In this document: positions 1 to 64,000 of the stretch, one piece after another | How positions within the stretch are numbered: the first letter of the stretch is position 1 | Layout of the letters: the number at the start of each line of letters is the position of its first letter | Translations under genes and position numbers: made by a program | Notes under the pieces: model-generated | What the model saw: only the letters and a program-made list of their open reading frames with translations | Databases searched by the model: none | What the model was told of the DNA's origin: nothing | From: Ginglymostoma cirratum | Lineage: Eukaryota | Assembly (NCBI GenBank): GCA_024137785.1 | Contig: JAHRHZ010000024.1 | Coordinates: forward strand, 1,548,745-1,612,744 | Length of the DNA: 64,000 bases | Direction of reading: 5' to 3'

Positions 1-158
1 TCTTGAGGACGAGTTCAGCTGAGCGGATGAGGGTGTCAGTGTCTTGAGGATGAGTTCAGTAATTTCCGAAGAAGTGTCTCGACCCGAAACGTCAGCGTTC
101 CTGCTCCTCTGATGCTGCTTGGCCTGCTGTGTTCATCCAGCTCTACACCTTGTTATCT
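1..158. mobile_element. Penelope-like element junction: RT fragment (-) abutting a family-A pseudo-LTR (+) with a degenerate hammerhead core
   Basis: 1-60 on the minus strand reads TDTLIRSAELVLK, resembling Penelope RT. 66-158 matches the pLTR repeated across the window (ccgaagaagtgtctcgacccgaaacgtcag...acaccttgttatct). Confidence 0.75.
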
Positions 159-347
159 AAAAGTATTATTGTCATGTTTTTGTTGTTCAAAAGAAAAACC
201 AAAACCCTTAACATAACAAAAATGGACATGAAAAGGTTCTTGTTTGTATGCCAGCGGTCCTGAGTTACCAGTTCTTAGCATGTACAGTTCAAGCATGTAC
301 AAGTCCTATATATTTCAATGTGGCATAACTATTGTTCACTGTTCAAA

Positions 348-505
348 AAGAACATTTAAAAGGCATCTGGATAGGTATAAGAATAGGAGGTGTTTAGAGG
401 AATATGGGCCAAATGGGACTAGATTTATGTAGGATATCTGGTCAGCATGGATGAGTTGGACTGAAAGGTCGGTTTCCGCGCTGCATATCTCTATGACTGT
501 ATGAG
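348..505 (+). mobile_element. CR1 LINE 3' end fragment
   Basis: TFKRHLDRY..RCLEEYGPN matches the CR1 ORF2 C-terminus and is followed by a 3' UTR ending ctctatgact. Similar to 39410-39570 and 27050-27192. Confidence 0.85.
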
Positions 506-2847
506 TAGCTGAATTATTAAGAAAGCCAGACAGAATAACAGATAGCAAGGGAGAATGGGTTAAATACAGACAAGTATAGATTGTTTAAAGAGGGGATTTA
601 GTTGAAGTTCCACTGGTAAATTATAGTGACCCTGGCATGGAACCAACTCCCAAGGGTGGTCTTGTTTACATTTAAAAAGCATAGATCATCATGATGTGCT
701 ATATGTTTTGAGAAATGGACTTGGACTAATTTTGGACTCAATCTAATTTCCAAACATCACCATTGCATTAGATTCATGCCCTGCAAGCTGCTACGATCGA
801 AATATTTGACATATATATTTGCACCATAATGGCTATGTTACAGAGTTTACTTGAGTCAATTTAGCACTGTAAGCCCTATGGCCATGACTAGCAAAAATCA
901 CACCCCTGACCAGGGGTTTCTTATCTGTATTATGCCAAGTCCTTAGAATATAAAAGATAATATGCATTTTTGAGATTTTCCACCCATCTCCTGCGACCAG
1001 TGACAGTAGTAGGGATACTGAAACACCAGTCTGTTCATCCTGCCCTAGCCTGCATGTTTGGAACTGTAAGATCCACAATGTGATGTTTTAACCTCCATCA
1101 GGTTAAAATGTTCTGTTTGGTAGCAAGACTTAATATAGTTGGAGACAAAGGACTAATGCAAAAACAAGATGCAGAAGGTTAATGTAATAGATAGCCTTCA
1201 GTTTCATTCCAAAATGAAAATTTTAACTTGTTTGAAGGAAGTACATGGCCTTGATTACTTAAATTTTGAGACATAACTTCTGAGGTAAATCCAAAATTCT
1301 TATTACCTGAAATATTAACACATTATTGTGGCAGCAAAGTGTTCACTTCACTTTCTAAAAAGGAAAAGCAGCCTTCACATTAATGTAACCCAAGAGATCA
1401 CAGGTAAGAAAGTCTTCTGGCCCATTAGCAATGTGCTCAAGTTGTCTTTACCTTCACATAAATCAAGTGTTGTGAAATACACTGTACGGTGTTATATTCT
1501 CATCTACAATCAATATGTCAAGAAGTAGTTAAATGAATTGACAAATAATTGATATTAGGTTTCTAGCAGACATTATTCTTTGATAGAATCAAGCTATGTC
1601 TGATAAGAAAACCAGCATAGTAAATTGTGTTTATGTGCAGCCACATAAAACTAACCAAAGGTATCCAAAAGATGAAACGAGTGATCTTGTCTGAGAGCCA
1701 GCCTGTGCATATAATAGGGTCGTAATGCTGATATTGATTTCCATTAACAGCAGACATTCCTCACACATGTGGTTTTTGTATGTACATCTATGTGGGTGGT
1801 CTGGAGAGTAAGTGCAGAGAAATGGCTTAGTCCTGGAGAATTAGAGGAAGATGCTATTAGCAGACTTAAGTGTTACTGAATCCGAAAATGCACAAAACAG
1901 ACTTTTTCGATCCTTTCTTTTTAGCAAATGTTTTCATTTTAACTTGCGCTAATCCTTTAAATCATAAAAAAATTCCCATACAACACAGGCTCACTTACTT
2001 TGACAGGGTTAATGTTTCTCCCGTTGGTCTGAGAACAATCATAAACATAATGCTTTTATTATCTTCTTAGAACCACTGAGAGCTCATGGGTCCTTTAGTA
2101 AAGTCCAATGTTAAAAGTTAATATTTTATTGAAAGTTAGATGTATCAAAAATTGTATTCGTGTTTCCTATTGATTTTTAATAAATGTCAAAAGTTGTTAA
2201 AATATAAGAATGTGAGATAAGAAAATTTCATTAAATATGTTCAGGTTCTTATGTCATTTTGGTTTATGTACAGAATTTATTGGAGTGATTCATACAGGAC
2301 CTAGTCTAACTACTTTTTCCCTTGCTTTACAACTCTCTTTTCAACGTTAAATAATGAATTGATATGCTTCTTTTCAAATATTTTAACCAATTCTACACTT
2401 ACTGTACATTAACACTTGCTTAGCAACCTTAAGGCTGTAGTTACACTGTTTCAACACTGGGATCCAAATCTTACTGATGTTTATAGATCTCTGCCTATCT
2501 ATTGTTTAACATCACTCTCTGTGGGCTTTTTTAATGTTAAGAGAGAAGGGCAGCAGCATCTGTTTCCTCTTAACATTAAAACAAAATTGTTCAACATCTT
2601 TAAGGTTCCTAGATACTCCAGTACATTCCCTTAAATCTCTTTGAAATTCAGCTTCACACCAGATTGCAATTAAACACCATCCCGTATAAACATCAAATTA
2701 AGTGAAAGTTCCCACAGAGCACCTAAGGCCTCTTTACTTTTGACATGGAAATGGAAGAATAACTGCAACCTAAATATAAAATGCTAACTTCCTAAATTTC
2801 TCTAGATCCACCTAATAGCCACCGTTTATGTAATGATATAACTCATG

Positions 2848-2969
2848 ATACTGGTGTTGGATGGGGTGGACAAAGTGACTTCACCTGATGAAGGTGCAGC
2901 GCTCCGAAAGCTTGCGATTTCAAATAAACCTGTTGGACTATAACCTGGTGTCATGTGACCTCTGACTTC
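2848..2969 (+). mobile_element. Short Penelope pLTR insertion (family C) with hammerhead core and 12-bp TSD
   Basis: Flanked by atataactcatg at 2836-2847 and 2970-2981. Contains CTGATGA-A-GGTGC-AGC-GCTCC-GAAAGCTT and aataaacctgttggactataacctggtg. Confidence 0.8.
2885..2913 (+). ncRNA. Minimal type I hammerhead ribozyme motif (family C)
   Basis: CUGAUGA, an extra A, stem II GGUGC/GCUCC (one mismatch), GAAA, palindromic AGCU stem III and a CUU cleavage triplet. Confidence 0.65.
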
Positions 2970-3551
2970 ATATAACTCATGCCTAACATTGAGCCCAAGA
3001 TGGGATCTGTGGAACTATCCATTGTGAGTAGATAGGTTCTTAAAACTTGATACATTCAGCCTTTAACTATGGTGTTGTACAAGACGAATCAAACACAAGA
3101 GCAAGATAGAATGAACTTGGAAGCAGGGTTTCTTTGGATCATCTTGCAAACTTAGTTCAGGCAAATTTTAGAATTGAGCAGTCTCTCAACTTTGAAATTG
3201 ATAATGTAAATAGCATGTCCACACTGAGCATGGAAACTGCCCATATAAACTTTTCACTTCATAAGTACTATCTGGGTCTCTCCCTTAAGAATCCAGAAGT
3301 AAGAATTTAATTGATTATTGTCTACTAAACTTAAGGTACAATTGTAAATTTAAGGTACTTTACTGAAGTGAAATTAGAACATTAACCGCCATTTCTTGTA
3401 TTTCAATCAAGGAAAACCTGGAACAATTTTTCAACTGATCAGAATCTGTGACACAATATGGAAAATGCGGCTTGCAGTAGTTCTTTTCTAAAGCATTGTT
3501 ACCCTTTGAGACTATCTTAACTTTTTTATTGCACATTAATTTTGCTTCTGC

Positions 3552-3902
3552 ATTCCCCGCGAGCTGCTGAGTCCACTTTAATTAATCTAACCACCCGCAT
3601 CTCGAGGATAGATATAACTGCGTTGACACTCACTATTGGTTCAACACGGGGTACTGTTAATCTTTCTTCACTTATTTATTTAATTGTACATAATACATTC
3701 ACACACGTGGATTCCAGCACAATGATATGATGCACAAGTATAAAATAAGTACTCATATAACAGTGACAGGGGCAAGTCTATTCTGACGCATAGCACACAG
3801 TACCCCGTGTTGAACCAATAGTGAGTCTCAACGCAGTTATCTCTATCCTCGAGATGCGGGTGCTTAGATTAATTAAAGTGGACTCAATGGCTCGTGGGGA
3901 AT
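3552..3902. repeat. Unique long inverted repeat: 106-bp arms, 139-bp spacer
   Basis: 3552-3657 is the ungapped reverse complement of 3797-3902 with 7 mismatches by manual alignment. Confidence 0.95.
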
Positions 3903-5946
3903 AAGTGCACAGAATGATCGGTGGTGACATGGAAGAAGCAACATCCGACTTGTCAATGGATTAACTTGCAGAGCCTGGAGATCCAGAGTTATGGCAACTG
4001 CATTTAAAAGCAGGATGTTGTCCTGTGCACCACAGCTTTTTGTTGTCATTAGGGACTGCAGCTAACTTCTTGAGAGGTTGTGTTAGCAATTGTGACACTT
4101 TTAAAGATCTGCCATCCAAGTCCAATTTTGGCAGGCATTACAGGACAGCTCTAGCTGGTTTTCCTTGAAATCATTTGTTTCTGATTTGGCTTTCGTATCC
4201 ATTCAAATGAGAAAAGTAAGTACGATGCGTATTACCTGCATGACGGTAGGGAAATTGTACTTGCACTCGTACTGTAATTTAGTACTTAAATGGGTCTCTT
4301 ACACATTTGATGCGATCACACGTTAGGGCAATGTAAAAAAAAATCAGCCGCAGGACTATATGCACTGCACAAAATGGGTACTGTCTCTAACCATTTAAGT
4401 CTCACTTGTCCGTCCTGTGAGGTGCCATCAGCTACCCGAAATATAAGATATCCACTCATACATTTTGTGTTGAACTCAACTCCAGACTAAAACATTTTTG
4501 CAAATATTTCTTAGCTCTTCATAACCTACAGTTAATTTGTACAATTAGAGCTGCATTTTTAATCTGCTCCTCGAAAGGAATGTGAAGCCCATCAGATGGA
4601 TTCAAGCTTAGGGAAGACTTGTTAATACTAATTGTGCTGGATGCGGAGAGATTTGTTTCCATAGGCTGTTTCTTAAGGAGTTATCAATTTCAGTTTAGTT
4701 CACAGACTGGTGCCTGTATCATCAAGTAAGTTAAGAAAATTTATTTGAGAAATCCAATACTGTAGTTGAAATTTGATATCAGCAACCTGGTTCCGCAAGC
4801 TCAGATTCAAAGCAAACTTTTTGCTTCATTTCTAAATTAATTAAGAGTTGAGGTAACACAAATAGTTCTTGGCAAGAATTTTGTAGTCATTTTTAAAATA
4901 GGGAGTATGGGAGTATGTTGAAGGAAAGTATAATAAGCTTAAAAGCAGATAATAAAGTTGTTACGAATGCCACAACCTGAAATTACCCTATAAACAGAGT
5001 TTAAAGGCAAAGTAAAGGAATTGGACACTGTTATCCTTGTCTGGCTGTTGTTGATCTTGCACACTCTAAATGGAAAATACCCATTGGTTGGCTCTCACTA
5101 ATATTTACGTCTTCGTTTAATACATCACATATCAACCAGCTTACAATTTATGTTAAGAATTTAGGAAAATGTCATTCATTACTAATAGTAAAGAAATAAT
5201 GAATTAGTAATTTTTTTTTAAATTGCCCAGTCCACTTCTGCAAAAAGTACACGTTGTAAATATTTTAAACAGGCAATTGATCATAGTGTTTCTGTTTTCT
5301 GCCATAACCTACACCTTGCCAAGAGTGTGTGTATTTCAGGCTACTCTGGGATTGGATATAATTTCATAAACAGTTGAAATAATTTTCCACAAATAGTGGA
5401 TAAGGTAAAACTTCAAGTATGTAGGAATTGGTTGTACCTTCAGAACAGTTCTGGGCCAGTTCGACATCTGTTTTGCCTTTATATTTAATGTATAAAAAAA
5501 GCAGTAAAATGTTATTGCAAAGTAAACAATAAAAAGGTTCAGAGAGATATAAAATTCTATTTGGTTAAGTAACAAATTTATCATTTTGATACATGACTTG
5601 AAGGTTTGCTGCTTAATTGTTTTGACATTGACAGCAAGTAATACTGCAATACTGCCATTGAGATGGGTCATTAATTTTCACTAACCGTGTAAAGACAGAT
5701 TTGGTTCAGATTATTTCTTACCTGCGCATTTCAACTCTTTCCTCTCTGTATAGTCACCTCTTGAAAGAACATTTGTAAAGTGAATAAGAAATGGGAAATT
5801 TTTAAAAATGATTTCATCTTAAATGCTTCTCCACGTTAATTAATTTGGCATAATGGCAAAATGGTTTTTATAATACATAGTTTAAAATAGAAACATTATT
5901 TACCCAGATTGGCATTCCACCTTGAGAACAACGTAACATCTAGAAG

Positions 5947-6090
5947 CAATTAGAGTTCTGAAGAATGGTCACTGGACCTGAAAAATTAACTCTGCTTTCT
6001 CTCTGCAGGTGCTGTTTGACCTGCTGAGTTTCTCCAGAAATTTCTATTTTTGTTTCTGATTTCCAGCATCTGCAGTTCTTCGATTATTGA
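5947..6090 (+). mobile_element. Solo Penelope pLTR (family B), degraded hammerhead core, 13-bp TSD
   Basis: ctgaagaatggtcactggacctgaaaa...ccagcatctgcagttct. Flanks taacatctagaag (5934-5946) and taacgtctagaag (6091-6103). Confidence 0.8.
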
Positions 6091-6310
6091 TAACGTCTAG
6101 AAGGATTTTGTTTCTCATTCACTGACTGGACGTGTGTGTCACTGGCCGGACCAACATTTATTGCACATCCCTAGTTGAGCTTGAGAGATAGTTGACCTGT
6201 CTCCTTGAACCACTGCAATCCATTTGGTGTAGGTACAACCACCATGTCATCAGGAAGGGGATTTCAGGATTTTGACCGAGCTACAGTGAAGGGACAGCAA
6301 TATATTTCCA

Positions 6311-6857
6311 AATTGGTGCGGCCACACTTGGAGTATTGCATACAGTTCTGGTCGCCGCATCATAGGAAGGATGTGGAAGCATTGGAAAGGGTGCAGGGGA
6401 GATTTACCAGGATGTTGCCTGGTATGGAGGGAAGGTCTTATGAGGAAAGGCTGAGGGACTTGAGGCTGTTTTCGTTAGAGAGAAGAAAGTTAAGAGGTGA
6501 CTTAATAGAGACATACAAGATGATCAGAGGATTAGATAGGGTGGACTGTGAGAGCCTTTTTCCTCGGATGGTGATGGCTAGCATGAGGGGACGTAGCTTT
6601 AAATTGAGGGGTGATAGATATAGGACAGATGTCAGAGGTAGATTCTTTACTCAGAGAGTAGTAAAGGCGTGGAATGCCCTGCCTGCAGCAGTAGTAGACT
6701 CACCAACTTTAAGGGCATTTAAATGGTCATTGGATAAACATATGGATGATAATGGAATAGTGTAGGTTAGATGGGCTTCAGCTTGGTTTCACAGGTTGGC
6801 GCAACATTGAGGGCCAAAGGGCCCGTACTGCGCTGTTATGTTCTATGTTCTATGTTA
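6311..6857 (+). mobile_element. Young 5'-truncated CR1 LINE
   Basis: Uninterrupted LVRPHLEYCIQFWSPH...RRKLRGDLIETYK...FFTQRVVKAWNALP to a stop at 6765, then a 3' UTR and a (ttctatg)n tail. Confidence 0.95.
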
Positions 6858-7176
6858 AGTGTCTATGAGGAATGGTTTGGAAGGGCTTTTGCAGATGATT
6901 GTGTTCCCATGTGTCTGCTGCTCTTGTCCTCCTAGATGCTAATGGTTATGGATTTGAAAGATGCTGTCTAAGGAGCCTCAGTGAATTTCTGCATAGCAGT
7001 ATGTGTCATCTACAAGCTGCAATTACTAATCATTGGTGGTGGAGGAAGTAATGCTTGTGGGTGTGATGCAAATCAAGTGTACGGCTTTGTCCTGGATGGT
7101 GTTAAGCTTCTTGAGTGTTGTTGGAATTGCCCCCATCCAGGCAAGTGGGGAGTATTCCAACATACTCTTGACTTAT

Positions 7177-7416
7177 AAAAACTGAAAGAACTGCAGTTGC
7201 TGTAAATCAGGAACAAAAACAGAAGTTGCTGGAAAAGCTCAGCAGATTTCATCAGCATCTATGAAGAAAAAATCAGAGTTAATGTTTCGGATCTGGTGAC
7301 CCTTCCTCAGAACGTTCTGAGGAAGGGTCACGAGACCCGAAACATTAACTCTGATTTTTTTCTTCACAGATGCTACCAGATCTGCTGAGCTTTTCCAGCA
7401 ACTTCTGTTTATAGAT
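7177..7416. mobile_element. Fold-back Penelope pLTR dimer (family B), hammerhead core on each strand
   Basis: Palindrome centred on cttcctcag-aacgtt-ctgaggaag. Cores at 7281-7310 (-) and 7317-7346 (+). tgacttat is duplicated at 7169-7176 and 7420-7427. Confidence 0.85.
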
Positions 7417-7911
7417 GCCTGACTTATGTCTTGTAGATGGTATTCAGTCTTTGGCGCATTAGGAAAGGAGTTTCTCGCTGCAAGACTCCTGGCCACTGAC
7501 CTGCACTTGTAGCCACTGTATCTGTATGGCTAGTCCAGTTGAGTTTCTGGTCAATGATAACTCCCAGGATGTTGATAGTGGAAAATTCAGTGATGGTAAT
7601 GTCATTGAATGTCAAGAGGTAATGGCCGGATTGTTTTTTTGTTGTTGGAGATGGTAATTGCCTGACATTTGTGTAGAGCGATTGTTACTTGCAGTCCAAA
7701 CCTAGATATGACAGGTTTTGCTGCATTTGTACATGGACTGCTTCATTATCTGAGCAATCATCAGCGATCGTCGCCAGTTCTGACTTTATGATGGAGGGAA
7801 GGTCATTAATGAAGCAAATGAAGTTGGTTGGGCCCAAAACGCTTCCCTGAGGAATGCCTGCAGAGATGTCCTGGAGTAACTTCAACAACCAGAACCACCT
7901 TCCTTTGTATC

Positions 7912-8103
7912 AGAGATAGTAGGAACTGCAGATGCTGGAGAATCCGAGATAACAAGATGTAGAGCTGGATGAACACAGCAGGCCAAGCAGCATCAGAGGA
8001 GCAGGAGAGCTTGATGAAGGGTCTAGGCCCGAAACGTCACGCTTTCCTGCTCCTCTGATGCTGCTTGGCCTGCTGTGTTCATCCAGCTTTACACCTTGTT
8101 ATC
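7912..8103. mobile_element. Fold-back Penelope pLTR insertion (family A) with hammerhead core at the hairpin apex
   Basis: Arms at about 7948-8010 and 8041-8103 are complementary. The loop 8011-8038 is ttgatgaagggtctaggcccgaaacgtc. TSD-like ccaccttcctttgt / ccacattcctttgt. Confidence 0.85.
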
Positions 8104-8968
8104 CCACATTCCTTTGTGCTGAATATGACTCCAACAGGCAGAGAGTTTTTCCCTGCTTCCCATTGAGTCTATTTTAGCTCGGGCCGCCTGATGTCGCACA
8201 ATCAGTGAACTCGCTCAGTGAACAACACTCACTTGTTGACAAGGACTGTTACTCTTACCTCACATGCAGCATGAAAATTGTATTTGCTGCTTTCAATATC
8301 CTGAGCAGATAATTTTTATGATGCAGCAAAACGATACTTTCAATCAAAATGTAAATGGTCATGTCATGTTTTGGCATTAATACACTGCTTTGGAGTCAAA
8401 ACCTGCAGTGTTGTGGAGGTACATAATGAGACTGGAATTGGGTCCCATTAATGATCCAGAATGGTGTGTGTGCAGGATATATTCACACTCCTGATATGAA
8501 ACATGCGGGAAATATTGGTGAAGGAAGCAGCAAGTAGGCAGTGAATGGTCTTCAGATGTATACAGAGTAGGCAGATCAAGACATCAATAAGCAGATAACC
8601 AGAATAGCTATACTGGAGCTCCAGTCTATATTCAACATGTCCACCCTCAATGCTATTTTAGAGTTTCCTTAACTACTTACGGGTTTGTTTACTTACTACT
8701 TAAGGTTTGTTCGTTATTCTTGTTCTGGCTGTTTCTATTTTTCAGCTTGCTTTTGTTGAGTTTTGTTTAAAATTTCAAAAGTCTACAGCAGATCACCTTG
8801 AAGGGTTTTCTTATTGACATCGTTGATATGTTTTAATATAAACTGGTTGCTCCCAAATATCCATGCTTGAGGAGGCATCAAGTTTAGAATTGAGCGTGAC
8901 TGGGAAGAGGGAGGAGCAGAAATAAAGATGGACTCTCAGCATCAACAAAGGTAATTCTGATATTTTCG

Positions 8969-9155
8969 TAGAACCCCTGTAGTGTGGAAACAGGTAATTC
9001 AGCCCAACAAGTCCACGCTGCCCTTCCAAAGAGCATCCCACCCAGATGCATTCCCCTACTGTGCATTTCCCATGTCTAACCCACCTACCTAAACATCCCT
9101 AGACACTATGGGCAATTTAGCATAGCCAATCTACCTATGCTGCACTACTTTGGAA
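8969..9155 (-). mobile_element. HE1-type V-SINE, 3' part
   Basis: Reverse complement of the 3' half of the SINE at 46978-47330. Confidence 0.8.
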
Positions 9156-9159
9156 TCTG

Positions 9160-9847
9160 AACATAAACGTAGAAACATAGGAGCAGGAGGAGGCCATTTG
9201 GCCCTTTGAGCCTGCTCCACAATTCTTCACGATCGTGGTTGATTGTCCAACTCAAAAGCCTAATCCTGCTTTTTCCCCATAACCTTTTGATCCCATTCAC
9301 CCCAAGTGCTATATCTAATCACCTTTTGAATACATTCAATGTTTTGGTATCAACTACTTCCTGTGGTAATGAATTCCACAGGTTCACTACTGTTTGGGTG
9401 AAGAAATGTCTCCTCATCTCTGTCCTAAATCGTCTGCCCTGAATCCTCATACTGTGACCCCTGGTTCTGGACACACCCACAATCAGGAACATCCTCCCTG
9501 CATCTACCCTGTCCAGTCCTGTTAAAATTTTATAAGTCTCTGAGATCCCGCTCATTTATCTGAACTCCAGTGAAAACAATCCCAACCTAGTCAATCTTTG
9601 CTCATATGGCAGACCTTCCATCCTGGGAATCAGCCTAGTAAACCTTCACCGCACTCCCTCAAGAGTAAGAGCATTCTTCCTCAGAAAAGGAGACCGAAAC
9701 TGCGCACAATATTCCAGGTGTGGTCTCACCAAGGCCCTGTATAACTGCAACAACACATCCCTGCTCCTGTATTCAACCTCTCGCAATGAAGGCCAACATA
9801 CCATTTGCCTTCTTTACCGCCTGCTCCACCTGCAATGCTTACCTTCC
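9160..9847 (-). mobile_element. CR1 LINE 3' fragment
   Basis: Minus ORF 9319-9555 reads ETYKILTGLDRVDAGRMF...RHFFTQTVVNLWNSLPQEVV. The 3' tail lies at about 9160-9180. Confidence 0.9.
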
Positions 9848-9989
9848 TTAGTGATGAGCAATATCTGGGCTTCAGCAGTAAGGTAGTGACTGAAGGAGAT
9901 AGGGTTTGAAATCTGAGACAGCCAGGCTTCAATCTCAGAAAAGGGCATGAACTGTATTGCCTGTGTGATATGAAGGTGACCATGACAAT

Positions 9990-10940
9990 GAACTTGTGTG
10001 GACCTACCTCCTTCCAGCTTAGTGTCAGAGATATTACCAGCAAGTTACATTTGCCAGTGTTGCAGAAGAGGTACTGATAAGGTTCTCCATTCAAAGAGGA
10101 AAAATTGCATTCAATTCTTGCTGACCAAAGATAAGCCAGCAGAGCAAGCACAAGAGTTTACAAAGGTTCGTGGTCTCCCTATGCTGTAGGGTTGACTAAC
10201 TGCAAATACTTTGTTCTGCAGGCACCACTTGTCAATTGTGACAACACCAGAGCTCAATGCACTTCCAATCTCATGCTTGTCACATCCTTCAAGCATGCCG
10301 AGACTTTCTGCACCCTGCACGCTGCCCTTGAAGTGGCTGTAGGAGGTTGAGACTGATGCCCAACTCGTTCTGGAATAAGTCTTTGCAAAGAAGGACTGGA
10401 GAAAAACGCAGTGGTTTTTATTGATGTTTATCCCGAGCAGCTCCATGACACAGTGTTCTGTGTTCCATGGTATCTTCCCCAGGACGCTAACTGAGACAAT
10501 CACTGACTGTGCCTGGAGAACCATCAACTCAATGAAAGATGCTCTTTCATCTGCCCGAAAATTGTTGGTCTTCCAGTATAACGAGCTGACTTTGACCGAG
10601 TATTGCAGACTGGTGCATTCCAAGGTCTAGGACTACGCGCTGAGGGATGTGGTTTGGGGCAGCTGCTGCCAAGGTGCAGTGGGGAAAGACCACTGTCAAA
10701 GGTCTTTCTTACAAAATTAAACGAGGGCCTGTTCGGTTATCAGACCCCCTTGTTGCCTCAATGTATGTAAGTAGTGTACTGCCTAAGTAAGAAATGCCTT
10801 TGATTTTTGTAACTACGGGGCAAGTTAAATTCCAGTGTTTTGTTTTTCTTGATATGCAAAGACTGGGTACAGTAGTTGTGAATGTAGATAAAAATCTTTT
10901 ATGAATAAAGGATATTCCTGTTATATATAAATAAAACAGT
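9990..10940 (+). mobile_element. Degraded Tx1/L1-clade LINE, ORF2 C-terminus and 3' UTR
   Basis: ORF 10421-10630 (CAWRTINSMKDALSSARKLLVFQ...EYCRLVHSKV) resembles the Tx1-type C-terminus. It ends in aataaa and an A-rich tail near 10903-10937. The 5' boundary is uncertain. Confidence 0.65.
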
Positions 10941-11229
10941 CATGACATCTTTAATTTGTGGTTCTCCACCGTACCAGGTGCATTTCGGCTAACAAAGTAA
11001 ATTGAAGATTGGGAACAGAGTAATGAAGGCAATCTGCTGGTGATATAACTCCCTGCAGTGCTGGGGAGCAGAAGCACAAGTAAGAGGAGAAGACAGTAAC
11101 ATGAGGAGCTTGGGCTGTATTTAAAAAATTAACAAATGTATGATATTGGTAATCTCAACGCCTCATTCCTCAATGCATTACCTCAATCACTAAATGCAGG
11201 AGCCCAGATCCAGCCCCATGGCTGACCTA

Positions 11230-11437
11230 GAAGCAGGAGTTGTTCCAAAGATCACCTAACCTTTTTGGGATAAGACTATAGGATGAACTTCATTATTTTA
11301 TATTTCTAACTCTGTGTTTGGGTTTATTTTCTATGCTTTAAGATGTCACTGAAGAGTGACGACACTCACCAACACTTTTCACTATATTTGTAATAAATTC
11401 ACACGACAATAAATAAATTGAATCATGTCAAATCAGA
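11230..11437 (+). mobile_element. Non-LTR 3' end (Rex/L2-like), second copy at 57790-58088
   Basis: Shares tttaagatg...gagtga.gacact...aacacttttcact.tattt...caataaataaat with 57998-58075. Confidence 0.6.
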
Positions 11438-11499
11438 CTCTTGGCCGCAAGACAGAAATAAAAATCAACACAATGAACACTACAAATCAAACTTTGTAT

Positions 11500-11975
11500 T
11501 TGTTTAATCCCTCATGGGATGTGACCAACATTGGCTGGCCCAGCCTTTATTGCCTGTCCTTACTTACCCATGACAAGGTGGTGAGCTGCCTTCTTGAACC
11601 ACTGCTGTCATTTAATGTAGGTAGACCCGCGATGACATTAGGAAGGAGTTCCAGAATTTTGATCCAACAACACTGAAGGCAAATGATTTATTTCCTAGTC
11701 AAGATTGTGAGTGGCCTGTTGGGGATCTTGCTAGTAGTGGTGTTCCCATGTATCTGCTGCCCTTGTCTATCAAGATGGTCACGGTTGTCAGTTTGGAAGT
11801 TGTTGTCGAAGGAGCCTTGATTAATTTCTGCAGTGCATCTTATGGGTGGTGTACGCTGCGGCTACTGAGCATTGGTGGTGGAGGGAGTGACTGGCACCAC
11901 ACCCATATACAATCAAGCAGGCTGCTTTGTCCTAGATGGTGTCAAAATCCTTGACTGTTGTTGGAGCTGTGTGGT
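11500..11975 (-). mobile_element. Old CR1-clade LINE 3' region (same family as 6113-8260)
   Basis: Aligns with 6120-6310 and 6860-7130 (cttcttgaaccactgc..., gtgttcccatgtatctgctgc). Confidence 0.8.
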
Positions 11976-14004
11976 TTCAGTCTGAGCATCCAGCATCTAC
12001 ACTTAGACTTTCGGAAGCTGCTTGTTTTGCAATGCAAGCTGAAAATAGGCCTTCAGACTATTATTCATTTTTCTGTACCCTGGCACATTGAATTCCTCTT
12101 CTGAGCCTGCTGCGGTGGAACCCATATGTGGTCACAGCCTGTGGTGAATTGGCTTCTATGTCACCCTTGCTCCCAGCAATGCATTTGTGTTTGGTGTGTC
12201 ATAGTGTGCAGCTCTATGCCATCCTTTTTGGGTATCTCTCAGCATTTTAGCTGGAAACTCCAAATATGAAATCAAGTGATGGTACAATTTCATCACAACT
12301 GCCTTCTTGGCTTCCTTCTCCCTCCTGGAGTCTTGGAAAAACTTTAGTGGAGACTGTGGGAGGTGGTTTGAAAGCAGTGGACCCAGGAGATTTGATGGGA
12401 TTAAATGCACCCAATACCAGAATTGGAAAACTCTCCCCACTTTAGTTGGGTATGGGAAGGGGATCCTACCTGTGGTTGGCCATATAAGAGCCACTGGAAG
12501 TGATCTGTTCCTGAGCCCTCCAGAACTTAGTGGTGACTCAGCATTGCATGGGTCTCCTGTGGCTCCCGATGACCACTCAGTGAACTCTGAGTTGCCCATG
12601 GCCTCCTGGAAGTGGGACGGTAAGAGAGGAAAAGCAGGGTAGGGATTTTCTTGTTAACAGGCACTCACTGTCTGATTCGAGAGATGTGGCTTATGCAAGG
12701 ATGGGATACGCAGCTGCCTGTGTGCCCTTGTGTCTGACTGCCCTCCCCTCCCCCTCACCTGTCTGTGCGGGTCCAGCAACAGTTCTCCGGATAGACCATA
12801 ATGCATTACTGACAGCAGGCACCACTGCTGACAATAGAGAGCTGGCAGCCTCTCTTATAAATCTCCATTCTCGTGGGGATTGTGATACACCATCATTTGT
12901 GGTGGGTAACTTTAATCTCTGAATAGTAACCACTTGTATGACCAGTTATTGAAATCAAAGTGATTACAGATAATATTCTGCTTTTCTCAGGTCAGGGAGG
13001 TTTGATTGCGAACAGGTTTCAGCGTGCTAAAAACCAAGTGCTAATTCAAAAGTGTAATAAATGCACACTTTTAACTTGTGGCGTGCCAAAATGGCAGGAA
13101 TTTATTTGCCTTACATTATAGAAAGGTAATGTAAATAGAACACTATTTGAGTTGGGGTGCTTTTTCTCTAATCAATGCAAATAGTTGCGGTCTGTCATCT
13201 AATTAATCAATTGTTTTATTCATTAATAACGGAAAGATTGCCAAATGCGGTGCTTCTAGAATGCAATCCATAAACCTCGTGGACTTTCATCTTGGAACTG
13301 AAGTTTTTCCAAACAGTGTAAAATGGAGAAAGGTAACAGCTGTCCTGTTGACTAGGGAGCAGCAGATGGATCTGCAGAGAATGCCATGCAGTGCAGAAGA
13401 TGACATGCGGTTATAATCAGGTTTAGCACGCCTGTCCAACATTCCAAATTTGAAACTGTGTCATAATGTAACGTACGAATTGATGGACAGCATTAACCCT
13501 CTGAGTAGATTTATATATTAATTCTTAAAATTAATCCCTTTCAAATGCCTTCCTTCTGACTTTGTTCAAGAAACCAGTGAAATACACTACCGTTAGCCTC
13601 TTTTAATATTACCTGCTATTCCTAAATACTTATTACTTATTCCATATTACTTAAGGGGTGCTTGATATTATCTTTATGGTACCTAAAAGGTGAAGACTGC
13701 CACTAACATTTTCCCATTCTTCAAACAAGACTATGACATAGAAACTTGTTATTTGATGTAGATAAGACATCTTGGCGCAGTAATTTGTGTTCTGTAATAA
13801 AAACCACAAAAATATGACTAATACATTAATTCTTTTTAGAAATGATCACTTATAGCTCCAAAATATTTCAATGCTAGTTATGAATAAACTCATAATCAGA
13901 ATATGAGTGACTCTCAATCAGGCAACATGCAACATGCCACAGGGCACAAATCTTCAGAAGTGCAGCAGAGTAAGGAAACATGAGCACAAAAGTCTCTTCT
14001 GTGC

Positions 14005-14150
14005 AGTATTGATCATTATCATGTTTCTATTTGTGGGAGCTTGGTGCATGATTCCCGGATCAGTGACTACACTTGATTTCAATGTGTGTAAAGTGCTTTG
14101 GAATGCCTTGAGGTCATGAAAAACATTATATAAATCTGAGTCTTTCTCGT
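14005..14150 (+). mobile_element. Deu-domain SINE (SacSINE/AmnSINE-like), 3' fragment
   Basis: tttgtgggagcttg...cagtgactacactt...gtaaagtgctttgg...gaggtcatgaaa...tatataaat; matches 30820-30990. Confidence 0.65.
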
Positions 14151-14844
14151 TTATTTTCCAAACGTCTATTGAAATACATGTACTTAAACTCAGAAAACAT
14201 TTCAACTGTTTCCCGTCAACTTGAACAGTGGTACCATCCTTGCAGAATCTGTCTTTCTCCATTAATTGTCATCACTTGTTTTGTGTTTTTGTTCAGAAAG
14301 CACAGTGCTCTAAGTGGAAAACTTCACCCACCTGGCCATATGTATCAGCAAATTATAACCATGATGTTATATGGTATCAGTAAAGGTGCCAAATAAATAG
14401 GGTGCTTTTGGGCAATCAAACCAATAGATTAAAATGCAGGCTGGGGTGCTTTTACATGAACCAAAGGTTAGTATCCAACACTACAAAGCAATGATAGAGA
14501 AACAAGCACTATGTAGCACTGCTAATATTGTAAAATATACAAAGGCACATAACAAGAGGTATAACAGAATTCAAATTGAACTGCATGACACAGTAGGCTA
14601 CGAAACCAAAATTTACTATCAGAAAGATCGATTTTAAGGGTGTTTTAAAGGCAAAGATAGATGATTTGGGAAGAGAATTCTAGAGCTTCAGGCCTAGACA
14701 GTTAAACTAATGTCAATTGCAATGCTAGTTTATTTAAGTTACATAGAGTGATGCCTCCTCTTTACAACTTTGAACATAGTTGAACACCCTGGCACACAAC
14801 AGCCATTTTGATGAAATGGTCTCGTCAGAACGTGGAAGGAGGTA

Positions 14845-15040
14845 TTCAATTCTGAAATCATTAAACTCAACGTTGAGCCCAGAGGCTGGAAGGGACCTAG
14901 GTGGAAGATGAGGTGTTGTGTCTCTAGTTTGCATTGGACTTTGCTGGAGCACTGTAGCAGGCCCAAGACACAAATATTGGCTTGGGAACATGGTGGTGTG
15001 TTGAAATGGCAGCGATCTGGAATCTTAGGGTCGTTTTTAC
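14845..15040 (-). mobile_element. Penelope GIY-YIG endonuclease C-terminal fragment
   Basis: HFNTPPCSQANICVLGLLQCSSKVQCKLETQHLIFHLG parallels NHF..PSHS..MSI.QC..EATRRLQEQHLIFRLG at 58570-58680. Confidence 0.75.
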
Positions 15041-15285
15041 TCCTACTGAGGCCAGGAAGCACCCGGTTAGCTCATCTGCAAGCCTCTAATTGCATGATAT
15101 AGTTAGAACTGAAGTACCACTATAGAAAATCTCAAACTGGTGAAGCGATACGGGGTTAAATTTCACACTATATTAAAAATATAGTAGAGTGAGAACAATT
15201 TGTCCAAAATAATACAAACTGAAGGGTTCTTGCAACAGTAGGCTTCAGGGGTGCAATGTGTCACCTTGATCATATGGTGTCTAGT

Positions 15286-15415
15286 ATGAGGTTGTTGACT
15301 TGCTTGTGGAGCTGGATTGTGTTTTTTCATGCTTTGAATGAGAACAAGCCAGCTCGGCGAGCAAGCCAACAACCTCACCCACAATCCGAGCTGCAGGTCT
15401 TTGCCAAAACTCTAA
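15286..15415. mobile_element. Short fold-back remnant, probably a further Penelope pLTR family
   Basis: tgaggttgttgacttgcttgtggagctgg is complementary to ccagctcggcgagcaagccaacaacctca. Family assignment is from memory of shark repeats. Confidence 0.5.
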
Positions 15416-15764
15416 AGGTGGCTAGTATTGTGACCACAATAATTTCACTTCAGATCTGAATTACAGCACACGATTTTTGAAAAATATGTTTATATGTAAA
15501 GAGAGAGCAGCTAACGTGACACTTATAAATTGTTGCAATGTGGAGTTATGCATCAGAGATTGGACAGAACTAAATTACTATCACCTTCCACTGGAAGCCA
15601 TGGTAATGTAATTTTCAAGCTGATGAACAATTGCTTTGCACATCCCAAATGGACATCGGGATTTTTTTTAATGTCTGACAACTGGTTCCTCATTTTTAGC
15701 TTCATATACCTGCTATGTCCTTGTGTGAAGTCTCTCTTGATGTTCTTGGTTAGCATTGTATTCC

Positions 15765-15960
15765 TGGGTCGGTTAGCTCAGTTGGCTGAATAGATGGTTT
15801 GCGATACAGAGTGATGCCAAAAGTGCGGGCTCAATTCCTGCCTACAATTAAAGACTCTCTTTCTCAACGTCTCCCTTTGCCTGAGGCATGGTGACCCTCC
15901 AGTTAAACCAGCACCAATAGTCTCCCTAGTGAGAGAGTGGAACTATGGTGACTTCACCTG
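15765..15960 (+). mobile_element. tRNA-derived SINE (single copy in window)
   Basis: A-box-like tagctcagttgg and B-box-like gggctcaattcc, followed by a non-tRNA body. Confidence 0.65.
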
Positions 15961-18900
15961 TATTTACTGAGCTGGGGGCTGATGACTCATAAGACATGAG
16001 GCCCTTGATATTGTACCTACCTCCTCTGAACAGTTTCTCTTGCAATGCTATTGCACTGGGTTGCATTATTAAAAGAAATTGTATACCCTTTAAGTGGAGG
16101 TTGGGATGTTTCTTTGAAAGTTAGTCCACTAGTTTGTATTGCATTGGCACCATGCTATACACTAATAATCAGGGGATACAGAAAGGGAAATAACATGTTT
16201 GCATGATATCAGGACTTTGACTCATTGTTCACAATGTTTAACTGAGAATGATATCCTGTTCATCTTCATCTTGAAAACAGAAAGAGTTGGTGTGGACAAA
16301 CATCCACTCATCTTCCTACAATTTGTACACTGCCATTTCTATTGTCCACACTTATTAACCCAAGCTGTACAAAGACAAACTTTCCAGGCTGTCAGCGATG
16401 TTTTCTTTCTTGGTTCAAAGAACATCATAAAATAAGTGCCCGCTGAAGAGGTTGCAGAGTTTGTATTTGAATTCTGATGAGAGTCCATATGGGTCAATCC
16501 ACTACTACCCTGCCTCAATAACTCACACACTGACAGAGCTGTGTCCTGGGGCTGGCTTGTCACTCATGAATACCCATGGGTTGCTAACTGCAGAGTTCCA
16601 GCAGCTCTTAGCTTGGTTACTAACCCAAAACACTGCAACAACAAAAATAAAATAGCAAGGCAGTACGATCTGACACAAGTACTCCTCCTGATGGCTAATC
16701 AGTCACAATTAAAGTGGAGGTACAGTTAGGGGAGAGCAGCAGTTACAACATGCACGGATATCACTTTTATTGTGCCAGAGTGGCTAAATGGCACAAGGAG
16801 TTAAAAGTGGTTGAGATAGTGGAATGTTTCAGAAACTCAACAATGCAAGGACTTGTGAGACTTTAGCCTCCTAATGTTATTACCTCCTCACTCCTTATTC
16901 ATTTACCTGTCATTCCGATCATATCGAACAGCAACTAACCTTTGTCTACTGATTTCACACAAAATGATTTTCTTGTTGGGATGAAGGGAATGGGGTGGAA
17001 TTTCAGTTGCCACTTTGAGCCTGTGAAGTATTGCTTTTGAAGCGGCATGAAGTTATTGCTAGAAGTGACTCGAGTTATGCTACAAAAGCTCATCCATAAA
17101 GCCGAGCTGCATTCATCTCGGTTATAAAAGAAATCTGCAGCTTCGATGTACCAGTACCCAGGATTAAGCTAAGCCATTTTACAGAGCCTGCACAGCTGAA
17201 AAAAAAATGGAGCCTTTCACAGCCTGAGACATCAGCAGGACATCCTGTTTCAGCTTAGAAATAACCCCGTCCCCTAATAAAAAAGAAACTCTAGAAATAA
17301 TCTCCAACAGAAGAGTCTGTTCAGTCGCTGATTGTCAGATTGGCAAAGATCCAGTGCTGTAGAAAGAGGTCCTGTGGAGCTACTGGAAGGCAGTCAAACA
17401 GCACCTAAGGAAGTCATTAAAAAATCTCATTTATTTAGTTCTCATTTTATGATAGTTTGCCCCGCAAAAGCATCCTCTAGGCTATTAAGGAAGCAATACA
17501 AATAATTATGCAATAAAGAAGCATTTCAGTTGAATTAAAATAATCTCAGTGCTGGTTTTGGCAGAAAATCTGAACGTTTGGCATAACATCATGGGTAGCT
17601 CATAAATGATTATGTTATGATGTTTTTATGTTGGGTTAAATTGTTTCTCCATGTACTTTCTTACTCTAAAGGGCTTTGAGCTGTCAGTTCAAATTAATAA
17701 TTCACTTTTACATATATATTATGTATTGGACAAATGTTAACTGAATGTACCGATAGCAGAGGGAGGATAGAGTTTAACAAGAAAGAAGAGTGAATCAAAA
17801 ACAAATGAACAGCTTGCTTCAAGACTAAAGCTAATGGAAAAAGGCAAAGAAAACATCAAATTGTAATCTGCGCAGAAACATTCATTACAACTGACATTCT
17901 CTGTCACTTTTAATCGAGGTTGATGTGGAAGCATGCATTAACATAGGATGGAAATGTAACTTTACAAAGTTCCTGCAGTGTTACAGGCAATAACAGAAGC
18001 TAATGCTGGCAGTAGTGCTAGCAGTCTTATGATAAGTACAGCAAACTTAATTTTGAACAGGTAGTAATGAGTCTTGGCTCCAAAAGTGACAAGAGATTAA
18101 TTTAAAAGTTACAGTGATTATTAAAGCAAAATGGAAAATGCTGATAAACGTGCATACTAACCTCACACAGACACAGGTCAACATTAACGACTGTACACAT
18201 CTCTGTATTTTAGCACAATTTAGATCCAAGTGCATCTCTTGATTTCAATGCATACATATACGACTGCCTTAGAATCTCATATAATTATTAATATTTGAAG
18301 AAATACTGGAATAGTAAGCATCAGATGGATCATTAAAAAATCTTTTTGGTGTTTTAACAGGAGCATTGATGTGCATGTAAGAAGGCATTATTTTCAGAAT
18401 AAAACTAATTAAATTTTACACACTATGCAAATTGACTGTTTTGCCATTGTCATAGAAATCTCGACACTACATAGTGGTAATGGGATTTGTAGATACTAAA
18501 TCCTTCTGTTGCGAAAGTGAAGGACTTTTCAGAACGAGTCATGATTAAAAAAACACATTCTTTGATTTCATTTTCATGACAACTGTTGTTAGAAACACTT
18601 TGTTCTCCTCAATATTTCTCAGCTACTCACTGATGTGTGAGCATTCCCTGCCCACTACGTCTGGCCCAGCTAACAGACAAAAAAAACCAAAAATCACAGC
18701 CAGCAAATCTGCACCAGTTGGCTTTGAAGCAATCTGGCTCTCTTCAGAAAGATTACTGACCTTGCTAGGTTTCCTTTTTTTTACCCCCTTCATTCCTTTT
18801 TAGTCAGTCAGTGATGTGTGCACCTCCAGTACTGAAAATGTAAGCTCACAAAATGTCTGGCATAATTTACATGCTTGTCCTCCTTTCAGACAGACAGTGT

Positions 18901-20049
18901 TCAGCAAAAGATTTCAAAGAAAGGAAAAAGAGAAGAAAGGATTTTGGTGTGGTCCCTGTATGCAACACTTTCTATTGAAACAGGAAAACAAGCAGAAAGT
19001 GCTACAGTTTAGTCCCCCATTCCCATCTCTACTGACTACGCAAGCTCTCAATATTTTAGTTTGATTTTGGCCACAACCCTTTTCCTGTTGTAAAGCCCCT
19101 GAGATGATTATAAATTCCACATGAAAAGATAGGTCTGGTAAAAGACAGGTTGTATGTGCTGATCAGCAGAAATGAGCTCTGATTTTGCAGTCTGTCTCTT
19201 CTATATTCAGCTTCCTGTGATCTCTGCAGTATCATTAATATCCAATCAAATAAAAGAAGGTTTTCTTAAACTTGGTTTTGTTTTGCCTTTAAAAATGCTA
19301 ACAATTTATGAATTATTAAATTGAAACTTCAATGAACATGGCCTTCATTCTCATGTTACAATATTAAACTGAACCATCAAATTTAGACAATAATCCAGCA
19401 TCAAGACTGTTTTGTAGCAGATCAATGCCTCTCAACAGCAAATCTGAGTCAATTCTGTGTTTCTTGTACATTTAAATGCTCGTTACATACTGTTCTGCAC
19501 TTAGCTGTGAATTTCAAGACAGGAAGGATTAGTTCAAAATCAAAGTTGCTCTAAAAAGTGCAACAAGTCCCTTTTTTTTTCAATCCAAAACCCATTTTTG
19601 TGTCCTTTTCCTGGTTTCAGCCCATTTGTATTGTGCATGGATGTTAGGGCATGGATGGCATGTTAGTCGTCTCTAATTCTTCTCAAACCCCTGATGCAAG
19701 ATTGCTCAAGATTTACCTTTCCTCCCTTGAATTTTCCCATTTGTGGAGAAAGCAAATATACACATGACTCAAATAAAATGTGAAGCTTAGCACATAGGGT
19801 TGAGAAATTGTATCCTACCACTCCCTTGTACAGAATATTAGAAAAGAGACAAGCTCCATACATTCAGCTGACTAATGATTAACACTTGTGTGACCATTAC
19901 CACATTTGAGCAGGTTTTATTTCGTTGATTTATCAATTTGGTCTTTCGTTAAAAAGGCACTGTTGACCCCCAAACAAGATTGCTGGATTATAAACAGACT
20001 TACAATGGAACTTGTGACATTATTTGACTTTTTTTTCTAAATATAAAAT

Positions 20050-20262
20050 AGGAGTGGGATGTGGATGCCAATGAAAAAGACGGCATTTTATTTGTTGGCC
20101 ATCCATAATTGCCTTTTGAGAAGGTGCTGGTGAACTGCCTTATTGAACCCTCACAGTCCATCAGGTGAAACGACATCTACAGTGCAGTGAGGAAGTGTGT
20201 TCCAGGACTTTTATGAAGAGGAATTGAAAGAAAGACAATATGATTCCAAGTCAGAATGGTAA
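20050..20262 (-). mobile_element. Degraded old CR1-clade 3' end
   Basis: Similar to 6120-6310 and 11515-11710 (ttgagaaggtgctggtgaactgcc.ttgaac). Confidence 0.65.
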
Positions 20263-20461
20263 CAATGCATGGAAAAGTTAAATATGCGAATGATCCTCCA
20301 ACAGTGGAAGCAAATGTTATTCTACTAGATCTAAAAACAAAACAAGTCTTTCCATAGTATGATTAGCGTGTTATATGTAAAACGAGAAACAACTTTGGAG
20401 CTGTAAATGTTAATGATTAGAACAACACTGTAAACAGGGTTTTTAAAGGAGTATTCTCTTA

Positions 20462-22098
20462 AAGAGTCATAGAGTCATGCAGCACAGAAACAGATTCTTC
20501 AGTCCAACTCGTCTGCACCATCTAGATATCCTAAACTGATCTAAAACCGTTTGCCAGCATTTGGCCCATATCCCTATGAACTCTTTCCAATTCACATACC
20601 CATCCAGATGCCTTTTAGATGTTGTAATTGTACCAGCCTCCACCACTTTGTCTGGCAGCTCGTTCCATACACTCGCCACCTTCTGTGTGAAAACATTGCT
20701 CCTCAGGTCCATTCTAATTTGTTTCCCTTCTCACCTTAAACCTATGCCAGCTAGTTTTGGAGATAAAAGGTACTGCAGATGCTGGAGAATCCGAGATAAC
20801 AAGGTGTGGGGCTGGATGAACACAGCAGGCCAAGCAGCATCATAGGAGCAGGAAAGCTTGACGTTTCAGGCCTCGACCCTTCATCAGAAATGCTGCTTGG
20901 CCTGCTGTGTTCATCCAGCCCCACACCTTGTTATCCCAGCTAGTTTTGGACTTTCCTACCTTGGGAAAAAGACCTTGATGATTCACATTATCCATGTCTC
21001 TCATGATTTTATAAACCTCTACAAGATCTGTAGAAACCTCAGCCTCTGACACTCCAGGGAAAAATGCCCCAGCCTTTTCAGCCTCTTTCTACAGCTCAAA
21101 CCGTCCAATCCTGCAATATCTTTATAAATCTTTTCTGAAACTTCAAGTTTAACAATGGCTTTTCTATAGGAGGGAGACCAGAATTAAATGCAGTGTTCTA
21201 AAAGTGGCCTCATCAATGTCCTGTACAGCCGCAACATGACCTCCCAACTCCTATACTTAATGCAATGACCAATGAAGGCAAGTATGCCAAATGCCTTCTT
21301 CACCACCCTGTCTACCTGTGACTCCAATTTCAAGGAACTATGGACCTCCACTGACAGGTCTCTTTGTTCTGCAACACTCCCCAGGACCTTACCATTAAGT
21401 GTACAATTCCTACCCTGTTTTGCTTTACCAAAATTCAACACTTCGCATTTATCTAAATTAAGTTCCATCTGCCATTCCTTGGCCCATTGACCTATCTGAT
21501 CAAAGTTCTGTTGTACTCTGGGATAACCTTCCTCACTATCTAGTACGCCACCAATGTTGGTGTTATCTGCAAACTTACTAAGCATACCTCCTATATTCAG
21601 ATCCAAGTCATTTATATAAATGACAAAAATCTGTTGACCCAGCACTGATCCTTGCGGCACACTGCTAGTCACAGGCCTTCAGGCTGAAAGACAACCCTCT
21701 ACCACTACCTTCTGATTCCTATCTTCTAGCCAATTTTGTATCCAGTTGGCTAGTACCCCCTGGATTCCATGTGATCTAACCTTGCAAACCAGAGTACCAT
21801 GCAGAACCTTGTTGAACACCTTGCTGAAGTCCATACGGACATGTAACACTCTGCCTTCATCAATCTTCTTCATCACCGCTTCAAAAAACTCAATCATACT
21901 GATGAGATGTGATTTCCCATGCACAGAGCCATGTTGACTATCTCTAATCAGTCTTTGCCTTTCCAACTGCATGTCAATCCTGTCCCTCAGAATCCCCTCC
22001 AACCTCTTACGCACCACTGACATCAGACTCACTGGCCTATAGCTCTCTGGCATTTCCTTACCACCTTCCTTAAATAACAGCACCACGTTAGCCACCCT
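20462..22098 (-). mobile_element. CR1 LINE, 5'-truncated, frameshifted RT
   Basis: Minus ORFs read ANVVLLFK..YRPVSLMSVV..MDFSKVFNKVLH, VPQGSVLG..YINDLD..KFADNT and RSNVFTQKVASVWNELP. The tail lies at 20462-20480. Confidence 0.95.
20762..20935. mobile_element. 174-bp fold-back Penelope pLTR insertion (family A) with perfect 15-bp TSD
   Basis: ccagctagttttgga at 20747-20761 and 20936-20950. Full pLTR on minus (core 20860-20887) followed by an inverted partial copy at 20890-20935. Confidence 0.9.
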
Positions 22099-22144
22099 AA
22101 TGAAATATTATTTACCTTTCTTTGTTGGTTTGTGAACATAAAGA

Positions 22145-22460
22145 CCACCTTCTTGAACCACTGCAGTCCACCTACTGTGGGTTGACTCACAGTGCCTTTA
22201 GGGAGGGAATTCCAGGATAAATTTCCAAGTCATAATGGTGAATAGCTTGGAGGGAAAGTTGAAGACGGTGGTGTTCCCATGTATCTGCTGCTGGAAGTGA
22301 TCATGGATTTGGAAGGTGCTGTCTGAGGATCTTTGGTGAATTTCTACAGTGCATCCTGTAGATAATACACACTGCTGTTACTGAGCGTTGGGAGTAGGGG
22401 GAGTGGATTCTTGTGGACGTGGTGCCAATCAAGCGGCTGCTTTGTCCTGGATGGTGTTAC
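22145..22460 (-). mobile_element. Old CR1-clade 3' fragment
   Basis: Aligns with 11590-11945. Confidence 0.75.
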
Positions 22461-23264
22461 AATTACTTCTCAATATTTACCACACCAATGATATCCCACC
22501 CTCAAATCATTTCATTCACTATCTGAATATACATTGACATATAAACCTCATACAACTGCATCCTCAATGGGCACTTTCTTACTCTTTTGCATTTTGATGG
22601 CCTAGAGATTGCTTTCCCGTTCTGATGTCCAAAACCTCATCTCAGATGGGAAAGCTTGAAAACTTTTACACAAACTCTCACAGCTTGAAGACTTCACAAA
22701 TTAAAACCCTTCTGCTAGGACAAAACTATTCTCCTGGACAGAACATTGATTCTGAACGAATAGCCCCTGGTTTATTTTCTATGTGACACAAAACCTCAAC
22801 TTTGTAAACACTTCATTAATTAACATTACTGGTGCCCTGCTAGGCAGTTACCTTGGAAATGAATCTGATTCACTGTTCCAGATGACTTTCTGACCTTTTT
22901 TTGAAAAATGTCAACCTTCACAGATCTATTTTACCTTTCCTTTAGGGGTCTGAGAGAGATGTAGTCGAGGGTGCATGTGGCATTGGATGGGTCAATTTAA
23001 TAGTAACCCGGAAGTTAGATTAGGTTTTTAATTCTCTAATCTTTCATGGATAACTGCTCAATTAATTGCAATGGAATCCTTCAAATTCTCAAATTAAATG
23101 CATACTTTCTGAAGGAATTGCCCATCAGAATCTTCAATTTCCTTTCCCTCAGCATCTGCTAAGTCAGGGATTCCTCAGGGTCCAGACATACAACTCCCAT
23201 TTTCCCATCCTTGCTGCAGAAATGACTATCTGGCCATCAGAAAATCTGGGCCAATGTTTTTTTG

Positions 23265-23392
23265 GAGATAGCAAGAACTGCCAATGCTGGAGTCAGTGAC
23301 AATACAGTGTGGAGCTGGAAGAACACAGCAGGTCAGGCATCATCAGAGGAGTAGGCATGCCAACGTTTCAGGTCGGGATCCTTCTTCAGAAT
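23265..23392 (-). mobile_element. Solo Penelope pLTR (family A variant)
   Basis: Minus strand reads ctgaagaaggatcccgacctgaaacgttgg...ctgatgatgcctgacctgctgtgttcttccagctcc. Confidence 0.75.
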
Positions 23393-23527
23393 GTTTCTTT
23401 GTTGTGTGAGTTTTCCATTTTTTGCTTTGACTGCAGGGAAGAGTGAATACAGCAGCTGGGCAGTGATAGAATTGGTGTTGCATTTCTTTGAGATTTCTTT
23501 GTGATTTCCTTTGAGATTACTCAAATC

Positions 23528-23808
23528 AGGCCTGTTTTCTGTAGCATTTAAAGGTTAAGGGGTGACTTAATTGAAGTCTTCAAGAGATTGACAGGAAAAG
23601 ACAGAGTAACTAAAGAGAAACTACTTCTACTGATTGGAGATTCTAGAACTAGGAGGTATTTTCTAAGAATTAGAGTCAGACTGTTCAGGTGAGATGTTAG
23701 AAATTATTTGTGTACACAAAGGGTGGTAAATATTTGAAACTTTCTCTCACAAATGGCAGTGGATGCTGAATTAGTTGTTAATTTTAAACTTGAGATAGAT
23801 AATTTCTG
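23528..23808 (+). mobile_element. Degraded CR1 3' fragment
   Basis: aggttaaggggtgacttaattgaagtcttcaag (RLRGDLIEVFK) and downstream CR1-like motifs. Confidence 0.7.
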
Positions 23809-23877
23809 TTGGAATCTAAGGGATGAAAGCAGAGTTACCGTTTCACGTCTGGTGACTCTTCATCAGAACTCCAGTGG

Positions 23878-24928
23878 AAGAATGGAATCTTTTCCTGCTC
23901 CAAAACACTTCAGTTTAAAACTAGAGGCTTACATAGTGCATATGTGTAGTCGATGACTTCCTGAATTTTAGGGAATCCCGTTGCAAACTAATTGCTCGGA
24001 AACCATAAGATATAGGGGCAGAAGCAGACCATTCTGACAAAGGGTCACCGGACTCGAAACATTAAATCTAATTTCTTCCCCCAGATGCTGTCAGATCTGC
24101 TGAGTTTCTCCAGCTATTTCTGTTTTGTTTCAAATGCCTAACGTCTGCTGTTGTTTATTTTATTTCATATTTGAGAGGATTGGATACAGTTTATAAATTT
24201 TCTGATGGATCCACAGTAACGGAAGGTAAGATGTATGGAACGTGTGCTGAAGCCAAAAACTCACTTCAGTTATACACAGACAGTATTACTTCCACATACA
24301 GGGCACAAACCTAGAAGCCTCTGGTACATTCTTGGTTTCCCAATTCCCTTCATGACTGCTGAGCTTGACTGCCTGACACAATTGTTGATGGCAACAGCTA
24401 GTCTCGCATGATTGTCAGATTGTGAAACATGCAGTAAATCATCATAAGCCTGGAGAACTCCTTGGTTTTGCACGACAGAGCACCTCCTAACAGATTTAAG
24501 CAAGTAAAATCTAAATGAGGAGCCCAGTGACTTTTCTCGTGACTGAGCGTCTCTCACAGTGAGTGCTCAGTTGGTATCCGGAATTTTTGTAGGGATGGCC
24601 TGAATCATGGCAGAGGATAATCCCTCTCAACTAGTAACCAGTCATGCAGTGAGGCCCAAAGGTCCCTGGGATAGTGACTGCCTCTTTACAAATACATAGA
24701 GATAGCTCCATGGATAGCAGGTTTTCAGCTGTATGAAATATTGCCAGCGGCTACATGAGCTACGCACTGAAAGAATAGAATCTTTTCCTGTTACACAACC
24801 CTTGAGTTTAAAATTAGAAGCTTACACGGTACATATGTGCAGTCAATGATTCCCTGAACTTCAGGGAATTCTGCTGCAAACTAAATGCTAGCAGAACATG
24901 AGACTTAGAGTCAGAAGTAGGCCATTCA
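23878..24928 (+). repeat. Diverged direct repeat of about 155 bp (23878-24034 and 24772-24928)
   Basis: gaat.gaatcttttcctg...gtttaaaa.taga.gcttaca...catatgtg.agtc.atga...gcaaactaa.tgct...cagaag.ag.ccattc is present twice. Confidence 0.85.
24034..24160 (+). mobile_element. Solo Penelope pLTR (family B); another partial copy on minus at 23826-23870
   Basis: ctgacaaagggtcaccggactcgaaacatt...cagatgctgtcagatctgctgagtttctccagc. Confidence 0.75.
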
Positions 24929-25109
24929 GCCCATCAGATCTGTTCTGCCATCCAATGAGATCATGGCTAATCTGTCAATCCTCAACATTTCCAACATCTG
25001 GTTTACCACTATTCTTTGTCACATTGTATGGGTTTTTTTTTCAATCTGCTGCTGTCCTCAACTTCCTTTGTTAACTATGATTGGCTTACCCCTTTCCTAG
25101 AATCCTTGG

Positions 25110-25690
25110 TAAAATGTTGATATTCAGAGGGATTTGGCTGTACTTAATTACACAAAGTTAATATGCAGTTTCAGCCAGCAATTAAGAAGGCATATAGCAT
25201 ATTGGTCTTTATTGTAAAGGGATTGGAAAAGTAGGGAAGCCTTGCTGTGATTGTATACAGCTTTGGTGAGACTGCAGCTGGAGTACTATGTACAGTTTTG
25301 ATCATGTTGCCCAAGGAAGGATATACTTATCTTGGATGGTATGTAATATGGGTTCGCTAAATTGTTCCTGGGATGATAGAGGTATCTGATGAAGAGTGTT
25401 TGAATAGAATGAGCCTATATTCTTTGGATTTTAGAAGAATGAGAATTGACCTCATAAATATATTTAAAATTCCTTGTGAACTTGACAGGGTAGATGCTGA
25501 ATGCTGTCTTCCACTGGTCGGGCAGTCTATAACTCAGTCTCAGAAATAGTGATCAGCCATGTAGATCAAAAATAAGGAGAAATTTCTTGGCTTAGATGCT
25601 AATGCATCTTTGGATGCCTTCATTCCAATGATAAGAATATTCAAAACTGTGATTAGTAGATATTTAACCACAAAAGGATGGAAAGTGGAG
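25110..25690 (+). mobile_element. Highly degraded CR1 3' region
   Basis: ttggtgagactgcagctggagtactatgtacagttttga (LVRLQLEYYVQF) and agaagaatgagaattgacctcata. Confidence 0.7.
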
Positions 25691-26394
25691 TTAATGTGTG
25701 ACTAAATCATGCCACAGTCTAGAAAGTTGTGCAGTCATTTCCTTCCTATTCCTGTTCCAGGTGGTCTTTTGTAAATTCATGTTTCATTTTGGATCCCTCA
25801 ATCACCTTTGCACCTAAAATATCTGTGGAATATCATCTCCTGTTAATTAACGTATCATATACCAACAAATACTCTTCATGTTAACTTGTAAGAATTATCA
25901 ATAAAATGGCAAGTTTCTTGACAAGCCAAGGCGACAGTGCCTGTGGCATAAAGAGCTATTATCCTTCAGAAATAATGTCATGATCAATCATATAATTCTT
26001 TGTCAACAATTTTGAGGATCAATTGGCATTGAGAATCCACCTAAGCTTTGTTCTTGTAGTTTATAACATTACCTTAACTCATTGCTTAGTTTACAGCCTT
26101 GTAAATCATCTGCACAAATGTAGTGGTTTATCTGCTTGGTATTTAGTTAGTGAATTTGCAGTTTACATGAGGTTACAAGTTAAAAATGCATTCATACCAG
26201 ACTTAGTACATATAGAATGGACCTAAGTGTTAATTCCTCTATATGTATATTGTATGCTTGGTTCCTCTATTATTGCAGTATTATATCCCATCCTGGGAAA
26301 TACCACACTGGTGATGTTCAGTTTTGTATTCATTTCATTCACATTTTATTTCCCAAAAGCCATATCCAAGATAATGTATTGCCAATCTCATATG

Positions 26395-27192
26395 AAAGGA
26401 TATTATTAAACTGGAGAAGGTTCAAAAAAGATTTACCAGCATGTTGTCAGGGATGGGGGTGTTTTGAAATATAAAAATAGATTGGAAGTGCTGGGACTTT
26501 TCTCACTGGAGCGTAGGAGGTTGAGGGGTGACCTTGAGGACCATAGATAAGATGGAGGACAAGGGTCTTTTCCCTAGGGTGGGTGAGTTCAAAACTAGGG
26601 AGCATATTTTTAAGGTGAGAGGAGAAAGATTTAAAAAGGGCATGAGGGGCAAATTATTTTACAGAGAGAGTGGTTTGTGTGTGGAATGAACTTTTGGAGG
26701 AAGTAGTGGATGCCAGTAAAGTTACAACGTTTAAAAAACTCATAGAATCCCTACAGTGTGGAAACAGGCCATTCAGCCCAACAAATCCACACTGAACTTC
26801 AGAGCATCCCACCCAGTCCCACCCCCCTAATCAACACATCCCTGAACACTATGGGGCAATTTAGCATGGCCAATTCACCCAACCTGCACATCTTTGGACT
26901 GTGGGAGGAAACCCACGCAGACACGGGGAGAATGCGCAAACTCCACACAGATGGTCACCTGAGGGTGGAATCAAACCTGGGTTGCTGGCACTGTGAGGCA
27001 GCAGTGCTAACCACTGAGACACCATGGCACCCCACGGCACATTTGGACAAAAACATTTGGATAAGTTCATGACCAGGAAATGTTTGGAGGAATATGGGCC
27101 AAGCGCACGAGGTGGGACTAGTTTAGTTTGGGAACGTGGTCGACATGGACTGTTTGGACCAAAGGGTCTGTTTCTGTGCTGTATGACTCTAT
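26395..27192 (+). mobile_element. CR1 3' fragment interrupted by an HE1 SINE
   Basis: LFSLERRRLRGDL and FFTERVVCVWNEL-like motifs; resumes at about 27050 and ends gtatgactctat. Confidence 0.85.
26741..27032 (-). mobile_element. HE1-type V-SINE
   Basis: tRNA-like head (tggtgtctcagtggttagcactgctgcctcacag...ggtttgattcc), V-domain and CR1-like tail on the minus strand. Confidence 0.9.
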
Positions 27193-29417
27193 AAAAATGG
27201 TGAAATGTCATTTGTGCACTAACTCATGTAGGATCATGTTAAGTGTCAGTTTTGCATTTTTCCACCACGTCATTTGACTGAGTACTCTTCTCATGTAGTA
27301 CTCAAAACTATAGAAAGGAATTTGTTGGAGATTAAATCAGAGTGGTATCATAGTTTGCATATGATGGATCTTTGGAGAGTTTCCCTCCTCACACACCCTG
27401 CAAATATATGTATTTTCAAGCAGGTACTTGTGGCACCATCAACAACCTTGGTTTTGAAAATGACTTCAAAGTTCACAAGTTACATAGAAGGCCATGTAAG
27501 ATAAATAAATAATCAGAGTCAAACCTGCTGTTTACGCTGATAGCAAGGCAAATTGATGAATGCTGATTTGAAATGCTGCCACCTCACCATGCAAAGCCAA
27601 CTTTATTTAGTTAAGACAGATAAGATCACAAAATACTCTTAAGTCACACACAACTTGTGCCCTCCCTAAACACGTTAAACAAAACCAAATAATATAAAAG
27701 AAAGCCTCCTTTATGCTCGAACAAGGAGGTTAAAAAAAGACAGGTCATTAATCATGTCAATGCACAATGTCCTATTAAAACCAGCAGTCCACTGGTCTTA
27801 AAGTATTTGTCAACTTTGCTATTAGTGTCTTTATGCCCTAATGCACTCTTTAACAATGAAATTAATCAACTTATGTCTGGGAGTTCAGACTTCTGTGAAC
27901 TATTGAAAAATCATGGACATGTTTTGTTTTTTTTTCTGTTACAAGTAAAACAGCCCCCATCATTTCAGGCAATTTCGATCTATCCTGAAATAGAATCAGT
28001 AATGTTGTTGGACAGCAGATTCTCTGATCCATAATTTTTAACAAAGGGGACCCTCAGGCTAAATGCAATGAAATTTGAGTCACTGCTATACATCATGCTT
28101 TCTTAAGAACACGATAATAATTATATTTGGAGGACTCTGTGGAGCCTCATTAGTCCCTCTTTGATAAATTAAGGGGTAGAGGTAGCATTATGCAAAAAAC
28201 TCATCCGACATACGATTCCTTTAAAACAGACACATTGCAAAATCAGTGTTTGGAACAGTATACGCTCACAGGAGATCCAATTGGCTGATACAACTAGAAT
28301 ATATCTACATCACACCTAGAAGTGAAATGTGTGATGATCTACCAGCTAGTTTTCTGCTCCATCTGTAGGAAATACATTGGCTTCTCTTCGTGACTCCACA
28401 GATGGCCCAGGAGAAACTGGTAAAAATGTGTAGGGAGTTAAAGGAAGTAAAACTGCTTCCTACCAGAGACAGCATTGTGAATGGACACTAAACAATAACT
28501 TAACTCTGCTTTTAACCTCTGAATCCATCAATTCAGTTAAAGGTCTGGGTTCAAGGACATTTTACTTCTTTATCAAAGTCACAGTTTAAGTGGCACAACA
28601 ATCTCCACTTATTTACTTGCAAAGCCACTAGTCTAATCTAGGTTCAACTCCTAATGTACTGCTCAGACTATAATTAAGATAATGCATGGTCTGCATTACT
28701 AGCACCATTCACTTACTGGAAAGTGATTCGAGAGTTATCAGCAGTGGAAGCTTCAATGTGGTACCCTGTGACTACAGCTTTCACAGCATTAAAACAATGA
28801 AACACACTAATGCAAGTTATCTTTTTTTAAAAAGGAATTAAATTAATTTGTGCAGAAAACATTTTTAAGGGTAGAACATTGTAATTGTAAGTCTATTTGG
28901 ATATGGTGTTGATCTTTCTCAATATCGCTCTCCTTTGTTAGGTTCGTAATTGATCTTTTTAAAAAATCTATGATGAATGAGACTTTAATATATATTAAAG
29001 TAGCTCGTAATTAGTATATTATAATGTCACAATACCTGTGATTTGTTCAAATGTATATGACAGCTTAGCCCATTAACAAAGTCAGAAGATTATAGATACA
29101 TGCATTACTTCATGAATTGAACTGCAGGTTGATAATGTTGTACAATATTGAGGAACTACTATATTTTTGAAAATGGTATTTTTCCCATTGAGTTTTTAAA
29201 CTGAGGTTCCACTTCATGCTGGCATGGATCATCCCATTCCCAACGTAACATTGTTTCTTCAAGCCTTTTTTAAAGATCGTGCTTTCCAAAGAAACAGCAA
29301 ACACAATTTAATAATTCATTCACTGCAAAGTGCTTTGAAAAGTCCTAAGGAAAAGTTAAAAACAAATGCAAGTTCTTGTATGCACATGTACAAATTATTT
29401 AGTGTGATTGTAAAATG

Positions 29418-29745
29418 TGGCATGGTGACTCAGTGGTTAGCACCGCTGCCTTACAGCCAAAGGAATCATGTTTGATTCCACCCTCCAGTGATTGTCTGCA
29501 TGGAACTTACACATTCTCCCGTGCCTGTTTGGGTTTCTGCCAGGTACTCTGTTTTCCTCCCACAGTCCAAAGATGTGCAGGTTGGGTAGATTGGCCATGC
29601 TAAATTGCCTATAGTGTTCAGGGATGTTCAAGTTAGGTGGATTAGCCATGGGAAATGCAGGGTTACCAGGAATGGATGGGACGCTCTTTGGATGGTCAGT
29701 GTGGACTTGATGGGCCAAATAGCCTGTTTCCATACTGTAGCGATT
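29418..29745 (+). mobile_element. HE1-type V-SINE
   Basis: ggcatggtgactcagtggttagcacc...tcctcccacagtccaaagatgtgcagg...gcctgtttccatactgtag. Confidence 0.9.
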
Positions 29746-29907
29746 CGACAAAAGCAAGTGAACAGGCATTTGGGGGGAAATGCCAGAAGTGGAAGGACCG
29801 TATACTTGTCTCTTCATGTGTTTCAAGCTTAATAATCACAATCACTTCTTCAAATATCTGAATGCTTCAATGGAATCATAGCTCTGTGTTCCAAAAGCTG
29901 TTTTAAG

Positions 29908-30370
29908 AGACATATAAAATTTATAGCACTGCAGGAGACTGTTCAGCCCATTGTATCAGTGCCAACAGAGTTATCTAGTTTTATCTCACTTTCCAGGTTT
30001 TAGCCCATAGGTTTGTAAATTACAATGCTTTAAATGTATTATCTGGCAGGTTTTTTAATATGATGTGGGTTTCTGTCTTGACTATCGCATCAGGAAATGA
30101 ATCCAGTCCCCATGATCCTCTGGCTGAAAGAAAACTCTCCTTAACACCTCTCAAACCCCTCTGTCAATGGGCTAAATTATACCTTCTGGTTATTGCTGTG
30201 CCACAAAAAAATTGGCCCGTTCAATTTGCTCTATCATGGGCACTCAATGTTCTACATTTCAAAGAAATTATCCCTCTGTTTCCTTGGGTCCAAAGAAAAT
30301 AGCCATAGCTTATCCAATTTTCCTCACATTTCTCTATTCTTGGCAATATCCTTAGCAATCTCCTCCAAAA
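29908..30370 (-). mobile_element. Highly degraded CR1 3' fragment
   Basis: Tail-like catataaaattt..agcactgcaggagactgttcagcccat, with weak similarity to the other minus-strand CR1 ends. Confidence 0.55.
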
Positions 30371-30529
30371 CCTTTCGGCATTTTCTGATAGTTCAGTGAT
30401 TTAACAATCTCCACCTTTCTTTTTAGCTATTGCTCTAATGATCTGTAAACTGAGAAACCAAGAACAGATTTTAAAAAATCAGGTAGAATTATGGACCTGT
30501 TGAGTGTCTTACACAGGAGCTGCGTCAGG

Positions 30530-30990
30530 CATGTATCAGTCAATAGTAGTCTTACATCCAAGTCAGAAGACATTGGATTCAAGTCCCATGGCAAAGCCTT
30601 TAATGTAAAAAATCCAGACTGACGCAATGTGCGATAGTGAGGGAATGTCACACTACAAAAAGTGCCATTTCTCAAATGAGATGTTAAATTAAAACTGTGT
30701 CTGCCGCTTAAGCTGGATACAGTGAAAGATCCCATGATGTCTTTTTGATTACAAGCAGAGATTTCTCTCTAATGTCCTGGCCAATATTTCATGCTCAACA
30801 AACATCACCAGCAAATAATGTAGTCAACATCACATTGCTCTTTGTGGGATTTATTGTGCTTGTCGGAGTATATATTTCCCACACAGCAATGATTATGCCT
30901 CAAAATGTATTTTATTGATGGGAAGGAGCTTTGAGTCATTTTGAAGTCATGAAAGTTGCTGAATAAATGCATTTTATTTTGCTTTCTTTC
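30530..30990 (+). mobile_element. Near full-length Deu-domain SINE (SacSINE1/AmnSINE-like), old
   Basis: B-box ggattcaagtccc; Deu-like core gtgccatttctcaaatgagatgttaaa...aaagatcccatg...tgtcctggccaatattt; tail gtcatgaaagttgctgaataaatgca. Confidence 0.75.
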
Positions 30991-33900
30991 CGACATTCCC
31001 ACGTGATATTCTCAAGTCTTTGTCATTCCCCAAGATCTCCATTACTGTCAGGTTGTGGTGTATCGTTTTTAATCTTGGACTCATGTTCATCTATTCCTTG
31101 AATGAGATGAGACCTTAATCTGAAATTGTTTCATTGGAATGTGGACAAGTTATCAATCGTGGTGCACAGCAGACTACTAGAGGCAGACTACTAGAGGTAG
31201 AAACATATAGTGAAGGAGGTGCAAGTAATTTGACTTTGTTGATATCAAGGTGGTAAAGAATAGAAAATTCTATCACCATGCTGATTTATGTAATTTCATA
31301 AAATAACTTGTACTAGCTTTCTTGAAGTGCAGTGGCAAACACTTACAGATGGCATTTGTCTCCAATGTTTGAAGATCATGAGTTGACTTTCTCAACTCTG
31401 GAACATTAGGTGGTGCCATTTGTAAGTTAATAAGTAGAACAGTCAGGGAAATATGTGTAAAACAAACTCTGCAGTAGATTTGGGGAGTAGGGGAGTTGCG
31501 CAGGTTGGAACATGAATCTATTTGACGCAGAATGAGAGTCTTTGAAAAGGTCCAATGTTCAAAACTACTAACTACCACAATGTGGTAACCTTGAGACCAT
31601 AATGTTATTTATTTCTTGTATATGTACAGAATGATATTGATGGAAAGACGATAGACTATACATAGGACTTTCTAGCCATTAGTCCTTTTCTCACATTGTG
31701 AAGACTAGTTGTAGAATGCTGAAAGCCAGCTTGAATGATGAATGCATAAAATAAAACTAATAAAAGGGTAAAAATGGAATTTATGATACTTTGCTTCTCT
31801 GGTGGTAATACAGAAACATAGCCAACGTTATTAGTTTCATTTTGCACAGATTAATTAAGATCAAACCTATTTCTCTCAGAGAAAGCAATACATTGTTTTT
31901 TTCTTCATTCCATCATTCATGTGAAATGTAGAATAGTGTCTTTCTGATTTTCAGAAACTCAGTTGAGCTGTGGGATTGTTGATCTGCTAAGCTAGACAGT
32001 AAAAACCTTAAATGGTCTTCCAACCAAGGCACAATTTAAATAATGATGATAATAACTTTTATGCAGTTACATATTGACATTTCAAAGTGAATGCTAAACA
32101 AATTATTTTAAGAAATTACTTTCACTGCTTTAATCCTAACCTAGAGTACTTGTAATTTGAATTAACTGTGATATAACTGTTGTGACAGGAACCATCTGAA
32201 TTCTGAAACATCTCGACACTTTATCCTCAGTAGTTCAGAAATCCACTCAGAAACCCCAGCTATCTGTACTTTTCTGGATGTCATTGGCATCATTTTAATA
32301 TAGTACTTTGGAAATTGAAGCATGGAAGGTACAATATTTGGAAAATTAAAACAATGTTTTATTGCTGATTTAGAATCTAGATAAATATTTATATCAATGA
32401 TATTTTCACACATTTGCAGTTAGGTATCCTAATGTCATTCTACAATTTTAAAAAGATCAAAATCCAGAAATAACTTGATTCCAAACATGCCAATCTGCAG
32501 ATGGAACAGTGCGCTGTGTTTCATTTGAAACACAGGAACTACGTAGGAACACTTCTGTCAACACTCTGAAGTGTTTTCTGACTGACCATGAATGGAGAAA
32601 GACTCTTGATGACTCAGGGAGCAGAATGAGTATCATGACGCTGCTAACTTTTGATGTGAACTCCAGGCTTGAAGCTGATATTATCAAACAAACAGGTCTT
32701 CATTTTGTTGGAAATTGAAAGTTGGTTGAAGCTTCTCACTAGGATGGTGAGGATAACTTCAGTCCAGATCTGTCACTCCTCTTGCTTGCAATTAATTATC
32801 ACTTTCTTTTAATAATAGCTACTTACTGCTTAATATGCACAAGGTGAGGGGGGAAGGGGTCGGGGGAGGCAGCAACAATCCTTCTCTTGATATTGCCGAA
32901 TCATCTAAAAGCTTTGAAAATATATAATTGTCTTTGCTCACTCGTAGAATTCTGTAGCTAAGTTGGAAGCACTCTGCAGCAGAAGTACAGAGACAGTTCC
33001 TTCAAGATAAGGAAGGATTGGGCATCAGATGTCAGTCTCAATAAACCAGGTAATGTGTCACCAGCTCACAGATTTGCAGTAATAGATAACTAACCAATAG
33101 AAAAAAGTTCCTCATGGCTTATCCCTTTATACTTCTTTAGCTGTCTTGTCTATGCTTTCTGTCATTAACACAGGTGCTGTAGTATGGTGACTTGTAACAT
33201 TGTTCAGTGTAATTTTTTTTTAGTAAGCAAGGCAATAAATTGCTATTTTATTGCTATTCTATTTTATTGGGAGACCAAGGGATTTCCGGTGTTCCTTTGG
33301 AAGTTAGAAAAGCCCTGTTGGGGAATTCATTGTCTTGGACCACAAAGCAGAGCTAATCCAGGAGAGACCACCAAATTCAGCAGACACTACAGTGGAGAGA
33401 AAAATATTGTGTCCTTGCTGCTATCAATTTTCACTGAAGGGCCAGCACCACCATGATGACCGATTGTCTCACAGACAATTTGAGAACACTGAAAGCTGTT
33501 CTCTGTAGTTTTCAATTATTGAGCAATGATACACTACAAACCTTAAAGCAAGTATGTAGCTACATTACCAACTTTGATTCAGATCTTTTTCTCAAATACT
33601 GCAGGGACAGTAAACTGACAGCTTATGGATTCTTCAAGAAAAACATCAAAATAAACAAAGTCTGGGAACAGATAGGGAGAAGGATTAGGTTTCAGACTCT
33701 GCAGAGGCTTCAGCCACAGTCACTTAGACAACATTCTTGTATCAAGAAACTCTGTTTGCTTTTCCTGTCGGCAGACCAAGCAAAACATTTATGATGTCTG
33801 TCTCATGTTCATCAGCCAGACAGTTGCAGTTTAAAGTTTGTGTTTTTGGGTGTTAAAGCTTGAATAATTAATTTTTCATTTTTAAACTTCCTTGGCGTGG

Positions 33901-34395
33901 TATTAGTCTCAAATGAAAAATGAAAAATACCTTTTCCAGGGAATCAAGAAAGGGTGCAGAGGTGAAGCTGTTGAATCTAGAGTTTCTTGCTATAACAGGG
34001 AATTAATGCTGGTGCTAACTACCTTGAACACCTCCTTTCTTTATTTTCCTGTTTTGTGCAGCAATATTTTACAATTTGGATTAATCTTTAACCTTATAGT
34101 CAAATATTTGAGATGTAAACATGCATATTTAAAGTTTTTTTCTGAAAGATAGCCTAGAATGAACTGCCATATTTAAGTGGATAAAGTAACAGTAAATAAA
34201 TTTTAGAAATCAAAGATGTGACAAACAGATATAAAGAACTAATGGCATGATGCAATAGGTTCTGGTTAGCACATAAACTAGACACTAGGCGTGGCTTGCT
34301 GTGTGGGATAGAAAACATCCAGCTTGACAGAGCTAAGATAACAAGGGCTGGATGAACACAGCAGGCCAAGCAGCATCATAGGAGCAGGAAAGCTT

Positions 34396-34423
34396 GACGT
34401 TTCGGGCCTAGACCCTTCATCAG
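34396..34423 (-). ncRNA. Intact minimal hammerhead ribozyme motif (family A)
   Basis: Minus strand: CUGAUGA-A-GGGU-CUAG-GCCC-GAAACGUC. Palindromic ACGU stem III and GUC cleavage triplet. Confidence 0.75.
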
Positions 34424-34492
34424 AAATAGGGGAGGGGAAGAGGGTTCTGAAATAAATAGGGAGAGAGGGGGAGGCGGATAGAGGATGGATAG

Positions 34493-34788
34493 AGGAGAGG
34501 ATAGGTGGAGAGGAGGCAGACAAGTCGAAGAGGCGGGGATGGAGCCAGTAAAGGTGAGTGTAGGTGGGGGGTAGGGAGGGGATAGGTCAGTCCAGGGAGG
34601 ACGGACAGGTCAAGGGGGCGGGATGATGTTAGTAGATAGGAGAGGATAGGTGGAGAGGAGGCAGACAAGTCGAAGAGGCGGGGATGGAGCCAGTAAAGGT
34701 GAGTGTAGGTGGGGGGTAGGGAGGGGATAGGTCAGTCCAGGGAGGACGGACAGGTCAAGGGGGCGGGATGATGTTAGTAGATAGGAGA
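34493..34788 (+). repeat. Identical tandem duplication, 145-bp unit, G-rich
   Basis: The unit starting aggagaggataggtgg at 34493 recurs at 34638. Confidence 0.9.
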
Positions 34789-34960
34789 TGGGGGTGGGGC
34801 TTGAGGTGGGAGGAGGGGATAGGTGAGAGGAAGGACAGGTTAGGGAGGCGGAGATGAGCTGGGCCACAGTGATGCCACCCGAAGGCTGCAGGAACAGCAA
34901 ATCATATTCAGCCTGGGAACCCTGCAGCCCAATGGTATCAATGTGGATTTCACAAGCTTC

Positions 34961-35360
34961 NNNNNNNNNNNNNNNNNNNNNNNNNNNNNNNNNNNNNNNN
35001 NNNNNNNNNNNNNNNNNNNNNNNNNNNNNNNNNNNNNNNNNNNNNNNNNNNNNNNNNNNNNNNNNNNNNNNNNNNNNNNNNNNNNNNNNNNNNNNNNNNN
35101 NNNNNNNNNNNNNNNNNNNNNNNNNNNNNNNNNNNNNNNNNNNNNNNNNNNNNNNNNNNNNNNNNNNNNNNNNNNNNNNNNNNNNNNNNNNNNNNNNNNN
35201 NNNNNNNNNNNNNNNNNNNNNNNNNNNNNNNNNNNNNNNNNNNNNNNNNNNNNNNNNNNNNNNNNNNNNNNNNNNNNNNNNNNNNNNNNNNNNNNNNNNN
35301 NNNNNNNNNNNNNNNNNNNNNNNNNNNNNNNNNNNNNNNNNNNNNNNNNNNNNNNNNNNN
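34961..35360. other. Assembly gap (400 N)
   Basis: Run of n. Confidence 1.
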
Positions 35361-35477
35361 TTTCCTGCTCCTATGATGCTGCTTGGCCTGCTGTGTTCAT
35401 CCAGCCCCACACCTTGTTATCTCGGATTCTCCAGCATCTGCAGTACCTTTTATCTCTGATACAAGCTTGACAGGCCT

Positions 35478-35590
35478 GTTGAGTTGCATTGGTAGTGTTG
35501 CTACCTCTGAGCCAGGAGGCCATAGTTCAAGTCCCATCTGCTCCAGATGTGTTAAATAAGATGTCTGAACAACCTAGATTTTTTTTGTTA
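35478..35590 (+). mobile_element. Short (about 115 bp) tRNA-derived SINE
   Basis: tggtagtg...gttcaagtcccatctgctccaga...tctgaaca; homologous to 37948, 40418 and 56684. Confidence 0.7.
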
Positions 35591-35654
35591 GAAGTGCATT
35601 AGGCCCCCTTCCAATTACACTAATTTGGCTTTCTCCCTCATGGAGTGTTAATAC

Positions 35655-36375
35655 AGAGAGGGCCTTCAGCACAACAAGTCTGTACCACCAAAAATACATT
35701 ACATCTGCATTAGTCTGACTTTCCAGTACTTGGCCTATAGCCTTGAATATTATGACACTTCAAGTGCCCATCCAAGTACTTTTTAAAGGTTACCCGCTTC
35801 AACTACCTTCCCAGGTAGTGCATTTCAGACTCTGACCACCCTCTGAGTGGAAATGTTTTCCTCAAATACCTCTAAACCTCCTATATTTCACCTTACAATA
35901 TGCCCCCTTGTACAGATACTTCAACTAAGGGGAACAGCTGCTTTCTATTCCCACTCGTAACCTTATACACTTCTTTCGGGCCCCCCCTCAACTTTCTCTG
36001 CTCCAAAGAGGACAACCCGAGCATCACCTTATCACTGAAATGCTCCATCCCAGGCAACATCCTGGTGAATCTCCCTTGCACCCCTACCTGTACAATCACA
36101 TCCTTCCTATAGTGCAGTGACCAGAACTGCACACAGTACTCCGGCTGTGGCTGCCTCACTAAAGTCCTGTACAGCTACAACATAACCTCCTGGCTATTAT
36201 AATCTGTGTAAGTGTTAAGGCAAGTGTTCTGTTTAGCTTAATGACCCTATTAATCTGCCCTGTGGCCTTCAAGGATCTGTGACAAGCACTGCAATGTCCC
36301 TCTGAGCTTCCTAACGTCCTGCCATTCACTGACTACTCCCTTGTCTTGTCGAATTCCAAAGTATATCAACTTACA
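35655..36375 (-). mobile_element. CR1 3' fragment
   Basis: Minus ORF 35893-36159 reads PEYCVQFWSLHYRKDV...RFTRMLPGME...EQRKLRG. Confidence 0.85.
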
Positions 36376-36593
36376 CTTATCAAAGGGTTAAATGCGTTTA
36401 TACTCACCTTTTGTGATCTACATTGTACATAATTTCATTAGTAGGAAACACAATGGTTTAGTTGAGGTGGATAATGGGTGAAAAGTCCCATGGGTGATTT
36501 ATTGATAAAACAAATGTTCAGTTGCTTGTAAGAGCACATCAGGTAATTTTTTTAAAAAAACACCTTGGAATTTAGCTGTGGCTGATATACTCT

Positions 36594-36673
36594 GGGCCCA
36601 AAACGTCAGCTTTCCTGCTCCTCTGATGCTGCTTGGCCTGCTCTGTTCATCCAGCTCTACACCTTGTTATCTC
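36594..36673 (+). mobile_element. Truncated Penelope pLTR (family A)
   Basis: gggcccaaaacgtcagctttcctgctcc...ttatctc, flanked by tactct on both sides. Confidence 0.8.
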
Positions 36674-37334
36674 TACTCTTCCTCTGTTGATGTAACACTT
36701 TGCCACCTTTGCTGACTAATAAAGTATGGCGATGGAAAGGAGGGATTAACGAATGCTACATTCCATCCAAGAGCGAAGGCTGTATACTCTATTTATTGGC
36801 CTTTTATTTCACAGAGTTGTAAAAATTGAATGACTTGATGTCGCAGTCAGAATGGATTTCTGCATCTTCACATAGAATTAACTAGTTACCTGTATTGTAA
36901 CACTCTTGGAGATTTCTGCTGCCTAATTAAGAATCCAGGATATCACACAGAGAGTTCCTACAGCATATTGGTGAGACAGTATTCCCACTGTGGACAGGTG
37001 CTTAGTTTTTGCTTCACAATACCCCCATAGAGGATGGGGAAATTGTAAAATTTTCAGGTGATTCTTATGGTGTTGGGCTTATAATGGTTTAATACTAGGC
37101 TAGTAGTTGATCTTTCTACCCAGGTGCAATTATTACCTGAAGTAAAAATGATGGAGGTGAGAATGAAGATATTTTATAGGCATGGTAAAAGTGCGTATAG
37201 ATCAGTGACCTGTGAGATTAAAACTGCTGCTTGTAACGATCTGAAAGTGAATGAATCTGGGCAATTAGTATCCTGCTCTTAATGATATTAGTTTGCGGAG
37301 AATTACGGCTAGGTACCACTGTGAAATGGTCACT

Positions 37335-37490
37335 TCATCACAAAGGCTTTTGCGGATCTGGAAGCATCTGTGGAGAGACAGAAACAGAGTTAACATTTTG
37401 ACGAGTAACTTAGACCTGCTGAATTTCTCCAGCAATTTCTGTTTTTGTTTCAGATTTCCAGCATCTGCAATTCTTAGCTTTATTTTAGTT
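37335..37490. mobile_element. Degraded fold-back pLTR (family B)
   Basis: Minus part gcatctgtggagagacagaaacagagttaacatttt joined to plus part agacctgctgaatttctccagcaatttctg. Confidence 0.7.
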
Positions 37491-37947
37491 CTGTCTGAAA
37501 AGACCGTTTAAGACAAATGAGGGGATCCTCGGTCTGTAAGACAGGTCCCACCTTATGGATTCCTCTATTCGTTCACCACCATCAACTTATGTCTTATCTT
37601 TGGTCGACTGAATTCCACTGCAAGTTAGAAGCCGCTCATCGTCTGGACATGGCGAAAGAATAGAGTCTCTGTTTTGTTCAAATTAAATCTACAGCAATTA
37701 GAGCCAATCAGATAATTGCATCCTTCACTTAAACAGAATCCACACTTTGTAAAATGCAGGGCTACAGAAGTAGTAATCAAAATATCCAGATGATGTTTAA
37801 ATCAGTAACTCTGGGGATGGGGAGGCTGGTTGAAGTCACACGCAAGGTGCATATGATTTCCAAATGTAAGCATGTGGCAGAACTTTGCACATCAAAAATG
37901 CAGTGGAAAGGGTAACCAACCAGATTTAAAACATCAACATGACTCTG

Positions 37948-38063
37948 TAGGACACCTTGCGGTGTAATGGTAGTGACCCTGCCTCAGACTCAGAGGCCAG
38001 GGTTCAAGTCCCATCTGCTCCAGAGGTGTGTAATAACATCTCTGTACAGGTTGTTTAGAAAAA
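37948..38063 (+). mobile_element. Short tRNA-derived SINE
   Basis: A-box-like ggtgtaatggt, B-box ggttcaagtcc, tail gtttagaaaa. Confidence 0.75.
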
Positions 38064-38277
38064 TAAGTCAAAACTATTGTGTGGTGAGTGCATTACTGTC
38101 ATTGTATCTGAAAGACTAAACATTAATCACTTAGAGAGTGTGTTGAAAGAGAAAGCTTACAAGTGGGATGGCACAGGCTTTGGTTTGATCCTTACTAAGG
38201 TGTTGTGCTCTTAAATCAGGGAAAAGATTTTAAAAAAATCATCACACTTGGTGATAATATTTGTGAAACGGGAAAAT

Positions 38278-39570
38278 GCCATAAGAAATGGGAACAGGAG
38301 TAGGTCATTAGGCCCCTTGAGCCTACTCTGGCATTCAATAGGATTGTGGCTGATCCCACATTCCTCACGTGAGACTGATCAAGAACCTATCCATCTCATC
38401 CTTTAAAATAGACACGGCCCGGTCCCCACAGCTCCATGTGGCAAGGACTCCTGAAGACCCATAAAAACAGAAAGAGCTGTGGATGCTGTAAATCAGTAAC
38501 AAAAACAAAGTTGCTGGAAAAGCTCAGCAGGTCTGGCAGCATCTGTGAAGAGAAATCAGGGTTAACGTTTTGGGTCCGATGACCCTTCCTCAGAACGGAT
38601 GTTAGCTAGGAAAAGGTTGGTTTATATGCAAAAGATAGGGTGGGGGAGGGGGTAAGGAGTACACAATAGATGGGGGTAGAGGCCAAAGAGAGAAAATGGC
38701 TGCTAATTGCCTTTGCCCTTCATTATGTGGCCATATTAATTGTCTCAAAGGGTGGTGAACCTTTACCAGCCCAGAGTGAGGTGGATGCTGGGACATTGAG
38801 CAAGTTTAAGGAGGAGACAGACAGATTCTTAGTTAGTAATGGATTACAGGGTTAGGGAAAGGGGACAGGATAGTGGAACTGAGACTGAGATGAGCTCAGC
38901 CATGATCATATCAAACGGCACAGCAGATTTGATGGCCTGAATTGCCTATTCCTGCTTTTAAATAAAAACCCTCAAAGAACTGCGGATGCTGTAAATCAGA
39001 AGCAAAAACCGAAATTGCTGGAAAGGCTCAGCGGCTCTGGCAGCACCCCTGGAGAGAAATCAGAGTTAACGTTTCAGGGTCGAATGACCCTTCCTCAGAA
39101 CTCCCTGAACTTTTCCAGCAATTTCTGTTTTTCATTCTGATTTACAGCATTTAAGGTGAGAGGGGAAAGGTACAAAAGGGACCTAAACAACCTTTTCACG
39201 TAGAGGGTACCACGTGTAAGGAATGAAAACAAAGTTCTGAGGAAGGGTCACTGGACCCGTAACATTAACTCTGTTTTCTCCTCCACAGATGCTGCGAGAC
39301 CTGCTGAGCTTTTCCAGCAACTTTGTTTTTGTTCCTGATTTACAGCACCATCAGTTCTTTTGGCTTTTACATGTAAGGAATGAGCTGCCAGAGGAAGTGG
39401 TGGAGGCTGGTACAATTACAACATTTAAAAGGCATCTGGATGGATACGTGAATAGGAAGGGTTTAAGAGGGAAATGGGTCAAATACTGGCAAATGGGACT
39501 AGATTTATTTAGGATGGCATGGAGTGAAGAGTTTGATTTCATGCTATCCAACTCTATGACTCTATATGAT
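38278..39570. mobile_element. Cluster of CR1 3' ends (38278-38460 -, 38745-38960 +, 39150-39570 +) and family-B pLTRs (38462-38700 -, 38965-39150, 39227-39371 +)
   Basis: CR1 motif NELPEEVVEAGTITTFKRHLDGY. pLTR cores at 38564-38593 (-), 39068-39098 (-) and 39237-39266 (+). TSD tgtaaggaatga at 39215-39226 and 39372-39383. Confidence 0.85.
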
Positions 39571-40417
39571 GGTATCAAATCTTGTTAGATAAACAACTGC
39601 GGTAACGGATATCTAGCTGTGAGTAACGCCTGCTCCATCATCGTTTTACTTCTGTTGCAAAGTGAACACGATACAATAAGTAACTTCTTTACAATGGATC
39701 CTTTAACACCTCTATCATAAGCAATGGCAATAGAGATTATGAATAGTAAGGGGAAGTTTACGCTTTGAGAACTATGTGCATGCCACAATTATTTATCTAC
39801 AAATTCAGTCAGATGTTTTACAGCAGTATTCATGCAGCAGCGACCAGCGTGCGCATTAATTGGTATTTAATGCACTTCAACACACGCTAGGCTTCCTCTT
39901 TCAATTTGAACTCCAACCAAGCTGGGCACAAACGGATCTATAATTTATGCACACGTTCTCATTCACTGCACCTTAATGAGATTATACAACCATGGACGGA
40001 AATTGGGGAGACTTTAATCCACAGTCTTCCTGAGTAGATGCACGTGTGCTGCGGATGTTGAGTACACTTCGTGCCTGTTTTTTTTTTGAAAAAAATGTAA
40101 ATACAAACACCAGTTACTCGGCAGATTAAAATAATTAACTAAAGGTGTTTTCGTACAGTTCGAAACACGTGCCACTGGGTCGAATTAAGTTATCTGTCCT
40201 GCGATGGATAACGTTCAAGTTCGTTAAATCCTTCTGCAAAAAGGGTGATTGTTAATTTCAAGCGAGTGTAGTTAGTCCCATTTTGATGGCTGTGCTCTGC
40301 AGCATCAATGACCCTAACATTGCGTTGGTACTGGCGTTAACTTACGTCGGGAAGATTTTTGGAACTGAAGCACATCCATCGATGACATCGTGATAAATTT
40401 TAAATAAGACCACAGAC

Positions 40418-40525
40418 CCCTCTTGTGGCAGGGTCCCAACCCCTGGCCCAGGATGCCCGAGTTCAAGTCCTACCTGCTCTAGAGGTGTGTAATAACATCT
40501 CTGTACACGTTGTTTAGACAAAAAA
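40418..40525 (+). mobile_element. Short tRNA-derived SINE
   Basis: gagttcaagtcctacctgctctagaggtgtgtaataacatctctgtac; homologous to 37948-38063. Confidence 0.75.
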
Positions 40526-40584
40526 GTTTTTTTTTAAAGAACATGGGTTCTGGAGTTTGAATTGCGTCAAATATTTCGTTATAA

Positions 40585-40752
40585 GTAACCAAAACAGAAA
40601 TTGCTTGAAAAACTCAGCAAGTCTGAGGAAGGGTCACTCGACCCGAAACGTTAACTCTGATTTCTCTTCACAGATGCTGCCAGATCTGCTGAACTTTTCT
40701 AGCAATTGTTAATTTTGTTTCTGACTTACAGCATCCGCAGTTTCGGTTTTTA
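40585..40752. mobile_element. Fold-back pLTR (family B)
   Basis: aaaacagaaattgcttgaaaaactcagca (inverted piece) followed by a full plus-strand pLTR. Confidence 0.8.
40623..40652 (+). ncRNA. Intact minimal hammerhead ribozyme motif (family B)
   Basis: CUGAGGA-A-GGGUC-ACUC-GACCC-GAAACGUU: perfect 5-bp stem II, ACGU palindrome, GUU triplet. Confidence 0.75.
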
Positions 40753-41310
40753 TTCGGTAATAAATTTCTCGTTATTACCTTCATTAAGGGGCACATTCAT
40801 ACCGGACAGCAGATAAATCTACCTGACACCTTTATTCTATGCTTCGATTTGGAGCTGAATTTGGTTGTGTTTGAGAGGGATTTTTGTTTTTGGTCATTTA
40901 CTGACTTTTTACATTTATCTACACTATATTTCTGAGGTATCCTTACCTCCCCACTATCCCCCAACCTCCACTTCTCACTGGGGTTCAAACAGTATCGGTA
41001 AGTCTGCACAACAGATGGAGAATTGTCGGATAAGGTAAGCTAGTCCCCCAATACTTAAACATTCATAACTCTTATGGAAATGCGCTTGTATCGGGCCTAA
41101 GCCCGCACCCCCATTAATCGTGACATTCTGAGGATTGTGAATTGGAGTTTATTGAACCTGATGTTGATATCCATTCCTGGCTGATGAAAGAAACAATGAG
41201 TTATACAGAGCTTTTTCAAGTTTGAATTGTATAGTTTCCTATACAATATTTTACTATGTCTTCTGCTCTCTCGTTGTCTTAATGGATCTCAAACAAGTTT
41301 CCACTTTACT

Positions 41311-41457
41311 AGATAACAAGGTGTAGAGCTGGATGAACACAGCAGGCCAAGCAACATCAGAGGAGCAGGAAAGCTGACGTTTCGAGTCGGGACCCTTCAG
41401 AAGTTTCGTCCAGCTCTACACCTTGTTATTCTCAGACTTCAGCATCGGCAGTTCCTG
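41311..41457. mobile_element. Fold-back pLTR (family A)
   Basis: ataacaaggtgtagagctgga ... tccagctctacaccttgttat arms, with a partly deleted core on minus. Confidence 0.8.
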
Positions 41458-41787
41458 GCGTGCATTACCAAATTTAGTTCTTCAGTAGCTGAAGGTGATT
41501 GTGTAATTTGATATGAGGCGGCTGGATGGATTTTACAGAGCTCACGATATAGGAATGTGTTGGATGACTGAGGCGAGATGGGAGGCTTCACTTCACCCCA
41601 AGGTGGTTGAAATGTGGAGACTTTGTGGCGAATGGGGCATTATGTTTACCCGTGGTTAATCAATATTTAATAAGCTTTCATGTTCTGAATACACGCTAGC
41701 GTCATTTTTTTTTAAAGTTACTGCCTTCAAGAGGAATTCCATGACATAGGAGAATGCATGCTTGCGCTTCGACTCAATCGTTAACCA

Positions 41788-41882
41788 CAAAAAACCCAAA
41801 TTGCTGGAAAAGCTCAGTAGGTCTGGCAGCATCTGTGGAGAGAAATCAGAGTTAACGTTTCGGGGCCAGTGACCCTTCCTCG
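41788..41882 (-). mobile_element. Partial pLTR (family B)
   Basis: ttgctggaaaagctcag...gagttaacgtttcggggccagtgacccttcctc. Confidence 0.8.
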
Positions 41883-42464
41883 CCAATATTGAAGGAAATT
41901 GTGGGTTTGGAAGACTGGGAAGGGAAATGCCTGGTTTTGAGAGAGAAAAGGGATAGTGCCTCAAAGTAAGAAAATGAGGGTTTTAATAGACGTGTCAGTG
42001 CTATCCAAATGTGTCCATCTCAGGGTATTGGCAGGCAAAGTCACTTTTGTGTTTAAACTGTTGAATTCACTGATCACTTCAAGCACTCCTGAGAGACCTA
42101 TATCCTTTGTGATGTACAGAAGGGAGGGCTGCTTGAGACTGCACGTTCAGCTGTATCCCACTCAATGAATCCTGGACTTTCACATTCCATTTCATTTAAA
42201 GTGCTTTTCTACAAAAGGAACATCCCAAACTCCTCAGTGGCCACGATCAGGTGTATTCCACGAGGTGAGCCAATACATTAAACTCTCTCTAAGCTTGTCC
42301 CAACATATGAAGATGATGCATACTCATTTGAATTGAGTGAAACCAATTTAATTTGAAATATTTTTACAAATGAAATTAATTTTGTCATATGCCTTTGACT
42401 CCTTTGTGCTCTCTGGACTTGAACAGAGAAGTTGTGGCTATGCACGGCTTCCTTAATGGGCTGA

Positions 42465-42617
42465 AAACAAAAAAAAAGCTGGAGATCACAACCTAAAGAG
42501 TCATCTAGACTTGAAACATTAGCTTGCTTTCTCTCCGTGGATGCTGTCTGACCCATTGTGATCTCCAGCATTTTTTTTCTTGTTTTCGGTGCAGATTCCA
42601 GCATCTGCAGTAATTGC
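42465..42617. mobile_element. Fold-back pLTR (family D), 15-bp TSD
   Basis: tccttaatgggctga (42450-42464) and tccttaatgagctga (42618-42632). Body homologous to 63746-63875. Confidence 0.8.
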
Positions 42618-45600
42618 TCCTTAATGAGCTGATTGGTGAGGCAGCATGATCAGCTGTTGCTTTTCGTCAATGAAAATCTTACTCTGCTCAATTTAACCTG
42701 TTTTTCGTGCATAGCCACTACCTCTTAGGGTTTTAATTTAATTGTACTGGAAACAGGAACGAGAAGAGGGTATTTATATGCAGCTCTGATTAAAATGTCA
42801 GACTGTTGACTAAGTCACAGTGGATTGGCTATCACAGTCTGGTAGGAGGCTTGTTTTGTTGAATTTAATTCTGGTTCAGTGTATTCCATATGAAAGGATA
42901 TGGTTCACCGAACATGTTTGATAATGGCCATTTATCACATGTATAGAATAAGTCGTTCTAACAGACAAATCCACATAGTGTGACAAAAAGTGACATGAAG
43001 ACATTAATGAGATTCTACATATTGGCAATAAAATCAGGAGAGCAGCTTGAAACAAAATGATGCCCAAACCAGCAAATCTTACTGCCTTCCTAAAATTATA
43101 ACAACCCAATAACATACAACTTGATGAGCCCTTGATTGCTGATACCTATCAAGCTCAGACTACAAAAGCTGCAGTATCTTTTAATACAACACAGATATGT
43201 AACATGAATCCCCAACTGTGCTGTGCAATATATTTTGAATGATGACTTGAGGCAGTATGTCTTTAATGCTTTTAGACTAAGTGCAATGCATTACAGACAA
43301 TTGAGCCCCATAGAAAGCAGAGGATTACATATGTTGATATCTTCTGAAATGTGTAACTGAATTACTTAAAGCTGAAAGACTTAAAAAAAACCCCTGCAAT
43401 TCTTAAAGGTAATGTATCATTGGACAACACGTGTGGAAAGTGATCAATCAAACTCGACAGCCAACTAAAGATTGTGTTCCTATCCTTGGGGGTATGGGAG
43501 GAACATTGAGGAAGAGTTGATGCTGCCAGAAATTCAATTTGGATGTTTCTAATCTCATGAAAATTATACCATTCTCTCAATCTCTCTCTACCTCTAAGAC
43601 AGCTCCATAAACTTTATTCGAGGCACCTTTTATCCTTCAGCCAATTTATATATTTTTACTGGTGTAAGAATTGTTGGCACTTTTATGAAGTTAAAAGTGT
43701 TTAAATAAAAGGACACCTTTAGGCTCATCTCCTATTGTCTCAACCCAATACCTAAAGGTGTAAATGTATTACCAACTTGGTAATACGTTTGTGGAGGAAA
43801 AGATTTGAATTTGTGAGTGATCAACTTCTTACTTTTGTTCTTCTATCTATAGCACATGTTTCACAAATAGATATTGTTTCAAACAAAAAATAGTACACAA
43901 GCTATAGCTTAAGGAAGAACTAATTAATTTTGAAGTTGCAAGACTGGATCCTGATTCTTTCATATTTTAAATAGAATGTTATTGATAGTCTTAGCTACTG
44001 AGGTGAAATTTGCAAAAGCTGTCAAATATGTGCAGAGTTTTCAGGACACATTGTTGGATGTGGATTGGCCTAAAGCTTCCTTTGCTTAGTAAAAGCTTTT
44101 AATAGGTTTTATTTTCAGCTTTAGTTGTAGAATCAACCAAGCAAGAAAAAAAAAACCCAAGGAGGAGCTTTGTAATTGTAATAAGGTTTGTGTGGCTGAA
44201 GTGTGCATTGTACTGTATGATCCCTTCACTCGTTCCAGCCATAGAGATTTCCATACTTGGTATAGAAGTTACTTCTGCAACTATAAACCAAATGGAAAGT
44301 GTTAGCAATCTTTGTAATGTCTTTAATCTTGAATTATTGATGCACATGTTAGCTCCTGGGTAATTCAGACTTCAGGAAATACTAGTTTATTAAATTAGAG
44401 AGAGAATCAGTTATTTCCAAGAGATTATCAATTTTGAGGTCTGCAGTACGAATGCCTCAAAGAATATTGAGATTTGTTTGCAGAATAAAGTCTAAACTCA
44501 TTGGAAAGCAAAGCAGACCACGCAGCTTGAGGAATAGAGGACCAAGAAAAGCAGAGCTTGAGAAGGGGAAATTACTAAAACACAATAATGGGATGAAGAG
44601 GATGCAGCAGACTGCATTTTCCAGTCGCAACTCTTATTACAATCATGCAGCTCTTCAGGATTTCCCTTTTTTTAAACCAGCTTTATCGTAATAGAAGCCT
44701 TTACAAGAAATTCCACCTCTGTTGAGGAGATTTCACACCAATTCATATCTAGCAACCTGTTCTGAAAACCCTGCGCATGTTTTGATAGCTGGTACAAATA
44801 CCCCTCCAATGCCAACAAGCCACAACATTCTTCTACAACCTTTTATTACAAAGAATAAAAAGGTCACTTAAAATTTATTCCATTGTCCTTCATTAATGAA
44901 TCCTGAAAATTCCAAAATTCTGAATTGTGTATTCAACAGTAACAAATCAGTTTTTCCCAGGGCCATATCTGTATGAAGTTTTATTAAAATCTGTCCATTA
45001 ATTTTGTGATTCCTTACAGATCAATACATTAATGAGTGAAAGACATTATCCCCAATGGCCTACAGTGGGACAAGTAACCAATATTTCAGTCAAGGGGACA
45101 TTTGTTATTTGTATCAGCAGATAGGTCCAGTGTAAAATTAAATTTAAGTGTTAAATTCCAAAGAAACAAACAAAGCAAGTTGATTTCCAGCATTGTGTAA
45201 CTCCAAGCATGTCAAAGATAAGATGGTCTAACTGTATGCATTACTGTTAGCATAAATAATTCTTGTCCATGATTTTTTGTGGCTTGGGTTTCAATTTGAT
45301 CAGGAATGAACCTTTTTTAATATTTGTGTGCTGACATGCATGATGAAAGTACAACTGAGTAAATTTTTGTTTTTATTACCTGCTTTGCGTTTTCTGATTT
45401 ATTCTCTAGTCTTTCCAGCAAAAGTTATTTGGTGGATAAAGATAGAGGAAGCCATATTTCTGCCAAGCCACTTAATAGGCACACAACTTACAAATCATGA
45501 TCAAGCTTGCATATGTAATAAATTTCATTTGGTATTACTGTGTGGTCACAAAATTACAAGTAATTCAACTGTAGATAAGCAGTGCAGTTCAGGAGCCTGT

Positions 45601-46244
45601 ATTACAGTGCTGCCCATCGATCCTGGTACATTGGGGTATGACAGTGTGTCCAAGCCTGAGTATTTTAATATGGATTAATGATCTCCTACTATGCCATACG
45701 AGAAAAGGCAAGGCTATGTGATTTTTCTCTGAAGTCGAACCAGGGCATCCAAATATGGTTCAGTCCCAATTTTATAGTCCTATATCTATTTTAACTTTTG
45801 CAACAATAATACTTTCGGGGTTATGCTCATGAATAGTAATGTGTGGTAATTTGGGAAACAGAGGGAAAAGGTGATTGTCAAAATCTATTTTATCTACATG
45901 CTTCTGCAATCTCATGCACTCCAAACCCTTTCCATCATCTACAATGCAAAAGACAAGAATGTGATAGATTACTGTCCATCTGTCTGCATGAGTGCAGCTC
46001 CAAAAATGAAATTCAGTACTATTCAGGATAGGGCAATTTCCTTTCAATTTAACTATTATTCTGCCACATTTTTAAACAATGCCGTTGCAGTGTGTACCCC
46101 CCCTTCATAAGGTGCAGTAGTGATTCGTGTCATGGATTTTCAACAGCACCTCCTATGATCATGACCTTTTACCTCCTGGTGCACCCAGTTGCACACTATC
46201 CTGAATGTGAAATAAATCACTTTTCCATTTAATAGTTGATGGGT

Positions 46245-46400
46245 CCATATCCTGGAATTTTCAACTTACCAGTGCCATGGAAGAATTTTTGCAAGGACTG
46301 CTACGATTCAAGAAGACAGCTCACCATCACCACCTCCAGGCCAATCAGGTTTGGGCAATAAGTGCTAGGTTTGTGAGTAACATGCTGCCCTGTGGGAAGG
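46245..46400 (+). mobile_element. Old CR1-clade 3' end
   Basis: Reverse-complement match to 11515-11655 (ttcaagaagacagctcacc...gggcaataa). Confidence 0.6.
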
Positions 46401-46977
46401 GAACAAAATTATCAACGCATGTGAATGGAGAAGGGGGAAATTAAAACAGCCATATTTGGATGGGGAAGAACAATGGGTGTTACTCTAGATGAAAAATTGG
46501 AAAAGAAATCACAAAACTGATTTAACAAGCATGGGGCTGGATGAACACAGCTTTGTTGTTGAGTATACAGTTCAGAATTTTGGAATTTTGAAGATTCATT
46601 AATATACATGAAAATGTACATTAATTTCAATGATGACACTGAACTAAACAAACTGAGGAAATGGAAGCAATTTTGTCACGGGTTATTAGCAACCTAATTC
46701 TTTCCAGGCAGTGCCTTTCAATTGAGGACGATTTGTTTCATCTACAATTGCAACAGATTTAACAGCCAGCTCGAAATCCAATATGATCCCCATCCTCTAC
46801 TGTATGTGAGTGATGGAGTCAATGATTTTTGGAAGCTTTGTATCTTCCCAAATAAACCTACGCTTTGTACGGTCGGAAGCCAAGGACTTTATGTATTGGT
46901 GAAGCTGTTTGATCCCTTCATGGATATTTAAAGGTCACCCCTAAAGCATTTTCATTGTCCACTTGCTGCCATGACCA

Positions 46978-47330
46978 TGCGGCACGGTGGCTCAGTGATT
47001 AGCACTGCTGCCTCACAGCACCTAGGTTCAATTCCACCCTTGGGTGAATGTCTGTGTGGCATTTGTATGTTTTCCCCATGTCTGTATGGGTTTCTGCCAC
47101 CTGCTCTGTTTACCTCCCACAGTGCAAAGATGTGCAGGCTAGGCGGATAGGCCATGTTCAAATTGCACATAGTGTTCAGGTGTGCAGATTAGGTGGATTA
47201 GCCATGGGAAATGCAGGGTTACAGGGAAAGGGTAGGGGGATGGGTCTGTGTGGGATGCTCTTCTGAGGGTCGGTGTGGACTTGTTAGGCCAAATGGCCTG
47301 TTTCCACACTGTAGGAATTCTATGATCTAT
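46978..47330 (+). mobile_element. Full-length HE1-type V-SINE
   Basis: gcggcacggtggctcagtgattagcactgctgcctcacag, B-box ggttcaattcc, V-domain and tail gtaggaattctatgatctatga. Confidence 0.92.
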
Positions 47331-48484
47331 GAAGTAGAGCAGTTGCTTTGGGAGTCTAGTCTCATAAATGGACAATTGATATGTCCTATTATGCAGAGTT
47401 GGTTTTGGTTGGTTGGCAGCTTGTTGTTGGGGCATGTTGACTTGAGAAGATGCTTGTGTTCCATTGGCTTCCTTTCCACTGGATTTGGTGGACCATGCAA
47501 AGGTTTGGCAGTACTTTAAGGTGCCTGCTCATGTTGTACGGATCTGCAAAATTTTTGGGATCACAGCTACTCAATAAACCATGACCTTGACATCCGGTTT
47601 GATGTCCTACCGCTGAAATACTCTGTTCTTCAGTTGGCTAAGGGCTGAGTTATCATTTGGAAGTGATGATGTGTAAACACAACAACATATAAACTGTGAC
47701 TTCAAATTGTTCAGGACTGGGAAATAAATATAGAAATCCTTTTTTCGAGAAGGGTAGAGCAGGAATGAAATGGAGTGTTGCAGTCAAAATGAAAAAGGAG
47801 ACGGTATGCTTCGGAAAAGATTGATTGCATAACTACACCTGCCAGAGAGTAAAGTCAGATGATTAAAGATCAACAATGAAAAAGATAGTTGTAAAAGTGA
47901 TAGAGTTGTCTTTTGGAAGGGAAATGGAATACAACATCTTCTTGGCCCAGCCAGGTTGTTAGGAATAAACAAAAGATATGTTAACTATTTGCTCATTGCA
48001 GCAGAAACTATAGACTCGCCTTCACACAGGGTGTGCAGGACTCCTTCCTGAAGCAGCTTGAGTGGGAAGCAAGGAAAAATAAAAGTTCTTAAAATAAATC
48101 AGAAGTATTTTACAAAGAGTATTGTTAAATGAAGCCGGTGGTACAGTTGATGGGGTGAAGGATCTCCTTACTACACGATTCTGAGGTGGAATCTGTGACC
48201 AGAAGCTAATGCTCATGGAAATTGTATTGAAATTCTAATGAAAGTGAATATATAAGAGGGGCCTGGACAGTGACCAATGCAATGGCCATTTATGAAAGGG
48301 AAGAGCACCAATCTAGATAATGACGTAAGATCTGTTGCAGGATAGGTTGGAATATTTAATCAAGCATTACGTTGTTTGAAATATCTAGAGGAAAAGAAAA
48401 TAATTAGAAATGTCCGTTTCAGAAAGATAGGGCCTTAACAAATCTAATGGCATTCATTTGGGCATGGGTAAGTGCAGGCCATAA

Positions 48485-50200
48485 TAGAGACATAGAAAAT
48501 AGCAGCTAGAGTAGGCCATTTGACCTATCAAGTATTCTGTCATTCAACTTAATCATGGCTGATCCTCTACATCAATGACATACTCTCTCTCTCTCTCTCT
48601 CCCTTCCCATTCCATTGACTTTTTTTTTTAAGCTTCTAAAAATCTATCTGCTTTTATGTTTAGTAACTTGGCCTCCTCAGTCTGTGGTGGAGAATTTCAC
48701 AGGTTCGCCATCCTCCGAGTGGAGACATTTCTCCTCCAGTCAGTCCAAAATGGCCTACCTTATATCCTGAGACAGTGACCCTTTTTGTTGTTCTGGAAAC
48801 CCCAATCAGGTGAAATATAACTCTGCATCCAGTTTGTTCCACCCTTGTCGAATTTCATTGTAATGAGATACACTCTCATTCTTCTGAACTTCTCCAGTGA
48901 AGATAGGCCTGACCAACCCAATCCCCTCCCTGCTACAACAACCCTGCCTGCCCAGGAGTTGACCTGGCGATTCTTTGCAGCTCTTCCTCTGTGGCAAGTG
49001 CTTAAGATACCAAAACTGTACATGATATTCCAGGCACGGTGTCACCTAGGCTCTGTACAATGCAGTGAATCTGAACTCAAATCCTCTCGCAGTGAAGTCC
49101 AACATGTATTGTTTTGCTTCCTAACTGTTTGCTGCATCTGTGAATGGTATCATGAACATCCAGGTCCTTTTCCCAATCTGTCACCATTTAAACAGTAGTC
49201 TGCTGATCTGTTTGTCTTACCGAGCTGGGTGGCTTCACACTTGCTTCACATCTGCCAACCTGTTGGCCCTCTCGCTCAAATAGCCTGAATTGCCTTGACT
49301 CGTTCTTTATGTCTTCCTCTCTGAATTCCATTGTTTTGTCACCAGCAAGGTTAGAAATATTACCCTTGATTTCCTCATGCAAGTAATTGATTGCATTCTG
49401 ATTAGCTAAGTCTTGGGCACTCAGATACCTTACTAGTCACCACTTTGCACTCTGGAAAAGACTCACTTATTCATGCTCTGTTTCTTGCCTGCTAAACAAT
49501 TCGCAATACATACCAATGTATTACAACCAATCCTACATGCTTGATTTTGTACACAAACATCTTTTCATAGAAACATTAACATCGTCTTCAGAGAATCCTA
49601 AAAAGTCTCATAGAGTCATATAGCACGGAGGCAGACCCTACGGTCTAACCAGTCCATGCCAACCATAATCACAAACTAAAATAGTCCCACCTGCCTGCTC
49701 CTAGCCCATATCCCTCCAAACCTTTCCCATTCGCGTACTTATCCAAAAGTCTTTTAAATATTGTAATTGCAACTGCATCCATCTCTTCTGTTAATCATAT
49801 CCACAAAATAAGCTCCAGGTTTGTTAAACACAATGTCACTTTCATAGATCCATATTAACATTATGTCATCCTGTTGGTATTTCCCAATGTTGCATCATTT
49901 TATAATAGATCCCAGCATGTAGGGTCTTGTGACACCATAGCAGTGCCTGAGCTTTAAAAAATCTATTCTCCAGCATTTTCCTTATAATGTCAGGCTGACA
50001 GGAGTTTAATTCCTAGATTTCTCATTCTTTCAGTGAGGTTACATTTACCACCCCCAAACTGCTGGCAGGGATCCAGAATCTGTAGGATTTTGGAAGTTGA
50101 CACCAATGCATCCATTATTTCAATGGCCACCTCCTTTAATACCCCAGGATGTAGATTCGAGCTCTGAGTATTTATCAGCATTCAGGCTTCTCCAGCATTT
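48485..50200 (-). mobile_element. Degraded CR1 with a nested younger CR1 3' end (49605-49790)
   Basis: Minus ORFs read TPCLEYHVQFW, SLEKFRRMR and LHPGVLKEVAIEIMDALV. A nested tail catagagtcatatagcac lies at about 49610. Confidence 0.75.
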
Positions 50201-53137
50201 TTCTTACTAACTATTTCCGAATGACTTCTCACATCAAGGTTATTCAATTAACCCCTTGTCATTGCAGGAAAACAAATTTAGGATAGCCTGTTCCCTATTT
50301 TGTTCCTCAATGTACTAGTTAAAAGAAAAAAAGTCTTGTATACACTCCAGGGATTTGCCCAGTAACATTGATCACATTGTTTGCACAGTCTTTATGCAGA
50401 TTGGGGTCACCAATGGTTACTGTCACACTCCAGTTGTATGTGTCTCTAACTTTGTTTAATGCCATTCCCTACCTCCGTACTGCTGTTTGAAAGTCTATTT
50501 GTAATTCTTAGCATTTTATTTCCACCCTTGTGGCTCCATCTAGACGAATTCCCACACCCAGCTTTCCTGTACAAATATCCTTTTATAGTATCACATCAAT
50601 TTCATCTTCCACTAAAAACACCCATCTCACCATTTTTTCTCTTTTTAGCCTTGAATATTTGACATGTTCATTTCCCAGCTTTGGTCACCCCATGACCGTG
50701 GCCCGTTAGGTCAACCATATTGTATCTACTTACAACATCCATGGTCTTTCAGAAAGCCTTCTAACGAGGTGCTGTACAAAAGACTCCTGGAGTTCTGGAA
50801 TAAACAGCAAATTGATGAGTGAACAGAGACTAGGAATCAAAGAAAATTTAGGGTGAGAAACTGAAAGTAACACCTGAGAGCTACAGTGTTCTATTCTGGA
50901 AATATATTTCTTTGCATTTACTTGTATTCATTGTTTTACATTTTCTTAGAGACTTTTAAGGCTTTCCCTTTCCCCAAATAAGAACAAAAAACTCAAACAT
51001 TGAGATAGTGTCCCTATTTTTATGATGAAAATGGCTTGTGGCCTTTGGATATATTTCACGGTTGTAGATCATTTGAAGCTCTTTGGTTAAGGATTAATGC
51101 AGACTACATGGATTAGCAGCAACATCTGCTGCTCTTCAGGGTTCTATAAACTCTTATTTCAAACTGATCCATCAATGTACTAGAGACAGTCAATCCATTT
51201 TGTAATACTTAATTTTGCAATGTTGTGTAAACCTGCTATTTTCAGTAGTTTGTGCCTGAACATCAGGCAAGATCATCATTATGATGTATTTTCCAAAATC
51301 AAAGAACAAATGAAATAATTTCTATGTCAAATTTATTGCACCAAAGGAAAAATGGCACACTGGAGACCCAGGCACAAGTCATTTGCAACCAATTTAGAAT
51401 GATATGTTATTAATGCTGGCTCTTTTTTAGGTTCAAAGGTTCCTTTTGGCTATAAATTTAATTACTTGCACTGAAGTTATTTTCTTCTAAAGCTACAGTT
51501 CTGCACTTTTTCAGGATATAAGAATGCACCTGTTTGGTGGGGGGTGGGGGGACAGTGGCGGTGTGCAGAATCTGGAGTTGTATAACTTTTAAAATACATT
51601 TCATGAGGTGGGTTTTGTTGAATCTTGTACTTCAAATTTGCTTCTAACTCCTTAATTAAAAGAAGTGTACTTGTTTTAACAACTTAGAACCATAAAGTTG
51701 TAGTGACTATCATTGCTCAGTCAACCGGTGGGGGGGGGGGGGAACCATCTGCCCACAGTCTATATAATTACCAATGATCTTTTGTAGGTTATGTATTTTG
51801 AAAAAAGAGAAATTCGAATGTATTTCAAGATTTCGTAACTCTATTGCAATTTTATTCATATACCACTGATATTCAAGGAGATATAGCTATATGAAGTGTA
51901 AAGTAGGTGTTGGGGGGTGTTTGCAGAATCACCTAGATTTTACTAACTAAAACTGTTGTTTAACTGACAGGTGCAAAGCGTACGGATGTTTCCCTGTTTG
52001 ACTGGCCCTATGTTCTTGCTCCCTGTGCAAATGTGCTTAATCTCAATGGTATACATGTGATTGATAATTCACCAGGGAGAGGTTCTATCACATAGTAACA
52101 ATCTATCTTTTGCCTTAATATATTTTTCACCCTTAATTTGAGCAGAAACTATGCGCTAATGGAATAGTAAGCCCTACTTTTATGGGCAAAAGCTGCTCAG
52201 TTTGCTAAGATTAGCAAGCAGAGAGGAGGGAAGAAAAATCACTGTCTACTCGTTTCTTGTGAAGAATTGGATTTTGGTTTCCCCCCTCAAAACCATCTGC
52301 AAAACGAGAAACCTAATACAAAAGAAGTGTGTGTCTGGTAACAAGAAACGCAGGGGTATCCAACAGTAGGTGCGGAAAGATTTAATAACTGTGGGTAGAT
52401 AGTAAAAATTCATGATGCAAGTAACGAGTCATCAATCAGTCACTCATGCACACTGGTTTATCTTAAATGTCCTGAGGTTGCACAGTAAGCAGACTATATT
52501 ATCCAGTGATAAAATGGCTGCCTTTCATCTGAAATGATAAAGAGCCAAAAACACAGGTGGGATAGTGATAAACAATCATCATAACCAAAATGTAACTCTG
52601 CAGGTAATTGATGGTAAGCATGATACAAATTGAGTTTTCAATAAGTGTGCGTAGAGCATAATTTGATCCCTCAGTTTTCAAACTCGGATTTCTAGCTGGA
52701 CCTAGATCTCTTGACTGAGTTTGCTGATTTGAGCTGGAACTGAGGTAGGAACTCTTTAATTGGCAATACAGGGCCAAGGAAGTGATGAATTGTTTCATGT
52801 TTCCTCTCCTGGTATTACCATCTGGTGACTCTTGCTAAATATCAAGCTTGTGGCAAAATTGGGTGAAGGGTTGGTGACAGTTACATTGTCTGACTGTAAA
52901 ATGTGCATCTTCACTGAAGAATCAGGAGGCTGCTGTGGAACCCCAACCTTTTTTTTTAAAAAAAAAATTCCACTTCAGCAAAGCGGGGAAAGAAAAAGAA
53001 TAAGCTTTCTCTTTCAGGCCCACATCACATTCAGTATACAGATTTCTTTAAATGGTACATGTGTTCAGCAAGACATCCAGCTCCTGAAACAATTTATTAA
53101 TGGTGTAAGCCTAAATTGACTTGTTATCAAATGAGAC

Positions 53138-53441
53138 CGTAGAATGTCTACAGTGTGAAAGCAGGCCATTCGAGTCCACTCCACCCTTCAGAACAGCATT
53201 CCACCCAGACTCACCATGTCCATGTGTTCTTGCATTTTCCATGGCTAATTTACCTAGCCTGCATGCTATATGGCAATTTAGCATGGCTGATCCACCCAAC
53301 CTGCACATCTTTTGACTGTGGGAGGAAACCCATGCAGACACAGGCAGAATGTGCAAACTCCAAACAGACAGTCAACCAAGGGGGGAATTGAACCCAGGTC
53401 CCTGGCACTATGAGGTAACAGTGCTAATCACTGTGCCACTT
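53138..53441 (-). mobile_element. HE1-type V-SINE
   Basis: Reverse complement of the 46978-47330 pattern. Confidence 0.85.
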
Positions 53442-53554
53442 GAATGCTTGAATTTCTTCTGCTGTCTTTGCTGAGTTGGCTTTGCTGTGCTGTGCTCTAC
53501 TTCCAGTTATAATGATGTAACTATAATTAAGAGCTTGGAAAGGATGCCAGCATC

Positions 53555-53835
53555 AAAGACCCATTGCACCACCCCAGTAATAATCTTCTACAATTTCTTC
53601 CACCAGGCAGAAGATACAGAAGGCTGAACACAAGAGCAGACTCTCTAGACTCAAATAATGCTGATCTTGCTCACGTTGATCTCGCCTAGCGCACGCCCTG
53701 TGCAATGTAACCTGTATGCCTCTGACTAAATCTTTTTGATCTGTACATCCTTGCTTACTATGATCTGTCTGTACTGCTCGTAAACAAAGCTTTTCACGAT
53801 CAATCGATGGATCGATCAATCAATCAAAATCAAAA
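53555..53835 (+). mobile_element. Rex1/Babar-like LINE 3' end
   Basis: cttccaccaggcagaagatacaga (LPPGRRYR), a 3' UTR ending aaagcttttcac and an (atca)n-like tail. Confidence 0.6.
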
Positions 53836-54551
53836 GGAAAGCCCGCATCCGAACCATGGTCGTCAAGTTCGTACTTGGTGAAGCTTCTTCTAAGCCAGAA
53901 GTGATTCATGTTGTTAGCATTGTACCCTGAATCAGGAGAACAAATGGGAGTAATTGACAGAAAAACAGGGCTGATGAGACTTTCTTTTAAAAGAGCTGAG
54001 TTATCATCTGGAATGCACTGCGTAAAATTGGTGGTGGAAATGGATTTAATAGATACTTGCATAAAACAATATGTACTTGAAAAGGAAAACTTTGTGGGCC
54101 AATGGAAATAATTGGTTCATTAAGGAATTTGTAGAAGCATTATGTGCTGAATGGCGCCCTGTTCAGTATGGTCCTATGAATAATTGACATGAACGAACTG
54201 AATTTTTTTTCTCCCACAGCCAGCATCGAGTGAGCCCATTGTTAAATGTATAGTTAAAACCTCTGAATAATCCTCACTTTCATGAATTACTTCCTATTCA
54301 GATAAACTGTTGTGACAATTTTCCATTTCTTACACTAACCATGACTATCTTACATCACTTTCTGATGGTTTCTATTGACAAGCTATTGGCTGTCTTCAGA
54401 CTCTTACACTAAAAATAGTTGGAACAGTTTCACAGTCCTCACTGAGGACATGCGCAACAGCCTTGACTGAATTTAAATGCAGGACACAAGTGAAAGAATG
54501 TGAATCGCATTCAATATTCCATCCAATATTTTCTTACTTCCTGATAAAAAA

Positions 54552-54860
54552 CTTAGCATGGCCAATCCACCTAATCTGCGCATCTTTGGACTGTGGGAGG
54601 AAACACACACAGACACAGGGAGAATGTGCAAACTCCACACAGACAGTTGCCTGAGGTTGGAATCAAACCTAGGTCCCTAGTGTTGTGAGGTAGCACTGCT
54701 AACCACTGAGCCACCGTGCCAGTAATTCTGGAACAAAAACAAGTTGCTGGAAAAGCTCAGCAGGTCTGGCAGCGTCTGTGGAGAGAAATCAGAGTTAACG
54801 CTTCAGGTTGAGTGACCCTTCCTCAGAATTATCTCCACAGAAGCTGCCAGACCTGGCAAG
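54552..54860 (-). mobile_element. HE1 SINE 5' half (54552-54721) next to a family-B pLTR (54730-54860)
   Basis: SINE head ggcacggtggctcagtggttagcagtgct on minus; pLTR gttgctggaaaagctcag...gacccttcctcagaa. Confidence 0.85.
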
Positions 54861-55417
54861 GGTCACATGAAACACCAATTTTTACATCCCATCCAACATT
54901 CCTGTCTGCGATGGGTGGGCTGGGTTAGAATTACTAATAAAAGAGCAGGTACCAGGAAGCTACATATGTTAATACACAGGGCCAGGTGAAGCAGACAGAA
55001 AAAGCACATACACACTGCAGCCATTTCAACTCAATATAGTTGATTGCCATTCATTCATATCAATTGAACAAGTGCTTTAACTAAAAGTTAACCTGCCTGG
55101 TTTAAAATGTTAAAAGCCTGGTAGTTAGCTGTCAAGTAACCAGTGCAGTGCATTCTCCATAGTAAGACCTTTACCAGAGTCCTTTTACTAAGCAACCAAC
55201 ACTCTCATGTCAAAATGTTGGCTTTCTACTTGAATTGGTATACTTATGAATCCTCTTATTGAAACTTTCCATCTTGCACTCATTAAGTCTTCTTCTACCC
55301 CCACACAGCAACACAAATTACTTGTTGTAATCTTTTTTTCATTTAAAAAAAAAACTGAAATGCACTAGATCTGATGCGGTTTTGTTCAGTCAGCATGGCT
55401 GAAACAGAATTAAAAAG

Positions 55418-55578
55418 GTAAAAACCGAAAGAACTGCCGATGATTTAAATCGGGAACAAAAACAGAAGTTGCAGTTCTGAGGAAGGGCCACCAGACTCGA
55501 AACGTTAACTTCTGTTGTTTCTTTCACAGATGCTGCCAAACCTTCCGAGCTTTTCCCGCAATTTCTGTTTTTGTTTCA
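55418..55578. mobile_element. Fold-back pLTR (family B)
   Basis: An inverted piece gaacaaaaacagaagttgc precedes the core ctgaggaagggccaccagactcgaaacgtt (55477-55506). Confidence 0.8.
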
Positions 55579-56683
55579 TGTGGTCACATGCATTTCTCAA
55601 CCAGTGAATTAAATTTAAGACAATTTACCCCCCACACTAAATGAGATGGTAGGATTGGAGGCAATGAAGATTCCACCTGGTGAGCGACCTCTAAATTGCT
55701 TCTGTCCTGTTCACTTCACTGCCCCCTGCCCCCATCCCAGGAAATTCCTAGTCATTATAAAATAAACAGCCTGCACTGCACCAATAAACAAAATCGAACC
55801 ATTTTACTCGCTTTGTAGCCAAGCTATTCAGGTTGAGTTGTAAAGCATGGCTAGAACAATCCATTCTTTCAGGAGTCACATTGGATCATTTACTGTCATC
55901 AATCATATTGAATAAGTGAGAGAGAGAAGACGGACTATTGTCTGCCTGTTCATCTGATAACCCAACGACGCAAGGATAAATTATGTTCAAAGGACATGGT
56001 GGAAGAGGTGTAAATCTTGCACTTCATTTTACTCATACATAACAGGCCTGATGGTTTAAAATCTGTACTCTGGAAGTTCCCTTCTTGTTTCACATTCACA
56101 GGACGCAGACAAGATTCTGAAGTTTGAAAATAAATAGTGGAAAATACTGGAAAATACCTTCCCTGTTGCAGTTTCCTTTTTGCTTTTGAGCAGAATGACT
56201 ACTGATTAAGAGGTTCAGATTTTACATTTGGAACAAATGGGCAAGGAAGATGAATTATCAAGTGTGTGTTTTCAATTTGTTTTGCTACTTAAAATGATGT
56301 AACCTGTCTGAAGATGTTCAACATTAATAGTTCATGTTCCTAACCATTGAATTCTACTGACTGCAGAAGATGGTCTGTGCTGATTTTATTTGGTTTTTCT
56401 TTTTAAAACAAGCATACATTTTTGTGAAATTGCTACACAATACTTTCAGGTCAAACTTGGTGCAGTAACAAGTGGGCTGGGAAACGTGCTGTATGGGGCT
56501 GGTTTAATTTGGAGTTAGTTGAGATGGAGAGATTTCCAGGGTCATGTTTGTGTGTACAGCAGGTGTCTGCAATTTTTTTTTAATCACAGAGGAGTTGAAC
56601 AGAAAATAATGCTCCTTAGCTTATGTCTGTGCTCTTAGTAAAGCTATTGTCAGCTGTGACTAAAGTTTGACAGAACATGTTGT

Positions 56684-56800
56684 TAGGGCTTTTGTAGCAC
56701 AGTGGTAATGCTTTCATCCCTAAACCAAGAAGCCTAGGTTCAATCCCCACTTGCCCCAGAGCTGTGTAACAATGTTTCTGAACAGGCTGACTTTAGGAAA
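56684..56800 (+). mobile_element. Short tRNA-derived SINE
   Basis: tagcacagtggt (A box) and ggttcaatcccc (B box); homologous to 37948-38063. Confidence 0.7.
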
Positions 56801-56983
56801 AACCTTAGTCTTTTGTTGTAAAGGGCTTGGAGGCATCCTGAAGTTGGGAACTGTGCAGAATCATTGCAATTTTTTTTGTTTCCTCTTGCAGTCCTATAAA
56901 GTGGCATAATTGGGGATACACAGGTAGGAAAGAGATTAAGTTCTTCTTTTTGATGTGGTATCTCTTCATATCTTTGAGTTACT

Positions 56984-57410
56984 AGAATCATAGAATCCCC
57001 ACAGTGCACATAGAGACTGTTCAGCCGATTGAATCTGCACCGAACCTCCAAAGATCATCCCACCCAGACCCACACCCCACTTCCCCACCCTATCCCTGTA
57101 ACGCTGCACTTCCCACGACTGATCCACCTAGTGTGCACATCCCTGAATACAATGGACAAGTTAGCATGGCCAATCCACCTAGGCTGCACATCTTTGGACT
57201 GTGGGAGGAAACCAGAGCAACCAGAGGGAACACTTGGAGAACATGCAAACTCCACACAGTCATTCACAACTGCGAGTTCTGAGGTAGGGTAACACAACCC
57301 GAAATGTTAACTCTGATTTCTCTCCACAGATGCTACCAGACTTACTGAGGTTCTCCAGCAATTTCTATTTTTATTTTGTTTCTGATTTACAGCATCTGCT
57401 GTTCTTTTGG
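56984..57410. mobile_element. HE1 SINE (-, 56984-57262) truncated next to a family-B pLTR (+, 57274-57410)
   Basis: SINE tail and V-domain on minus, then ttctgaggtagggtaacacaacccgaaatgttaactctgatttc. Confidence 0.85.
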
Positions 57411-57789
57411 AATTAATTTGATTTAAGATTAAGGTCCCAGTTTATGCTAGTTTAACAATCCTGGCTGAGGGATAATAGATACTGTATATGATGAAATCTG
57501 TTGCATCTAGGACAGAGCAGGGGAAGTTTTTTTTTAAAATAAATAAACAGTTTGTGGAATGTTTGGATAAGAGAGATTGCTTTGGAAAGACAAATGGCAT
57601 CACAAGAAGCTCTCTTCATCAGAATATAAAGGACTTTTTCTGCAATCAGCTAACTGGCTGTGGTTTGGCCTGGGTGCCTACATGGAGATAAGATGGAGCT
57701 ATCTGGACATTTCCCATTCCTTTTGGCTTTGTTTCATTTATTTCTGCTTTTTTGTAAAAATTCTGGTTTTGTAATCAAGTGTGTAACCA

Positions 57790-58088
57790 AGGTGGCGCCG
57801 GTTACAATGGCGGAGGCAAGATGGCGCTGAAGAGTAGTTACTTCCATTCCCACTGCTGACAAAGGAAACTTGTGCCTGGCCACTAGGTCAATGCCCATGG
57901 CAAAGCACTTAACAAGAAGGACTGTAAAATTGAACACTTCCTTTATTTCTTCATTTTTCTGCCTTAATATTCTATGTTTTGGTTTATTTTTCTGTGATTT
58001 AAGATGGCGCCAGAGAGTGATGACACTTTAGAACACTTTTCACTGTATTTTGTAACAAGCTACAATAAATAAATCAAGTCATATAAAT
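57790..58088 (+). mobile_element. Rex/L2-like short element with repeated aagatggcg motifs
   Basis: aagatggcgc near 57818 and 58001; the 3' end is shared with 11230-11437. Confidence 0.55.
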
Positions 58089-58089
58089 G

Positions 58090-59329
58090 AGATAACAAGG
58101 TGTAGAGCTGGATGAGCACAGCAGGCCAAGCAGCATCAGAGGAGCAGGAAAGCTGACGTATCGGATCTGGACCCTTCTTCAGAAAAGGGGGAGGGGAAGG
58201 GGGCTCTGAAATAAATAGAGAGAGAGGGGGAGGCGGATGGAAGAAGGATAGAGGAGCAGATAGGTGGAGAGGAGAAGGACAGGTCAAAGAGGTGGGGATG
58301 GATCCCGTAAAGGTGAGTGTAGGTGGGGAGTTGGGGTGGGAGTTGGTCAGTCAAGGGAAGACGGACAGGTCAAGGAGGTAGAGATGTGGCTGGTAGGTAG
58401 GAGGTGGGGGTGGGTGTTGGTCATTGAGGTGAGATGAGCGGATAGGTGGGAGAAAAGACGTACAGGTCAAGGAGGTGGGAATGCGCTGGGCTGGTTTTGG
58501 GGTGAGGTTGGAGGCGGGGAGATTTTGAAACTTGTGAAGTCCACACTGAGACCATTGGGCTGCAGGGTTCCCAAGCGAAATATGAGGTGCTGTTCCTGCA
58601 ACCTTCGGGTGGCCTCGTTGTGGCACTGGATGGACATGTTGTCCAAGGAGTGGGAGGGGAATTTGAAGTGGTTCGTGACTGGTAGGTGCAGTCATTTGTC
58701 ATGAACCAAGCGCAGGTGTTCCACAAAGCAGTCTCCGAGCCTCCGCTTGGTTTCCCCGATGTAGAGGAGGCCACATCGGGAACAGCGGATACAGTATACC
58801 AGTTGGGAACCCTGCAGCCCAATGGTCTCAGTGTGGACTTCACAAGTTTCAAAATCTCCCCACCCTCGACCTCATCCCAAAACCAGCCCAGCTCGTCCCC
58901 GACTCCTTGACATGTATTTCTTTTCTCCCACCTATCCGCTCCTCTCACCTCAATGACCAACACCCACCTCCACCCCCACCTCCTACCTACCAGCCTCATC
59001 CCCACCTCCTTGACCTGTCTGTCTTCCCTTGACTAACCAACTCCCATCCTAACTCCCCACCTACACTCACCTTTACTGGCTCCATCCCCGCCTCCTTGAC
59101 CTGTCCGTCTCCTCTCCACCTATCTGCTCCTTTATCCATCTTCCATCCGCCTCCTCCTCTCTCTCTATTTATTTCAGAGCCCCCTTCCCCTCCCCAGTTC
59201 TGAAGAAGGGTCCAGACCCGAAACATCAGCTTTCCTGCTCCTCTGATGCTGCTTGGCCTGCTGCGTAATTCCAGCTCTACACCTGGTTTTTTTAGATTCT
59301 GCAGCATCGGCAGTTCCTACTATCTCTTG
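58090..59329. mobile_element. Inverted (tails-out) Penelope insertion with GIY-YIG endonuclease remnant, about 490-bp arms, 14-bp TSD
   Basis: Minus 58799-58515 reads VYCIRCSRCGLLYIGETKRRLGDCFVEHLR...EQHLIFRLGTLQPNGLSVDF with one stop. Arms 58090-58574 and 58803-59290. aagtcatataaatg (58076-58089) / aagtcaaataaatg (59330-59343). Confidence 0.92.
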
Positions 59330-60377
59330 AAGTCAAATAAATGTTTTGTCTCTGTTACCAAAGCTGAGTGGGAATGTTTCAGTATAAGTAAAGTGAATTT
59401 ACTCTCAAGTTGGTCCCGATATTTCACAAGAGACCATCATGTATTTTAGATAATGAACCTATCTTCTGTTCAGGTGTGAATATCCTTCCCCATTGGAGAC
59501 TAAAAATGGATCCTACTACCAGCAAGCTGAATTGATAGTGTCAACCTACCCAAGGCATCCCAGATGGTTCAGTTAGAAATAGACAGGTTGAAGGTAGTAT
59601 ATTGCAAATTTCAACCAAACTAAACTGAAAAAAAAATCTTCGATTTTACCATCTGATTTGATGAATGGAAAAGAAATTCCAGGCAGACAACCATATCTCT
59701 TTAAGTATTAGACCATGCACTTTTAAGCTGCTTATTAGTCTCTGTGAAAACAGCTGTGTTTATTAGATTGATGAAGTAAATTAAGTCCTTCTTTTTAGAG
59801 GAAGAGTGAAAATTCATATTTGTAAAAAGAAAAGGGCTGAGAAGCTTTAAAAAAAAAACACGTAAAATGTTAGCCGACCGGCACGGTTATAATTGTTTTA
59901 AAATGTTAACAAGTGCTGCCAGAGAACTCTTTGTTTAAGAAAAGAACACATGAACACAGCTGTGTAAATTGGCTAAACCTGAAAAAGTTGAATGCAGAAG
60001 AAGGGTATGCTTAGCAGTATTGAAAGAGAGAATGTTTTTTATTCTTCCACAAGAATAAATTTTCGGAGTCATTGTGCTGATGTTATTTTAATCTAAGTGT
60101 GTAGAAAGCTTATACGAAACAAAAACAAAACAAAAAAAAAGCATCATTCCTGGCCTTTAAAAATCACAATGGGGAGCTGGTATTAAATAAGAACCCTGCC
60201 TCCATTTTGGAAGAAAATGTAAAATGATGTTTCTTTATAAGGCATCTCAATGATCTCCAAATGCTCAAACAGTTTTAACAGCAACAATATTCTGAAACAA
60301 TTGAGCTTTTTTCAATGATAATTAACAAATTTATTCAAAATCTGAATTCATTCTCCAGTAATTAAGGAAAGTAATTA

Positions 60378-61750
60378 GAACAGCATAGGAACAGGCCATT
60401 CAGCCCACCATTTGTGCGTCGACCATGATGTCATTCTAAACTAATCCCATCTGCCTGCACTTTGTCTATATCCCTCCATCCTCTGCCTGTTCCTGTGTCT
60501 GTCTAAATGCCTCCTAAATGTGTTATCATAACCTGCTTCTACTAGCTCCCCAGGCAGCACTTTCTCAGCACATTTTAAAATGCATTTCCTCATTTTATCT
60601 TTCTTTCAATGTCCTTCTGAAGAAAGGGCATTACTTCACACTCCTCAGCCTTGAACCTCACCTACTACCACATGCCCACTCCACCAACTCATCAATGTCC
60701 TTTTTGGAATTCTTCACTGTCCTCACAACTTACAATTCTTCCAAGCTTTGTGTCATCTGCAAATTTTGAGATTGTTGCGTGAGCGTCAAGATCAAGATCA
60801 TTAATACACATCAGGAAAACCAAGGTCTCAAAACTGACCCCTGGGGATCTCCACTACGAACTTTCCTCCTGCCTGAAAAATATCTTTTCTGACCATTACT
60901 GTTTCCTATCACTCAGCCAATTTTGTATCCTTGTTGCTAATGACACTTTTCGTACTTTCCTCATGTTTAGTGTGTGGCCATGTATCTGAAAATGCTTCTG
61001 AAAATCCTTGTGTACCATATTAATAGCATTATCCTCATTAAGACTTTGTCCCCACTTCAAAAAACTCTGAATCAGTTGAACATGATCTCCCCTTTAGCAC
61101 TTAGTGCTGACTCTTCTCAATTAATCCACTTCAATCCATGTGACGACTAATTCTTTCCCAAATAATTGTTTCTTGAAGTTCTTCCCACCACTGGAGTTAA
61201 ACTGGCTGGTCTGTAATTGCTGGGATTATTTTTGCAAGCTCTTTTGAACAAGACTGTAATGTTTGAATATCTCAGTCTTCTGGCACTTCTTCCGAGTCCA
61301 GGGCAGATAAAGATTGTGGCCAATGCTCCTGTAATTTCTACCCTCACTTCTTTAAATCTTCAGATGTATTTTGTCCAAGGACCTGGTGCCTTTTAAATAC
61401 CTTAGCAGCAAAAATCTATCCAAGACGTCTTCAATATTGATTTTGAGCACGTGTTATGTGAGAATCTTCCTCAGTGACCATGTCCTGAGCAACATCCTCT
61501 CTCTTGTATAGACAGATGCTAGGTATTCACTTGACCCCTCAGCTATTCACCTGCCTCCCAGTATAAATCTCATCTTCGGTCTCTAACCCTCCCTACTCCT
61601 TTATTAATCATTCTCTTACTCTTTGACTGCCTATAGAAGACCTTGAGATTTTGCTTCGTATTCGCTGCTAGTTCTTTCTCATTGTTTCCCTTTGCTTTTA
61701 TTTGATTTTTCACCACCTCCCTAAACCTCTAGTATTCCTGTTGGTTTTCA
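60378..61750 (-). mobile_element. Degraded CR1 fragments (3' tail 60378-60570; RT region about 60700-61350)
   Basis: Minus ORF 61147-61347 reads NITVLFKRACKNNPSNYRPASLTPVVG. gtggagatccccaggggtcagttttgaga (PQGSVL) at about 60825-60855. Confidence 0.75.
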
Positions 61751-61901
61751 GAAGGTTTTGCTAGCAAGCATGATGTAAACATGGGTGGTCTTGGGATCTT
61801 CATACTGGCTCCATGTTGAGGTCCCAGTGCCCACTGTGAATTTCAGTTCCCTGTCACTGTGTATAAGTTGGTTAGATAAACAGGTTGAGAAGATATTGTC
61901 T

Positions 61902-62152
61902 CGTGGTGGCTCAGTGGTTAGCACTGCTGCCTCACAGCACCAGGAACCCAGGTTTGATTCCACCATCGGGCATCTGTGTGCAGTTTGCACGTTCTCCCCG
62001 TGCTTGTGTGGGCTTCCTCCCACATCCAAAGATGTGCAGGTTAGGTGGATTAGCCATGGAAATTCAGGGATAGGGTCGGGGTTCTTTTTGGACAGTCGGT
62101 GTGGACTCGATGGGCTGAATGGCCTGCTTCCATACTGTAGGGATTCCATGAA
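61902..62152 (+). mobile_element. HE1-type V-SINE with internal deletion
   Basis: gtggctcagtggttagcactgctgcctcacag...ccatactgtagggattccatga. Confidence 0.9.
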
Positions 62153-62865
62153 AGAGTAAGCAATGTTGAATAAAGGCAGCTATGACTACGGGGTTAAGAG
62201 GGCCAAGATCAAACAGTTCAGTTGGACTGAATGGTTTGGTTTGTTTCTGGATTGTCTATTATTTTCAATGAATTACAGAAATAAGTTGAACACATTTTCC
62301 TTGACTTTCATTCGAGAACGAAGCAATTGTTTTAAAAAGCAATTGAAATAATGAAGTGAAGCTGTATTGTTCAGAATAACAGGCTGTGAGACAAGGAACA
62401 AAACTGGGGATTCACATACACAAAGCTAATTATTTGCTTGACCAAGGAAAAAAACGGTGGGCTAGTCAAGAACATTTTTCATCCGTGCTTTCACCTTAAG
62501 CACAACTTGTGAGGGTCACCTGTAGAACTGGCTGTCAAATCAATCTCCCTTGACAATTCCACAGAAAATGATCCCCTTCAATAGCCGTGTACCTTAAGGA
62601 CAGTGCTGTATCAACTTATTGATCTTAACCTTTTTAATGATGCCTGCTTTAGTTATGGTGACTATCCATTTGCCTCCTAAATGTACAGATTCAGGCCAAT
62701 GTGCAGTTAAAGCTTAGATCACCTTTCTCCATCTGTGAGCCTACTCAGCTAGCAATATGAGGATATTTCCATTTGAGATACCACCACTATGTCAAGCTTG
62801 ATTTTGCAGTCCTTTATTGTGAAAACTGTGTGATGTGTAGCCAAATGGGCCACATCTGGGAGCTG

Positions 62866-62960
62866 AGACAACACAGTGTGAAGCTGGAGGAACACAGCAG
62901 GCCAGGCAGCATCAGAGGAGCAAGAAAGTTGATGTTTTGGGTCGGGACTATCTCTGGGAA
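62866..62960 (-). mobile_element. Partial pLTR (family A variant)
   Basis: gctggaggaacacagcaggccaggcagcatcagaggagcaagaaagttgatgttttgggtcgggac. Confidence 0.75.
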
Positions 62961-63649
62961 TGGAGTCCCATCTTTTGTATAGTTCCAGGGATGTGGGTGT
63001 AAGGCTCACATTTTAGTCCTCGTTGCTGGCTAGCGGAACTTCTGAGGGCAATTAAGAACCAATCACACGAGACCTGAAGTGATGTACAGGCCAACAGACA
63101 GTAAGGATGGCTGGTTTTCTTCCAGAAAATACACGGATGAATCAGATGGGGTTTTTTTTAAAACCGATCAAGCAAGTCAGGAATAAAGCAACTTTGGAAT
63201 TTGAACTGATGCCACAGCTGACGCTTTGGAGCTAAAAGCTCCAGTTATTGCTGTTTCTTCACCACACAAATCTGGCACGAGATAATGTTTCAAAATAATG
63301 CTTTTGGCTGTTGACGTGTGGTGGAGGAGGCGTATCAGCTATTTTCAGGTTCATTGTTGATTTTGATTTCTCCGTGTAGTTGCCATGATTCTACAAGCCT
63401 TTACTGAGTCAAATTGTTCAGCATTGCAAAGGTCTACAATGTGTCAGGTGCTGAAGGTCATGGGTGTGATCCTCGAAGGTCTCACACAAACTAGTTGCTC
63501 CAAGGCACAGATGTAATGGGAGAAATTCCACTCCTCCTTGGATTACAACATAACTGGGAGAGAATGAATCTAACACTATAGATACATATTTTTTAAGCTA
63601 ATTAAGGGATATGGGTCAAAGGTAGGTATGTGCATTTAGGCCGCAGATC

Positions 63650-63880
63650 TGCAAACACAAAATGCTAGAAATCATAATGGGTCAGGCAGCATTTGTGGAG
63701 AGACTGCAAGCTAATGTTTCGAGTCTAGGGGACTCTTCATCAGAACTGATGAAGAAGTCCTCATCTAGACTTCAAATGTTAGCTTGCTCTCTCTCCACAA
63801 ATGCTGCCTGACCCATTGTGATCTCCAGCATTTGTTGCTTTCAGTACAGATTCCAGCACCTGCAGCCATTTGCTCATACG
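63650..63880. mobile_element. Fold-back pLTR dimer (family D) inserted in a CR1 3' UTR (63590-63960 +)
   Basis: Centre cttcatcag-aa-ctgatgaag. Minus core 63713-63743 with stem II GAGTC/GACTC. TSD-like ttaggccgcagatc (63636-63649) / ttaggccactgatc (63881-63894). Confidence 0.85.
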
Positions 63881-64000
63881 TTAGGCCACTGATCGGCCAT
63901 GATCTCATTTGAATTTTGGATCAGGCTCAAGGGGCTGAATGACCTACTCTCATTCCTAAAACAGGGTAGGCTTTGGTGGGGGAAGGGATGGAGGCTCTCC

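Follow-up and report, generated by a model that had tools for sequence, protein, structure and literature searches.

Hammerhead-bearing insertions in the window

The window, by which we mean the whole 64,000-nt stretch of shark DNA analysed here, carries 24 arms with a hammerhead ribozyme core, comprising eight of family A, 13 of family B, one of family C and two of family D. Most copies are decayed stubs of 95-135 bp. Thirteen insertions are two-armed, with the arms joined head to head; 10 of these pair one long with one short tail, and the other three (3/13) miss this pattern at the fixed tail threshold used. Target duplications are 7-15 bp in length, with no evident duplication at three of the six loci checked in one set. 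Within the window only family A adjoins an open reading frame, at 58155-58802 and at 34396-34960. The features are as follows, with arm starts numbered relative to C3 of the core.

66..93 (+): family A core, U4 mutated; the stub begins some 4 nt upstream and its short tail runs to about 159
2885..2913 (+): family C core, one stem II mismatch, stem III AGCT; 12-bp target duplication
5958..5987 (+): decayed family B core with a long tail; stub begins at -4, preceded by a G at -5
7175..7413: family B insertion of two head-to-head arms, 8-bp duplication; the long-tailed arm has core 7281-7310 (-) and the short-tailed arm core 7317-7346 (+), with CpG decay in both stem IIIs
7913..8105: two-armed family A insertion, 9-bp duplication; core 8011-8038 (+, C3 lost, short tail), inverted arm long-tailed
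20760..20941: two-armed family A insertion, 15-bp duplication; intact core 20860-20887 (-, long tail), inverted arm short
23362..23389 (-): family A variant core with a long tail and a helix I of 2 bp; the boxes are intact and stem II has one mismatch
23837..23866 (-): family B core that has lost its cleavage triplet; tail diverged
24034..24063 (+): decayed family B core
34331..35457: two-armed family A insertion spanning an assembly gap, 10-bp duplication; intact core 34396-34423 (-) together with the upstream region belonging to it and a short tail; on the + strand, an endonuclease C-terminus at 34865-34960 and the long tail at 35361-35457
36584..36673 (+): family A arm beginning within stem II; short tail
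37342..37485: coreless family B-like insertion with two arms
38461..38700 (-): family B copy that includes the upstream region, with TATA-like box 38621-38626; core 38564-38593 has a mutated G12, and the tail is long
38962..39150: two-armed family B insertion; core 39068-39098 (-) has intact boxes and an additional base in its stem II, and the inverted arm has a partial tail
39237..39266 (+): decayed family B core; long tail, 12-bp duplication
40581..40753: two-armed family B insertion; core 40623-40652 (+) with boxes and stems II and III intact, inverted short arm
41310..41456: two-armed family A insertion; core 41376-41403 (-) with first box damaged and short tail, inverted long arm
41854..41883 (-): family B core; C3/U4 lost
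42475..42619: two-armed family D insertion without the first core box; long and short tail, 9-bp duplication
54797..54826 (-): decayed family B core with a short tail; a short inverted piece lies upstream
55419..55578: two-armed family B insertion; core 55477-55506 (+) with boxes intact and 4-bp helix I, inverted long arm
57279..57308 (+): decayed family B core; G at -5, long tail
58090..59327: largest insertion, a head-to-head 5'-truncated family A element; left arm (-) with endonuclease, pyrimidine-rich region of about 340 nt, core 58155-58182 and short tail; right arm (+) with last codons, region of about 340 nt, TATA-like box 59166-59172, core 59200-59227 and long tail
58521..58802 (-): C-terminal GIY-YIG endonuclease of a Penelope-like element, broken by one stop and one in-frame deletion
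62861..62954 (-): family A variant arm beginning within stem II; short tail
63649..63875: two-armed family D insertion, 7-bp duplication; core 63713-63743 (-) has the short tail, and the decayed core 63746-63781 (+) the long one

The initial annotation had claimed about 25 cores, in good agreement with this census, and the coordinates and strands that it quoted (34396-34423 (-), 40623-40652 (+), 63713-63743 (-) and 2885-2913 (+)) are exact. A relaxed hammerhead descriptor gave 21 matches in the window at a score of at least 4, against a mean of 0.2 in five block-wise dinucleotide shuffles, and eight matches at a score of 3, against 2.2. Two of the score-3 matches, 41376-41403 (-) and 63746-63781 (+), were counted by homology, and one further copy, 41854-41883 (-), was added on the same grounds. 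An Rfam covariance-model search returned no hammerhead family among nine matches at E<=5, as would be expected for such motifs without helix III.

Core anatomy and Penelope-like identity

The motifs match the published consensus (CUGANGAH-G..C-GAAA-palindrome-UH) of the minimal hammerheads found in the pLTRs of metazoan Penelope-like elements (PLEs), as set out in the sections of Cervera and de la Pena (2014, PMC4209133) drawn on here. They share with them the core boxes, the extra base after A9, G10.1-C11.1, the palindromic 15.2-16.2, a short helix I, and an occurrence in several families, with thousands of solo copies in each genome and opposite-strand pairs in close proximity. The stem II of 5 bp found here is a difference, and the fixed 5' start and TATA spacing described below do not appear in those sections. 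The motif class is thus already known, PLE minimal hammerheads having been described in fishes, coelacanth, frogs and reptiles. The supplement file of PMC4209133 that was searched has no shark, skate or Callorhinchus entry, and the literature searched has no paper on the shark families A-D, which supplements or Repbase/Dfam entries could nevertheless hold.

The extra A after A9 noted by the initial annotation is invariant in all 23 rows aligned, 22 of them window copies and one L001 (a distant element with an approximately 44% identical protein). The stem III palindrome, which it gave as ACGT or AGCT, is ACGT in families A, B and D and AGCT in C. Both core boxes are exact in 13/24 copies, and also in the family A and B majorities; G10.1-C11.1 closes helix II in 17/24, the palindrome is kept in 15/24 and is followed by UH in 23/24, and eight of the nine broken palindromes carry CpG-type transitions. 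Stem II is paired in 92% of cells and helix I in 74%, the latter being short and open (type I topology), with 0-7 consecutive pairs, mostly 2-4. The proposed covariation of stem II stands insofar as pairing is kept, but two-sided changes occur in only two of four pairs and in one sequence each (A-U for G-C in D, G-C for U-A in C); the stem III swap is likewise confined to one sequence, and the rows of the covariation alignment are related. Similarly, the description of the repeat bodies as dissimilar applies to C, which is unalignable, but not to A, B and D, whose tails are homologous (z 8.2, 6.9 and 15.1 against shuffles). A core no more conserved than its flanks would have spoken against the annotation. 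The core is, however, common to the A and B majorities, C, D and L001, whereas the upstream regions, and the tails of C and L001, are unalignable between families. Within families, mismatches are fewer in the core than in the tail for B (8/143 versus 104/769) and more frequent for A (5/77 versus 15/428), and these opposite trends do not cleanly support neutrality after insertion.

We conclude that the motifs are almost certainly minimal type I hammerheads in end-pieces of 5'-truncated, endonuclease-bearing PLEs, which bears out their initial naming as PLE ribozymes: in addition to the consensus match, family A is attached to a PLE endonuclease end, its hammerhead lying about 340 nt downstream. 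This endonuclease end (58521-58802) is 77% identical to a whale-shark RT-endonuclease protein, P0002. The GIY-YIG piece in the window falls below the Pfam cut-off (E 0.017 over 36 aa), whereas that of P0002 lies above it (23.2 versus 22.6 bits); P0002 also has an RVT_1 match upstream of the endonuclease, itself below cut-off. No PLE RT sequence was found in the window by tblastn. The order of endonuclease end, spacer and hammerhead recurs in L001. By proxy, the elements likely belong to the Neptune clade, for which a Zn-finger-like linker has been described (Craig et al. 2021, PMC8557442; Arkhipova et al. 2013, PMC3846280, in the portions used here) and is present here in the closest homologue. 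A Cx4Cx2C motif, common to the Neptune and Nematis clades, is visible in P0002, P0020 and L001, and the corresponding region is truncated away in the window. Other features recall the EN+ PLEs treated in the same portions of these two papers, namely 5' truncation with an inverted adjacent copy, a 30-40-bp tail on one end, target duplications of 8-10 bp there, a putative TATA box and initiator in the pLTR, and a GIY-YIG at the C-terminus. Unlike those elements, most insertions in the window are cut down to 95-250 bp without an ORF.

A fixed 5' start and a proposed copying route

Eighteen of the 24 core-bearing arms begin between -5 and +1, four reach upstream and two have no boundary call, while the 14 arms beginning at +10 to +85 predict 1.3 per 7-nt window by chance; arms were first picked for having a core, so the share that includes it is inflated. 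Public contigs place loose ends at the same boundary. For family A the largest listed loose end is 59198 in all four runs (752, 981, 43 and 179 contigs; flank agreement 0.36-0.38), and for family B 38596 is among the six listed in all four (1158, 1144, 1479 and 290 contigs, agreement 0.33-0.36), these being contig counts and not copy numbers. Of the 12 opposite-strand joints listed for family B, 11 place one of their sides at 38593-38596. A TATA-like box precedes the fixed start by about 30 nt in families A and B. In A it is the sole TATAWAW match with at most one mismatch in 340 nt upstream (-30/-31; chance approximately 0.005), and in B the sole two matches in 105 nt, which overlap, lie at -31/-29 (chance approximately 0.028), in a test made after inspection of the sequence and on two families that share tail ancestry. 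L001 has no TATA-like box at promoter spacing. The majority base at -5 of family B loose ends is the native C rather than a cap-derived G, and G is found there in only four of the six short family B arms that keep AGTT. Read from DNA only, the fixed start probably marks the RNA start of the element, a reading that we favour with modest confidence. Transcription from a pol II promoter would then begin at the A that lies four bases before C3, and the hammerhead would form the first 32-34 nt of the transcript.

The stubs themselves likely represent the uncut 5' end of this element RNA, copied into DNA by run-off. The element protein would nick both DNA strands, and reverse transcription would have two internal start points, some 93-100 and 128-133 nt downstream of C3; a single cDNA or a pair of them would run to the RNA 5' end, or stop earlier, and then be joined head to head. 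Longer copies would arise by priming in the downstream end-repeat, and stubs, once inserted, would have no TATA-like box and would decay. In line with this route, the sections of Frangieh et al. (2024, PMC11167929) used here report that PAc, the Poseidon element of Anolis carolinensis, has two internal RT starts with both DNA strands extended, to which the two tail lengths here correspond, and that its insertion in vitro is independent of hammerhead cleavage, uncut RNA being the main template. PAc differs in its Poseidon clade, in an ORF that starts within the hammerhead and in an RT start 111-118 nt into the ORF.

The fixed boundary might instead be a structural stop at the base of helix I, where RT halts or template-switches or where the cDNA folds back. 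The boundary does fall on the 5' strand of helix I, an additional G at -5 in four B stubs lengthens this helix by one pair, and palindromic junctions have been taken as self-priming (in the part of PMC3846280 used here). However, most copies have a helix I of just 2-4 bp, which RT would encounter once it had passed stem II, the more stable of the two, and the TATA-like box recurs at promoter spacing in two families with unalignable upstream regions, which makes a structural stop a rather doubtful explanation. A splice acceptor, with the stubs as copies of spliced RNA, is suggested by the Penelope of Drosophila virilis, whose intron end reportedly maps to the 5' end of helix I in the source consulted in part, as well as by the pyrimidine-rich tract before the core and the AG at -4/-3 in family B. 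That AG is nevertheless retained in B stubs, both in six short arms with AGTT and at the first loose letter in 4/4 public runs, the family A majority base at -3 is T rather than G, and no common upstream exon is seen in the stubs, so that splicing is a highly improbable source of the boundary.

A different origin for the stubs would be a non-autonomous family of SINE- or retrozyme-like type that propagates itself, each unit being transcribed and then recopied by PLE proteins. The abundance of the sequence (52,091 to 104,892 contigs per run in the five largest public runs), the presence of both RT start sites within stubs and the ability of pLTR sequence alone to be mobilised in trans fit such a family. 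So does the portion used here of Li, Clavereau and Pollet (2026, bioRxiv 10.64898/2026.07.22.740005), which reports tandem non-LTR retrozymes in one chondrichthyan, these being, like the stubs, non-coding, PLE-derived and equipped with a type I hammerhead. Those retrozymes are, however, defined as head-to-tail tandem units, and no such unit with a hammerhead occurs in the window, none of whose four tandem arrays holds a core. Given also that the arm junction differs at each locus and that the stubs have no TATA-like box, we regard self-propagation as quite unlikely and retain the run-off origin.

Hammerhead role and fate in host transcripts

What the hammerhead does in PLE transposition is treated as an open question in the sections of PMC8557442 and PMC11167929 used here, and it is on this question that the value of the shark stubs, which is mechanistic, bears: abundant stubs record the points at which cDNAs start and stop, making start-site and strand-transfer models testable. 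Selection on the ribozyme would have acted in the active parent element, with cleavage there depending on a second copy or on the element protein. More speculatively, in these Neptune-type elements the hammerhead could be a maker of an R region, forming the first 32-34 nt of a TATA/initiator-driven capped RNA, with the stubs comparable to retroviral strong-stop DNA. Only the downstream hammerhead would cut, leaving the same 32-34 nt at both RNA ends, and the run-off cDNA would jump on this terminal redundancy to copy the remainder of the RNA. We consider this role unlikely, but if true it would explain why PLEs retain the hammerhead near-universally even though it is dispensable for priming in vitro.

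Taken as a whole, an explanation that combines PLE end-piece identity, a run-off origin of the stubs and their inertness in host transcripts is probable. The suggestion in the initial annotation that intact copies cut host pre-mRNA found no support, and that some of them do so is very unlikely. In its favour, 7/24 copies keep the core, stem II and stem III, helix I is at least 3 bp in four of these seven, and retrozymes are reported to be depleted from Xenopus introns. Against it, a scan of 138 of the 367 ORFs identified no host exon, core-bearing arms are split 12 (+) to 12 (-) and intact ones 3 to 4, and intact same-strand cores are solo motifs lying at least 2.5 kb apart, the distance between the nearest. 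In the sections consulted, solo minimal hammerheads gave no detectable cleavage in vitro (PMC4209133), and the Anolis hammerhead needs the element protein and yields no reads ending at the cut site (PMC11167929). The stubs are therefore very probably inert in host RNA. In the predicted monomer fold of 34396-34423 the first core box would pair with the cleavage triplet, and in the 40623 copy, put forward for a cleavage assay, helix I is just 1 bp.

Hammerhead cores of four repeat families

Hammerhead motifs were recovered in the window at the positions reported in the initial annotation, both by a plain pattern search and with a scored descriptor. At a score of at least 4 the descriptor gave 21 matches, against 0.2 per shuffle (n = 5 shuffles), and three extra core copies added by homology brought the number of core-bearing arms (an arm is one copy of the short end-piece, or stub, of a Penelope-like element [PLE]) to 24, in line with the earlier figure of about 25. 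They divide into family A (8), family B (13), family C (1), and family D (2), with 12 on each strand, and at least 14 additional arms of families A to D begin 3' of the first core box. Descriptor matches scoring 3, at 9890, 18719, 22622, 35832, 59168, and 60077, have no family homology and occur near the shuffle rate, and were set aside as chance. An Rfam search of the window gave no hammerhead match, its nine weak matches being hairpin look-alikes that all fall under the gathering score, and a tRNA search of the window found none. The motif has the form CTGA(T/A/G)GA-A-stem II-GAAA-CGT/GCT-H, which agrees with the metazoan minimal hammerhead consensus in the accessible part of PMC4209133; a pattern scan of metagenomes found it at one locus only.

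The minimal-hammerhead PLE class is already in print, and the window motifs are real and correctly classed. We found no literature on these shark families, which could be listed in the supplements of PMC4209133 and of a retrozyme preprint (bioRxiv 10.64898/2026.07.22.740005). Tandem retrozymes are described from a single chondrichthyan in the accessible part of that preprint, whose families may overlap those of the shark.

Across 23 aligned rows, pairing was present in 83% of cells, compared with 76% in shuffled rows and at most 52% when partners were slid. For the covarying stem II described previously, two-sided changes total two, one each in families C and D, which is thin evidence; because there are just two such changes and the rows are related, pairing and covariation give the hammerhead structure modest support. 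Folding of whole stubs was not better than that of shuffles (z -0.45 to -0.90). Stronger evidence comes from conservation of the core amid unrelated flanks. Upstream of the core, A, B, and L001 (a metagenome contig with a distant related element) share no alignable sequence, and the tails, downstream of the core, of C and L001 cannot be aligned with those of A or B (z < 0.5; D versus L001, z 2.3), yet the core is kept in all of them. The repeat bodies had been described as otherwise dissimilar, which is contradicted for A, B, and D by their homologous tails (z 6.9 to 15.1).

Both core boxes are kept in 13 of the 24 copies and all elements in 7, of which 4 have a helix I of at least 3 bp. In the copy at 40623, helix I is broken. 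The stem III palindrome is broken in nine copies, in eight of them by CpG-type transitions. Mismatches in core and tail number 5/77 versus 15/428 in family A and 8/143 versus 104/769 in family B; since these rates conflict between the families and are biased by the choice of arms by their core, they are compatible with post-insertion selection as well as with its absence.

Parent element and anatomy of the insertions

Places in the window of note for the parent element and the insertions are as follows:

58090-59327, largest insertion, a head-to-head pair of arms
14862-15044 (-), a second PLE endonuclease fragment, more diverged
34493-34788, two 145-bp copies, 100% identical, in a family A upstream region beside a 400-N gap
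39063-39271 and 23832-24068, family B cores in two head-to-head pairs, with about 140 to 165 bp of unrelated sequence separating the members
2849-2880, a stretch of about 30 nt that separates the left target duplication from the family C core and is unmatched elsewhere in the window

The left arm of the largest insertion consists of a broken GIY-YIG endonuclease end, a pyrimidine-rich stretch of about 340 nt, the hammerhead, and then the tail. This arrangement, found in the window for family A only, supports the proposed residence of the motifs in PLEs. The endonuclease peptide has 31 relatives and is 77% identical to a whale-shark protein, 59% to one from Mobula, and 54% to one from Leucoraja, identities that suggest a shark as the source. 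The whale-shark reverse transcriptase (RT)-endonuclease protein P0002 has a GIY-YIG match, an RT match below cut-off, and a visible Cx4Cx2C linker, which the accessible part of PMC8557442 gives as a hallmark of Neptune and Nematis elements. No PLE RT was found within the window, so the parent would be placed in a Neptune-type clade by proxy, through P0002. At L001:1-1298, a related RT-endonuclease ORF (3' half, about 44% to P0002) precedes an intact hammerhead with the same stem II as the shark families. The fragment at 14862-15044, 40 to 48% to shark proteins and with no downstream hammerhead found, is possibly the ORF of another family. The identical copies at 34493-34788 may reflect local duplication or an assembly effect.

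Thirteen insertions are two-armed, and a long tail is paired with a short one in 10 of them at a fixed threshold (11 by eye), in a tail test that left aside family C (one copy) and an 11-nt inverted piece at 39237. Target duplications of 7 to 15 bp surround many insertions, with none evident at three loci; those of 7 to 8 bp could be chance. The same two-armed, duplication-flanked anatomy is known for PLEs from the accessible parts of PMC8557442 and PMC3846280. The two arms would represent two cDNAs, primed from both cut ends; in the Anolis element (Poseidon PAc), according to what is accessible of PMC11167929, both DNA strands are extended and two internal RNA start sites set the tail. Self-priming on an antisense template, the alternative preferred in the accessible part of PMC3846280, may also account for the arm pair. 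The stretch at 2849-2880 may be an inverted tail piece.

A fixed 5' start at the core

Counting from core base C3, 18 of the 24 core-bearing arms start no further than 5 nt before or 1 nt past it, where 1.3 would be expected from the rate of starts further downstream; 4 extend upstream and 2 have no assigned start, as read from the alignments by eye. Public contigs from three organisms have the same fixed start (contig counts are not copy numbers). The largest loose end among those listed for family A is 59198, in 4/4 runs and with mixed flanks; for family B, 38596 is among those listed in 4/4 runs, and 11 of the 12 opposite-strand joints listed touch 38593-38596. In both references the next base up departs from the majority, which puts the true start at -4 (the A that lies four bases ahead of C3) or just upstream of it.

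The simplest reading, and the one we prefer from these sequence features, puts the RNA start at -4, and the stubs would be run-off copies of uncut RNA. A TATA-like match about 30 nt upstream of -4 is the only such match in families A and B, with a chance of that spacing of about 0.005 (A) and 0.028 (B) in a post hoc test; L001 has no TATA-like box at that spacing (-30). The bases near -4 appear similar to the initiator consensus. Four of six short B arms with AGTT carry at -5 a G that is not in the native sequence; it is what a copied cap would give and also lengthens helix I, and the majority -5 base in family B contigs is the native C. In a bolder strand-transfer reading, which we consider improbable, the RNA would start at -4 and end at a downstream ribozyme cut, so that both its ends carry the same 32 to 34 nt, and run-off cDNA would jump on that redundancy. 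As for a footprint of cleavage, none of the 14 arms starting downstream begins 2 nt or less from the cut site. Opposite-strand joints among those listed begin 3 to 4 nt (A) and 4 to 24 nt (B) past this site, and a footprint of a few percent may lie outside the joints and loose ends listed. The only family A loose end listed at the cut site (59228, run X18, 33 contigs) was rejected as a cleavage footprint: its loose consensus is the core itself, so it stems from how the AAGC variant aligns.

Host transcripts and other sequence in the window

Neither a crude exon scan of the window (12 candidates, none convincing) nor Pfam searches of 138 of the 367 non-repeat ORFs of at least 48 aa (nothing above the curated cut-off) placed it in a gene. 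A solo minimal hammerhead did not cleave in vitro in the accessible part of PMC4209133, and in that of PMC11167929 the Anolis hammerhead needs protein and no RNA ends are left at the cut site. Intact same-strand copies in the window are at least 2.5 kb apart, and in predicted folds of 34396-34423 the first box pairs with the cleavage triplet, or a dimer forms via the near-palindromic stem II. For these reasons, the cutting of host pre-mRNA that had been envisaged appears unlikely.

Other features of the window are as follows:

21184-22107 (-), 6196-6765 (+), and 7688-7909 (-), LINE-type RT fragments unrelated to the hammerhead families
8964-9154, 26740-27030, 29415-29754, 46977-47328, 53134-53439, 54550-54730, 56987-57267, and 61904-62154, an abundant SINE-like dispersed repeat without a hammerhead
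12159-12945, non-repeated sequence with several overlapping open frames of 110 to 165 codons
3552-3657 and 3797-3902, a 106-bp inverted repeat

RVT_1 is above cut-off in the LINE fragment at 21.2 to 22.1 kb and weak at 7.7 to 7.9 kb, and the fragment at 6.2 to 6.8 kb resembles a LINE C terminus by eye. The non-repeated sequence has no Pfam match and includes a plausible acceptor/donor pair (12331-12619, +). Several hammerhead stubs directly adjoin SINE-like copies (54.7 kb, 57.3 kb). The halves of the inverted repeat, 139 bp apart, are 93% complementary and unrelated to the hammerhead families.
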